A stretch of DNA of 64,000 nt, taken from positions 7,254,001 through 7,318,000 of the forward strand of contig CM120642.1 in assembly GCA_051362555.1 (NCBI GenBank), written 5' to 3'. Shown here one piece after another: positions 1 through 64,000 of this stretch. This stretch comes from Lingula anatina. Lineage: Eukaryota; Animalia; Brachiopoda. The notes beneath the pieces are model-generated. The model was not told the DNA's origin, ran no database searches, and worked only from the letters and a program-made list of their open reading frames with translations. Positions within the stretch are counted from its first letter, which is position 1. Every line of letters starts with the position of its first letter. The position numbers and the translations under genes are program-made.

Positions 1-477
1 ACAAAAAGCAGTCTGGTAGAGGTTACTGGTTATATATTTGAGGAGAATGTCAGTAACAACCAAGTGTAACCTTGTAACTTAACTCAGGCAAAACAAAGAC
101 AGACAGACATACTATCAGCATGCAGAAAAGCTGCGCACACACTTACACACACACTTAAAAAAAAACAAAGTACACACACATACTAACTCCCTTTAATTGT
201 AGCACACATACACCTTTGAAGGCATGACACATACATGAATTACCTTGCTTATTTCATATATATACATATGTATACCATATAAGTACATACATAAAATAAA
301 CAACATACTTTGAATCTCATTCTGTCATGTCTATACAGGGGTGGATCCATATATATTTTCTGACAGTCTTTCAAATTATCTTAATTGATCCATCCTCCAT
401 TTTTGACCATCTCCCAACAGAAAAAGTTAGATATGTAAACTTGAAAATCTGACTGTCTTCCAGAAGACCTAGGGTGC

Positions 478-690
478 TTTCCCAGAGATTTAGATCGATC
501 TAAAGATTAAGATTTAGATCGACCTCACTCCCTGGGGGTTCACGCTTAATTGCAGTCAGCCGAGCGGGCACCATAGTTAATTACCCCCTTACAGCTTTTA
601 GTAGGCGGGACAGACGCTTAAGCCGGCCAAGCTGACAGTAATCTAGTGAGACTCCCTACAGGGATAGATCGATCTAAAAATCTATGGAAA
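478..690. mobile_element. Short MITE-like element with imperfect terminal inverted repeats
   Basis: TTTCCCAGAGATTTAGATCGATCT at the left versus AGATCGATCTAAAAATCTATGGAAA at the right; the interior is richer in CpG than the flanks. Confidence 0.5.
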
Positions 691-3599
691 TGGGGTGCTA
701 GAAGACGGCCTCAATCTGCCCCTGTCTATTCCTCAACTGAATGCTTGATCCACCAAAACATGGTAATTTTAACAAGCCCAACTTGAATGTTGTATGCCCT
801 CATATACACGCGCACACAAACATGCCCATATACTCACATACATACACATGGGCGAAAGTTATAAAAACTAAAAAATCCTGAAAATCTAGCTTGCAACTTC
901 TCATTGCATTTAGACCATATTAAAAAATGATCAAAATAAAGACTGATTACCTAAAATCAGGCATAATTCTGAAAACTTTCAACCAAGCATATATGTAAAC
1001 ACTGAACACACACAGACACAAACAAACTAACATATATGTCAGACATCTGCCACAAACTTCGCCTCACCTGTTAAAGTGTAGTATTACCAAGTGCAGCTGA
1101 CACCTTGATACACATTTTTATGTACAACAACAACAACAACATCAACAACAACTATGACAGCACACACTGTATTGCATGTCCCTCTGTGCTTACTGACCAC
1201 AGTGTACTGACCACAATATGTTGTCCACTGCGAACTGACCGCAGCGTAACTCAATCCACAGACACAATGAGACAGGGCAGTCAAGTCTGACGCTCCCCTC
1301 ACAATATCAACACAAAAAGAAATTCAAGGATCACTTGAAATGCCAGGTCTTTAGGTAGGGAATCACCTTTTGAGCTGCGTTCACTCAGCAAAAATAAAAT
1401 GGGTCCTGAAATGTGCCATCTAATGTTGTTTAATGGAGTATTTTAGATTTTATTGAAAAGGAATCAAGCAGTTACCAGCCCAGCAAGAGGCTACCTGTTT
1501 GCATGTGATGAGGTCTAGCTGTGCTGTAGCAGGTTGACTACCACAGTGTAATAAAATCATCTAAGCCATCAGTTTTGTATTTTCCTGTTTGAATACTCCC
1601 CAGTTCAAAATATTTTTACTATATAGCTCTAGGTATCCATAGAGGTAAAATTTCTTACTACCAACAGTTCAAACTACCGTTTAACAATAACTAGCTTTTT
1701 TCTATTCTGAATTTTATCATTTTAAGTAAGGTAAGTATCACTGAGATACAGTGACAGATTAATATTCTATAATTCCTATATATCAAATTCACTGGGCTGT
1801 TCCTAGTCTACCTCACACATTAAGTTCTATACTATTTTCAGTTATTACACACTTACACCTACCTCCTGGTGCATGACTACTTACTCTTTTTTTTCTGTGC
1901 CAAACTTAAATGAGAATATCAACTCAAAATATAAAAACAATTATGTGTAGCTGCAGAGTGGATAAACAGTTCCCATCTCCCTGTTCAACCAGTTAACTCA
2001 CCCAATAACTGCTGGCTTTTTTAATAAGATCCGCTGAAGATTACAGACAAATTTAAATATTGTTTCTGTGAATGCTTTATATATACAAATGTTAAGCTTG
2101 CCATTGCCAATTTGGGCAGAAGCAGCTGCCTTAGTATCATTGACAGCTGCCATGTCTTGCTTGATCAGTTGTTAGTTTTATTGAAAAATACTCGATATTT
2201 TCAATGCACCTGCTTATCATTTTACTTCACAGGGAGCAGATGGGGACTTTTTTCAGCAGCCCTTCAACTTAAGATCAAAACAAATATTTACTTTTGGATT
2301 TTATCTGTACCTATAAATTTTCAAATAACCAAGATATTTCTTTGTCAATATGTGAAGAATCAATATTTGGTTTTGCAATTATTGTCAGATTTATTATAAC
2401 GTCTTTCAATGTAGTCCAAATGCATATCTGCTTAAAATAATTCATCAAATGTTTATCTAATAAAAGCATATTTCTTCCTTTTTTATTTTCTTTCTTGTAT
2501 AAGAGTCAAAGAAATTAAATGTCCATAGCTTAACTTGATATAATACTTTTTGCATCAGTTCCCAAATTTTAGGTACCTATAATCAATGTCCATGTTTTGA
2601 GAGATTTTTAACCTGTTTAAAACATTTCTCAAAGCAACTTGTAGAATGTTGAACCTTCTCTCAACATTTTTAAAATTCAGTAATGTTCAACTATCTTCCC
2701 TCATCCCAAATGACAGTTCAGTTTTAAATTCCATCGGGCCATTTTATTATGCCATCTCCAGCAAAATATGAATAAAAACCATTTGTTTTTGTTTATCATT
2801 ATCAGAGAAGCAATCCCTGTCAATCAAAGACCCACAAATGACTAACAGTGGTCAATTTTCATGATGCTATCTTCATCACGGAATAAACAGAAGGATTGTC
2901 TCATTCATGCCATGCAAGAATTTCATGCCGATTGAAATCAAATCAAGTTTTAAATTCCTGTAGCAATTTTAGATGATTATAACCTAGACAAAGGATGGAG
3001 GGTCCGTTAATGTTGTTTTCTGTTATTTCAAAATAATTATGGTCGTTAATTATGGAAAGGTTTAGGGGAAACAGACATGCTATCTCTTCTGCACATTATA
3101 TATGCAGAATACCTCAAAAACAATGATAAAAATAACTAGTGATTTAATAACCCTATTTTATCTTTTACAAAAATGGCTTTTTTATATTTCATTCACTTTA
3201 TTCACTTATATTCCATTACTTTTCCAACATTTGGCCATATAATTACTTAAAATCTCTCCCAAAAAAATAACTGATAAAAATGAAATTAAAACTTAAAACT
3301 ACATCTCATTATACTGATGTTGTTTCAGCTGATACAATGGTAAACAATACAAAAGTACAAAACACCTCATTTTCTCCTTTAACTTGAAATTCTCTACAGC
3401 TCTACTAAATGGCTCGGTACTTAGATTACAAGTTCTCATTATATTTTTTGTTCATACGCCTCTTTTTCTACTGAACTGGAATTTCTTTCTGGGGCCCACA
3501 CAGCATCATAAGGCACCTGGCTCTACAATATCATTTACACATGTACTAAAACCTCAGCTCACATCACCCTACTACAGTAGAAAACATACAAATTCACGA

Positions 3600-3875
3600 G
3601 CTCCTGGGAACTATTATACAAATATTACCATTAGCCTATTAATTGGTCTTAACTTTGAGAGCAAAATTTCAGATGACTTTGACCCAAGATAAATCAGTAG
3701 TAGTCCAATAAATGAAATTTTGTGGCAGACTGATAATAAGAGAGACAGATAACATGTCAGACCAATATTTGCTTTATTCTCGATGGATTTATCTTGAATT
3801 GATGTAAACTAAAATATTTGGTCCAAAAGTTTAGACCTATTTCTAGGCTAAAGTTCTCTTGTGAAACTGACCCCA
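3600..3875 (+). repeat. Old dispersed (MITE-like) repeat copy
   Basis: 3641-3720 (AATTGGTCTTAACTTTGAGAGCAAAATTTCAG...TTTGACCCAAG...AGTCCAATAAATGA) aligns with the reverse complement of about 18263-18340; ends in GTGAAACTGACCCC. Confidence 0.55.
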
Positions 3876-4907
3876 TGCAATGTTATTGTCTACTGTATTG
3901 ATATGTACTGACCCCCCCCCCTCCACAACATAATCCAAATGCAGTGTAGAAAAATAGTACCTCTAGTTCCTACACTTAAGACTTTGCACATGAACTTAAA
4001 AAACTTCACAAAATTTATTGCTGTCTTTTAAAAGAAAGTTCTTTCAAGGTCATCAAAACTAAACAATGGCAGTAATAGTAACTAAAAGTAGGCATAATGA
4101 CGAACAGAAAGTTGACATTCATGAAGACAAATCTAGCTTATGCAGCATCCCAATAAAAAGTCACATAGGCAAATTATTAGTAATGGGTAATAATGTCACA
4201 ATGTATTAATCAGTTATACATGTTAGATAGTTATTATATTATTACTAAATATTGCACTTATTATTTTCATACATGGAAAAAAGAATAATAAAAAATAAAA
4301 ACACAGATATACAACAAAGAAAACAAGTCCTCCTCCCCTTACAAAGGCACCTGTTACTATATCTCTTAACACAAGTTGTATAAACAATGTGGCAGTTATG
4401 TTTTTTATAGGCCTCATTTTTTCTAATCCAACCTGGGGCACCTGCCTGTGTCAATAACATGCCAGGGTATGATATACAACTTTGGAGTAACATGCTACCA
4501 TGCTACTAGCATTTTCACTTCTGCCAAAGGAACAAGGTTATGTCTTCACATCAGCATTGGTTTTGTCCCTTTGTTTATTGGACAAGATATCTCAAAAACT
4601 TTCTGAAGTCTTGGGTTGTCTGTTTAACATTCTAAAGAACTGCTTTTCCAAAGGCATACCATAAAATTCTCTCTAATGAAATCATAAATATGGTGTAGGA
4701 CATGCATTGATTGCACTATTCAAAACAGGGGCAGTGCACTTTTTTTGTTTTGCAGTGGATGAGATACTAACTGCATCACACTGTGCTAGCTAAGATACTG
4801 AGCATCATTATGCTTAGATATATTATACCACATTGTGCTAGTTGAGGTGGTTAATGTGTATCACTGTGCTAGCTAGACAACGAAAGAAAGTTCAAATCTG
4901 ACTCCCG

Positions 4908-4910
<3 letters not shown>

Positions 4911-4966
<56 letters not shown>
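4911..4966. repeat. poly(T) tract
   Basis: About 56 consecutive T. Confidence 0.95.
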
Positions 4967-4967
<1 letters not shown>

Positions 4968-5384
4968 TGGCGATATAAAATTTTTATAGAAACACTAACC
5001 TAAGAAAAACTAGAGGATCAGAGAGGCGATACCGCCTCTGGATATTGTACCACCAGCTGGAGTAAGCGCATTCGTATGGACCCCCCCCCCCCCCAAAAAA
5101 AAAAAAAAAAAAAAAAAAAAATGGACACCACCACCAGTCTTGTGCTTGACAAGCTCTATAAAATGCAATAAACAAGAGTTCTCAAAATATGAAAAAAAAA
5201 AAAAAAAAAAACATAACAGTTAAAATGGTCCAATCAAGGAGATGTCCTAATTAACCTGTATTTTCCTAACACTGATCACTCCTGTGATTTTCTAGACAAA
5301 AGGCCTATTGGTTTTCCTTGAAATGCATTATCAGTAATGCATATACCGGAATGCTGACAAAAGAGAAAACCTAGGGACAACACT

Positions 5385-5982
5385 GGGCAGATCTCTGCTA
5401 GTTTTGAAGATATGAAGGGCAAGAAAATATGCAGAGTTCAGTTTGAGGTAAAAAGTAGGTCATTGGTCAATTTCAAGGTTACAGTATATGACTTCCTATA
5501 AAAGTTTAATAGTAGCTATGGGCATTTCTTTGCCAATGTTGGAGATATGAAGGCCAGGAAACATGCAAAGTGCAGTTCATCATAAATAATAGGTCAAAGG
5601 TCAATTTCAAGGTCACAGTAAGATTGCCAGTACATGACTTCCTATTCAAGTTCAATAGTAACTTTGGACCTATCTCTGCCAGTTTTCGAGATATAAGGGA
5701 TAGAAAATTTGCAAAGTTCAGTTCATGGTGAAAAGTAAGTCAAAGGTCAATTTAAAGGTCACAGTTAGATTACCAGTATATAACTTCCTATTAAAGTTCA
5801 ATAGTAACTATGGGTGTATCTCTGCCAGTTTTGGATATATAAGGGCTAGAAAATTTGCAAAGTTCAGTTCATGGTGAAAAGTAGGTCAAAGGTCAATTTA
5901 AAGGTCACAGTTAGATTACTTGTATATAACTTCCTATTCAAGTTCAATAGTAACTATGGGCGTATCTCTGCCAGTTTTGGAA
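5385..5982 (-). repeat. Internal tandem array, about 4 x 146 bp
   Basis: An AATAGTAACTATGGG-like motif recurs at about 5508, 5654, 5800 and 5946. Confidence 0.9.
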
Positions 5983-6671
5983 TGTTTAACATTTTCCCCA
6001 CTGAATATTGCGATGTTGTAATTTTTGATATAGCGCAATGCCTAAACCATATCGAAAACAAAAAAATGGACACCACCTCCAGTATTGCACTTGACAAGTT
6101 CTACAAAGTGCGATGAACAAAAGGTCTCTGGCATTTACCATTCCAGAATAAAGGCAAGTTTTCAGTTTCGGTATCTAATGGCTGCTTCTCCCGTGGAAAT
6201 GCACCGATTGACCCCAAACTCCCAAAGATGAAAGGAGTCCCCAATTGTAACCCCTCACTGTAACAGGAGAGCTTAGATCTGTGTAGTTTCCAAAAAATAG
6301 CACAAACAAATATTTTTTTGCAGAAAATTCCCATTTTTAGAAAATTTTGGCTTGTTTGACCTTGAAAAAAAGGTCAAAAGTCATATCAAAGGGCATATTT
6401 GGAATCTCCACATATGACTTTCGGTCAGACTTCTGTAGTAATTTTTCCCATAATTCCTTTGGTTTGGGAGATATTTAGCCTTGAATTTTCAAAAATTTTG
6501 ACAAGGGTGCGTTTCAACAAGTGTCACGCCCAGGCCAATGCACCGACAGAGACAAAAAAACCAGGGTGCTCAAGTTGAGATTATATGTGACCTAAATCCA
6601 AGAGATGGGGACACAGGTCCTGGCGGTCTAGGAGGAGAAGCGGTAACGGTGACTTGTTTCCGGCGCCCGAC

Positions 6672-6752
6672 TGCGGAGCTGCAGGAGCCGGCGGAGCCGC
6701 AGGAGCCGGCAGAGCCGCAGGAGCCGGCAGAGCCGGCGGAGCCGGCGGAGCT
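6672..6752 (+). repeat. GC-rich 9/18-bp minisatellite inside the element
   Basis: (GCAGGAGCC GGCGGAGCC)n; a shorter inverted counterpart lies at about 28773-28830. Confidence 0.85.
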
Positions 6753-9700
6753 GTACGAGACGGGTCGGGACTAAAACCATGAGTACCGCCAGCGTATACG
6801 CTGGTGGTACTAATTATGATGGTAAGTACAATCTAAATAAGCATTAGCTTTTTTTTTTTTTTGCACACAAACCCCAAAATTCAATCCTCTAAAAAGACTA
6901 CTTTCAGTTATGGCAAGTATCCATACTTCACAGCTACAGTATTCCCTGTCATGTTTTTATTTACTGTTTGTCTGAGGCCTCAAAGGAGATAAACCTGGCT
7001 GCACTTCAAATAGCAAATAAAAAACATCTTGATCTTTAACCTGATGTTTGTGATCAAAAGCAACATAATCTTTTTGAGTTCTTTTCAGTTTATCCACATA
7101 AACAAACCAACAAATATTGACAAACAAAATACCAAGAAAATCTATTCCAAAGAATACAGATAAGCAAGCAAACAATTTAAAACTAATTACTGTGATAAGT
7201 GACTTACTTCATAACATGTCATCTCAAACACAACAGAGGCTGATCCACATTGAAAACCAGTCAACAGACAAAATTTGTTGGCATGAACTCAGACCTAAGA
7301 TATGAAAAATTACTTCAAATGTGTAAGCTAAAATAATTGGACACAATTTTTGTTTGGGGCCAGTAGATTTTCCCCAAGACTTAAAACATAGGCCTAAAAA
7401 TAGATTTGGAACAGATTTGCTATTGGTTAAGTTCATTATTCTCAGCAATCATGACAAAAATTGCCAAGATGCTAGTACTTTATGTCAAGCTTGCCCTACC
7501 TGTAAAACACTGCTCCTTGTGGAACTAGTACCTTGTCATCCTGGTAGTATAAAGCCACTCTCTTCTCACAAATACTGGAAATAAAACCAGGAAATACCAA
7601 GTTAAAATATTCAGACTGACATCATTTCTAAAGCATTGCAGTGCCAAATTACAGATTTTTTTCAAAAAAAAAAAAAAAATGGGGGAAAATGGCAGCACTG
7701 GGGAAAATAAATATTTCATTCAAAATATGACAGGAAACATAATTTATCAAAATCATGCACCTCATCTATTCAAGAAGTTCAGTTCATTTAAAATTTGAAT
7801 AGCTTAAGAAAGATAAAATGACAGACCCCTGTAATCAGTCACATGATTACATGTCTAATTAGGAGGAATGTTATATCCTTCTTTCATCTTATTTCCTCTT
7901 AAGATAGTCAGCACTATGGTAATTATTTACACATTCCGAACACCTAAGATTTTGCAATATTTTATTTTATGATTTAGCCTTTTTAACCTTGCATAAGTAG
8001 TAAACTGATTTGAAAAGCATCAGAGACAGCAAAGTCAAAATCTAAGAAGCTAAGTAAATGACATGTGCTACAATGCATGCATAAATGCTACTACAAATGC
8101 ATAAAGCATGTATATATGCAGAAATGCAGCCACCACAATGCAAAAGTCTGCAAATGTGAGGTGCATGCAACTCTCTGTCAGTGCTTTGGGGGTTGAACTT
8201 ATCAAACTCCGGAATATTTTTCATGCAGGGCAAGTTTTCCTAACCTTTTGCAATGTAACTATTTTTCATTTCCCACCCATTTGCATCACGTACATTCTTA
8301 CATCTTGTTTCCCACCAACAGGAACTTCCTCAAATTTTGACATCTTGTACTGACACTAATTTGAACAAACTTCCAAATACATTTAACTATGTAATTTGAT
8401 GAAATGTTTAAAACAATGTATTCAAATTAAAGTTTCTTTCTATAAGCTAATTAATCCTTCATTCTTCATCAGATGATGCTGATAATTAACAAATAGCAAG
8501 TAACTACATAAATTAATGTAATTAAAAGGTCTTGATTTGTTTTTTGTTTTGTTTTGTTTTTCCTTTTTTCTTTTAATAAATGTCCCTGGTGTACGCGAGG
8601 TCAGACCCTATGTTAACATTGTTATGAGGATTTCCTGGGCTTTATAATACAGCAATTGATTTAAGTTGTTGTTGTTTTAATCTTTTTTATTTTTAATTGG
8701 ACAAAAGTAGGAAACACTGTGAAACATTATGAACAAAAATTATATATTTGGCAGGAATGGAGATGTTAATCATTTTTTCAAACCTAAAAAAAATGAAAAT
8801 CTATTGAAAAGGCATTCCAGAAATTTCTAACGTGGAAGGCACACTGCTCTTTAAAAGTACTTCTGGGCTGGTTTATGTGGCCCACATTAAAAAATGCTGA
8901 TATTTGAGGAAGATCATAATTATGAATCATTTTCAACTGAGGCACAGTCTTCATGAAAAAAAAAACATTTTCCAGAGACCATATCTCAGTCATCTTCAAT
9001 ACACTACTCCAACTCTTCCTTTTCACCTCATCCTTTTATATATATATATATATTTTTTATTTATTTATTCATTTATTTATCTATAACAGTCGAGAGATTG
9101 ACAATTACTTAATAGCATGGCTATTGCATCAGAGTCACCTAAACAGAGTCACCACACTCATCATGATTGATATATAAGGGGTCTTATGAAAGGGAGTTAC
9201 CTCCTCCCCCCCTCCCTAATTGAATTAAATATAGAACCAATCAACTGGAATGAGACAGGAAACTTTATAACTCAATGTGAAATGGGCCATAGACTTTTTA
9301 ATGGTTCAAATTCATTGACACCAAGCACATTTTCATGAGAAACTCTGATCAACAGTCACAGAGATGTCTCTCAAGCATTGTAAAAGAAACCCTGATTTAA
9401 GAGGAGAGTAAATATAAACAACAGATTAGAAGTTGCCGCATGGTACAACCTAGATCATGTTACACCTTTAAATCTAGGGCCAGTTTCACAAAAAAAAAAG
9501 CAAACATTGGTGTTAATTTTAAGTTAAGGACCGAATTGTTTTTGCTGACTGTCTCCCAAGGCAAATCCATAGTAGTATAGTTAATAAAATGCTGTCCGTT
9601 TAATTAATATGCCTGATATTTTAGACCAACTGAAAGGGATTTAATGTTAAGTCCAACTTATATGTGAAGACCAACCTTTGGTCTAATATATGATCATGTG

Positions 9701-12443
9701 TGAAGCCGCCTCAGCAGTGGAGGCATTCAGACACACACACTGTCCCACCTTGCCTCCTGCAATGTAGTCAAAAGTTCAAAGGCAAATTCCACACAACAGA
9801 TTTTCAACACAATATTTTCACATTTAGTAAGTCACTTTATTGTACAAAATAATGCATTGCAGAAATGATGATTATGTATAATAGGAATAGACATTTATTT
9901 AAAAAAAAATAAGTATAGCAACAGACAAGTACAGGCTATGCTAAACTTTAAAAGTTAACACTATGAATTTAAATAGCATCATTTCTGCATCTCTGTTCTT
10001 GAAATATCACATCCATTCTCAGCAGTAACAAGTTTAAGGATCACTTAAAACTTTTGTTCACCATACTAATTTAAGATAAGATGCAACATACATTATGTTG
10101 TTTTTCTTTCAAAAGTTAAGTTCAACCAAGCTCAAAGTCAGAAATACAAATATTCATGAAATATAACTAAAGAAATGTATTTTAAAAACAAAACTTCTTA
10201 ACAAATCTTTCTAATGAAAGCTGAATTGACAAAAAAAAGTCATATACTAATGAAAAGGGTGTAAGATAATTAAAAGAGACCCCCCCCCCCCCCCCCCGTA
10301 ATGATCCTAAAAAGTTCTAAAAAGTACCACTTACAAAACCATTAAGTAGCTGTGATTAAATAAATTTTGATTCCCACGACATTAAAAACATCACAATACC
10401 ACCCAGCTCAATCAATGATTTAGCAGCAAACACTACCTTTATGCAATTCAACAAAATTTTAATGAGACCTCCTACCAATCCCTTAGATCCCTTAACTACC
10501 AACAGCAAACATTTGTTGGAGTATTTCTAAGTGATTTTAGACCAATTTAACTAGCCAGTTAACCACCTCATTTCTCTTAGCACCAAGGGTAAACACCAGA
10601 TAATGAACCATCAACATTTGTCCCTCTAATTTCTTCAAACATTTCATCAGCCAGAACAAACCAAGGGGTAATGAGACCAATAGAAAGCTCTTGTATAACA
10701 TTACATATCAAGTCAACTAGATTCAACATACCTGCCTTGTTTATATACACTAGGTTAACAATCTTGTCAATAACTACTAAGATTCATTTTGAGGAACCGG
10801 GACACAAAAGGATTGAACATTTTGTAGAGGGCTGACTGATCCTTGTTGCAGCTGAGAGAAGAATTTAACAAACAGATCTCAAATTTAAAACATAAATAAA
10901 TCTAAAGAGGTAACAATGAAAGTTTGGTCTGTCTACAGGATACAGTAATTATTGTCAATACATACCTGATTGAATGAAAACATTGACTCTCTGCTTTGAC
11001 AACTGTCTTAACCCAGGACTTCCAAACCAAAAACTGGCCAAACATTTTTTAAAAACTGAATAAAAAAACTCATATACTAGTACTTCATCCTAAACTATCA
11101 TTTAATCTTTTTTTTATCTTTTCATTATTAAGCATTGTACCTGTTTGGATGTTAATTCATTATGCTTTTGAGTGCTTAATCTCCACTTTTCTCAATCTTG
11201 AGCAATTTAAAATTCCTCTCCTGTCCTTAGACCAAACCATTTTGTTTGTTTGTTAGTTTGTTTTTTGAGTGATATGCTTATGTTAAAAATAAAACAATCA
11301 CTGCTCTTTGACATGTCAAAATAATTAAAAACTAAGGTGGTAACCCTACAGAATCAACTTTTAAAACCAAGTCTCTGACAAATTCACAATTCTATCTTGA
11401 CCGTCCCTGACCTAATGGATTCATTTAGATGGTTGGTTGCATTAGCTCATGCAGAGACCTTAATAAAGATCCCATCTCTTTTGTGGTAACAGGCTGTGCT
11501 CTTGGCCCATAGCTGTCAATCAAGCTGATAGCTGCCACACATAGTTAAGCTGAGAGACTGTCAATGGGTTATCTGATCAGAATCTTAAGACAATGTGACA
11601 AGCCTAATAATCATCAAAATTGCCACCACAGTGATATGGAGGAGGCCACTACTCAACTTTTTTCTCCAACTTAAATCTTAAACGTAAACCAGATGACCCT
11701 GTTTTTTAGAGAGATATAAATTTGCACATTCTAACAAGTTTAAGCACCCGCAACAAAAGTAGTCTTGGATTGCCAAATATTAGGAAATTAAGATGAAGAT
11801 TAGGAGTTAATCTACCACATATAGACCTTTCACAAAATCTTGCAATGATGCCTCTTAATTTATTTTCGAAAGTGTTTTGTTATTTGTGTTTCAATTTCTA
11901 CAGACTGTAATGTCTGAAGATAAGCCAGTACTAGATCATTAGTTCAAATGAACCAAGCAACTTTACAAAAGGATATGATTGATTTGAAATTAGTGTTTGA
12001 GGGCATTTTGAATAAATTCAAAACTGTATTTAGCTTCATTGCCCTTTATCATCCACTTACAAAGTGAAATCCTTTGATCTTAATTCATCAGCTTCTTTGC
12101 GAGGGATCTTTACATTCAAGTTCCCCAGTATCTAGGCATTTTAACAAATCTGAACCAAAGAGACTGATCGGGATCAATAAGTTCGGAAACATCTAAAACT
12201 TGAACATTTTTGTGGTGGGTAGCATGAAAGTGATGCATGAACCACAAATATGTTACTCAATCAATACCTGCTGATGAGAGTCAGAAGTCCTTCGTGACTT
12301 ATCGAGAATAACTCACATCTGAGGCCTTTTTCTCTAGTTATATTTTTTGCTTCTGTTATTTAAATGAATCAGAGTGCAACATTATAAACAAAAGTTTTGC
12401 TAAATGCTTTTTATGTCTATAATATTCTATCAGCTGTAGAAAT

Positions 12444-12446
<3 letters not shown>

Positions 12447-12498
<52 letters not shown>
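12447..12498. repeat. (CT)n microsatellite
   Basis: Directly visible. Confidence 0.95.
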
Positions 12499-12501
<3 letters not shown>

Positions 12502-14766
12502 ACCCTACATTTCTCCCTTCCCCTCCTTTTTTCTCTCCACTCTCTCTCTCTTTTTCTCGGTATTCTGTCTATCTCTTTTCTCCCTTCTTCTTTCTAGAAC
12601 TTTTCTTCATACACATAATATACACATAACCTTGCCCTTCCTCACATAAATATCCTGTACTCTGCTCAATTTGAACCGCAGGTGGTTGAACCTGTGTGGC
12701 AATTAAAGCCATGTGCAAGAAGTGTGTTCGCGTTTACGTTAAGTGACATCATAAAGCACCCTCAGAGAAAATTTACAACTTGGGGGCAATGTAGTGTAAA
12801 CAGGGGCATATATTAGTTGGGACTATGTTTCTGCCTCACAGAAAATCTTGTCTTGAAGTATTTTCTAGTTTCTTTCATGTTTAACCTGCAGGAAATTGTG
12901 CAGAAAATATAATGGACTCGTGCTTGGTTGATAAAATGTGATTTTTTTTTTCCCAAAATAATCCCTGGTTTAGTTCTCATTCCTGCTCTTTTTTAAGTGA
13001 TTAAAGATGTCTTATCTGAAAACGAGTTCAACTTGACACCAATTTTATAAGTAAAAACTTATGTCAGTACAATAATTGAATATATTTTCTGAAACAAACG
13101 TCATAAACATAAACATAAACAACGTATACACTGTAATTAATAATCTTAAACACTGTATTAGTAGTAATCCATAGTGATGTATAACTATTTATTTATTTAT
13201 ATATTTGTAGTATAGAGGGCTAACAAATGTAACTGCCACATTCAATGCTCGAATAAATTATTATTATTATATCTCCATTACATGGTGCTCATTGCTTACG
13301 CCATTGTCACTCTCCTTTTTTTCAACTCCCAGCTTGCACCTCTAAATCTACACTACACATATTCTCATCATGCTGTAGGAGAAATGCACCCATCAACCTT
13401 TCCCTGGCCAGGTACATTAATCACAATGATCAGGTGTTATGAATGTACCATTTAGTTCTGACAAGCATCTTACATATGAAATACTAGTAAATAGTTTACC
13501 TGCTGTCTACTGGGCCAAGTCTTTGCTTTTAAAAGCCAATAAGCTGGGTGCAGTCATAAAATAGTAGAAAGTTTGCAAATATAGTCTTTAGTTTTCTTCG
13601 GCTCTTTTATAAGTGTAGTCTATAATAAATCACTTAAAGCAATGACAGAGGTTTAAAAATCCTAGCCTTGAGCCTAAATTACATCTAAATGCTATCTTTA
13701 CATTACAATATGGATGGCTAAGCAAGTCTGAGAAATGACAACCACAATATTCAATAACTTTCCAACCACTGCTTGTACGTCTTTGTACCCAAACACCGCT
13801 TCTGACAGTGCAAACAACTAGACTACATATAACAACAAACTCTCAGCTAGACAACACATACCCAAAGGAATGCACGAAAGAGCACGAGGTCATGCAGGTC
13901 AGGGGAACAAAGGAGGACCCACAAAGCATGCTGCTTTATTGTGCCTGACCTGTGCTTTAAGAACCCCAGGGACTGATCGAGCAAAAATCAGCAGATCATT
14001 GTCACAGAAAGGGCTGTCACAGGTCGTGGGGCCGGAGTGCCTTGTGTCAACACAAAGGCAGTTAGTACCTTTAAATGGAAAATGTGACAATTCCACTTTT
14101 TTTTTTGAGGGGTAGTATAGGCAAGAAGAAAGATGGAAACCTTTTTCAAGCTTTTTTTGCCTTGGTTCCAATACATATTCTTAAATTATAGGAGACTTAG
14201 CATTACTTCTGCAAGCAGAAATAGTTTTTTAAATTAGGAACATAAACTTATTCAACTATAAATATCTGGGGCCCAACAAAGTGTGTATCATTTGCATAAT
14301 TTTGGAGTCTTCAAGAATGATAAATATAAAACAATCACTATTGGAAGTTGGAACAACTGAAACTCACCCCAACCCCCACCACCCAACCCCTTTCCTTCTC
14401 AATCCCAACGAAAAGCATGCTACCATATTTGTCAAATAATATGTACAAAAACATAATTAGCTAGAAAGTAATAAATATTCATATCACCCTTTCACATTCC
14501 TAAATTCCCTTACAAAGATCACTTTTAAGTTTTTGTCAAATAACTACAGCAGATGCTGAAAAACTTCTCTAAGGACACACGCGTCTGTGTTTGATAAGAT
14601 TATTTATCCTGATTATGTTTTAGCCTGGTTCAAACAAGAATTCAATCTGCCAGTTTTTACCATAACAAGTAGCTAACATGCGATTAAGTCAATGTACATG
14701 TTATTCTACAACAATTTGTTGTACAAGGTGTCAAATCATAAGTAGCCACTTCATAAGACAATCTCA

Positions 14767-14768
<2 letters not shown>

Positions 14769-14813
<45 letters not shown>
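14769..14813. repeat. (GT)n microsatellite
   Basis: Directly visible. Confidence 0.95.
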
Positions 14814-14815
<2 letters not shown>

Positions 14816-17800
14816 GGAAGGGGCGTGTGGAGCCCATTAATTTAAGAGAACAAGGATTAAAGTTATCATGAGTTACGGGAGAGAGAGAGAGAGAGAGAAG
14901 ACATAAACCTACAACTTGTCATATCACACAATTCAATATGTCACAGGGGACGACCCAGAGCCATTCAGACATAGTCCCCAATGTGACTCTATGTGACCAT
15001 GCACCATGTACAGGGGTATCTTATTTCAAAGGTAAATATGGATCTAAGGTGAGAGTTAGGGCAGGGCAGAAAAGGATCAGGTCAAGCGACATAGCACAAT
15101 ATTTTAGTGATGCTTACATCTGAGCAGTTCTACACAGTTGGGAAAATGTTTACATAGTGTGAGAGATATATATATATATACTAGCATGTTATAGGTCATA
15201 TTGCGTGTTGCACCCAAGGCCCCTGTTTCACAATAAGACTGTACTATTAAAAGAGCGAAAAGTTGCTCGTAACTCTCACTTTTTCTCTCATCTCCATCTT
15301 TCTCTCAATCCAATTCTACCCCACGTTCAAAATATATCTTATTCCTTTGACCAAGCGTCCATAGGATTATAAATGCACCTTATAAAGATCAACATCTTAT
15401 GCAGGCACACCTACTAACACCTCCCAGTGCCCCAGACTTCATGAGATTTAGCCAGACAAGTCACATATCTCCACTAATGTGCCCTTTGGGGTAGCTAATG
15501 ACCCATGTAATTACCTCCTTAATTAGATTATCTGCTATATATACATACAGGCAGCTTTTGGCTGGCACTTTAGCACTCAGATACCACCAAATATCCCTTC
15601 TTAACACCATCTTTTTTTTACTAATCCACAGACCCATTGGCCAAAGGGGGTGGGGGTGAGGGGTTAAAAAAACCCACCTTTTTGGTCAGAAAAGGTCTAG
15701 ATTCTACATGCCATCTACTGAGTTGTGCTTATGACAAGGGTAAAAGGAACACTTTTCCCCAAGAAACTGCTTTAAAATTGCTGGATACAAACCTTATGCA
15801 ACCCGGTATAAATGAAAATTTACAGTGGGGGCTGAGATCTTCACTTTACCTTTTAAAAATAATATAATAGATATATGGTTAAATGGTTTTGTGTAATGCT
15901 CATGCCAATCAAAAGTCCTCCTGTTGACACTCAGGTGACTCCTTGTCATATTATTACAATAACTGAACTAAGCAAAATTTGTATTTCATAAGAGTTTCTC
16001 TTTTGGATTATGAAATACATTACACCATTAGTTGTATAACATAAATTCTACCCTGGCCTTAATATGGGGTAATTAATATGGCTTAAAGATTGATATATTT
16101 TAGAACCAAATCAAATTTAAGACAAATCAATGAGAAAAGCAGGAAAACAGCTCAATTTTCAAACATTTGACAAATGCAAAGTAGAATTTTCTACTTGGCA
16201 ACAAAGAGAGTCAAACATAAACCAAGCCATCAAATTTAGTCTGATCAATACCAAAATATTTGGCATAACTGATTGTAGATATAACTTTTCACACATTATA
16301 CTTTCAGAAAAATGTATCAAATCTCCAACACAGGAAAAGGCAACAAGTTAAAGAATACTTACACTTCATTTGCTGTTCTGCTTCTCTATAAAAGATAGTC
16401 CAAAGGTATTTCCTTGGGCAATTGCCTCACTTTCAACATAGCATACATATATACTACAGAGTAAACAAAAATGAAAGTGACTTCTATTAGACTAAAACAA
16501 CAAGCATTCTAATGCACTGAATAGAGTCACTGATGCAACAGTAACATCCCCAGTTCAATCATAATATTCTACAATGATGGCACAGTGCTGAGACCCAATT
16601 TAGACTTTTAAACAGTTAATCTATTGACCTGTACAAACAAACCATGCACCCTTTTAGCATGTATCGATTGCACCTCTCCCTTTCAATCAATAGGGAATTT
16701 CAATCAATTGACCCTGATGCAGTTTGGTTTCGTAACAGGGTTGGCTTAATGTATCTTCACAGCAATGGGCACAGTAAAGGGAAAGAGGTTATTCTGGACT
16801 CATCTTGACACATTGCCAGCTAGAAGCCAAACGTTTTCATAAATTAAATTTAAAAATTAACTTTTTCTTTCAAAAATCATTCTTTGGTTCAGTGCAATAC
16901 ATCAATTTTTTCTAACGTCATTTTTTCTAGTTAAAAATTTTACTCAAATCAAAAACACAAGCATGGTTATTCAACCCATATTGACTACATAACAGAAAGC
17001 TGATCATGCAGCCAAGGACTAATTTTTTGTTTTTTGAAATTTGCCTTTTTCTAGCAATAAGAATCAAAGCATGAAAGTTTTCCTGTTTGAGACAAAATTT
17101 TCTCACTCATTAATTCATAGCATGAAGTTTATTCTTGCCAAACCAAAAAAGTTGTTCATACACACAAATAGAAACTTTGGAAACAAAAAATATACAAAAT
17201 CTATAATCTACTTTCTTTTTTCCCCCTTTAACTAACCGAAAAACTTAAACAACTGATAAAATTACATGTACCAGCATAAGCAAAGTAGCAAGTGTAACAA
17301 AGCAAGAATTTGGATGATGTAAATGATGGCTTGTATTGTGCGAAAACGCCTAATGTTCTATTCATTCCCAAACTCTTTCTGGCTGAAAGAACACAGAGAG
17401 CCGACAGCATGGTTTCTGACCTCGTATCCCTGGCCAAACCCATGTGAACACCAAGTCAGGGCAAACTAATGTATTCCTTATTGTGTCTGGTGTTATCAAT
17501 ATTGAGGAAATAGAGATTGGGCATGTGGAAGTGTCGGAAATCAATGGGCTCAGCGGCCTATTGATGAACCACTGTATTAGTAAGCAAACACAGACAGCTG
17601 TTTGTAAAATGTTTAGAATTTTTCTTCTGTTTTGTGTTGTTTTAGTAACTGATTATTATCAAATGAAATAACCCCTTGAGATTTTCGGACAGTTTTTTTC
17701 TCATCAAGTTATATCCAAATTTATATGAAAGTATGTTTGATGTAATAACAAGAGCTAGTTGCCAAACAACTAAAAAAACTGACCATTATTTTAACCTTCA

Positions 17801-18094
17801 AACCTTAAACTACACTAGTTAATAAAACGTTCCAGCAATTTATCTTTAAAAGATCTATCATTTTAATTTATTCACGAAGTACTCACCTTGCATGTCAAAG
17901 CTTTAAGATTAACTTGTACAAAAATTCCATAAGATATATTTTCAACATAAACCACCTTGACAAGTACTGAATAAAATTTGATTAGAAGAATAAATTTATT
18001 ATCATTTATCATCAAGGGGTTCACTAACTAACTGCCTGATATGAAAAATACTTCAAAATGATATCCATATCTTCTAAAACACATGCACACATCT

Positions 18095-18370
18095 GTGGCT
18101 GGGTTCACAATAAGACTAGAGCATGTATTTATTTGGTCTAAACTTAGAGCCAAAATTTCGACTTACTAAGTTAAGATAAAGCCACAGAAGTCCATTTAAA
18201 TGAAATAAGTATTGGTCTGAAACATTATGTATGTTTCTCCTGTTACAACACATTCACATTACATCATTTAATTGGACTATTTCTGACATATTTTGGGTCA
18301 AATTTGACTAAAATTTTGGTCTAAAGTTAAGACCAGTTTGCAAGCTAAAGCTCTTTCATGGAACAGACTC
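18095..18370 (-). repeat. Old dispersed (MITE-like) repeat copy, inverted relative to 3600-3875
   Basis: Visible diverged similarity to 3600-3875. Confidence 0.55.
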
Positions 18371-21300
18371 TAGACATCATGTGAAGGAAAAGTAGACAGA
18401 TATTATCAGAGCTATTAATCACATGAGACCCTCAGTCTACCTGTCCAGGTATCTAAACACTATCTACCTGTGCATCTTAAACCATTTACAGCATCCTCCT
18501 TGTTCTGAACATTTTACTCAGACACATATTCCTTACATAACTCAGTATATTCCATGTACTATCAAGGGTTTTCCCAGCGAACCCTCCAGCGGTCATTTGG
18601 ACTGCAGCCAGCAGCACAGGACGGCCTACATTTTCAAAGACGACTGGACAGCTTATGGATTTTTTGGAAATATGAAGGCTTTTCAAGCATACTTGGACTC
18701 CCTGAAATTTAGTAGGAAATCACATGTGGTAATTTTGGACAGCCTGTACCCCCAAACCTTGGAAAAGCCCCGGTAACTATCAATAAAATTCGCACATAAT
18801 GAATTGATAATTTTCCCTAAAAACACCCCTCCCCTCACCCTCCCCCCCCACAAACCACACCTCCACCAAAAAAAGTAACCCTTAGTTCTTTAGATAACAT
18901 ATACTTACACAATTCAACTAGGCCTATTAAATGACTATATACAGTCCAAAATTACTCTAACAATCAAGTGAATTTCTTCATGGTCAACTGCTTGCCACCA
19001 ACTGGTGCTATTCAGGTTGACCATGAACATTGGACTATTTTTTCTAATGCATCTGTATTATTGTCACTACAGCTGCCTGCATAACCAAATTGAACTTACG
19101 AAAAAAAGTCCATACTTCTTACCACTGCACCCTACCCTAATGTTGCTCTTGAAAATTCAGCAAATAAAATGTCACCCTGCTTTTCAAACAAAACCCAGCC
19201 CGTTCTTCTACAGAGTTCACTGGGTAAAATGCACGCACTTACATGCTGTTCAATTGATACCAGTATAGTATTAAAAGTGTGCAACACATTTGATCTCGTT
19301 AAGAACTCTTAACATGTGGCTAACCATAGTGAACATATCAAATTCAAACCACAGGAGTGAAAATCCTAGATTTTAGAGATTAACGAATTTTTTTGCTCTG
19401 CAGTCCTGTTTTTTATTCATGCTTAACCAGTTTTTCAACTTCAGTTTAACTTTTTAATATGCAAATATAACAGAAAAAAAGGCATTAGTTAAGTTGCAAA
19501 ACTAAAAATAATGTTCCGGAATGTTCAAATTATTTTGCCTACTGTGTTGAAGAAGGAGAAATTTGAGAACCAATGTAATTGTTAACACTTGAGAACTGGA
19601 ATCAATAGCCTAAACTAGAAACCGAATGGAATAATTTAGTTTATGTTGTAAAAGCACCATATTAATTAGAATTAGCTCCAACTGAAAACATTCAAGAGTA
19701 ACAGTTGTAACATCTGAATCTGCAAAATCTACTTTAAACTCAAAATTCCTCCACAAGTCTTCGTCACAAAAAATTTAACTAAAGTTATTTGCCCCTGGCT
19801 TCAGAAAAGAACCAAAGCTGATAGCTAGTTTTAAGTAAAAGAGTGCAATTTTAAGTCAATTTTGACTCTGGATACATCAGTAATATCCACCAAAATTAAA
19901 TCTGTCTAAATCAATTTATAACCTTTTTTAACTTTTTGTGGAATAGATCCAATATTCTCATTTAACTGAACTCCAATTGATAAATCCTGGATCAAAACAG
20001 GCTCAATTTTTGACTGAAGTTCTTATGTGAAGCCAGTCACAGTCTAAGACTTGGATGGTCATCTGTCACCCTGAAGGGCCTGTCACGGCTGTTTATCTGT
20101 CCCTGGCATCAAGTAACATGGAGACAAGTCTGTACAATGACATGACAAATGTGGTTCAGTGTTGTTTGTTATTTTGTAACAAGGCACAGCAAAGACTTTG
20201 TGCACATCCGAGATTTTTTTTTCAATTTTGTCGCAGGCCTTTATAATTAGCAGTCCTCAAAACATTGACATTTTATTTATTCATGATTAAATCAGTAACA
20301 AGAGAACTAAAATTTGCCTGCACTAGTGTCAAGGGCTACTTTTCAAATTATGCCTAAATATTTTTATAGTGTTATCAAGAAAAAATTTATATAAAAGTGC
20401 ACCTGTTTGCCCTTCAATCCAGTATTTACAAATAATCCTTAAGAATTTTCTCACTTATCTTTCAGATTTATTTTCAATATTATCCAGCCCAGCTTAAGAA
20501 TACTCGTAAATACAAGCTTTTCATTGGATTCAATCCTCCTAAAAAGCTTAATCACCTAATTCCCATGGATCTTAGTTTACCAAAGACTAGAATATCACAA
20601 TATTTTTGCATGACCCAAGTTTATTTTGTCCCATCAGTAAGCCTTCCTTCCCAACACTGGCATTCACCCTTATCACAAGCCACTTGAGGTCTCGATTTTC
20701 ACCAATGACCGCCACTGAATCATACATGTTCCAGGCCTAATCATATAACACAGAAATCAGTGCAGTGTATAATACAACAGAGATTAAGTATCATATGTAA
20801 TGTTCATTGCATTATGGCTTAAGTCACCATAACGAGGGTACGTAACTTATTGTGACAGATATCGGGGAATTATCCCTCTTATGCATGCAGCCACCCCTAA
20901 GTTAGACTCACAATGAATAAACGCCTTTGGATTTTCAACCTGAATTATTCCCCATGTTATTGTGGTGTTTGTATTAAAAGCCAACCTTGAAAGCGCTGAC
21001 CATCAACACAGTTAACATCCATAGAAAAAGTTAATAGCCAGTCTCTTAAGTAAAATAATAACAGTGGCCCAAGGGTGTCAGGGAATTTGACAGTGAGGCA
21101 GTGGAATACCTATACATTCCATTATTCAATGACTGGAAGGCAGTCTGTGTGCTTGTCAAATAAAGATGTTATTGAATGATCAGCTAAGCAAGTGACCACC
21201 ATCTGAGATTTGGGCAAGCTGACCATGGGATAAGGATCTGAGAATTAAATTTAAATGCCAACATTAACAACCACTGAGTTAAGCTAGCAATGATGTTAAA

Positions 21301-22076
21301 CAGTTGACATGGTTTCAATCAAAAAGTACTTTTCACTCTCTAACAATCTTGTAAAAAAATCATCTGTAAGTTTTATTTTAAGTACTTTGCTATTTCACCC
21401 CCAGTTTAAACTCAGCATGTTAGTGAATCACAGTATTATTAATCATACATCATAATTAAATTTCATGTTAATTATTACCCCCTCCTCCTTTCACAAAACA
21501 GAAAGAAACCAAACTTTTAATACACATGCAAAATGTTTTTTAAAGTATTTTAAGCAAGTATATTTTTTCGCTGATGATATTCAAAACATATAAGGCAATC
21601 CAGTAAAAACTACTTTCGAGTGCCTTAAAAATCCTTTTTAACATTCAAACGGGCAGTCACTTTCACAATACAGAGGACATCACAAGACCAAAAATTATAA
21701 TGAAAAGATATTAAAAACACGCACATGAAAGGAAATTCCTTCGGCGTCGTATTTTACTTGCAAAAGCAAAATACAGGTACAATTACAGCACACAAGATAA
21801 GTCCACGAATGTAAATTTCAAGTCCGGCACCTATTCCTCATTGAATTGCAGATGAGTAGCGCCCCAGCTTCTAAACGAGTCCTGTACTCGACTTTTTATG
21901 TCATAGTTTACACCGACAGTGTTACCTGGTGTAAGCCGCACGGTCCCAGCCCCCCCAAAAGGATAAAAAATACAACCCCAAGCTTCAGCTCGTCCACGTA
22001 ATAGCTTAATAAGCTGCAATTGTCCTATAGTGCAATTAAACCTTTTAATTTCTGCAACAAAATATCGTGCACTTAC

Positions 22077-22103
22077 CTTAAACATGATTGAAACGACGCT
22101 CAT
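22077..22103 (-). CDS. Probable first coding exon (MSVVSIMFK) of an unidentified divergent gene
   Basis: The minus strand reads ATG AGC GTC GTT TCA ATC ATG TTT AAG|GTAAGT, a perfect donor, about 100 bp from the ARMC3 promoter in a CpG-enriched patch. No further exons were confidently found in the window, and the exon could be non-coding. Confidence 0.55.
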
Positions 22104-22159
22104 TCAACCAGTGTTTACATTCGTCCGCTTGCTGCATGCCACCTGTTCGAGTTCACGCT

Positions 22160-22219
22160 TTTGGTGACGTAGTACACATATTGCACATTTCTAGTGACGT
22201 CATTTAGCAACAACGCAAC
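22160..22219. promoter_or_regulatory. Putative bidirectional promoter core with CRE and X-box-like motifs
   Basis: TGACGT at 22165-22170. A full CRE palindrome TGACGTCA at 22195-22202 overlaps GTCATTTAGCAAC, an RFX X-box-like site with a strong TAGCAAC half-site. CpG is locally enriched at about 21720-22400. Confidence 0.6.
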
Positions 22220-22256
22220 ACAAGTTGGAAAGTGAGATCGAAGTGATTTCATTTTG
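22205..22256 (+). other. ARMC3: Probable non-coding exon 1 of ARMC3 (start approximate)
   Basis: Strong donor TTG|GTAAGT at 22257, just downstream of the promoter motifs. The acceptor ttttAG at 23295-23296 lies 12 nt before the ATG, which implies an upstream UTR exon. Confidence 0.6.
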
Positions 22257-23308
22257 GTAAGTTTTGCATCGTTTTTAGCAATGAGGTTGATGGAATATAA
22301 GTCTGCTTAATGCTCAAGAATACTCCCACTTTTCAATGTTAATATGCTTAGCTATGGAGTTAAGGATTACTTAAAAATAGTAGAAAAGCCGTCGACATTT
22401 TGAATTAGTGGTGTCTACACTGTGTCTTATTGTATAGTCCATACTATAGTTTTGGGGAGACTGTTACCAGTACACTGTGCATGTGCATCACGTCATCAGC
22501 TACATGTAAGTAAGTGTGAACTTGTTTAAAACCAAAAAAAAACGCATTTGTGTGATATGCACATACCAACAACAGCACTGATACAGTATGTCTCTTGTAA
22601 AGTCATATTTTCTGTGCCCTTAATTTATATTACCTATGTCTACATTTCTACCACTTTAATGTCTTTAAACCCCTCAAATAAAATCTCTCATGTTGTTGTA
22701 TACTTCTGAAATGTACGGGAAAGTGTTGGGTCAAAATCACTGGCTCATCATACAGAACTAAATTGATGAAATAGATACACCATAAAACATTTGAATTAAG
22801 TGCAGGGGGGAATGTAGCAATGGTTGGTGAGTATAAGAAAATTCTCTTTTGAGGTAAATTTTGTGTGGTGTTAAAATCACAGTTAAGATAGTCTACCTTT
22901 ACTTACATAAAGTATGCTAAAGAATAAATTAAATCTGTAATTTATTTGTTCAAATAAAGTAATAAGAAAAGTAAGTATAATGTATCCTATTCCGTATGCC
23001 TCACCATTTGTACTGAAAAGAGGAAATCAGGATTTTTGCAATAGATTTTTCGTCTGAGTTAAAAGAAGCTAGCTTGCATGAGGGATACTGGCAGCTAAAA
23101 TAAGACCAGAAGCTCAAGTAATTGACATGTCAAGTACCTGCATTTTGTTTCATTATATCCTTTCAATGAAAGGGGAAAAGCCACAAGGTTGTTCGTAGTA
23201 AGCATGCACTAAAATGTATATATTATATCAGTGTATTAAGTAAACTTTGCAGCTTTATTTTCACTTAGCTGACTTTTTTTCATTCTACAATTTTAGATCA
23301 CATAGAAT

Positions 23309-23356
23309 ATGGGTAAAAAGGTAAAGAAGGAAGAGAAGACAGCACCAGATGATGTG
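23309..23356 (+). CDS. ARMC3: ARMC3 coding exon 1 (MGKKVKKEEKTAPDDV)
   Basis: ATG at 23309; donor GTG|GTAAGT. Confidence 0.92.
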
Positions 23357-24491
23357 GTAAGTTATAATTGTGAAAGTAAGGGAAGTGCATTAAAAAGACT
23401 AAAGATATTTTAATTATACCTATTGGGTACAAATTGTTACTGCCATAATCAGTAAAAATCTAGTGAGGGCATTGCCAATTTTTTTTTCCTTTTTAGCCTA
23501 CTAGCCCTTCAGGCCACTAGAGTCTTAGAACATAGGCCAGTGATTGAAAAAAGTTTCAAAATCCGACTGACTTATTTATTTATTTATTTATTTATTTATT
23601 TTTCTTTCAAACATTATTTTATTTTTATTTTTTATTTTAATTAAGAATATGCTTTAGCATATATAGTCATGGTTTGGTTCATTTCTTATTTGCTTATAAT
23701 TTGGCCAGAATGGAAATATAATTCTAATGATTGGCTGCATTCATATTGCGTTAGATGTGACACAATTAGATCATTGTGTTTTGTTTCTCCAGTTTGACAC
23801 ATTACTGGTGGAGAGTCGCCAGGCTGCCACTGTGGTGCTGATGTTGGACAGCCCAGAGGAGGAAGTGCAATCCAAGGCCTGTGAAGCCATTTACAAGTTT
23901 GTTGACAAATGTGAGTATGAGTGGCAATCTAGACATGTTTTTAAGCTGAAGTACTGGGGTAAGCTCTGATGTAGAGCATTAAGTATGACAATTTTTTTAT
24001 CTGGGGAATGTTTAAAATTTTAACCAAAAAGAAGATACTTCAGGAAGAGGCTCACACAAAAGTGAAAAAGCAATTAGCAGTTTTAGACAACTGGAATCTG
24101 GTTCAGATCAAAAGATTAAACACTTATTGACACATTACCACTTTGTTTGCCAATCCCTTTTAATCAGTGAAAATAAGTGTCTCCTCTGCATTAACCTATG
24201 GCTGTGGCAAATGAAACAAGAAAAAGATTGTGTGAAGTGTATTTAATGAAAGGTATACTGTTAGATACATAATAAATTTTTTGCTAAAATTTTGTGGCAT
24301 TGTGATTTAACAGATTTACCAATTTGTGATATGCTGTAGTACATGTAAATAATTTTTTTTTTCAGGTGATGAGAACAAGAAAGTTCTGATGGATCTTGGG
24401 GCTGTGGAGAAGATGCTGAAACTGATGCAGAGTGAAGACAGAATTGTGAGAAGAAATGCACTCATGGCATTTGGTGTTATGTCTGCACATC

Positions 24492-24579
<88 letters not shown>

Positions 24580-25920
24580 CACACACACCAGTGCACACAA
24601 ATATGCATGTAATGTGGTTGCCTCTTCTTGTTAAGATAGTTTTATTCTGGTTACAGTTACTGCCTGTTATACATATATTAGAATGTTATGATATATACTT
24701 TATTTAAATGTCTTCATTACAGCTGATGTCCGCAAGCTTCTTAGAAAGCAAGAAGAATGTATACCCACAGTTGTTTCACTGCTCAATCCAGAAGGTAAAT
24801 ATTTTTTTTTTCAATAATAATGTATTTATCATGAGTGAGTGTCAAGTCAGCATATTAAGACTCATAACCTGCAGAGTTAAGTTTTTCATATATGTCAAAG
24901 AAAGGTTTATTATTGAAAGTACAGATATTGAAAAAAAGCTAATCCTGTAGGTTGAATGTTAAGATGAAAAAATACATGCTGCTGCTTACACTACTGTTTG
25001 TTTATGTAGATACAATATCAGTGATATTAATCCTTACTCTTATGATAAGAATTAACATTTCAGCAAGATTGAGATTACTAATGTCAACATTTTCTACATC
25101 TGATTTTCAGAGGACACAGTGTGTCATGAGTTTGCTGCCATGTGCCTGTCCTATTTGTCCAATGACTTCAGCAGCAAGGTGGCCATATTTGAACAGAATG
25201 GTCTGGAGCCCCTGATCAGATGTCTCTCAGCCAGTGACCCAGATGTTCAAAAGAATGCTATTGAGTCTATAGCTCACATGTTGCAGGTGAGTGTCCATGT
25301 TTTCTGGTCAAATATTACATATGAAATCAATACTACAAAGTGATTTAAATCTAATTCATATTCATTTTGATTTAGTTCATCAATTTCATGTTGTAATGCA
25401 AATAGGATGCAGTTTTAGGATTTCATAGCAAAGAAAAAATTGAATTACATGATTCATGTTAAAAGTAAAGCATGTGGTAAAGCCAAAATCAATTACCAGG
25501 TTGCATTCAGTGATGAAAATCAAAAATTTGCGTACAAATATTATATTTAAATTACAACTATAAGTTTAGTTTATCTTCATCTTGGTAAATTGAAATTAAA
25601 TCATAGTTACAACTTTTAATCATCTTCTTCATGTCAAACAAAAATGAAATTACAATTACAATTTTTCCTTCATTTTAATCTTGGCAAACAAAAACTGAAA
25701 CAACAATTGCAAAATTTTTTCAACTTCATCTTGGCATAAAGAAATTTAAAAGGAAGTTGATTACTTTTATTTTATATTCACCAGGACTACCAAGCAAGAA
25801 CAGCAATCAATGAGTTGAATGGCCTCCCCTCCATCATTGATCTGCTTAAGTCTGAGTACACTGTGATCCAGGAACTCGCTCTCATCTCACTGGAAAGAGC
25901 TGCACAAGATCGTAAGTTGA

Positions 25921-25958
<38 letters not shown>

Positions 25959-28900
25959 CATTATTATATAATCGTTGTCATCATCATTCTGATGATAGAA
26001 CTATATCATGGCGCATCAAAAATCTCAATGTACCTGACAGTTAATTTCAAATCTCTGGTTACATACAGTTTGTTTAAAATATTTTTTCATTGGGAATTAT
26101 GAATGCACATTTGACATTGGAATAAATATATCAAGCTTGCATCTACTTCAAAATAATTTTAGGTTTCCATATATGTTTTGAAATTACTATAAAGGATGTA
26201 TTACTATATTTTAGCGGAGAACAGGGCAACACTGCGTGAAATTGAAGCTCTGGACACACTGATCAAGTTCATAGGCACGCCCGAATACAGCGACTTGCAT
26301 GTGTACGCTGTTCAAGTGCTGTCGAATTGTCTAGATGATATAGAAAGTATGGAGGTGAGTTGTGGGGCTCAGGGTTGTCCATTCATATTTAATATTGAAA
26401 AGCAAGTTTTAGAGAAATGAAGATATAGGTTTTCCTCTCTTTTTCTTTTACCATAATAAACTCATTTTATTAATTTTTTTATCAATATGTAAAAAAGAGA
26501 AATGTTAACAGTTTGTGTGTACGTCTGCGTTAAATTTAAATATGAATCATACATTAATATTTATCATTTTTTAAATGTGAAACCCTTGTGCCTCTAAGTG
26601 AAATCTTATGATAGGTTTTACTATGATTTATTCCCCTTTATCAGCAAATCAAGGAAAGCGGAGGGCTTCAGAAGCTGGTTGCTTTTATCACAGATGTTGC
26701 TCCCCCTGAAGATGAACCCAAGGCAAAGGGAGGAAAAGGAGAGAAAGGAGGAGGATCTAGGAAAGGAAAAAAGGGAAAAGATGATGATGGTAACATTCAA
26801 TAACATGCTCTTTTAATAATTTTGTTTGGATTTTTGTTTTTCTGCATTTTTGTACCCAGTGTTAAAATTTTCTTACCAGTTCCCAAAGACCAAAATAGTT
26901 ATATTGACTAATTGTCTGTAATTTTCTTCAGAACCCTACTCCATTTTTTTTTTACTTTTCTAAATTTATGAGATGATCATACTACAAAAAAAAAAAGAAA
27001 AAATCATGAAAAAGAAAATAACCAATACAAATACACTTGTCAAAGTGTTTGGATTGTTAAGAAGTGCAATTTTTCTCTTTTTTTCAGATGAAAGTAAGCA
27101 CAAGGGGAAAGGAGGCAATGAGGGAGACATAGTACCCACTTTACCTGATGTCAAGCAGTTTGCTGCCAAGGCAATTGCAAGAGCAGCAAAGAATGGTATT
27201 TTTTTCTTAATTTTTTTTTTTCTTAATTTTAATTTTATTTTAATCTGGAAGTAAATGAATTTATTGTCACACAAATGGGATATTCTATAAGTATAATTAG
27301 TACATACTTTTATCAGTGTCATAATATTTGCTAAATTTGGTATGATAAAATTTGGAGAATGATCAAAATTTGACAATAAGAAAATGCGACAAAACCATAA
27401 CCGTTGCCAAAAAATAAAGTGAAACTTTCGTATATACTAACACCAACCCATCTCAGAATTTGGTATATGAAATATAGGAAGATTCTCTCTACTTTTTATT
27501 TTTCTCTTCTTATTCCAGCTGAGAACAGGAAAGTTCTTCATGAGCAAGAAGTGGAGAAGATGTTGATCATCTTGCTGGGCCACGAGGAGCCTCACGTCCA
27601 AGTTGCGGCCTGTCAAGCTCTGGCTACCATGGCAGAGAATCTTACATGTAGAGATGCCATTAGAGAGTGGGGTAAGAGGATTTTTTTTCTTTTTTGAAAG
27701 ATTGTCATATTCCACCCAGCACCATCAAATTTCCAAAATGGTAATAATGATAGACACTTTTTGATATGAATTTTATGATGAAATTGAAAAAGTTAACTTT
27801 GTGAGTAATTGTTATTTTACCATTTATGATTTAAAACATAGGGCACTTTATTTCTGTTTTCTTTTATTATTTAAATTTTATATTGCTTAGTATTGTATTC
27901 CCAAATTTTCTGTCCTATGTTTGGGGTACTTCGTGTATTAGAAGTATTTGAAATGAAAATGGATATTATTTTCAAATTGTTACTAAGTTGATCCTCTGCA
28001 TACAATGTCATTTTCTTATGAATGTACCATTTTACATATGGAATAACAATATTTTATAAATAATGGTATATTTCACTTGACTGTGATTTCAGAGGGAATA
28101 GAGCCCCTTGTGAAGCTTCTTAAAAGTGACAATGGAGAAGTGAGGGAAGCTGTCACACTGGCCTTGGCCAATCTTACCACAGCTAACAGTAACAACTGCA
28201 AGTAAGTTAATAATGGTGATGATTTATTTCTTAATAAAAATGATTATTCATTTAGAAAAATTGCAGTGTTGGTTGAAGATTTACATGATTATGCTGAAAT
28301 GATTATTTATTTGTGAATATATGCCCAGTTAGAAGTTTTACATGATTTTGCTGATGTGATTATTTATGCATAAATGTTAAGAACAAAATATACTCTTGCA
28401 CTGCAGAAAGAGATATGTATATAAATATTTTTTACTACTAAAATGTTATGACTAGTGCTTTTCTGGTATATGTTATTATTTCCATTCATTCAGTGAGGTG
28501 ATCAACTTTGGTGGTATAGAGCCCCTGATAGGCATGCTAGGAGACCCTAAGGAGGGGGTGGTGGCCAACGCTGCCGTCGTGCTGACCAACATGTCACTGG
28601 ACGAGGTCATGAGGGTCAATATACAGGCACAGGGGGTCATCTACGCCCTTATTGACCCTCTGAGGTCGAGGTGGGTATACAGCTGACTTTTTTTCACATT
28701 TCATGGTAGTTATTAGTACCACCAGCGTGTACGCTGGCGGTACTCATGGTTTTAGTCCCGACCCATCTCGTACAGCTCCGCCGGCCCCATGGGCTCCTGC
28801 GGCTCCGCCGGCTCCTGCGGCTCCGCAGGATGGCGTGGGATACAAGTCACCGTTACCGCTTCTCCTCCTAGACCGCAAGGACCTGTGTCCCCATCTCTTG

Positions 28901-31900
28901 GATTTTGGTCACATATAATCTCAACTTGAACCCCCTGGTCTTTTTGTCTCAGTCGGTGCATTGGCCTGGGCGTGGCACTCGTTATAATGCACCCTTGTCA
29001 AAATTTTTGAAAATTCAATGCTAAATATCTCCCATACCGAAGGAATTATGTGAAAAATTTCTACAGATGGCTGACCGAAAGTCATATGTGGAGATTTCAA
29101 ATATGCCCTTGGATTTGACCTTTGACCTTTATTTCAAGGTCAAACGGGCCAAAATTTTCTAAAAATGGGAATTTTTTGCAAAAAAATTATTATTTTATGC
29201 CGATTTTCAGAAACTTCACAGATCTCACTTATAATATTATGGACAGGTGTTACCCTTAGGGTCTTCTTTCATCTTCGTGAGTTTGGGGTCAATCGGTGCA
29301 TTTTCACGGGAGTAGCGGCCATTAGATGCCAAAACTGAAAACTCTCTCAAATTCTGGAACTGTTAATGCCAGAGACCTGTTGTTTTTTGCATTTTGTAGA
29401 GCTTGTCAAGCGCAACAATGAAGGTGGTGTCCGTTTTTTGTTTTCGATACGGCTTAGGCATTGTACTATATCGACAGTTCAACATCCAATATTTAGTGGT
29501 GAAAATAAAATGTGAAATACTACAAAATTAGCAGAGATACACCCATAGTTACTATTGAACTTGAATAGGAAGTCATATACTTGTAATCTAACTGACCTTG
29601 AAATTGACCTTTGACCTACTTTTCATGATGAACTGCACTTTGCAAGTTTTCTGATTTTTATATCTCCAAAACTGGCAAAGATATGCCCATAGTTACTATT
29701 GAACTTGAATAGGAAGTCATATACTTGTAATCTAACTGTGATCCTGAAATTGACCTCTGACCTAATTTTCACCATGAACTGAACTTTGCAAATTTTCTAG
29801 CCCTTATATCTCTTAAACTGGCAAAGATACGCCCATAGCTACTGTTGAACTTGAGTAGGAAGTCATATACTGGCAATCTTACTGTGACCTTAAAATTGAC
29901 CTCTGACCTACTTTTCACCATGAACTGAACTTTGCAAATTTTCTCTCCCTTATATCTTGAAAACTGGCAGAGATACGCCATTAGTTACTATTGAACTTCA
30001 ATAGGAAGTCATATACTGGCAATCAAACTGTGACCTTGAAATTGACCTCTGACCTACTTTACACCATGAACTGAACTTTGCAAATTTTGGTTCCCTTTTC
30101 TCTCTAAAACTTGCAGAGATATGTCCATAGTTACTATTGAACTTGAATAGGAAGTCACATACTGGCAATTTACTGTGACCTTAAAATTGACCTTTGACCT
30201 ACTTTTTACCATGAACTGAACTTTGCAAAATTTTGTTCCCTTTTATCTCCAAAACTGGCAGAGATAGGTCCATAGTTACTATTGAACTTGAATAGGAAGT
30301 CATATACTGGCAATCTAGGAGTGACCTTTAAATTGACCTTTGACCTAATTTTCATCATGAATTGAACTTTGCAAATTTTGGTTCCCTTTTATTTCCAAAA
30401 CTGGCAGAGATAGGTCTATAGTTACTATTGAAGTTGAATAGGAAGTCACATACTGGCAATTTATCTGTGACCTCGAAATTGACCTTTGACCTACTTTTTA
30501 CCATGAACTGAACTTTGCAACTTTTTTAATGCTTATACTTTCAAAACTGGAAAAGATATGCCCATAGTTACTATTGAACTTGAATAGGAAGTCATATACT
30601 GGCAATTTACTGTGACCTTAAAATTAACCTTTGACCTACTTTTTACCATGAACTGAACTTTGCAAATTTCCATTCCCTTTTATCTCCAAAACTGGCAGAG
30701 AAAGGTCCATAGTTACTATTGAACTTGAATAGGAAGTAATACACTGGCAATCTAACTGTGACCTTGAAATTGACCTTTGACCTAATTTTTATGATGAACT
30801 GCTTTTTGCATGTTTTCTGGCCTTTAAATCTGCAAAACTTGAAAAGAAATGCCCATGGTTACTATTGAACTTGAATAGAAATTCATATACTATGATGTTG
30901 AAATTGACTTTGACCTACTTTTTCACCATGAACTGAGCTTTGCATATTTTCTTGCTCCTCATATCTTTAAAACTAGCAGAGATGTGCCTGGTGTTGCCCC
31001 TAAGTTTTCTCTTTTGTCAGCATATATGCACCACTGACAACACATTTTAAGGAAAACCAATAGGCCTTTTGTCTAGAGAATCACAGGAGTGATCAATGGT
31101 AGGAAAATGCAGGTCAGTTCGAAAATCTGCTTGATTGTACCATTTTGATTCATATTTTTTGGCATATTTTGAGAACTCTTGTTGATTGCATTTTATAGAG
31201 CTTGTCAAGCCCTTTTTTTTGGGGGGGGGGTTCCATACGAATGCGCTTACTCCAGCTGGTGGTACAATATCCGGAGGCGGTATCGCCTCTCTGATCCTCT
31301 AGTTTTATTATGACTGTTAGGGCATAGTACCAAAAGGGGATGCATATGTCATAGGTTTTAAATGGTAACGAAAGTGTGTGAAGTTGCGAGTAAAATTCTT
31401 GCCACTAAAATTGAAGATTGATGGTGCATCCTCACATATAGCAAGGAAGGGTTGATTGAATTTTATTTTATTTTATTTTATTTTTTATTTTTTATTTTAT
31501 TTTTTTGCCTTATTGCTGGAATCACTTCATAAATATTATGTTAGAATATTCCATACTTTTTAACAAGAGTGTTTATCATAATAACCTTATTATGATTCTT
31601 TTTCTCCAATGAGAAAAAAACTTTTAGAGATGGTTCCAGTATAGATATTCCTTAAAGCTAGGTAAAAATGAAAACATTTTAAGTAAAACAAATAGTATAA
31701 TCTCTGAAATCAATTATCTTTACTTCATCTAGCAACCCATCAGTACAGAGTAAAACAGCTCTAGGCGTGGCTGCTTTTGTTTGCGATGCTGACACCAGGG
31801 CAGAGTTTCGTAATGCAGGAGGCTTAGAACCACTGGTTGCAATGTTGAACTCTGGGAATGCTGAAGTACGGCGCAGTGCATCATGGGCCATTACAGTATG

Positions 31901-32417
31901 TGCTGTGGATGAACCAACAGCAATGGAGATTGCTAGATTAGGGTAAGTATGATCATGTGTTATATAGAGCATTAAGTTTGGTTTCAGTATGTAATAGATG
32001 CACCACAAGTGGGCAAGGTTAATGTGATGTTCACAAGTGTTAAGTATAAATGTATAGCACATCAGTCTTACTAACAATTGGTTTGTATTTTTTTAAAATA
32101 TGACTTACACCATAATGTTGGATGTCAAGAATAAAAGAGCCATCCATGAAGTAACTCATACTTTTTGTGATAAGTGTAGCAATCTTCTGATAAATTTATA
32201 CTTTGTCAGTAAAGAAGAATATTCACTGTTGTTTATGATGTATTTATTGGACCGTGTGTGTTTTTTCAGTGGTCTAGACATTCTACAAACTATCCAACAG
32301 TCAGGCTCAAGAAAGAACTGCTTTACTGATGTGGCTTTGGACAGGCTTCTAGACAGCAACCTATCAGCAAAATATGCACTGACTGGACTGCTGGGTAATT
32401 ATAGCACTCACACGTGT

Positions 32418-32472
<55 letters not shown>

Positions 32473-32604
32473 GACACATGCCAACTCCATAGGCAGAGGG
32501 GAGAAGGGTTGTATGATTTCAAGCAAACTACCCTTTTGAATGTGAAAAGGTTCATTCTAAATAAAAAAGAATTATTAAGTTTTATGCTGTTGTCTGTAGT
32601 CCTG

Positions 32605-32649
<45 letters not shown>

Positions 32650-35600
32650 GCACACATACACACACACATACACACAAGCACGCATGCACCCAACTATCAC
32701 TTCATTCCTGTATTTGTCTTCTTCAATTAGAATATTTCTCACTGAAAAAACTTATACAATTTTGATTTCTTGACAATATTTAAGTTTGACAAATTATCAA
32801 TCCTCATGACTTTGCAAGACTGAAATGAAGAAAATTCTGCCTTGCAGGCACAGGAAATCTAATCACTGATGGATTCTTTGACCCTGGTCAGCTGCGTCCA
32901 GGCACCAAGCTTGGGTCACTGGAGGACTACTGTAAGATGGAGGTGGACCAGAGGAGACCAGTGCTACTCATTAGTTTTAGGACAGAGTATGTATTGGGCA
33001 CAGGCACATACAGAATACCCATATTAAAAAATCCGTATTTAATGTAATGCATACAAAAATTGTGCTCAATATTGTAAACTGGCCATCATGCTTTTTGAGG
33101 AGACATGGATTTACTAGTTGAATTAAAGTATATTGATGCATTTTGTTGAGAAAGTACACAGAACCAATCATTAATTAGAGGCTTAATTTTAGTTATTTAT
33201 TTTTGTCTATTTTAACATATTCCAGTGGGCCCACCACCCCTATGCCTTCTGATGTGGATGTCAGACAAGATGGCTCCAACAAGGCCGCTCTGGCAGCAAA
33301 ACAGTCCAAGTCTGTGAAAGACGCCTCTCGTGTGTATGTGTCTCATTTTTTACATCTTTTTAAATATAATGGAAGTGCTTTCCTGGCACCAGAGCAAGTA
33401 TCAGTATGTAAAAAACCAGTATTAAAAGACAAAATTTGTTTCTTTAGAGTTTGTTTTATCGTTTTCTTGATATCTCTTAATTGATGTGTGCTGTTCATTT
33501 AAAAAAAAAAAGAAAAGTTGTTATGCTAGTTTATGCACATTTATTTTTCTTATTGCACCAACTTGTCACATTCAGCACAATATGAGATTTGTTCTCTGTA
33601 ATGTTCTATTTTTGAGCACTTCACTTGGGTCATATTTCATTTCATGCTGTGGTCACGTTTTCACAATTTCCACCACTTTGTTTCTAGTGACTCAGCTAAC
33701 TTAAAGGCTGATTCGTAAGTAATCTTACAGGACATGATTTAACTATGATATCTTTTATATGCCTGACTCAGCTTTCATTTTGACTAACAGTAATTTTCTT
33801 TTTTTGTAACCCTATATGGTAGAGTTAGATCTTCATGGTGTATGGTTCTTATTCATTAACTTGAAAGTTCATTAACTAACAAATTTGATTATTTTTATAC
33901 TTCCCATTTGTTGGTATGCCTGAGAAAGATTCATAAGTTCTGAAAAACAATTTAGATGGATGTTATAAATTTTCATCTTTTATTTATTAATTTATTTATT
34001 TTAAAACATTTTTTTAATTTCTGTAAAATGATGAACTATATAAAAATAACATATCTGAACAAATAATTTGCAGTTTAAGAATAATTTTAGTAATATCTTC
34101 ATTTTAGGTTTTTCTGACTATATCACTTACAATGTTTCATTTACCAAGAGATTTTAATTTTAGCTGTTATGAAATCTGATATTAACTTTCCTACTGGCAT
34201 TGTTTTGGTAGTCCAAAAATCATCATTTGTACCGTACTTAAGGAAACCATTAAGAAAGCTTACAGCCACTTATAGGGGTCATTTACATTGACATGTATTC
34301 TGCCTGATGAGACAGGCTGGTCATATACTAACCTGTAAGCCTTCATGATTGTTACCCTTGTGTACAAATAATGAACTGTGGATGATATCTGTACCAAGTT
34401 GGTGAATAACTTTGCTCAGTATTTGGTTCTTCCTTTCACAACTGTCCGTAATATATTTGCATGTTGCAGGCATTGGTGTATTCTTTGCAGTCTGTAGATA
34501 ACTCAAGTTTATATATCATTGCAATATTTTATTTCCTGTCAATAATAAACTTAGTATTTAGATATGCATATTTATTAATTCATGTAGCATTTTTCATGTA
34601 TAACATATGGACTTTCTAGTAGTCTGTTTTATATTTGTTTCATTGGAGGAAAATTGGAATTTCTAACAAAATTAGATAGAATGGTGCTGACTTTTAAAAG
34701 TTTGAAACTTATAACAGCATGAAAGTGATTATGAATATCTTTGATTATATTAATGCAATATATATTTATAACATATATTTTACTATTTTCTTTGGGTAAT
34801 TTTTCATTAATAACAATTAACATGTAAGACCAACACATCACCCTGGACCTCTGCCTCAAAGTTTTAGAGCTTTCTTTGAAACTCATCCTCCTGAACCAAT
34901 ATATTATAGATTGGTTGGAGAGCATTTACAGACAAGTTGATTTGGTATCATGCAAAATGAATTTTACAATTTACCAAACCCAATTTGACTAGTCAAGACT
35001 TTAGTGGTCATCTTGAATTAAGTTTTCATTACCTATCGATTTTATATTTAGAGAAATGGATTGATTAGAGCTGTTTTTAACCTGCGGTATATTTGCCTAA
35101 GCTACAAATAGACTGACATCTTGAAAAAACAAAGACTGTATTCACAGTCAGCATTTTCTGTTAAGAAACATCTAAAACAAACAATGTACATTGGCAATGT
35201 TTATTGGATCCCAAAGGGCTCCATAACTTTGGATGGCATCTTTGTGAAGCTACAAATGTAAACATTGTATTTTTAGGGCACGTACGAAGTCTCAGCGTGA
35301 TCGTGATGACAAGTCGCGCGAGGAGGAGGCTATGAACAGAGACGGTGAACAAGGACAGGAGGAGAGCACATTCATTCATCCACCTGACTCAAATTTTGCA
35401 AAATACATGGAAGAGGTCCAGGAGAAAGTGCAGCCACTTAATACAACTAAGGAACAAGTGGTGGCACTGGCACAGTAAGGCTGCTTCCACATTTTGTCCT
35501 TTTTCACATCAGGTGTAAACTGTGAAAAGTTCACATCAGGTGTAACTTAACTAGGAGTCAGTTTAAATCAGTGCTTTCCACCCAAATAGGTTTACATAAA

Positions 35601-36957
35601 AACTTATTTGTTTGCTCTTTGGCTTTCTGTATAATGAAATATTTTTCCACAAAAATATCAGCTTGTCCTAGATTAAGCCAATGACAATTTTTGGGAAAAC
35701 TGATAAGCAGAATTTCCGTTTTATTTGTTTGTTTAATTTTATTCTCTTACATAATTTTTATTTGAATTTTATTTATTGCCAGTAACAAAATGATGTCACA
35801 TTTTATAGATATGTAGCAGACAAGATGGGAGGAGCCATAGAACGTGGCCAACTAGCCAACTTCAGCTACGAGCTCCCCATCAGCCAAATTAAGTTTGATC
35901 TCAAGTCCAATGTCATCCCCATTGGGATGATCAAGACAGGGATTCACTACCACAGGGCCTTGTTGTTCAAGGTGAGAGTTAGTTCACCTACCTGCCTCTG
36001 GACCCACATGGAATGGCAAATTTAAATTTTGCTAGTTTGTTCACTTACTGGCCAGAAGAGTTTTAGATGCTTGTTTCATCTCCCAAGGCTCTAGCTGACT
36101 CTGTAATGAGTGGGTATACATCACACTTTTATGATTATACCATATAGTCCACCTCTGTCGATAAGCTACCAGTAGATGTAATTTTTTTTTCTTTTTTTTA
36201 TAGAATATCAAGATATTTATTTTTTCTCCCCAGGCTCTTGCTGACAGTGTGGCTGTACCTTGCACACTACAGAGAGGAGAATACAACAGAGCATGGAATG
36301 AAGTGTGGATCACAGATGATGATGGAGCTGTGAGTATCTCTAAATCTTGTCAATGAAAATTGATTTTGACCAAAAATGACATGTTTGTGACCATGATTAA
36401 ATTTGCAGAACTTTTACAGCTTATAAAGTTGTGATTGAAACTCTTTTTTAAAAAATGTCAGATTTTGATCAAAAGTAAAGAATCAATTTAAGGACACTTT
36501 CAATAAAATACACTGTATTGTTATTACTCAATGATTCAGAATCAATTCAAACTAAGTTGTTTAATTTTATTTTTCAAAACAATGTTTTGGTTTCTTATAA
36601 AGACAACCTACAAAAGGGAATAAATTTCATGCAACATAAGAAACTCTTGTTGTGATCAAATAGGAATAAAAAATACCTTAGAATAATATTTTTAGAATGA
36701 ATCAGTAAGCAATTTGAGAGAAATAACCACAATTGACATCTGATTACAGTTTACGATGGAGCGCTTAAGTTTTTCCCAAAGGTGAATTGTTACTCATTAA
36801 TTAATTCATTGACAGCATTATTAATTTTATTTATGTCTGCTTTCAGCCTGGTGCGCCCAAGTTTCCCCCAAAAGCATACATTGTTGACTTGATTCACCAC
36901 CCTGGAGACCTGATGAGGAGTGATTCTGCTGAAGCAGTGCAGTACCAGAGACTCTAG
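23309..36957 (+). CDS. ARMC3: Armadillo repeat-containing protein 3 (whole spliced gene, 20 coding exons, ~882 aa)
   Basis: Manual splicing gives a continuous frame (exon lengths sum to 2649 nt). The N-terminus MGKKVKKEEKTAPDDVFDTLLVESRQAATVVLMLDSPEEEVQSKACEAIYKF closely matches my recollection of the vertebrate ARMC3 N-terminus. Multiple ARM repeats (e.g. GGIEPLIGML, GGLEPLVAML) and a C-terminal GIHYHRALLFKALAD...RGEYNRAWNEV domain are present. Confidence 0.95.
23793..23910 (+). CDS. ARMC3: ARMC3 coding exon 2 (FDTLLVESRQ...KFVDK)
   Basis: ctccAG acceptor, GTGAGT donor, in frame. Confidence 0.93.
24366..24491 (+). CDS. ARMC3: ARMC3 coding exon 3 (DENKKVLMDLGAVEK...SAH)
   Basis: ttcAG / GTAAGT, in frame. 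Confidence 0.93.
24497..24588. repeat. (CT)n-(CA)n compound microsatellite directly after a splice donor
   Basis: Directly visible. Confidence 0.95.
24723..24794 (+). CDS. ARMC3: ARMC3 coding exon 4 (DVRKLLRKQEECIPTVVSLLNPE)
   Basis: tacAG / GTAAAT, phase-compatible. Confidence 0.9.
25111..25286 (+). CDS. ARMC3: ARMC3 coding exon 5 (DTVCHEFAAMCL...HMLQ)
   Basis: ttcAG / GTGAGT. Confidence 0.92.
25785..25911 (+). CDS. ARMC3: ARMC3 coding exon 6 (DYQARTAINELNG...AQD)
   Basis: ccAG / GTAAGT. Confidence 0.92.
25921..25966. repeat. (ATT)n microsatellite
   Basis: Directly visible. Confidence 0.95.
26215..26354 (+). CDS. ARMC3: ARMC3 coding exon 7 (ENRATLREIEA...ESME)
   Basis: tttAG / GTGAGT. 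Confidence 0.92.
26645..26789 (+). CDS. ARMC3: ARMC3 coding exon 8 (QIKESGGLQKLVAF...Gly/Lys-rich linker)
   Basis: atcAG / GTAACA, phase-compatible. Confidence 0.88.
27088..27195 (+). CDS. ARMC3: ARMC3 coding exon 9 (ESKHKGK...ARAAKN)
   Basis: ttcAG / GTATTT. Confidence 0.9.
27519..27671 (+). CDS. ARMC3: ARMC3 coding exon 10 (ENRKVLHEQEVEK...IREW)
   Basis: tccAG / GTAAGA. Confidence 0.92.
28093..28201 (+). CDS. ARMC3: ARMC3 coding exon 11 (GIEPLVKLLKSD...NNC)
   Basis: ttcAG / GTAAGT. Confidence 0.92.
28494..28670 (+). CDS. ARMC3: ARMC3 coding exon 12 (EVINFGGIEPL...PLRS)
   Basis: ttcAG / GTGGGT. Confidence 0.9.
28712..31306 (+). mobile_element. Non-autonomous Helentron/HINE-like element, copy 2, in an ARMC3 intron
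   Basis: 5' subTIR GTACCACCAGC (28716-28726) within a palindrome, 3' subTIR GCTGGTGGTAC (31255-31265), hairpin at 31274-31289, CTAG at 31299-31302 followed by TTTT, and an internal tandem array. No Rep/helicase ORF. Confidence 0.82.
29520..30985 (+). repeat. Internal tandem array, about 10 x ~146 bp
   Basis: The motif CCATAGTTACTATTGAACTTGAATAGGAAGTCA recurs at about 29543, 29687, 29833, 29978, 30125, 30270, 30416, 30562, 30707 and 30853. Confidence 0.92.
31733..31942 (+). CDS. ARMC3: ARMC3 coding exon 13 (NPSVQSKTALGVAAF...IARL)
   Basis: tctAG / GTAAGT; ARM repeat. Confidence 0.92.
32270..32394 (+). CDS. ARMC3: ARMC3 coding exon 14 (GLDILQTIQQ...LSAKYALTGLL)
   Basis: ttcAG / GTAATT. Confidence 0.92.
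32419..32680. repeat. Two (CA)n microsatellites (about 32419-32467 and 32606-32680)
   Basis: Directly visible. Confidence 0.95.
32848..32986 (+). CDS. ARMC3: ARMC3 coding exon 15 (TGNLITDGFFDPG...LISFRT)
   Basis: tgcAG / GTATGT. Confidence 0.9.
33226..33333 (+). CDS. ARMC3: ARMC3 coding exon 16 (GPTTPMPSDVD...DASR)
   Basis: tccAG / GTATGT; the phase-2 donor matches the next exon. Confidence 0.82.
33688..33714 (+). CDS. ARMC3: Candidate 27-nt in-frame microexon of ARMC3 (DSANLKAD)
   Basis: Pyrimidine tract with tttctAG acceptor, perfect GTAAGT donor, symmetric phase 2-2, no stop codon. Confidence 0.6.
35277..35474 (+). CDS. ARMC3: ARMC3 coding exon 17 (ARTKSQRDRDDK...VVALA)
   Basis: tttAG / GTAAGG. 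Confidence 0.9.
35809..35971 (+). CDS. ARMC3: ARMC3 coding exon 18 (YVADKMGG...HRALLFK)
   Basis: tatAG / GTGAGA. Confidence 0.93.
36234..36329 (+). CDS. ARMC3: ARMC3 coding exon 19 (ALADSVAVPCTLQRGEYNRAWNEV...)
   Basis: cccAG / GTGAGT. Confidence 0.93.
36847..36957 (+). CDS. ARMC3: ARMC3 last coding exon (PGAPKFPPKAYIVDLIHHPGDL...YQRL*)
   Basis: ttcAG acceptor; TAG stop at 36955-36957. Confidence 0.93.
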   Translation, partial: PGAPKFPPKAYIVDLIHHPGDLMRSDSAEAVQYQRL

Positions 36958-37564
36958 GTCAATTTACAGCAGGAGAAACTACTGGAGAACCCATACAACA
37001 TCATAATGTTATAAAACTTGCAAATTTACATCAATTTCTGTAACAGAAGAAAGAGGACTTATGAAATATCAGCTTGAAATCGGGGATGGGGAGCAGGGAT
37101 TGACATTTTCCAATATAGATGGATATAGATGGCTCAAAATAATATCACTTTTTTTTTCATTGGCTTTGTTGAACACAGTGGTATTTACAGTCTGAGTCAT
37201 GCCATAAAATTTTTGCATAAATTTCAGAAACCAAGTGCTTTGTGATGCATAGTGTTTCTGTCCATCTGTGTCTCTGTGATCCGCAGATAAAAAACTCCCT
37301 ACCTTTATGATGATTTTTTTCAGTGAAGTATTTGTAATGAATATATATTGTATATATGTACATATGTCAGTAAAAACTTGACAGGCATGCGGACAGAAAT
37401 CGTCTTGACTATTTCTATTGTATTTTTTTTTTTTTATTATTATAGCAATTTTATTTATTTAGATTTATTTTTTGAGCAGAATGTCATTCACTGATTACCA
37501 AGGAAGGTCTATCTATTAAATTGAAATTTATTGTTCATATAAATATCATTGTACATAATTGTGA

Positions 37565-37570
37565 AATAAA
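37565..37570 (+). terminator. Probable polyadenylation signal of ARMC3
   Basis: AATAAA about 610 nt after the stop codon, at the end of an AT-rich 3' UTR; an ATTAAA lies about 50 nt upstream. Confidence 0.55.
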
Positions 37571-39044
37571 AGATTATAAATACCTTACGCTCTGATTGTT
37601 ATATAGTGAGGTACAGGGATACCTCTGTGCACCGGCAACAATGCTCCTCGCACCTCTATGTCAATTCAAGTTTCATCGATGGCGTAGCTGGAGATCAAAT
37701 GGAAACCTTTTACCTTCTCACGGAGAGGGCCAGTTTGGATATACACGTATATATCTCCAGTTACGATCGATAGCCTGGGTGCTGCATTTCTTTCCCGAGC
37801 CACGACAGGCCACGAACATGGTCTTCTGCTCATGAACGTTGACGTTTGTCACGTCCACTAGACCTTGTTTGACAACCTGGAACGGAGCCTTCCTACATAG
37901 ATGACTTTCTTTTACTTTCAGTCATTGAGAAAGTGTTTGCTTCAACTATGACGGTAAAAAGACGCAATGGTATCAAAGGCCGTTCACACCGGGGCGGTTT
38001 TAGTTTAAGCAAGCCCCTACGAAAAGGGATTCTTTAAAAAAGTGCAAGTGTTCAAAGACTGGTGCGCTTTCCATTCTAGCAATTGGGAGGATACAGAATT
38101 TGAGAAAAAAACATATTTGGCGTATAACTCCACCCACAAGATACCATCTTTTTCTGTTGAATGCGATTTACGAGTGATGCGACGTGATTCTACTGTATAC
38201 AGGCAAAGTTACTGAATCATTTCAATTTCGGTCGCTTTTATTGATAAACCTGCCTGTCATGTTCCTAGCTATATGATTTCAAATGATTTTATTTCCATTT
38301 TGTGTTACACTGAGGTTACGTTTGACTTCGCCTGTGGCGTTATAGAGCACGTTGAGATCCAAAGTGGTTTACACCTTGACGATTTTAGTTTTGAGTAGTC
38401 TTTGCCATTTGAAATGCAGACCGTGGAATTACCCCGGGGACTGTGTGACCATACGAACAGTCTTCATAAGCAAAGGACATGAGAAAAAAATGTATGAATG
38501 GGTAAAGCAATAGCGGCAACGCTACTTTTGAAAAAAAAAAATTGAGAACTTTTCTTGCAGATTATCCCAACGAGAAAATAGCACTTTTCCATGAAATGGC
38601 AGTATTACATGCGTGGCGCCGTATCGGGTCAGCAATTGACTCGATTCAAGTTTGACATGTGACGTACCTGGAAAAAGATAGAGTTCAATGAGCTTACCCT
38701 CGTCAACACCATTTTGAGGTCTTTTAAGTGAAGAGAAAGGAAGTGTTATTGACGATTCAGTCTTGATGAGAATGACCAGCAAAAAGTCTATGTCAAGTCG
38801 ATCACTTATTGTAAACTATGCCGTTTTTTATGCAAAAGGTTCATATCAAATCACCGTATTTATCTTTAAGTAATAAATCTACTAAAAAAGATGTAAGATC
38901 TTCATAGATGCACCACTGTGACAACAACTTTTTTATTAATGGTGCAAAAGGTAATTTGCGAGGACCCACGAGAGGCTGCATTCGCTCCTGTGGCTTCCCA
39001 CTCCCAGCGCCAGTTCGATGACGTTGTTGTGGTAGACTGACGTG

Positions 39045-39130
39045 CGTCTTCTGGGATTCGAACCCGTGACTCTACGTTTTTGCATTTGTTTTTTGCAGCC
39101 GTGCACGCTACCGACTGCGCCGTGACAGAC
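39045..39130 (-). pseudogene. tRNA-like Pol III cassette A (representative copy; one per monomer)
   Basis: Minus strand GTCTGTCACGGCGCAGTCGGTAGCGTGCACGGCTGCAAAAAACAAATGCAAAAACGTAGAGTCACGGGTTCGAATCCCAGAAGACG. It has an intact D arm (GCGC/GCGT), an A-box-like GGCGCAGTCGG and a perfect B box GGTTCGAATCC. The acceptor, anticodon and T stems are mismatched. Confidence 0.65.
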
Positions 39131-39210
39131 CCGCCCACCCTCAGTACGTACGAGTTTCCTTTTATAGTAATCGAACTCAATTTGTGCAAATTATTTCTGG
39201 AATAAAAATA

Positions 39211-39294
39211 ATTCGTCGCATCTTCGGACTCGAACCCGCGTACGTGGGTCTGTCAGTTTTCCAGTCGGCAAAGTTACCACGGAGCCAGACAAAC
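39211..39294 (-). pseudogene. tRNA-like Pol III cassette B (representative copy; one per monomer)
   Basis: On the minus strand: A-box-like TGGCTCCGTGG (39277-39287), perfect B box GGTTCGAGTCC (39226-39236), terminal pairing GTTTGTC/GACGAAT, and a T5 run immediately 3' (39204-39208). The cloverleaf is otherwise degenerate. Confidence 0.55.
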
Positions 39295-42200
39295 TTGGTT
39301 AGTGAACGGGAGATCAAATGGAAACCTTTTACCTTCTCACGGAGAGGACCAGTTTGGATATACACGTATATATATCTCCAGTTACCATCGATAGCCAGGG
39401 TGCTGCGTTTCTTTCCCGAGCCACGCCAGGCCACGAACATGGTCTTCTCATGAACGTTGACGTTTGTCACGTCCACTAGACCTTGTTTGACAACCTGGAA
39501 CGGAGCCTTCCTACATAGATGACTTTCTTTTACTTTCAGTCATTGAGAAAGTGTCTGCTTCAACTATGACGGTAAAAAGACGCAATGGTATCAAAGGCCG
39601 TTCACACCGGGGCGGTTTTAGTTTAAGCAAGCCCCTACGAAAAGGGATTCTTTAAAAAAGTGCAAGTGTTCAAAGACTGGTGCGCTTTCCATTCTAGCAA
39701 TTGGGAGGATACAGAATTTGAGAAAAAAACATATTTGGCGTATAACTCCACCCACAAGATACCATCTTTTTCTGTTGAATGCGATTTACGAGTGATGCGA
39801 CGTGATTCTACTGTATACAGGCAAAGTTACTGAATCATTTCAATTTCGATCGCTTTTATTGATAAACCTGCCTGTCATGTTCCTAGCTATATGATTTCAA
39901 ATGATTTTATTTCCATTTTGTGTTACACTGAGGTTACGTTTGACTTCGCCTGTGGCGTTATAGAGCACGTTGAGATCCAAAGTGGTTTACACCTTGACGA
40001 TTTTAGTTTTGAGTAGTCTTTGCCATTTGAAATGCAGACCGTGGAATTACCCCGGGGACTGTGTGACCATACGAACAGTCTTCATAAGCAAAGGACATGA
40101 GAAAAAAATGTATGAATGGGTAAAGCAATAGCGGCAACGCTACTTTTGAAAAAAAAAAAATTGAGAACTTTTCTTGCAGATTATCCCAACGAGAAAATAG
40201 CACTTTTCCATGAAATGGCAGTATTACATGCGTGGCGCCGTATCGGGTCAGCAATTGACTCGATTCAAGTTTGACATGTGACGTACCTGGAAAAAGATAG
40301 AGTTCAATGAGCTTACCCTCGTCAACACCATTTTGAGGTCTTTTAAGTGAAGAGAAAGGAAGTGTTATTGACGATTCAGTCTTGATGAGAATGACCAGCA
40401 AAAAGTCTATGTCAAGTCGATCACTTATTGTAAACTATGCCGTTTTTTATGCAAAAGGTTCATATCAAATCACCGTATTTATCTTTAAGTAATAAATCTA
40501 CTAAAAAAGATGTAAGATCTTCATAGATGCACCACTGTGACAACAACTTTTTTATTAATGGTGCAAAAGGTAATTTGCGAGGACCCACGAGAGGCTGCAT
40601 TCGCTCCTGTGGCTTCCCACTCCCAGCGCCAGTTCGATGACGTTGTTGTGGTAGACTGACGTGCGTCTTCTGGGATTCGAACCCGTGACTCTACGTTTTT
40701 GCATTTGTTTTTTGCAGCCGTGCACGCTACCGACTGCGCCGTGACAGACCCGCCCACCCTCCGTACGTACGAGTTTCCTTTTATAGTAATCGAACTCAAT
40801 TTGTGCAAATTATTTCTGGAATAAAAATAATTCGTCGCATCTTCGGACTCGAACCAGCGTACGTGGGTCTGTCAGTTTTCCAGTCGGCAAAGTTACCACG
40901 GAGCCAGACAAACTTGGTTAGTGAACGGGAGATCAAATGGAAACCTTTTACCTTCTCACGGAGAGGACCAGTTTGGATATACACGTATATATATCTCCAG
41001 TTACCATCGATAGCCAGGGTGCTGCGTTTCTTTCCCGAGCCACGCCAGGCCACGAACATGGTCTTCTCATGAACGTTGACGTTTGTCACGTCCATTAGAC
41101 CTTGTTTGACAACCTGGAACGGAGCCTTCCTACATAGATGACTTTCTTTTACTTTCAGTCATTGAGAAAGTGTTTGCTTCAACTATGACCGTAAAAAGAC
41201 GCAATGGTATCAAAGGCCGTTCACACCAGGGCGGTTTTAGTTTAAGCAAGCCCCTACGAAAAGGGAATCTATAAAAAAAGTTCAAATGTTCAAAGACTGG
41301 TGCGCTTTCCATTCTAGCAATTGGGAGGATACAGAATTCGAGAAAAAAACATATTTGGCGTATAACTCCACCCACAAGATACCATCTTTTTCTGTTGAAT
41401 GCGATTTACGAGTGATGTGACGTCATTCTACTGTATACAGGGAAAGTTACTGAATCATTTCAATTTCGGTCGCTTTTATTGATAAACCTGCCTGTCATGT
41501 TCCTAGCTATATGATTTCAAGTGATTTTATTTCCATTTTGTGTTACACTGAGGTTACGTTTGACTTCGCCTGTGGCGTTATAGAGCACGTTGAGATCCAA
41601 AGTGGTTTACACCTTGACGATTTTAGTTTTGCGTAGTCTTTGCCATTTGAAATGCAGACTGTGGAATTGCCCCGGGGACAGTGTGACCATACGAATAGTC
41701 TTGATAGGCAAAGGACATGAGAAAAAAATGTATGAATGGGTAAAGCAATAGCGGCAACGCTACTTTTGAAAAAAAATTGAGAACTTTTCTTGCAGATTAT
41801 CCCAACAAGAAAATAGCACTTTTCCATGAAATGGCAGTATTACATGCGTGGCGCCGTATCGGGTCAGCAATTGACTCGATTCAAGTTTGACATGTGACGT
41901 ACCTGGAAAAAGATAGAGTTCAATGAGCTTACCCTCGTCAACACCATTTTGAGGTCTTTTAAGTGAAGAGAAAGGAAGTGTTATTGACGATTCAGTCTTG
42001 ATGAGAATGACCAGCAAAAAGTCTATGTCAAGTCGATCACTTATTGTAAACTATGCCGTTTTTATGCAAAAGGTTCATATCAAATCACCGTATTTATCTT
42101 TAAGTAATAAATCTACTGAAAAAGATGTAAGATCTTCATAGATGCACCACTGTGACAACAACTTTTTTTATTAATGGTGCAAAAGGTAATTTGCGAGGAC

Positions 42201-45200
42201 CCACGAGAGGCTGCATTCGTTCCTGTGGCTTCCCGCTCCCAGCGCCAGTTCGATGACGTTGTTGTTGTGAACTGACGTGCGTCTTCTGGGATTCGAACCC
42301 GTGACTCTACGTTTTTGCATTTGTGTTTTGCTGCCGTGCACGCTTCCGACTGCGCCGTGACAGACCCGCCCACCCTCCGTACTCACGAGTTTCCTTTTAT
42401 AGTAATCGAACTCAATTTGTGCAAATTATTTCTGGAATAAAAATATTTCGTCGCATCCTCGGACTCGAACCCGCGTACGTGGGTCTGTCAGTTTTCCAGT
42501 CGGCAAAGTTACCACGGAGCCAGACAAACTTGGTTAGTGGATAGGAGATCAAATGGAAACCTTTTACCTTCTCACGGCGAGGGCCAGTTTGGATATACAC
42601 GTATATATATATATATCTTCAGTTACCATCGATAGCCAGGGTGCTGCGTTTCTTTCCCGAGCCACGCCAGGCCACGAACATGGTCTTCTCATGAACGTTG
42701 ACGTTTGTCACGTCCACTAGACCTTGTTTGACAACCTGGAACGGAGCCTTCCTACATAGATGACTTTCTTTTACTTTCAGTCATTGAGAAAGTGTCTGCT
42801 TCAACTATGACGGTAAAAAGACGCAATGGTATCAAAGGCCGTTCACACCTGGGCGGTTTTAGTTTAAGCAAGCCCCTACGAAAAGGGAATCTATAAAAAA
42901 AGTTCAAATGTTCAAAGACTGGTGCGCTTTCCATTCTAGCAATTGGGAGGATACAGAATTCGAGAAAAAAAACATATTTGGCGTATAACTCCACCCACAA
43001 GATACCATCTTTTTCTGTTGAATGCGATTTACGAGTGATGTGACGTCATAATACTGTATACAGGGAAAGTTAATTACTGAATCATTTCAATTTCGGTCGC
43101 TTTTATTGATAAACCTGCCTGTCATGTTCCTAGCTATATGATTTCAAGTGATTTTATTTCCATTTTGTGTTACACTGAGGTTACGTTTGACTTCGCCTGT
43201 GGCGTTATAGAGCACGTTGAGATCCAAAGTGGTTTACACCTTGACGATTTTAGTTTTGCGTAGTCTTTGCCATTTGAAATGCAGACTGTGGAATTGCCCC
43301 GGGGACAGTGTGACCATACGAATAGTCTTGATAGGCAAAGGACATGAGAAAAAAATGTATGAATGGGTAAAGCAATAGCGGCAACGCTACTTTTGAAAAA
43401 AAATTGAGAACTTTACTTGCAGATTATCCCAACGAGAAAATAGCACTTTTCCATGAAATGGCAGTATTACATGCGTGGCGCCGTATCGGGTCAGCAATTG
43501 ACTCGATTCAAGTTTGACATGTGACGTACCTGGAAAAAGATAGAGTTCAATGAGCTTACCCTCGTCAACACCATTTTGAGGTCTTTTAAGTGAAGAGAAA
43601 GGAAGTGTTATTGACGATTCAGTCTTGATGAGAATGACCAGCAAAAAGTCTATGTCAAGTCGATCACTTATTGTAAACTATGCCGTTTTTTATGCAAAAG
43701 GTTCATATCAAATCACCGTATTTATCTTTAAGTAATAAATCTACTAAAAAAGATGTAAGATCTTCATAGATGCACCACTGTGACAACAACTTTTTTATTA
43801 ATGGTGCAAAAGGTAATTTGCGAGGACCCACGAGAGGCTGCATTCGCTCCTGTGGCTTCCCGCTCCCAGCGCCAGTTAGATGACGTTGTTGTGGTAGACT
43901 GACGTGCGTCTTCTGGGATTCGAACCCGTGACTCTACGTTTTTGCATTTGTTTTTTGCAGCCGTGCACGCTACCGACTGCGCCGTGACAGACCCGCCAAC
44001 CCTCCGTACCTACGAGTTTCCTTTTATAGTAATCGAACTCAATTTGTGCAAATTATTTCTGGAATAAAAATATTTCGTCGCATCCTCGGACTCGAACCCG
44101 CGTACGTGGGTCTGTCAGTTTTCCAGTCGGCAAAGTTACCACGGAGCCAGACAAACTTGGTTAGTGGATGGGAGATCAAATGGAAACCTTTTACCTTCTC
44201 ACGGAGAGGGCCAGTTTGGATATACACGTATTTATACATATATATATATCTCCAGTTACCATCGATAGCCAGGGTGCTGCGTTTCTTTCCCGAGCCACGC
44301 CAGGCCACGAACACGGTCTTCTCATGAACGTTGACGTTTGTCACGTCCACTAGACCTTGTTTGACAACCTGGAACGGAGCCTTCCTACATAGATGACTTT
44401 CTTTTACTTTCAGTCATTGAGAAAGTGTTTGCTTCAACTATGACGGTAAAAAGACGCAATGGTATCAAAGGCCGTTCACACCGGGGCGGTTTTAGTTTAA
44501 GCAAGCCCCTACGAAAAGGGATTCTTTAAAAAAAAGTTCAAATGTTCAAAGACTGGTGCGCTTTCCATTCTAGCAATTGGGAGGATACAGAATTTGAGAA
44601 AAAAAACATATTTGGCGTATAACTCCACCCACAAGATACCATCTTTTTCTGTTGAATGCGATTTACGAGTGATGTGACGTCATTCTACTGTATACAGGGA
44701 AAGTTACTGAATCATTTCAATTTCGGTCGCTTTTATTGATAAACCTGCCTGTCATGTTCCTAGCTATATGATTTCAAATGATTTTATTTCCATTTTGTGT
44801 TACACTGAGGTTACGTTTGACTTCGCCTGTGGCGTTATAGAGCACGTTGAGATCCAAAGTGGTTTACACCTTGACGATTTTAGTTTTGAGTAGTCTTTGC
44901 CATTTGAAATGCAGACCGTGGAATTACCCCGGGGACTGTGTGACCATACGAACAGTCTTCATAAGCAAAGGACATGAGAAAAAAATGTATGAATGGGTAA
45001 AGCAATAGCGGCAACGCTACTTTTGAAAAAAAAAATTGAGAACTTTTCTTGCAGATTATCCCAACGAGAAAATAGCACTTTTCCATGAAATGGCAGTATT
45101 ACATGCGTGGCGCCGTATCGGGTCAGCAATTGACTCGATTCAAGTTTGACATGTGACGTACCTGGAAAAAGATAGAGTTCAATGAGCTTACCCTCGTCAA

Positions 45201-48200
45201 CACCATTTTGAGGTCTTTTAAGTGAAGAGAAAGGAAGTGTTATTGACGATGCATTTTTGATGAGAATGACCAGCAAAAAGTCTATGTCAAGTCGGTCACT
45301 TATGGTGAACTATGCCGTTTTTTATGCAAAAGGTTCATATCAAATCACCGTATTTATCTTTAAGTAATAAATCTACTGAAAAAGATGTAAGATCTTCATA
45401 GATGCACCACTGTGACAACAACTTTTTTATTAATGGTGCAAAAGGTAATTTGCGAGGACCCACGAGAGGCTGCATTCGCTCCTGTGGCTTCCCACTCCCA
45501 GCGCCAGTTCGATGACGTTGTTGTGGTAGACTGACGTGCGTCTTCTGGGATTCGAACCCGTGACTCTACGTTTTTGCATTTGTTTTTTGCTGCCGTGCAC
45601 GCTACCGACCGCGCCGTGACAGACCCGCCCACCCTCCGTACCTACGAGTTTCCTTTTATAGTAATCGAACTCAATTTGTGCAAATTATTTCTGGAATAAA
45701 AATAATTCGTCGCATCTTCGGACTCGAACCAGCGTACGTGGGTCTGTCAGTTTTCCAGTCGGCAAAGTTACCACGGAGCCAGACAAACTTGGTTAGTGAA
45801 CGGGAGATCAAATGGAAACCTTTTACCTTCTCACGGAGAGGACCAGTTTGGATATACACGTATATATATCTCCAGTTACCATCGATAGCCAGGGTGCTGC
45901 GTTTCTTTCCCGAGCCACGCCAGGCCACGAACATGGTCTTCTCATGAACGTTGACGTTTGTCACGTCCATTAGACCTTGTTTGACAACCTGGAACGGAGC
46001 CTTCCTACATAGATGACTTTCTTTTACTTTCAGTCATTGAGAAAGTGTTTGCTTCAACTATGACCGTAAAAAGACGCAATGGTATCAAAGGCCGTTCACA
46101 CCAGGGCGGTTTTAGTTTAAGCAAGCCCCTACGAAAAGGGATTCTTTAAAAAAGTGCAAATGTTCAAAGACTGGTGCGCTTTCCATTCTAGCAATTGGGA
46201 GGATACAGAATTTGAGAAAAAAACATATTTGGCGTATAACTCCACCCACAAGATACCATCTTTTTCTGTTGAATGCGATTTACGAGTGATGCGACGTGAT
46301 TCTACTGTATACAGGGAAAGTTACTGAATCATTTCAATTTCGGTCGCTTTTATTGATAAACCTGCCTGTCATGTTCCTAGCTATATGATTTCAAATGATT
46401 TTATTTCCATTTTGTGTTACACTGAGGTTACGTTTGACTTCGCCTGTGGCGTTATAGAGCACGTTGAGATCCAAAGTGGTTTACACCTTGACGATTTTAG
46501 TTTTGAGTAGTCTTTGCCATTTGAAATGCAGACCGTGGAATTACCCCGGGGACTGTGTGACCATACGAACAGTCTTCATAAGCAAAGGACATGAGAAAAA
46601 AATGTATGAATGGGTAAAGCAATAGCGGCAACGCTACTTTTGAAAAAAAAAATTGAGAACTTTTCTTGCAGATTATCCCAACGAGAAAATAGCACTTTTC
46701 CATGAAATGGCAGTATTACATGCGTGGCGCCGTATCGGGTCAGCAATTGACTCGATTCAAGTTTGACATGTGACGTACCTGGAAAAAGATAGAGTTCAAT
46801 GAGCTTACCCTCGTCAACACCATTTTGAGGTCTTTTAAGTGAAGAGAAAGGAAGTGTTATTGACGATGCATTTTTGATGAGAATGACCAGCAAAAAGTCT
46901 ATGTCAAGTCGGTCACTTATGGTGAACTATGCCGTTTTTTATGCAAAAGGTTCATATCAAATCACCGTATTTATCTTTAAGTAATAAATCTACTGAAAAA
47001 GATGTAAGATCTTCATAGATGCACCACTGTGACAACAACTTTTTTATTAATGGTGCAAAAGGTAATTTGCGAGGACCCACGAGAGGCCGCATTCGTTCCT
47101 GTGGCTTCCCGCTCCCAGCGCCAGTTCGATGACGTTGTTGTGGTGAACTGACGTGCGTCTTCTGGGATTCGAACCCGTGACTCTACGTTTTTGCATTTGT
47201 GTTTTGCTGCCGTGCACGCTTCCGACTGCGCCGTGACAGACCCGCCCACCCTCCGTACTCACGAGTTTCCTTTTATAGTAATCGAACTCAATTTGTGCAA
47301 ATTATTTCTGGAATAAAAATATTTCGTCGCATCCTCGGACTCGAACCCGCGTACGTGGGTCTGTCAGTTTTCCAGTCGGCAAAGTTACCACGGAGCCAGA
47401 CAAACTTGGTTAGTGGATGTGAGATCAAATGGAAACCTTTTACCTTCTCACGGAGAGGGCCAGTTTGGATATACACGTATATATTTATATCTCCAGTTAC
47501 CATCGATAGCCAGGGTGCTGCGTTTCTTTCCCGAGCCACGCCAGGCCACGAACACGGTCTTCTCATGAACGTTGACGTTTGTCGCGTCCACTAGACCTTG
47601 TTTGACAACCTGGAACGGAGCCTTCCTACATAGATGACTTTCTTTTACTTTCAGTCATTGAGAAAGTGTTTGCTTCAACTATGACGGTAAAAAGACGCAA
47701 TGGTATCAAAGGCCGTTCACACCGGGGCGGTTTTAGTTTAAGCAAGCCCCTACGAAAAGGGATTCTTTAAAAAAAGTTCAAATGTTCAAAGACTGGTGCG
47801 CTTTCCATTCTAGCAATTGGGAGGATACAGGGAAAGTTACTGAATCATTTCAATTTCGGTCGCTTTTATTGATAAACCTGCCTGTCATGTTCCTAGCTAT
47901 ATGATTTCAAATGATTTTATTTCCATTTTGTGTTACACTGAGGTTACGTTTGACTTCGCCTGTGGCGTTATTGAGCACGTTGAGATCCAAAGTGGTTTAC
48001 ACCTTGACGATTTTAGTTTTGAGTAGTCTTTGCCATTTGAAATGCAGACCGTGGAATTACCCCGGGGACAGTGTGACCATACGAACAGTCTTCATAAGCA
48101 AAGGACATGAGAAAAAAATGTATGAATGGGTAAAGCAATAGCGGCAACGCTACTTTTGAAAAAAAAAATTGAGAACTTTTCTTGCAGATTATCCCAACGA

Positions 48201-51200
48201 GAAAATAGCACTTTTCCATGAAATGGCAGTATTACATGCGTGGCGCCGTATCGGGTCAGCAATTGACTCGATTCAAGTTTGACATGTGACGTACCTGGAA
48301 AAAGATAGAGTTCAATGAGCTTACCCTCGTCAACACCATTTTGAGGTCTTTTAAGTGAAGAGAAAGGAAGTGTTATTGACGATGCATTTTTGATGAGAAT
48401 GACCAGCAAAAAGTCTATGTCAAGTCGGTCACTTATGGTGAACTATGCCGTTTTTTATGCAAAAGGTTCATATCAAATCACCGTATTTATCTTTAAGTAA
48501 TAAATCTACTAAAAAAGATGTAAGATCTTCATAGATGCACCACTGTGACAACAACTTTTTTATTAATGGTGCAAAAGGTAATTTGCGAGGACCCACGAGA
48601 GGCTGCATTCGCTCCTGTGGCTTCCCGCTCCCAGCGCCAGTTCGATGACGTTGTTGTGGTGGACTGACGTGCGTCTTCTGGGATTCGAACCCGTGACTCT
48701 ACGTTTTTGCATTTGTTTTTTTGCAGCCGTGCACGCTACCGACTGCGCCGTGACAGACCCGCCCACCCTCCGTACCTACGAGTTTCCTTTTATAGTAATC
48801 GAACTAAATTTGTGCAAATTATTTCTGGAATAAAAATATTTCGTCGCATCCTCGTACTCGAACCCGCGTACGTGGGTCTGTCAGTTTTCCAGTCGGCAAA
48901 GTTACCACGGAGCCAGACAAACTTGGTTAGTGGATGGGAGATCAAATGGAAACCTTTTACCTTCTCACGGAGAGGGCCAGTTTGGATATACACGTATATA
49001 TTTATATCTCCAGTTACCATCGATAGCCAGGGTGCTGCGTTTCTTTCCCGAGCCACGCCAGGCCACGAACACGGTCTTCTCATGAACGTTGACGTTTGTC
49101 GCGTCCACTAGACCTTGTTTGACAACCTGGAACGGAGCCTTCCTACATAGATGACTTTCTTTTACTTTCAGTCATTGAGAAAGTGTTTGCTTCAACTATG
49201 ACGGTAAAAAGACGCAATGGTATCAAAGGCCGTTCACACCGGGGCGGTTTTAGTTTAAGCAAGCCCCTACGAAAAGGGATTCTTTAAAAAAAGTTCAAAT
49301 GTTCAAAGACTGGTGCGCTTTCCATTCTAGCAATTGGGAGGATACAGGGAAAGTTACTGAATCATTTCAATTTCGGTCGCTTTTATTGATAAACCTGCCT
49401 GTCATGTTCCTAGCTATATGATTTCAAATGATTTTATTTCCATTTTGTGTTACACTGAGGTTACGTTTGACTTCGCCTGTGGCGTTATTGAGCACGTTGA
49501 GATCCAAAGTGGTTTACACCTTGACGATTTTAGTTTTGAGTAGTCTTTGCCATTTGAAATGCAGACTGTGGAATTGCCCCGGGGGCAGTGTGACCATACG
49601 AATAGTCTTGTTGGCAAAGGACATGAGAAAAAAATGTATGAATGGGTAAAGCAATAGCGGCAACGCTACTTTTGAAAAAAAAAAATTGAGAACTTTTCTT
49701 GCAGATTATCCCAACGAGAAAATAGCACTTTTCCATGAAATGGCAGTATTACATGCGTGGCGCCGTATCGGGTCAGCAATTGACTCGATTCAAGTTTGAC
49801 ATGTGACGTACCTGGAAAAAGATAGAGTTCAATGAGCTTACCCTCGTCAACACCATTTTGAGGTCTTTTAAGTGAAGAGAAAGGAAGTGTTATTGACGAT
49901 GCATTTTTGATGAGAATGACCAGCAAAAAGTCTATGTCAAGTCGGTCACTTATGGTGAACTATGCCGTTTTTTATGCAAAAGGTTCATATCAAATCACCG
50001 TATTTATCTTTAAGTAATAAATCTACTAAAAAAGATGTAAGATCTTCATAGATGCACCACTGTGACAACAACTTTTTTATTAATGGTGCAAAAGGTAATT
50101 TGCGAGGACCCACGAGAGGCTGCATTCGCTCCTGTGGCTTCCCGCTCCCAGCGCCAGTTAGATGACGTTGTTGTGGTGAACTGACGTGCGTCTTCTGGGA
50201 TTCGAACCCGTGACTCTACGTTTTTGCATTTGTTTTTTGCAGCCGTGCACGCTACCGACTGCGCCGTGACAGACCCGCCCACCATCCGTACTCACGAGTT
50301 TCCTTTTATAGTAATCGAACTCAATTTGTGCAAATTATTTCTGGAATAAAAATATTTCGTCGCATCCTCGGACTCGAACCCGCGTACGTGGGTCTGTCAG
50401 TTTTCCAGTCGGCAAAGTTACCACGGAGCCAGACAAACTTGGTTAGTGGATAGGAGATCAAATGGAAACCTTTTACCTTCTCACGGAGAGGGCCAGTTTG
50501 GATATACACGTATATATCTCCAGTTACCATCGATAGCCAGGGTGCTGCGTTTCTTTCCCGAGCCACGCCAGGCCACGAACACGGTCTTCTCATGAACGTT
50601 GACGTTTGTCACGTCCACTAGACCTTGTTTGACAACCTGGAACGGAGCCTTCCTACATAGATGACTTTCTTTTACTTTCAGTCATTGAGAAAGTGTTTCC
50701 TTCAACTATGACGGTAAAAAGACGCAATGGTATCAAAGGCCGTTCACACCGTGGCGGTTTTAGTTTAAGCAAGCCCCTACGAAAAGGGATTCTTTAAAAA
50801 AGTTCAAATGTTCAAAGACTGGTGCGCTTTCCATTCTAGCAATTGGGAGGATACAGAATTTGAGAAAAAAACATATTTGGCGTATAACTCCACCCACAAG
50901 ATACCATCTTTTTCTGTTGAATCCGGTTTACTAGTGATGTGACGTCATTCTACTGTATACAGGGAAAGTTACTGAATCATATCAATTTCGGTCGCTTTTA
51001 TTGATAAACCTGCCTGTCATGTTCCTAGCTATATGATTTCAAATGATTTTATTTCCATTTTGTGTTACACTGAGGTTACGTTTGACTTCGCCTGTGGCGT
51101 TATAGAGCACGTTGAGATCCAAAGTGGTTTACACCTTGACGATTTTAGTTTTGAGTAGTCTTTGCCATTTGAAATGCAGACCGTGGAATTACCCAGGGGA

Positions 51201-54200
51201 CAGTGTGACCATACGAACAGTCTTCATAAGCAAAGGACATGAGAAAAAAATGTATGAATGGGTAAAGCAATACCGGCAACGCTACTTTTGAAAAAAAAAA
51301 TTGAGAACTTTTCTTGCAGATTATCCCAACGAGAAAATAGCACTTTTCCATGAAATGGCAGTATTACATGCGTGGCGCCGTATCGGGTCAGCAATTGACT
51401 CGATTCAAGTTTGACATGTGACGTACCTGGAAAAAGATAGAGTTCAATGAGCTTACCCTCGTCAACACCATTTTGAGGTCTTTTAAGTGAAGAGAAAGGA
51501 AGTGTTATTGACGATGCATTTTTGATGAGAATGACCAGCAAAAAGTCTATGTCAAGTCGGTCACTTATGGTGAACTATGCCGTTTTTTATGCAAAAGGTT
51601 CATATCAAATCACCGTATTTATCTTTAAGTAATAAATCTACTAAAAAAGATGTAAGATCTTCATAGATGCACCACTGTGACAACAACTTTTTTATTAATG
51701 GTGCAAAAGGTAATTTGCGAGGACCCACGAGAGGCTGCATTCGCTCCTGTGGCTTCCCGCTCCCAGCGCCAGTTCGATGACGTTGTTGTGGTGGACTGAC
51801 GTGCGTCTTCTGGGATTCGAACCCGTGACTCTACGTTTTTGCATTTGTTTTTTTGCAGCCGTGCACGCTACCGACTGCGCCGTGACAGACCCGCCCACCC
51901 TCCGTACCTACGAGTTTCCTTTTATAGTAATCGAACTAAATTTGTGCAAATTATTTCTGGAATAAAAATATTTCGTCGCATCCTCGTACTCGAACCCGCG
52001 TACGTGGGTCTGTCAGTTTTCCAGTCGGCAAAGTTACCACGGAGCCAGACAAACTTGGTTAGTGGATGGGAGATCAAATGGAAACCTTTTACCTTCTCAC
52101 GGAGAGGGCCAGTTTGGATATACACGTATATATTTATATCTCCAGTTACCATCGATAGCCAGGGTGCTGCGTTTCTTTCCCGAGCCACGCCAGGCCACGA
52201 ACACGGTCTTCTCATGAACGTTGACGTTTGTCGCGTCCACTAGACCTTGTTTGACAACCTGGAACGGAGCCTTCCTACATAGATGACTTTCTTTTACTTT
52301 CAGTCATTGAGAAAGTGTTTGCTTCAACTATGACGGTAAAAAGACGCAATGGTATCAAAGGCCGTTCACACCGGGGCGGTTTTAGTTTAAGCAAGCCCCT
52401 ACGAAAAGGGATTCTTTAAAAAAAGTTCAAATGTTCAAAGACTGGTGCGCTTTCCATTCTAGCAATTGGGAGGATACAGGGAAAGTTACTGAATCATTTC
52501 AATTTCGGTCGCTTTTATTGATAAACCTGCCTGTCATGTTCCTAGCTATATGATTTCAAATGATTTTATTTCCATTTTGTGTTACACTGAGGTTACGTTT
52601 GACTTCGCCTGTGGCGTTATTGAGCACGTTGAGATCCAAAGTGGTTTACACCTTGACGATTTTAGTTTTGAGTAGTCTTTGCCATTTGAAATGCAGACTG
52701 TGGAATTGCCCCGGGGGCAGTGTGACCATACGAATAGTCTTGTTGGCAAAGGACATGAGAAAAAAATGTATGAATGGGTAAAGCAATAGCGGCAACGCTA
52801 CTTTTGAAAAAAAAAAATTGAGAACTTTTCTTGCAGATTATCCCAACGAGAAAATAGCACTTTTCCATGAAATGGCAGTATTACATGCGTGGCGCCGTAT
52901 CGGGTCAGCAATTGACTCGATTCAAGTTTGACATGTGACGTACCTGGAAAAAGATAGAGTTCAATGAGCTTACCCTCGTCAACACCATTTTGAGGTCTTT
53001 TAAGTGAAGAGAAAGGAAGTGTTATTGACGATGCATTTTTGATGAGAATGACCAGCAAAAAGTCTATGTCAAGTCGGTCACTTATGGTGAACTATGCCGT
53101 TTTTTATGCAAAAGGTTCATATCAAATCACCGTATTTATCTTTAAGTAATAAATCTACTAAAAAAGATGTAAGATCTTCATAGATGCACCACTGTGACAA
53201 CAACTTTTTTATTAATGGTGCAAAAGGTAATTTGCGAGGACCCACGAGAGGCTGCATTCGCTCCTGTGGCTTCCCGCTCCCAGCGCCAGTTAGATGACGT
53301 TGTTGTGGTGAACTGACGTGCGTCTTCTGGGATTCGAACCCGTGACTCTACGTTTTTGCATTTGTTTTTTGCAGCCGTGCACGCTACCGACTGCGCCGTG
53401 ACAGACCCGCCCACCATCCGTACTCACGAGTTTCCTTTTATAGTAATCGAACTCAATTTGTGCAAATTATTTCTGGAATAAAAATATTTCGTCGCATCCT
53501 CGGACTCGAACCCGCGTACGTGGGTCTGTCAGTTTTCCAGTCGGCAAAGTTACCACGGAGCCAGACAAACTTGGTTAGTGGATAGGAGATCAAATGGAAA
53601 CCTTTTACCTTCTCACGGAGAGGGCCAGTTTGGATATACACGTATATATCTCCAGTTACCATCGATAGCCAGGGTGCTGCGTTTCTTTCCCGAGCCACGC
53701 CAGGCCACGAACACGGTCTTCTCATGAACGTTGACGTTTGTCACGTCCACTAGACCTTGTTTGACAACCTGGAACGGAGCCTTCCTACATAGATGACTTT
53801 CTTTTACTTTCAGTCATTGAGAAAGTGTTTCCTTCAACTATGACGGTAAAAAGACGCAATGGTATCAAAGGCCGTTCACACCGTGGCGGTTTTAGTTTAA
53901 GCAAGCCCCTACGAAAAGGGATTCTTTAAAAAAGTTCAAATGTTCAAAGACTGGTGCGCTTTCCATTCTAGCAATTGGGAGGATACAGAATTTGAGAAAA
54001 AAACATATTTGGCGTATAACTCCACCCACAAGATACCATCTTTTTCTGTTGAATCCGGTTTACTAGTGATGTGACGTCATTCTACTGTATACAGGGAAAG
54101 TTACTGAATCATATCAATTTCGGTCGCTTTTATTGATAAACCTGCCTGTCATGTTCCTAGCTATATGATTTCAAATGATTTTATTTCCATTTTGTGTTAC

Positions 54201-57200
54201 ACTGAGGTTACGTTTGACTTCGCCTGTGGCGTTATAGAGCACGTTGAGATCCAAAGTGGTTTACACCTTGACGATTTTAGTTTTGAGTAGTCTTTGCCAT
54301 TTGAAATGCAGACCGTGGAATTACCCAGGGGACTGTGTGACCATACGAACAGTCTTCATAAGCAAAGGACATGAGAAAAAAATGTATGAATGGGTAAAGC
54401 AATAGCGGCAACGCTACTTTTGAAAAAAAAAAATTGAGAACTTTTCTTGCAGATTATCCCAACGAGAAAATAGCACTTTTCCATGAAATGGCAGTATTAC
54501 ATGCGTGGCGCCGTATCGGGTCAGCAATTGACTCGATTCAAGTTTGACATGTGACGTACCTGGAAAAAGATAGAGTTCAATGAGCTTACCCTCGTCAACA
54601 CCATTTTGAGGTCTTTTAAGTGAAGAGAAAGGAAGTGTTATTGACGATGCATTTTTGATGAGAATGACCAGCAAAAAGTCTATGTCAAGTCGGTCACTTA
54701 TGGTGAACTATGCCGTTTTTTATGCAAAAGGTTCATATCAAATCACCGTATTTATCTTTAAGTAATAAATCTACTAAAAAAGATGTAAGATCTTCATAGA
54801 TGCACCACTGTGACAACAACTTTTTTATTAATGGTGCAAAAGGTAATTTGCGAGGACCCACGAGAGGCTGCATTCGCTCCTGTGGCTTCCCGCTCCCAGC
54901 GCCAGTTAGATGACGTTGTTGTGGTAGACTGACGTGCGTCTTCTGGGATTCGAACCCGTGACTCTACGTTTTTGCATTTGTTTTTTGCAGCCGTGCACGC
55001 TACCGACTGCGCCGTGACAGACCCGCCCACCCTCCGTACCTACGAGTTTCCTTTTATAGTAATCGAACTCAATTTGTGCAAATTATTTCTGGAATAAAAA
55101 TATTTCGTCGCATCCTCGGACTCGAACCCGCGTACGTGGGTCTGTCAGTTTTCCAGTCGGCAAAGTTACCACGGAGCCAGACAAACTTGGTTAGTGAACG
55201 GGAGATCAAATGGAAACCTTTTACCTTCTCACGGAGAGGACCAGTTTGGATATACACGTATATATATCTCCAGTTACCATCGATAGCCAGGGTGCTGCGT
55301 TTCTTTCCCGAGCCACGCCAGGCCACGAACATGGTCTTCTCATGAACGTTGACGTTTGTCACGTCCATTAGACCTTGTTTGACAACCTGGAACGGAGCCT
55401 TCCTACATAGATGACTTTCTTTTACTTTCAGTCATTGAGAAAGTGTTTGCTTCAACTATGACCGTAAAAAGACGCAATGGTATCAAAGGCCGTTCACACC
55501 AGGGCGGTTTTAGTTTAAGCAAGCCCCTACGAAAAGGGAATCTATAAAAAAAGTTCAAATGTTCAAAGACTGGTGCGCTTTCCATTCTAGCAATTGGGAG
55601 GATACAGAATTCGAGAAAAAAACATATTTGGCGTATAACTCCACCCACAAGATACCATCTTTTTCTGTTGAATGCGATTTACGAGTGATGTGACGTCATT
55701 CTACTGTATACAGGGAAAGTTACTGAATCATTTCAATTTCGGTCGCTTTTATTGATAAACCTGCCTGTCATGTTCCTAGCTATATGATTTCAAGTGATTT
55801 TATTTCCATTTTGTGTTACACTGAGGTTACGTTTGACTTCGCCTGTGGCGTTATAGAGCACGTTGAGATCCAAAGTGGTTTACACCTTGACGATTTTAGT
55901 TTTGCGTAGTCTTTGCCATTTGAAATGCAGACTGTGGAATTGCCCCGGGGACAGTGTGACCATACGAATAGTCTTGATAGGCAAAGGACATGAGAAAAAA
56001 ATGTATGAATGGGTAAAGCAATAGCGGCAACGCTACTTTTGAAAAAAAATTGAGAACTTTTCTTGCAGATTATCCCAACAAGAAAATAGCACTTTTCCAT
56101 GAAATGGCAGTATTACATGCGTGGCGCCGTATCGGGTCAGCAATTGACTCGATTCAAGTTTGACATGTGACGTACCTGGAAAAAGATAGAGTTCAATGAG
56201 CTTACCCTCGTCAACACCATTTTGAGGTCTTTTAAGTGAAGAGAAAGGAAGTGTTATTGACGATTCAGTCTTGATGAGAATGACCAGCAAAAAGTCTATG
56301 TCAAGTCGATCACTTATTGTAAACTATGCCGTTTTTATGCAAAAGGTTCATATCAAATCACCGTATTTATCTTTAAGTAATAAATCTACTGAAAAAGATG
56401 TAAGATCTTCATAGATGCACCACTGTGACAACAACTTTTTTTATTAATGGTGCAAAAGGTAATTTGCGAGGACCCACGAGAGGCTGCATTCGTTCCTGTG
56501 GCTTCCCGCTCCCAGCGCCAGTTCGATGACGTTGTTGTTGTGAACTGACGTGCGTCTTCTGGGATTCGAACCCGTGACTCTACGTTTTTGCATTTGTGTT
56601 TTGCTGCCGTGCACGCTTCCGACTGCGCCGTGACAGACCCGCCCACCCTCCGTACTCACGAGTTTCCTTTTATAGTAATCGAACTCAATTTGTGCAAATT
56701 ATTTCTGGAATAAAAATATTTCGTCGCATCCTCGGACTCGAACCCGCGTACGTGGGTCTGTCAGTTTTCCAGTCGGCAAAGTTACCACGGAGCCAGACAA
56801 ACTTGGTTAGTGGATAGGAGATCAAATGGAAACCTTTTACCTTCTCACGGCGAGGGCCAGTTTGGATATACACGTATATATATATATATCTTCAGTTACC
56901 ATCGATAGCCAGGGTGCTGCGTTTCTTTCCCGAGCCACGCCAGGCCACGAACATGGTCTTCTCATGAACGTTGACGTTTGTCACGTCCACTAGACCTTGT
57001 TTGACAACCTGGAACGGAGCCTTCCTACATAGATGACTTTCTTTTACTTTCAGTCATTGAGAAAGTGTCTGCTTCAACTATGACGGTAAAAAGACGCAAT
57101 GGTATCAAAGGCCGTTCACACCTGGGCGGTTTTAGTTTAAGCAAGCCCCTACGAAAAGGGAATCTATAAAAAAAGTTCAAATGTTCAAAGACTGGTGCGC

Positions 57201-60200
57201 TTTCCATTCTAGCAATTGGGAGGATACAGAATTCGAGAAAAAAAACATATTTGGCGTATAACTCCACCCACAAGATACCATCTTTTTCTGTTGAATGCGA
57301 TTTACGAGTGATGTGACGTCATAATACTGTATACAGGGAAAGTTAATTACTGAATCATTTCAATTTCGGTCGCTTTTATTGATAAACCTGCCTGTCATGT
57401 TCCTAGCTATATGATTTCAAGTGATTTTATTTCCATTTTGTGTTACACTGAGGTTACGTTTGACTTCGCCTGTGGCGTTATAGAGCACGTTGAGATCCAA
57501 AGTGGTTTACACCTTGACGATTTTAGTTTTGCGTAGTCTTTGCCATTTGAAATGCAGACTGTGGAATTGCCCCGGGGACAGTGTGACCATACGAATAGTC
57601 TTGATAGGCAAAGGACATGAGAAAAAAATGTATGAATGGGTAAAGCAATAGCGGCAACGCTACTTTTGAAAAAAAATTGAGAACTTTACTTGCAGATTAT
57701 CCCAACGAGAAAATAGCACTTTTCCATGAAATGGCAGTATTACATGCGTGGCGCCGTATCGGGTCAGCAATTGACTCGATTCAAGTTTGACATGTGACGT
57801 ACCTGGAAAAAGATAGAGTTCAATGAGCTTACCCTCGTCAACACCATTTTGAGGTCTTTTAAGTGAAGAGAAAGGAAGTGTTATTGACGATTCAGTCTTG
57901 ATGAGAATGACCAGCAAAAAGTCTATGTCAAGTCGATCACTTATTGTAAACTATGCCGTTTTTTATGCAAAAGGTTCATATCAAATCACCGTATTTATCT
58001 TTAAGTAATAAATCTACTAAAAAAGATGTAAGATCTTCATAGATGCACCACTATGACAACAACTTTTTTATTAATGGTGCAAAAGGTAATTTGCGAGGAC
58101 CCACGAGAGGCTGCATTCGCTCCTGTGGCTTCCCGCTCCCAGCGCCAGTTAGATGACGTTGTTGTGGTAGACTGACGTGCGTCTTCTGGGATTCGAACCC
58201 GTGACTCTACGTTTTTGCATTTGTTTTTTGCAGCCGTGCACGCTACCGACTGCGCCGTGACAGACCCGCCAACCCTCCGTACCTACGAGTTTCCTTTTAT
58301 AGTAATCGAACTCAATTTGTGCAAATTATTTCTGGAATAAAAATATTTCGTCGCATCCTCGGACTCGAACCCGCGTACGTGGGTCTGTCAGTTTTCCAGT
58401 CGGCAAAGTTACCACGGAGCCAGACAAACTTGGTTAGTGGATGGGAGATCAAATGGAAACCTTTTACCTTCTCACGGAGAGGGCCAGTTTGGATATACAC
58501 GTATTTATACATATATATATCTCCAGTTACCATCGATAGCCAGGGTGCTGCGTTTCTTTCCCGAGCCACGCCAGGCCACGAACACGGTCTTCTCATGAAC
58601 GTTGACGTTTGTCACGTCCACTAGACCTTGTTTGACAACCTGGAACGGAGCCTTCCTACATAGATGACTTTCTTTTACTTTCAGTCATTGAGAAAGTGTT
58701 TGCTTCAACTATGACGGTAAAAAGACGCAATGGTATCAAAGGCCGTTCACACCGGGGCGGTTTTAGTTTAAGCAAGCCCCTACGAAAAGGGATTCTTTAA
58801 AAAAAAGTTCAAATGTTCAAAGACTGGTGCGCTTTCCATTCTAGCAATTGGGAGGATACAGAATTTGAGAAAAAAAACATATTTGGCGTATAACTCCACC
58901 CACAAGATACCATCTTTTTCTGTTGAATGCGATTTACGAGTGATGTGACGTCATTCTACTGTATACAGGGAAAGTTACTGAATCATTTCAATTTCGGTCG
59001 CTTTTATTGATAAACCTGCCTGTCATGTTCCTAGCTATATGATTTCAAATGATTTTATTTCCATTTTGTGTTACACTGAGGTTACGTTTGACTTCGCCTG
59101 TGGCGTTATAGAGCACGTTGAGATCCAAAGTGGTTTACACCTTGACGATTTTAGTTTTGAGTAGTCTTTGCCATTTGAAATGCAGACCGTGGAATTACCC
59201 CGGGGACTGTGTGACCATACGAACAGTCTTCATAAGCAAAGGACATGAGAAAAAAATGTATGAATGGGTAAAGCAATAGCGGCAACGCTACTTTTGAAAA
59301 AAAAAATTGAGAACTTTTCTTGCAGATTATCCCAACGAGAAAATAGCACTTTTCCATGAAATGGCAGTATTACATGCGTGGCGCCGTATCGGGTCAGCAA
59401 TTGACTCGATTCAAGTTTGACATGTGACGTACCTGGAAAAAGATAGAGTTCAATGAGCTTACCCTCGTCAACACCATTTTGAGGTCTTTTAAGTGAAGAG
59501 AAAGGAAGTGTTATTGACGATGCATTTTTGATGAGAATGACCAGCAAAAAGTCTATGTCAAGTCGGTCACTTATGGTGAACTATGCCGTTTTTTATGCAA
59601 AAGGTTCATATCAAATCACCGTATTTATCTTTAAGTAATAAATCTACTGAAAAAGATGTAAGATCTTCATAGATGCACCACTGTGACAACAACTTTTTTA
59701 TTAATGGTGCAAAAGGTAATTTGCGAGGACCCACGAGAGGCTGCATTCGCTCCTGTGGCTTCCCACTCCCAGCGCCAGTTCGATGACGTTGTTGTGGTAG
59801 ACTGACGTGCGTCTTCTGGGATTCGAACCCGTGACTCTACGTTTTTGCATTTGTTTTTTGCTGCCGTGCACGCTACCGACCGCGCCGTGACAGACCCGCC
59901 CACCCTCCGTACCTACGAGTTTCCTTTTATAGTAATCGAACTCAATTTGTGCAAATTATTTCTGGAATAAAAATAATTCGTCGCATCTTCGGACTCGAAC
60001 CAGCGTACGTGGGTCTGTCAGTTTTCCAGTCGGCAAAGTTACCACGGAGCCAGACAAACTTGGTTAGTGAACGGGAGATCAAATGGAAACCTTTTACCTT
60101 CTCACGGAGAGGACCAGTTTGGATATACACGTATATATATCTCCAGTTACCATCGATAGCCAGGGTGCTGCGTTTCTTTCCCGAGCCACGCCAGGCCACG

Positions 60201-63200
60201 AACATGGTCTTCTCATGAACGTTGACGTTTGTCACGTCCATTAGACCTTGTTTGACAACCTGGAACGGAGCCTTCCTACATAGATGACTTTCTTTTACTT
60301 TCAGTCATTGAGAAAGTGTTTGCTTCAACTATGACCGTAAAAAGACGCAATGGTATCAAAGGCCGTTCACACCAGGGCGGTTTTAGTTTAAGCAAGCCCC
60401 TACGAAAAGGGATTCTTTAAAAAAGTGCAAATGTTCAAAGACTGGTGCGCTTTCCATTCTAGCAATTGGGAGGATACAGAATTTGAGAAAAAAACATATT
60501 TGGCGTATAACTCCACCCACAAGATACCATCTTTTTCTGTTGAATGCGATTTACGAGTGATGCGACGTGATTCTACTGTATACAGGGAAAGTTACTGAAT
60601 CATTTCAATTTCGGTCGCTTTTATTGATAAACCTGCCTGTCATGTTCCTAGCTATATGATTTCAAATGATTTTATTTCCATTTTGTGTTACACTGAGGTT
60701 ACGTTTGACTTCGCCTGTGGCGTTATAGAGCACGTTGAGATCCAAAGTGGTTTACACCTTGACGATTTTAGTTTTGAGTAGTCTTTGCCATTTGAAATGC
60801 AGACCGTGGAATTACCCCGGGGACTGTGTGACCATACGAACAGTCTTCATAAGCAAAGGACATGAGAAAAAAATGTATGAATGGGTAAAGCAATAGCGGC
60901 AACGCTACTTTTGAAAAAAAAAATTGAGAACTTTTCTTGCAGATTATCCCAACGAGAAAATAGCACTTTTCCATGAAATGGCAGTATTACATGCGTGGCG
61001 CCGTATCGGGTCAGCAATTGACTCGATTCAAGTTTGACATGTGACGTACCTGGAAAAAGATAGAGTTCAATGAGCTTACCCTCGTCAACACCATTTTGAG
61101 GTCTTTTAAGTGAAGAGAAAGGAAGTGTTATTGACGATGCATTTTTGATGAGAATGACCAGCAAAAAGTCTATGTCAAGTCGGTCACTTATGGTGAACTA
61201 TGCCGTTTTTTATGCAAAAGGTTCATATCAAATCACCGTATTTATCTTTAAGTAATAAATCTACTGAAAAAGATGTAAGATCTTCATAGATGCACCACTG
61301 TGACAACAACTTTTTTATTAATGGTGCAAAAGGTAATTTGCGAGGACCCACGAGAGGCCGCATTCGTTCCTGTGGCTTCCCGCTCCCAGCGCCAGTTCGA
61401 TGACGTTGTTGTGGTGAACTGACGTGCGTCTTCTGGGATTCGAACCCGTGACTCTACGTTTTTGCATTTGTGTTTTGCTGCCGTGCACGCTTCCGACTGC
61501 GCCGTGACAGACCCGCCCACCCTCCGTACTCACGAGTTTCCTTTTATAGTAATCGAACTCAATTTGTGCAAATTATTTCTGGAATAAAAATATTTCGTCG
61601 CATCCTCGGACTCGAACCCGCGTACGTGGGTCTGTCAGTTTTCCAGTCGGCAAAGTTACCACGGAGCCAGACAAACTTGGTTAGTGGATGTGAGATCAAA
61701 TGGAAACCTTTTACCTTCTCACGGCGAGGGCCAGTTTGGATATACAGGTAAATATATATATATATCTCCAGTTACCATCGATAGCCAGGGTGCTGCGTTT
61801 CTTTCCCGAGCCACGCCAGGCCACGAACACGGTCTTCTCATGAACGTTGACGTTTGTCACGTCCACTAGACCTTGTTTGACAACCTGGAACGGAGCCTTC
61901 CTACATAGATGACTTTCTTTTACTTTCAGTCATTGAGAAAGTGTTTCCTTCAACTATGACGGTAAAAAGACGCAATGGTATCAAAGGCCGTTCACACCGG
62001 GGCGGTTTTAGTTTAAGCAAGCCCCTACGAAAAGGGATTCTTTAAAAAAGTGCAAATGTTCAAAGACTGGTGCGCTTTCCATTCTAGCAATTGGGAGGAT
62101 ACAGAATTTGAGAAAAAAACATATTTGGCGTATAACTCCACCCACAAGATACCATCTTTTTCTGTTGAATGCGATTTACGAGTGATGCGACGTGATTCTA
62201 CTGTATACAGGGAAAGTTACTGAATCATTTCAATTTCGGTCGCTTTTATTGATAAACCTGCCTGTCATGTTCCTAGCTATATGATTTCAAATGATTTTAT
62301 TTCCATTTTGTGTTACACTGAGGTTACGTTTGACTTCGCCTGTGGCGTTATAGAGCACGTTGAGATCCAAAGTGGTTTACACCTTGACGATTTTAGTTTT
62401 GAGTAGTCTTTGCCATTTGAAATGCAGACCGTGGAATTACCCCGGGGACTGTGTGACCATACGAACAGTCTTCATAAGCAAAGGACATGAGAAAAAAATG
62501 TATGAATGGGTAAAGCAATAGCGGCAACGCTACTTTTGAAAAAAAAAATTGAGAACTTTTCTTGCAGATTATCCCAACGAGAAAATAGCACTTTTCCATG
62601 AAATGGCAGTATTACATGCGTGGCGCCGTATCGGGTCAGCAATTGACTCGATTCAAGTTTGACATGTGACGTACCTGGAAAAAGATAGAGTTCAATGAGC
62701 TTACCCTCGTCAACACCATTTTGAGGTCTTTTAAGTGAAGAGAAAGGAAGTGTTATTGACGATGCATTTTTGATGAGAATGACCAGCAAAAAGTCTATGT
62801 CAAGTCGGTCACTTATGGTGAACTATGCCGTTTTTTATGCAAAAGGTTCATATCAAATCACCGTATTTATCTTTAAGTAATAAATCTACTAAAAAAGATG
62901 TAAGATCTTCATAGATGCACCACTGTGACAACAACTTTTTTATTAATGGTGCAAAAGGTAATTTGCGAGGACCCACGAGAGGCCGCATTCGCTCCTGTGG
63001 CTTCCCGCTCCCAGCGCCAGTTAGATGACGTTGTTGTGGTAGACTGACGTGCGTCTTCTGGGATTCGAACCCGTGACTCTACGTTTTTGCATTTGTTTTT
63101 TGCAGCCGTGCACGCTACCGACTGCGCCGTGACAGACCCGCCCACCCTCCGTACCTACGAGTTTCCTTTTATAGTAATCGAACTCAATTTGTGCAAATTA

Positions 63201-64000
63201 TTTCTGGAATAAAAATATTTCGTCGCATCCTCGGACTCGAACCCGCGTACGTGGGTCTGTCAGTTTTCCAGTCGGCAAAGTTACCACGGAGCCAGACAAA
63301 CTTGGTTAGTGGATGGGAGATCAAATGGAAACCTTTTACCTTCTCACGGAGAGGGCCAGTTTGGATATACACGTATTTATACATATATATATATCTCCAG
63401 TTACCATCGATAGCCAGGGTGCTGCGTTTCTTTCCCGAGCCACGCCAGGCCACGAACACGGTCTTCTCATGAACGTTGACGTTTGTCACGTCCACTAGAC
63501 CTTGTTTGACAACCTGGAACGGAGCCTTCCTACATAGATGACTTTCTTTTACTTTCAGTCATTGAGAAAGTGTTTCCTTCAACTATGACGGTAAAAAGAC
63601 GCAATGGTATCAAAGGCCGTTCACACCGGGGCGGTTTTAGTTTAAGCAAGCCCCTACGAAAAGGGATTCTTTAAAAAAGTGCAAATGTTCAAAGACTGGT
63701 GCGCTTTCCATTCTAGCAATTGGGAGGATACAGAATTTGAGAAAAAAACATATTTGGCGTATAACTCCACCCACAAGATACCATCTTTTCTGTATACAGG
63801 GAAAGTTACTGAATCATTTCAATTTCGGTCGCTTTTATTGATAAACCTGCCTGTCATGTTCCTAGCTATATGATTTCAAATGATTTTATTTCCATTTTGT
63901 GTTACACTGAGGTTACGTTTGACTTCGCCTGTGGCGTTATAGAGCACGTTGAGATCCAAAGTGGTTTACACCTTGACGATTTTAGTTTTGAGTAGTCTTT

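Follow-up and report, generated by a model that had tools for sequence, protein, structure and literature searches.

The DNA immediately downstream of the ARMC3 gene in the genome of the brachiopod Lingula anatina raises the question of what a head-to-tail array of 1.62-kb repeats, each with two tRNA-like promoter cassettes, represents. A preliminary description had proposed a tandemly amplified Pol III non-coding RNA locus, a TFIIIC-binding chromatin boundary, or a satellite that had captured SINE heads. The window (the whole stretch of DNA analyzed, 64,000 nucleotides) contained 16 full units of 1516–1632 bp, beginning at 37691, 39310, 40929 and so on to 61692, and a partial 17th beginning at 63317, in agreement with the at least 16 near-identical monomers first reported. 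Pairwise identity between units was 97.1–100%, and units 7, 8 and 10 had a common deletion of about 101 bp. The right end of the array lies beyond the window, so that 16 full units is a lower bound and any target-site duplication is out of view. A whole unit, circularly permuted, was also recovered as a contig (record 1, 1652 nt) of public DNA run X1. The features are collected in Table 1.

Table 1. Coordinates of the array, its first unit and the features discussed (positions within the window).
Feature	Position	Strand	Remarks
Tandem array	37690..64000	.	16 full units and a partial 17th; composition step at about 38-39 kb
Left boundary	37690..37696	.	End of single-copy host DNA; from depth (X7, X19) and junction tally
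Unit 1	37693..39311	-	1619 bp, fixed GATC end to next junction; sense is the strand of the tRNA-derived heads
Fixed terminal module	37693..37756	-	Common to more abundant relatives; 3' end if the element was RNA-copied
Internal module	38707..38755	.	Common to more abundant relatives; depth peak, loose ends on both sides
Internal module	38943..38984	.	Common to more abundant relatives; holds T4 run; depth peak
Cassette 2	39040..39130	-	Degenerate tRNA-derived head; A box 39112-39122, B box 39054-39064
Most abundant family module	39092..39170	-	TATA-like TATAAAAGG and A-box half of cassette 2
T5 run, predicted Pol III stop	39204..39208	-	Directly behind cassette 1
Cassette 1	39214..39294	-	More degenerate paralogue of cassette 2; A-box-like 39277-39287, B box 39226-39236
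24-nt stretch, cassette-1 A box to GATC junction	39288..39311	-	Constant length, sequence variable across the family
Block of about four units	40857..47453	+	Near-exact duplicate 14.27 kb further on; exact runs 2923, 467 and 3214 bp
Two-unit block	48142..51201	+	Exact duplicate 3132 bp further on; exact run 3060 bp

The two DNA runs covering the host flank (X7 and X19) both showed single-copy depth to about 37690 followed by a jump; the same jump was seen in run X2 in coarser bins, and the flank had no coverage in run X1. A contig of run X7 spans the host flank into the array. The bases GGA precede GATC at the host boundary and at 14 of the 16 internal junctions, and the hexamer GGAGAT is common to the same positions (a direct-repeat tally, for the left boundary only). 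No LTR, PBS, PPT, TIR, sub-terminal inverted repeat or CTRR end was seen in the unit or boundary sequence, and no hammerhead core was found on either strand of a unit dimer, strictly or with one mismatch, Rfam likewise giving no match. The unit ends at the fixed GATC without a 3' simple-repeat tail, a TA run lying about 50 nt inside. An inverted repeat between host flank and unit was dropped as a candidate terminal structure (reached by 18–21% of shuffles). The extra variability of the 15 bases before the junction within the array (4/15 columns) was likewise given no weight, since five other clusters were equally variable.

The two minus-strand cassettes, first given as co-oriented and some 80 bp apart, have tRNA-like bodies separated by about 84 bp and A-to-B box spacings of 51 and 58 nt; shuffled units carried two same-strand B boxes 9 times in 20000. 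The B box of cassette 1 (GGTTCGAGTCC) was intact in 14/16 units, being altered in units 7 and 9, and that of cassette 2 (GGTTCGAATCC) in 16/16, much as the statement that the first is altered in a few copies had it. The A box of cassette 1 is without the conserved A in all 16 units; in cassette 2 this base is lost in two. A TATA-like motif (39166-39158) lies 44 nt upstream of the cassette 2 A box, and the same seven letters, supplied by the neighboring unit, lie 46 nt upstream of cassette 1. The downstream T runs already noted were located as T5 behind cassette 1 and T4 at 38946-38949 (minus strand), about 180 nt past the start of cassette 2, where it would end a cassette-2 transcript.

Alignment of cassette 1 with cassette 2 scored 71.5 (best of 2000 shuffles, 64); judged by this, the two are duplicates of one head. 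Cassette 2, which may resemble eukaryotic tRNA-Asn, was 68–79% identical over 67–74 aligned positions to four tRNA-Met genes of prokaryote type from metagenome loci (0/500 shuffles each), and cassette 1 was 57–60% identical to the same genes. SINEBase describes a tRNA-derived SINE by at least 60% identity to tRNA over at least 60 nt (excerpts of PMC3531059); cassette 2 falls within this rule and cassette 1 is borderline. The cassettes can thus be called tRNA-derived and promoter-like, as first supposed. Neither is a tRNA: ARAGORN (bacterial code setting) gave 0 matches, Rfam found no tRNA even on 120-nt stretches at E 10, the stems are broken, and the anticodon loop of cassette 2 carries a 14-nt insertion. 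Nor did Rfam identify a 5S, snRNA, SL or snoRNA at gathering score (the highest score was 22.6 bits, the cut-off being 50), short stretches of the unit giving chance-level matches only, so that the earlier failure to recognize 5S, U1–U6 or a functional tRNA was borne out.

A working or recent Pol III small-RNA locus, or a TFIIIC boundary beside ARMC3 kept for host benefit, would account for consensus-like, mostly intact B boxes at such spacings, for TATA-like motifs upstream of both cassettes and for T runs at which discrete RNAs would end; binding of A/B-box sites of this kind by TFIIIC is quite plausible. The A boxes, however, are degenerate, and the cassettes and boxes were not conserved above the unit body when the array units were compared: variable columns made up 3.7% and 4.4% of the cassettes and 4.4% of the body. 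Cassette variability therefore gives no sign of selection, in keeping with the caution that B-box retention alone proves none. The unit also belongs to a heterogeneous repeat family and its middle is nearly lost in run X19 (see below). In 4/4 RNA runs cassette 1 had zero depth, and the bins over the A box of cassette 2 had a minus-strand depth below 1, which is weak evidence as these libraries select long RNA and 6–25% of each was read; single-copy ARMC3 exons or 3' UTR reached a depth of about 2–9 in the same runs. No array-like minus-strand pile-up was seen in the four long-RNA libraries, a type of library in which small RNAs are lost. Reads piled up on a cassette only in X13 (13 reads) and X14 (17 reads); these come from a different locus, because they are plus-strand with other letters and other flanks. 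A search across sequencing runs listed no RNA run containing the repeat, which counts neither for nor against transcription. Run X10 showed a plus-strand depth of about 4 over 37822-38097. A functional RNA array or chromatin boundary is not supported, this reading is very unlikely, and nothing here argues for an importance in host function.

A decayed coding or viral fragment amplified in tandem, with paired Pol III genes like those of adenovirus VA, was weighed as well. In the plus strand, a frame of 180 codons is interrupted by just five stops and looks protein-like by eye. Against this, stop counts in the frames equaled those of shuffles, 0/18 frames had a meaningful Pfam match (one at E 0.07), the best stop-interrupted frame had no homologue among 143 candidates or 1.84 billion representatives, and one cassette motif had 0 matches in viral contigs. 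A hidden protein or viral gene was ruled out on these grounds, in line with the absence of a credible ORF from the preliminary description; as an origin of the array such a fragment is largely refuted and extremely improbable. Outside the host, a second unit motif had 0 metagenome matches, and a third matched 14 metagenome loci (5/14 inside tRNA-Met genes) with no homology beyond about 25 nt.

Contigs of public DNA runs, whose summed depth is not a copy number, showed that the unit is a member of a larger repeat family with one sharp GATC end, internally deleted relatives and modules in common. The fixed terminal module reached a depth of 8248 against 1613 in the next bin in X7, and 4617 against 345 in X19; loose ends lie behind 37756 and tandem joints resume at 37690-37709, mostly at 37693. 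Loose ends at 38943 and 38984 were seen in X1, X2, X19 and RNA run X16. The most abundant module had a summed contig depth of about 440–740 times single-copy (X7, X19), and the B box of cassette 2 is bypassed by joints running from 38979/38984 to 39087-39091; the B-box half is missing from many relatives, the most abundant among them. Internal parts were skipped by 15 of the 23 joints listed in one contig survey and 15/55 in another. Joints from 39169-39197 (X1, records 2–3) suggest a diverged full-length cassette 1 and not a truncation; those from 38357 and 38840, and one opposite-strand joint, could reflect the 5' truncations, partial tandems or inversions that are frequent in non-autonomous Penelope-like elements. 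Head-to-tail joints also occur in relatives of the unit.

The distance from the cassette-1 A box to GATC was 24 nt in 16/16 window junctions. Among the public-contig junctions listed with known letters, GATC was present in 13/13, at 23–24 nt from the A box in 12 and at 30 nt in one. The intervening letters differ among family junctions. In run X19, where the flank differs at 21/246 positions, the unit middle (37884-38193) had a depth of 43–146 against 40 for single-copy DNA and the common modules stayed abundant; this is lineage turnover of the unit middle, with near loss there.

These results bear on the possibility of an ordinary satellite, i.e., a chance duplication of 1.6 kb of repeat-rich DNA that contained dispersed SINE heads or tRNA pseudogenes and had no unity as an element. 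The A-box half of cassette 2 greatly exceeds the unit in abundance, module abundances differ, and SINE-derived satellites are documented, among them those of squamates (excerpts of PMC10702118). But the host boundary of the array coincides with the GATC terminus of the family, and three DNA runs contain diverged subfamilies with the same head-to-GATC geometry. Cassette 1, moreover, has the depth of the unit body in the public DNA contigs and is not dispersed beyond it; this and its fixed distance to the terminus make the heads an integral element end, not later passengers. An ordinary satellite is quite unlikely, and the suggestion that a satellite had captured SINE heads came closer than an RNA locus but was not exact either.

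Twin of Culex is a dimeric tRNA-derived SINE with two heads in tandem, and dimeric SINEs have in common with the unit a tRNA-derived 5' head, here likewise doubled. Unlike SINEs and SINE satellites, the repeat exceeds 1 kb, is tandem, has no simple-repeat tail, contains internal terminators and comprises a whole element rather than a SINE sub-segment; a 1.62-kb tandem unit lies outside the SINEBase limits of less than 1 kb, interspersed and non-tandem. Helenus TRIMs with tRNA-like LTRs, which include Helenus-1 to -3_LAn of Lingula, come from the same genus and carry tRNA-like A and B boxes without a working tRNA, and excerpts of PMC10886601 report tandem arrays of them for one fish family. The LTR consensus of Helenus-1 to -3_LAn (elements of 314–323 bp, TGTAG to CTACA) is unlike the unit by eye, four unit motifs are absent from the part of the supplement available (PMC10886601), and of the marks of Helenus, which comprise TG/CA-bounded LTRs, PBS, PPT and a 4-bp TSD, the LTRs, PBS and PPT were not found at the unit boundary and junctions.

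A stronger rival is a non-autonomous DNA element that moved via a circle, by a rolling-circle (Helitron-like) or tyrosine-recombinase (Crypton-like, at GGAGAT) route, the tRNA heads being cargo captured near one end. In the Helitron-like form the element, in minus-strand sense, would start with TC, end with TTGA and be inserted between A and T, every junction then reading GATC, an invariant sequence that can be read as TC at the start and TGA at the end; as GATC is a palindrome, a 5' TC and insertion between A and T would be compatible with either strand. A Crypton-like element would carry a direct repeat of 4–6 bp at both termini, for which GGAGAT at the left boundary is a candidate. A single-copy contig of run X19 (record 6) tracks the flank to 37695 and then departs, as an empty site between A and T or at GGAGAT would; it suggests an empty site. 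The three bases before GATC match the host in 14/16 array junctions and in 0/13 listed junctions of other members, internal deletions with kept ends fit, and T runs are no obstacle. Helitron and Helentron arrays and Cryptons resemble the repeat in their tandem whole elements, deletion derivatives with common ends, and a boundary compatible with insertion between A and T or a short direct repeat (excerpts of PMC12001565, PMC4067079 and PMC3212892), and Helitron-derived arrays have monomers of up to 1996 nt (excerpts of PMC12001565). They differ in that the unit has no CTAG/CTRR end (it ends TTGA or NNGA), no strong 3' hairpin (z 0.2 to -0.7), no subTIR or TT flanks, and no linked Rep or recombinase gene. 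In particular, the 12–15 bp subTIRs, 3' palindrome and TT flanks of Helentron HINE/DINE-1 were not found in the unit: the best terminal inverted match, tried as a Helentron-type repeat, was 6 nt, a chance level reached by 2699/5000 shuffles, and the flank ends GGA, not with the TT of Helentron derivatives (excerpts of PMC4067079). Behind the supposed TC start the bases show free variation, which would not be expected of an end that a transposase binds; animal Cryptons are reported without terminal repeats in excerpts of PMC3212892; and the constant, start-site-like distance of the A box from the end is left unexplained. A circle-borne DNA element is somewhat improbable.

The reading that we favor, with an even chance of being right, is that a mobile element, non-autonomous, with a dimeric tRNA head and probably derived from a retroposon, was inserted behind ARMC3 and grew by unequal recombination into the present macrosatellite. 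It draws on the sharp element end, family structure, junction geometry, tRNA origin and head duplication, and further on the unconstrained cassettes, lineage turnover, local recombination and lack of LTR-, TIR- or CTRR-type ends. A borrowed reverse transcriptase of a type that makes head-to-tail copies would have copied a Pol III-headed retroposon ancestor, starting at its 3' end; this would explain why a sense tRNA head lies at start-site distance from one terminus and a fixed common module forms the other. Such a reverse transcriptase is a candidate for the mobilizing enzyme, a Penelope-like one being the best guess. MRC1 of Chlamydomonas, a non-autonomous Penelope-like element, is similarly non-coding, multicopy and head-to-tail, with a fixed common end and no LTR or TIR, and Naiad and most Chlamys are without a hammerhead (excerpts of PMC8557442). 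The unit has head-to-tail multimers with one fixed end, and its terminal module is common to more abundant relatives, where a non-autonomous Penelope-like element would have its 3' end in common with an autonomous element encoding RT and GIY-YIG; unlike Penelope-like elements it shows no pseudo-LTR, 30–40 bp tail, clear 5' truncation or microsatellite target, and for them no tRNA-derived head is mentioned in excerpts of PMC8557442.

Duplication and decay of the head, and diversification of the family by internal deletion and module sharing, are visible in the sequences; under this retroposon account they would have come next. One member may then have landed at a site ending GGAGAT, as in most array junctions, and unequal exchange with conversion would have expanded and homogenized the array. 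In the four-gamete test 533/1378 informative-site pairs failed (11 non-duplicate units), and the exact block duplications and mosaic units show what appears to be local growth by unequal exchange. The sense strand of the unit has 13 runs of at least four T, five of them of at least six, the first directly behind cassette 1; today's unit therefore cannot be one Pol III transcript, and retroposition would have required either a shorter ancestor at an earlier time or read-through by Pol II. The present unit would give at most short Pol III read-outs, predicted at about 100 and 185 nt, as a by-product. Against the retroposon reading, clear 5'-truncated copies are absent from the joints examined, it is non-autonomous DNA elements that typically show many internal deletions with the ends left in place, and the want of a hammerhead core, and of the cassette 2 B box in the commonest relatives, would count in the same direction.

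No published description of the element was found in the literature, Repbase, Dfam and the consensus of LinSINE1, a MetaSINE of Lingula, being outside that comparison. A bolder proposal, which we consider unlikely as it stands, is that brachiopods have an undescribed family of mobile elements that are non-coding. The 5' end of its members would be set by the distance from a tRNA-derived A box, which fixes the Pol III start, and an invariant GATC would connect it with a fixed 3' end. They would travel as circles or multimers, no ribozyme, LTR or inverted repeat being involved, and the junction of each lineage would carry a few bases that match its landing site.

The OAX unit of Xenopus is 741 bp long. 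The tRNA-related tandem repeats of amphibians, OAX/satellite I, PolIII/TAN of newts, Rana/polIII and Hy/polIII (units of about 200–360 nt in three of them against 1.62 kb here, OAX being longer than those three), are, like the present array, non-coding and head-to-tail, with a tRNA-derived Pol III-type segment in the unit and no matching dispersed SINE identified (excerpts of PMC10702118). The Lingula array differs in its doubled and terminal head, its brachiopod host and the GATC junction of its family. Ever since those amphibian cases, repeats of this kind for which no SINE matches have remained a puzzle (excerpts of PMC10702118), and the array adds a long-unit, double-headed example in a brachiopod. 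More usefully, it supplies a rule for the junction that can be measured: the A box lies at a constant distance from GATC, the letters between them vary, and the host boundary matches the junction. With this rule the origin of such arrays becomes testable in one public genome. If the proposed family is real, the 1.62-kb macrosatellite would be one such element caught in the course of becoming a satellite, and may serve as a model by which to understand those tRNA-related tandem repeats of animals that have had no explanation.

An anchor search placed 16 complete units and part of a 17th between 37691 and the end of the window, which confirmed the tandem array of the preliminary description. The units were 1516-1632 bp long and 97.1-100% identical to one another, and no copy of a unit or a cassette was present in the first 37.7 kb of the window. 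The array starts approximately 730 bp downstream of the last coding exon of ARMC3, whose 3' UTR was covered by RNA to about 37570, i.e. to about 120 bp short of the array. The exact match of one ARMC3 exon to a Lingula protein places the host among the lingulid brachiopods. Two copies of one non-autonomous element, ~82% alike and in inverted orientation, were also located. Each contains 146-bp repeats in an internal array, together with a GC-rich 9/18-bp repeat, and has a terminal palindrome with CTAA/T after it; the element looks like a Helitron/Helentron type.

Features of the window. Depth is that of contigs from the public DNA run X7; summed contig depth is a rough guide to abundance only.
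Feature	Position	Strand	X7 depth	Remark
Non-autonomous element, first copy	5006-6814			4 copies of the 146-bp repeat
ARMC3 exons	~28500-36958	+		one exon 100% identical to Lingula anatina ARMC3 (best of 23 protein matches)
Non-autonomous element, second copy	28712-31306			10 copies of the 146-bp repeat; inside an ARMC3 intron
Single-copy flank	to ~37690		87	depth 40 in DNA run X19
Unit 1	37693-39311	-	1600-9300 (body)	
GATC at joint	37693-37696			
Terminal module	37693-37756		8200	
TAAAAGG	37706-37712	-		46 nt upstream of cassette 1 A box
Shared module	38707-38755		11000-17000	
Segment flanked by 10-bp direct repeat	38830-38952			repeat on both sides of 112 bp
Shared module	38943-38984		11000-17000	
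T4 run	38949			behind cassette 2
Cassette 2	39040-39130	-	7200 (B-box half)	
TATA-like motif and cassette 2 A-box half	39092-39170		~40000	
TAAAAGG	39158-39164	-		44 nt upstream of cassette 2 A box
T5 run	39208			behind cassette 1
Cassette 1	39214-39294	-	2500-3300	not above unit body
Block of about four units	40857-47453			repeated almost exactly, 14.27 kb further on
Two-unit block	48142-51201			repeated exactly, 3132 bp further on

In a comparison of 11 non-duplicate units, the four-gamete test was failed by 533 of 1378 informative-site pairs, and a deletion of ~101 bp was common to units 7, 8 and 10. Together with the repeated blocks, the mosaic sites and the common deletion form a pattern typical of unequal exchange and conversion; the exact blocks are possibly assembly duplications. 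The ~101-bp deletion and one of 40 bp in unit 17 have short direct repeats at their edges and resemble microhomology-mediated deletions.

The unit had been described as having no credible ORF, and this was upheld: Pfam gave no notable match among 18 frames, and the minimum stop count along any path was the same as in shuffled sequences. The most protein-like frame carries five stops (read as X for searching) and had no relative among 143 candidates or 1.84 billion representatives. No hammerhead core was found in the unit. The paired, co-oriented minus-strand cassettes, the T runs behind them and the alteration of the first B box in a few copies were all recovered as first reported. The cassettes lie ~84 bp apart in each unit, with the B box changed in 2 of 16 units for cassette 1 and in none of 16 for cassette 2; two same-strand B boxes in one unit occurred in 9 of 20,000 shuffled units. 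ARAGORN detected no tRNA in the window and no Rfam family reached its gathering score there, short stretches giving chance-level matches only.

A 19-mer spanning the A box and D arm of cassette 2 was found at 14 metagenome loci, five of them within tRNA-Met genes. Over its whole length cassette 2 was 68-79% identical to four of these genes, a level never reached by 500 shuffles, and its anticodon loop holds an insertion of 14 nt relative to them; it is tRNA-derived. Cassette 1 was less similar to tRNA-Met genes (57-60% identity), and the conserved A is absent from its A box in all units. Its alignment with cassette 2 scored 71.5 (best among 2000 shuffles, 64), and it is a paralogue of the latter. 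The TAAAAGG upstream of cassette 1 belongs to the end of the neighbouring unit. The tandem arrangement could supply cassette 1 with a putative upstream promoter element; alternatively, cassette 2 could have arisen by duplication of a junction-spanning piece.

The array had been proposed as a possible tandemly amplified Pol III ncRNA locus, with the caveat that B-box retention does not prove selection. The caveat stood; the proposal gained no support. In the cassettes 3 of 81 and 4 of 91 columns were variable, versus 52 of 1174 in the unit body, so the array gives no sign of selection on the cassettes. The four RNA runs mapped, of which 6-25% each was sampled, were poly(A), oligo-dT or of unspecified type; ARMC3 exons or the 3' UTR served as strand control (depth ~2-9; run X16 was only weakly stranded). 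In these long-RNA libraries the depth over cassette 1 was zero in all four runs, and minus-strand depth was <1 over the cassette 2 A-box bins. This null is compatible with short Pol III transcripts, since RNAs of 90-185 nt are lost from libraries of this type. At 39104-39170, runs X13 and X14 gave pile-ups of 13 and 17 plus-strand reads with flanks of their own; these come from a diverged copy of the abundant module, which is part of a plus-strand transcript from another locus. Run X10 alone gave plus-strand poly(A) reads at 37822-38097 (depth ~4), not continuous with the ARMC3 3' UTR. Derivation of the array from a mobile element is very probable, and a host RNA gene array correspondingly improbable.

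The closest described systems are the tRNA-related tandem repeats of amphibians and the SINE-derived satellites treated in PMC10702118. The unit departs from the SINEBase definition of a SINE, as worded in PMC3531059, in length, tandem state and tail. PMC4824008 reports LinSINE1 as a SINE of Lingula. Identity of the unit with Helenus-1 to -3_LAn was rejected on comparison with PMC10886601. No description of this element was present in the literature searched.

Contigs of public DNA runs were placed on the unit at 85% likeness (X2) or 80% (X1, X7 and X19), and one X7 contig bridged the transition from flank to array. Many joints omit internal parts of the unit (among the 15 best supported of 23 in one placement and of 55 in the other), and joints jump past the B-box half of cassette 2. 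In X19 the unit middle falls to a depth of 43-146 while the shared modules remain high. The shared modules, skipping joints and drop of the middle in X19 show that the unit belongs to a heterogeneous family of repeats whose ends are shared, and that this particular unit is not fixed across lineages. X19 bears the same species label, lacks most of the unit and differs at 21 of 246 single-copy flank positions, a hint that it may represent a strongly diverged population or a cryptic species. Separately, the 112-bp segment within 38830-38952 is apparently missing from several relatives (loose ends 38942-38943).

All listed head-to-tail joints resume at or just past GATC. From the first base of the cassette 1 A box to GATC the distance was 24 nt in 16 of 16 window junctions; in 13 listed public-contig rows with known letters it was 24 nt in nine, 23 nt in three and 30 nt in one. 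The intervening letters differ across those 13 rows, the last three or four most. GGA precedes GATC at the host boundary and at 14 of 16 array junctions, versus none of the 13 rows. A single-copy X19 contig tracks the flank to 37695 and then diverges (one contig, seven further bases); this may be an empty site and is not proof of one. A 1652-nt contig of X1 represents a whole unit in circularly permuted form.

The reading that fits the array best is a macrosatellite derived from a mobile element and carrying a relic dimeric tRNA head. The tRNA head lies in sense orientation at a constant, start-site-like distance from one end of the unit, with the fixed shared module at the other end; units join head to tail, and LTR, TIR, subTIR and CTRR ends are absent. 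Jointly these features point to descent of the unit from a non-autonomous retroelement of a multimer-making kind. Head-to-tail multimers are made by non-autonomous Penelope-like elements, as described in PMC8557442. The serious objection is that the sense strand has 13 runs of at least 4 T, five of them of at least 6, which rules out transcription of the present unit as one Pol III RNA; given these runs, the retro step would have to be placed in an ancestor or proceed via Pol II read-through, with a hypothetical RT partner. The full retro account is given an even chance. Its main rival is movement of the unit through a DNA circle. Were this Helitron-like, GATC would be divided between a TC start and a TGA end, with insertion at A|T, but neither the canonical Helitron 3' end nor a hairpin, subTIRs or TT flanks are present (compare PMC12001565 and PMC4067079). 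Crypton-like movement could account for GGAGAT as a direct repeat, yet PMC3212892 reports animal Cryptons as having no terminal repeats. The junction rule is the sole feature worth pursuing.
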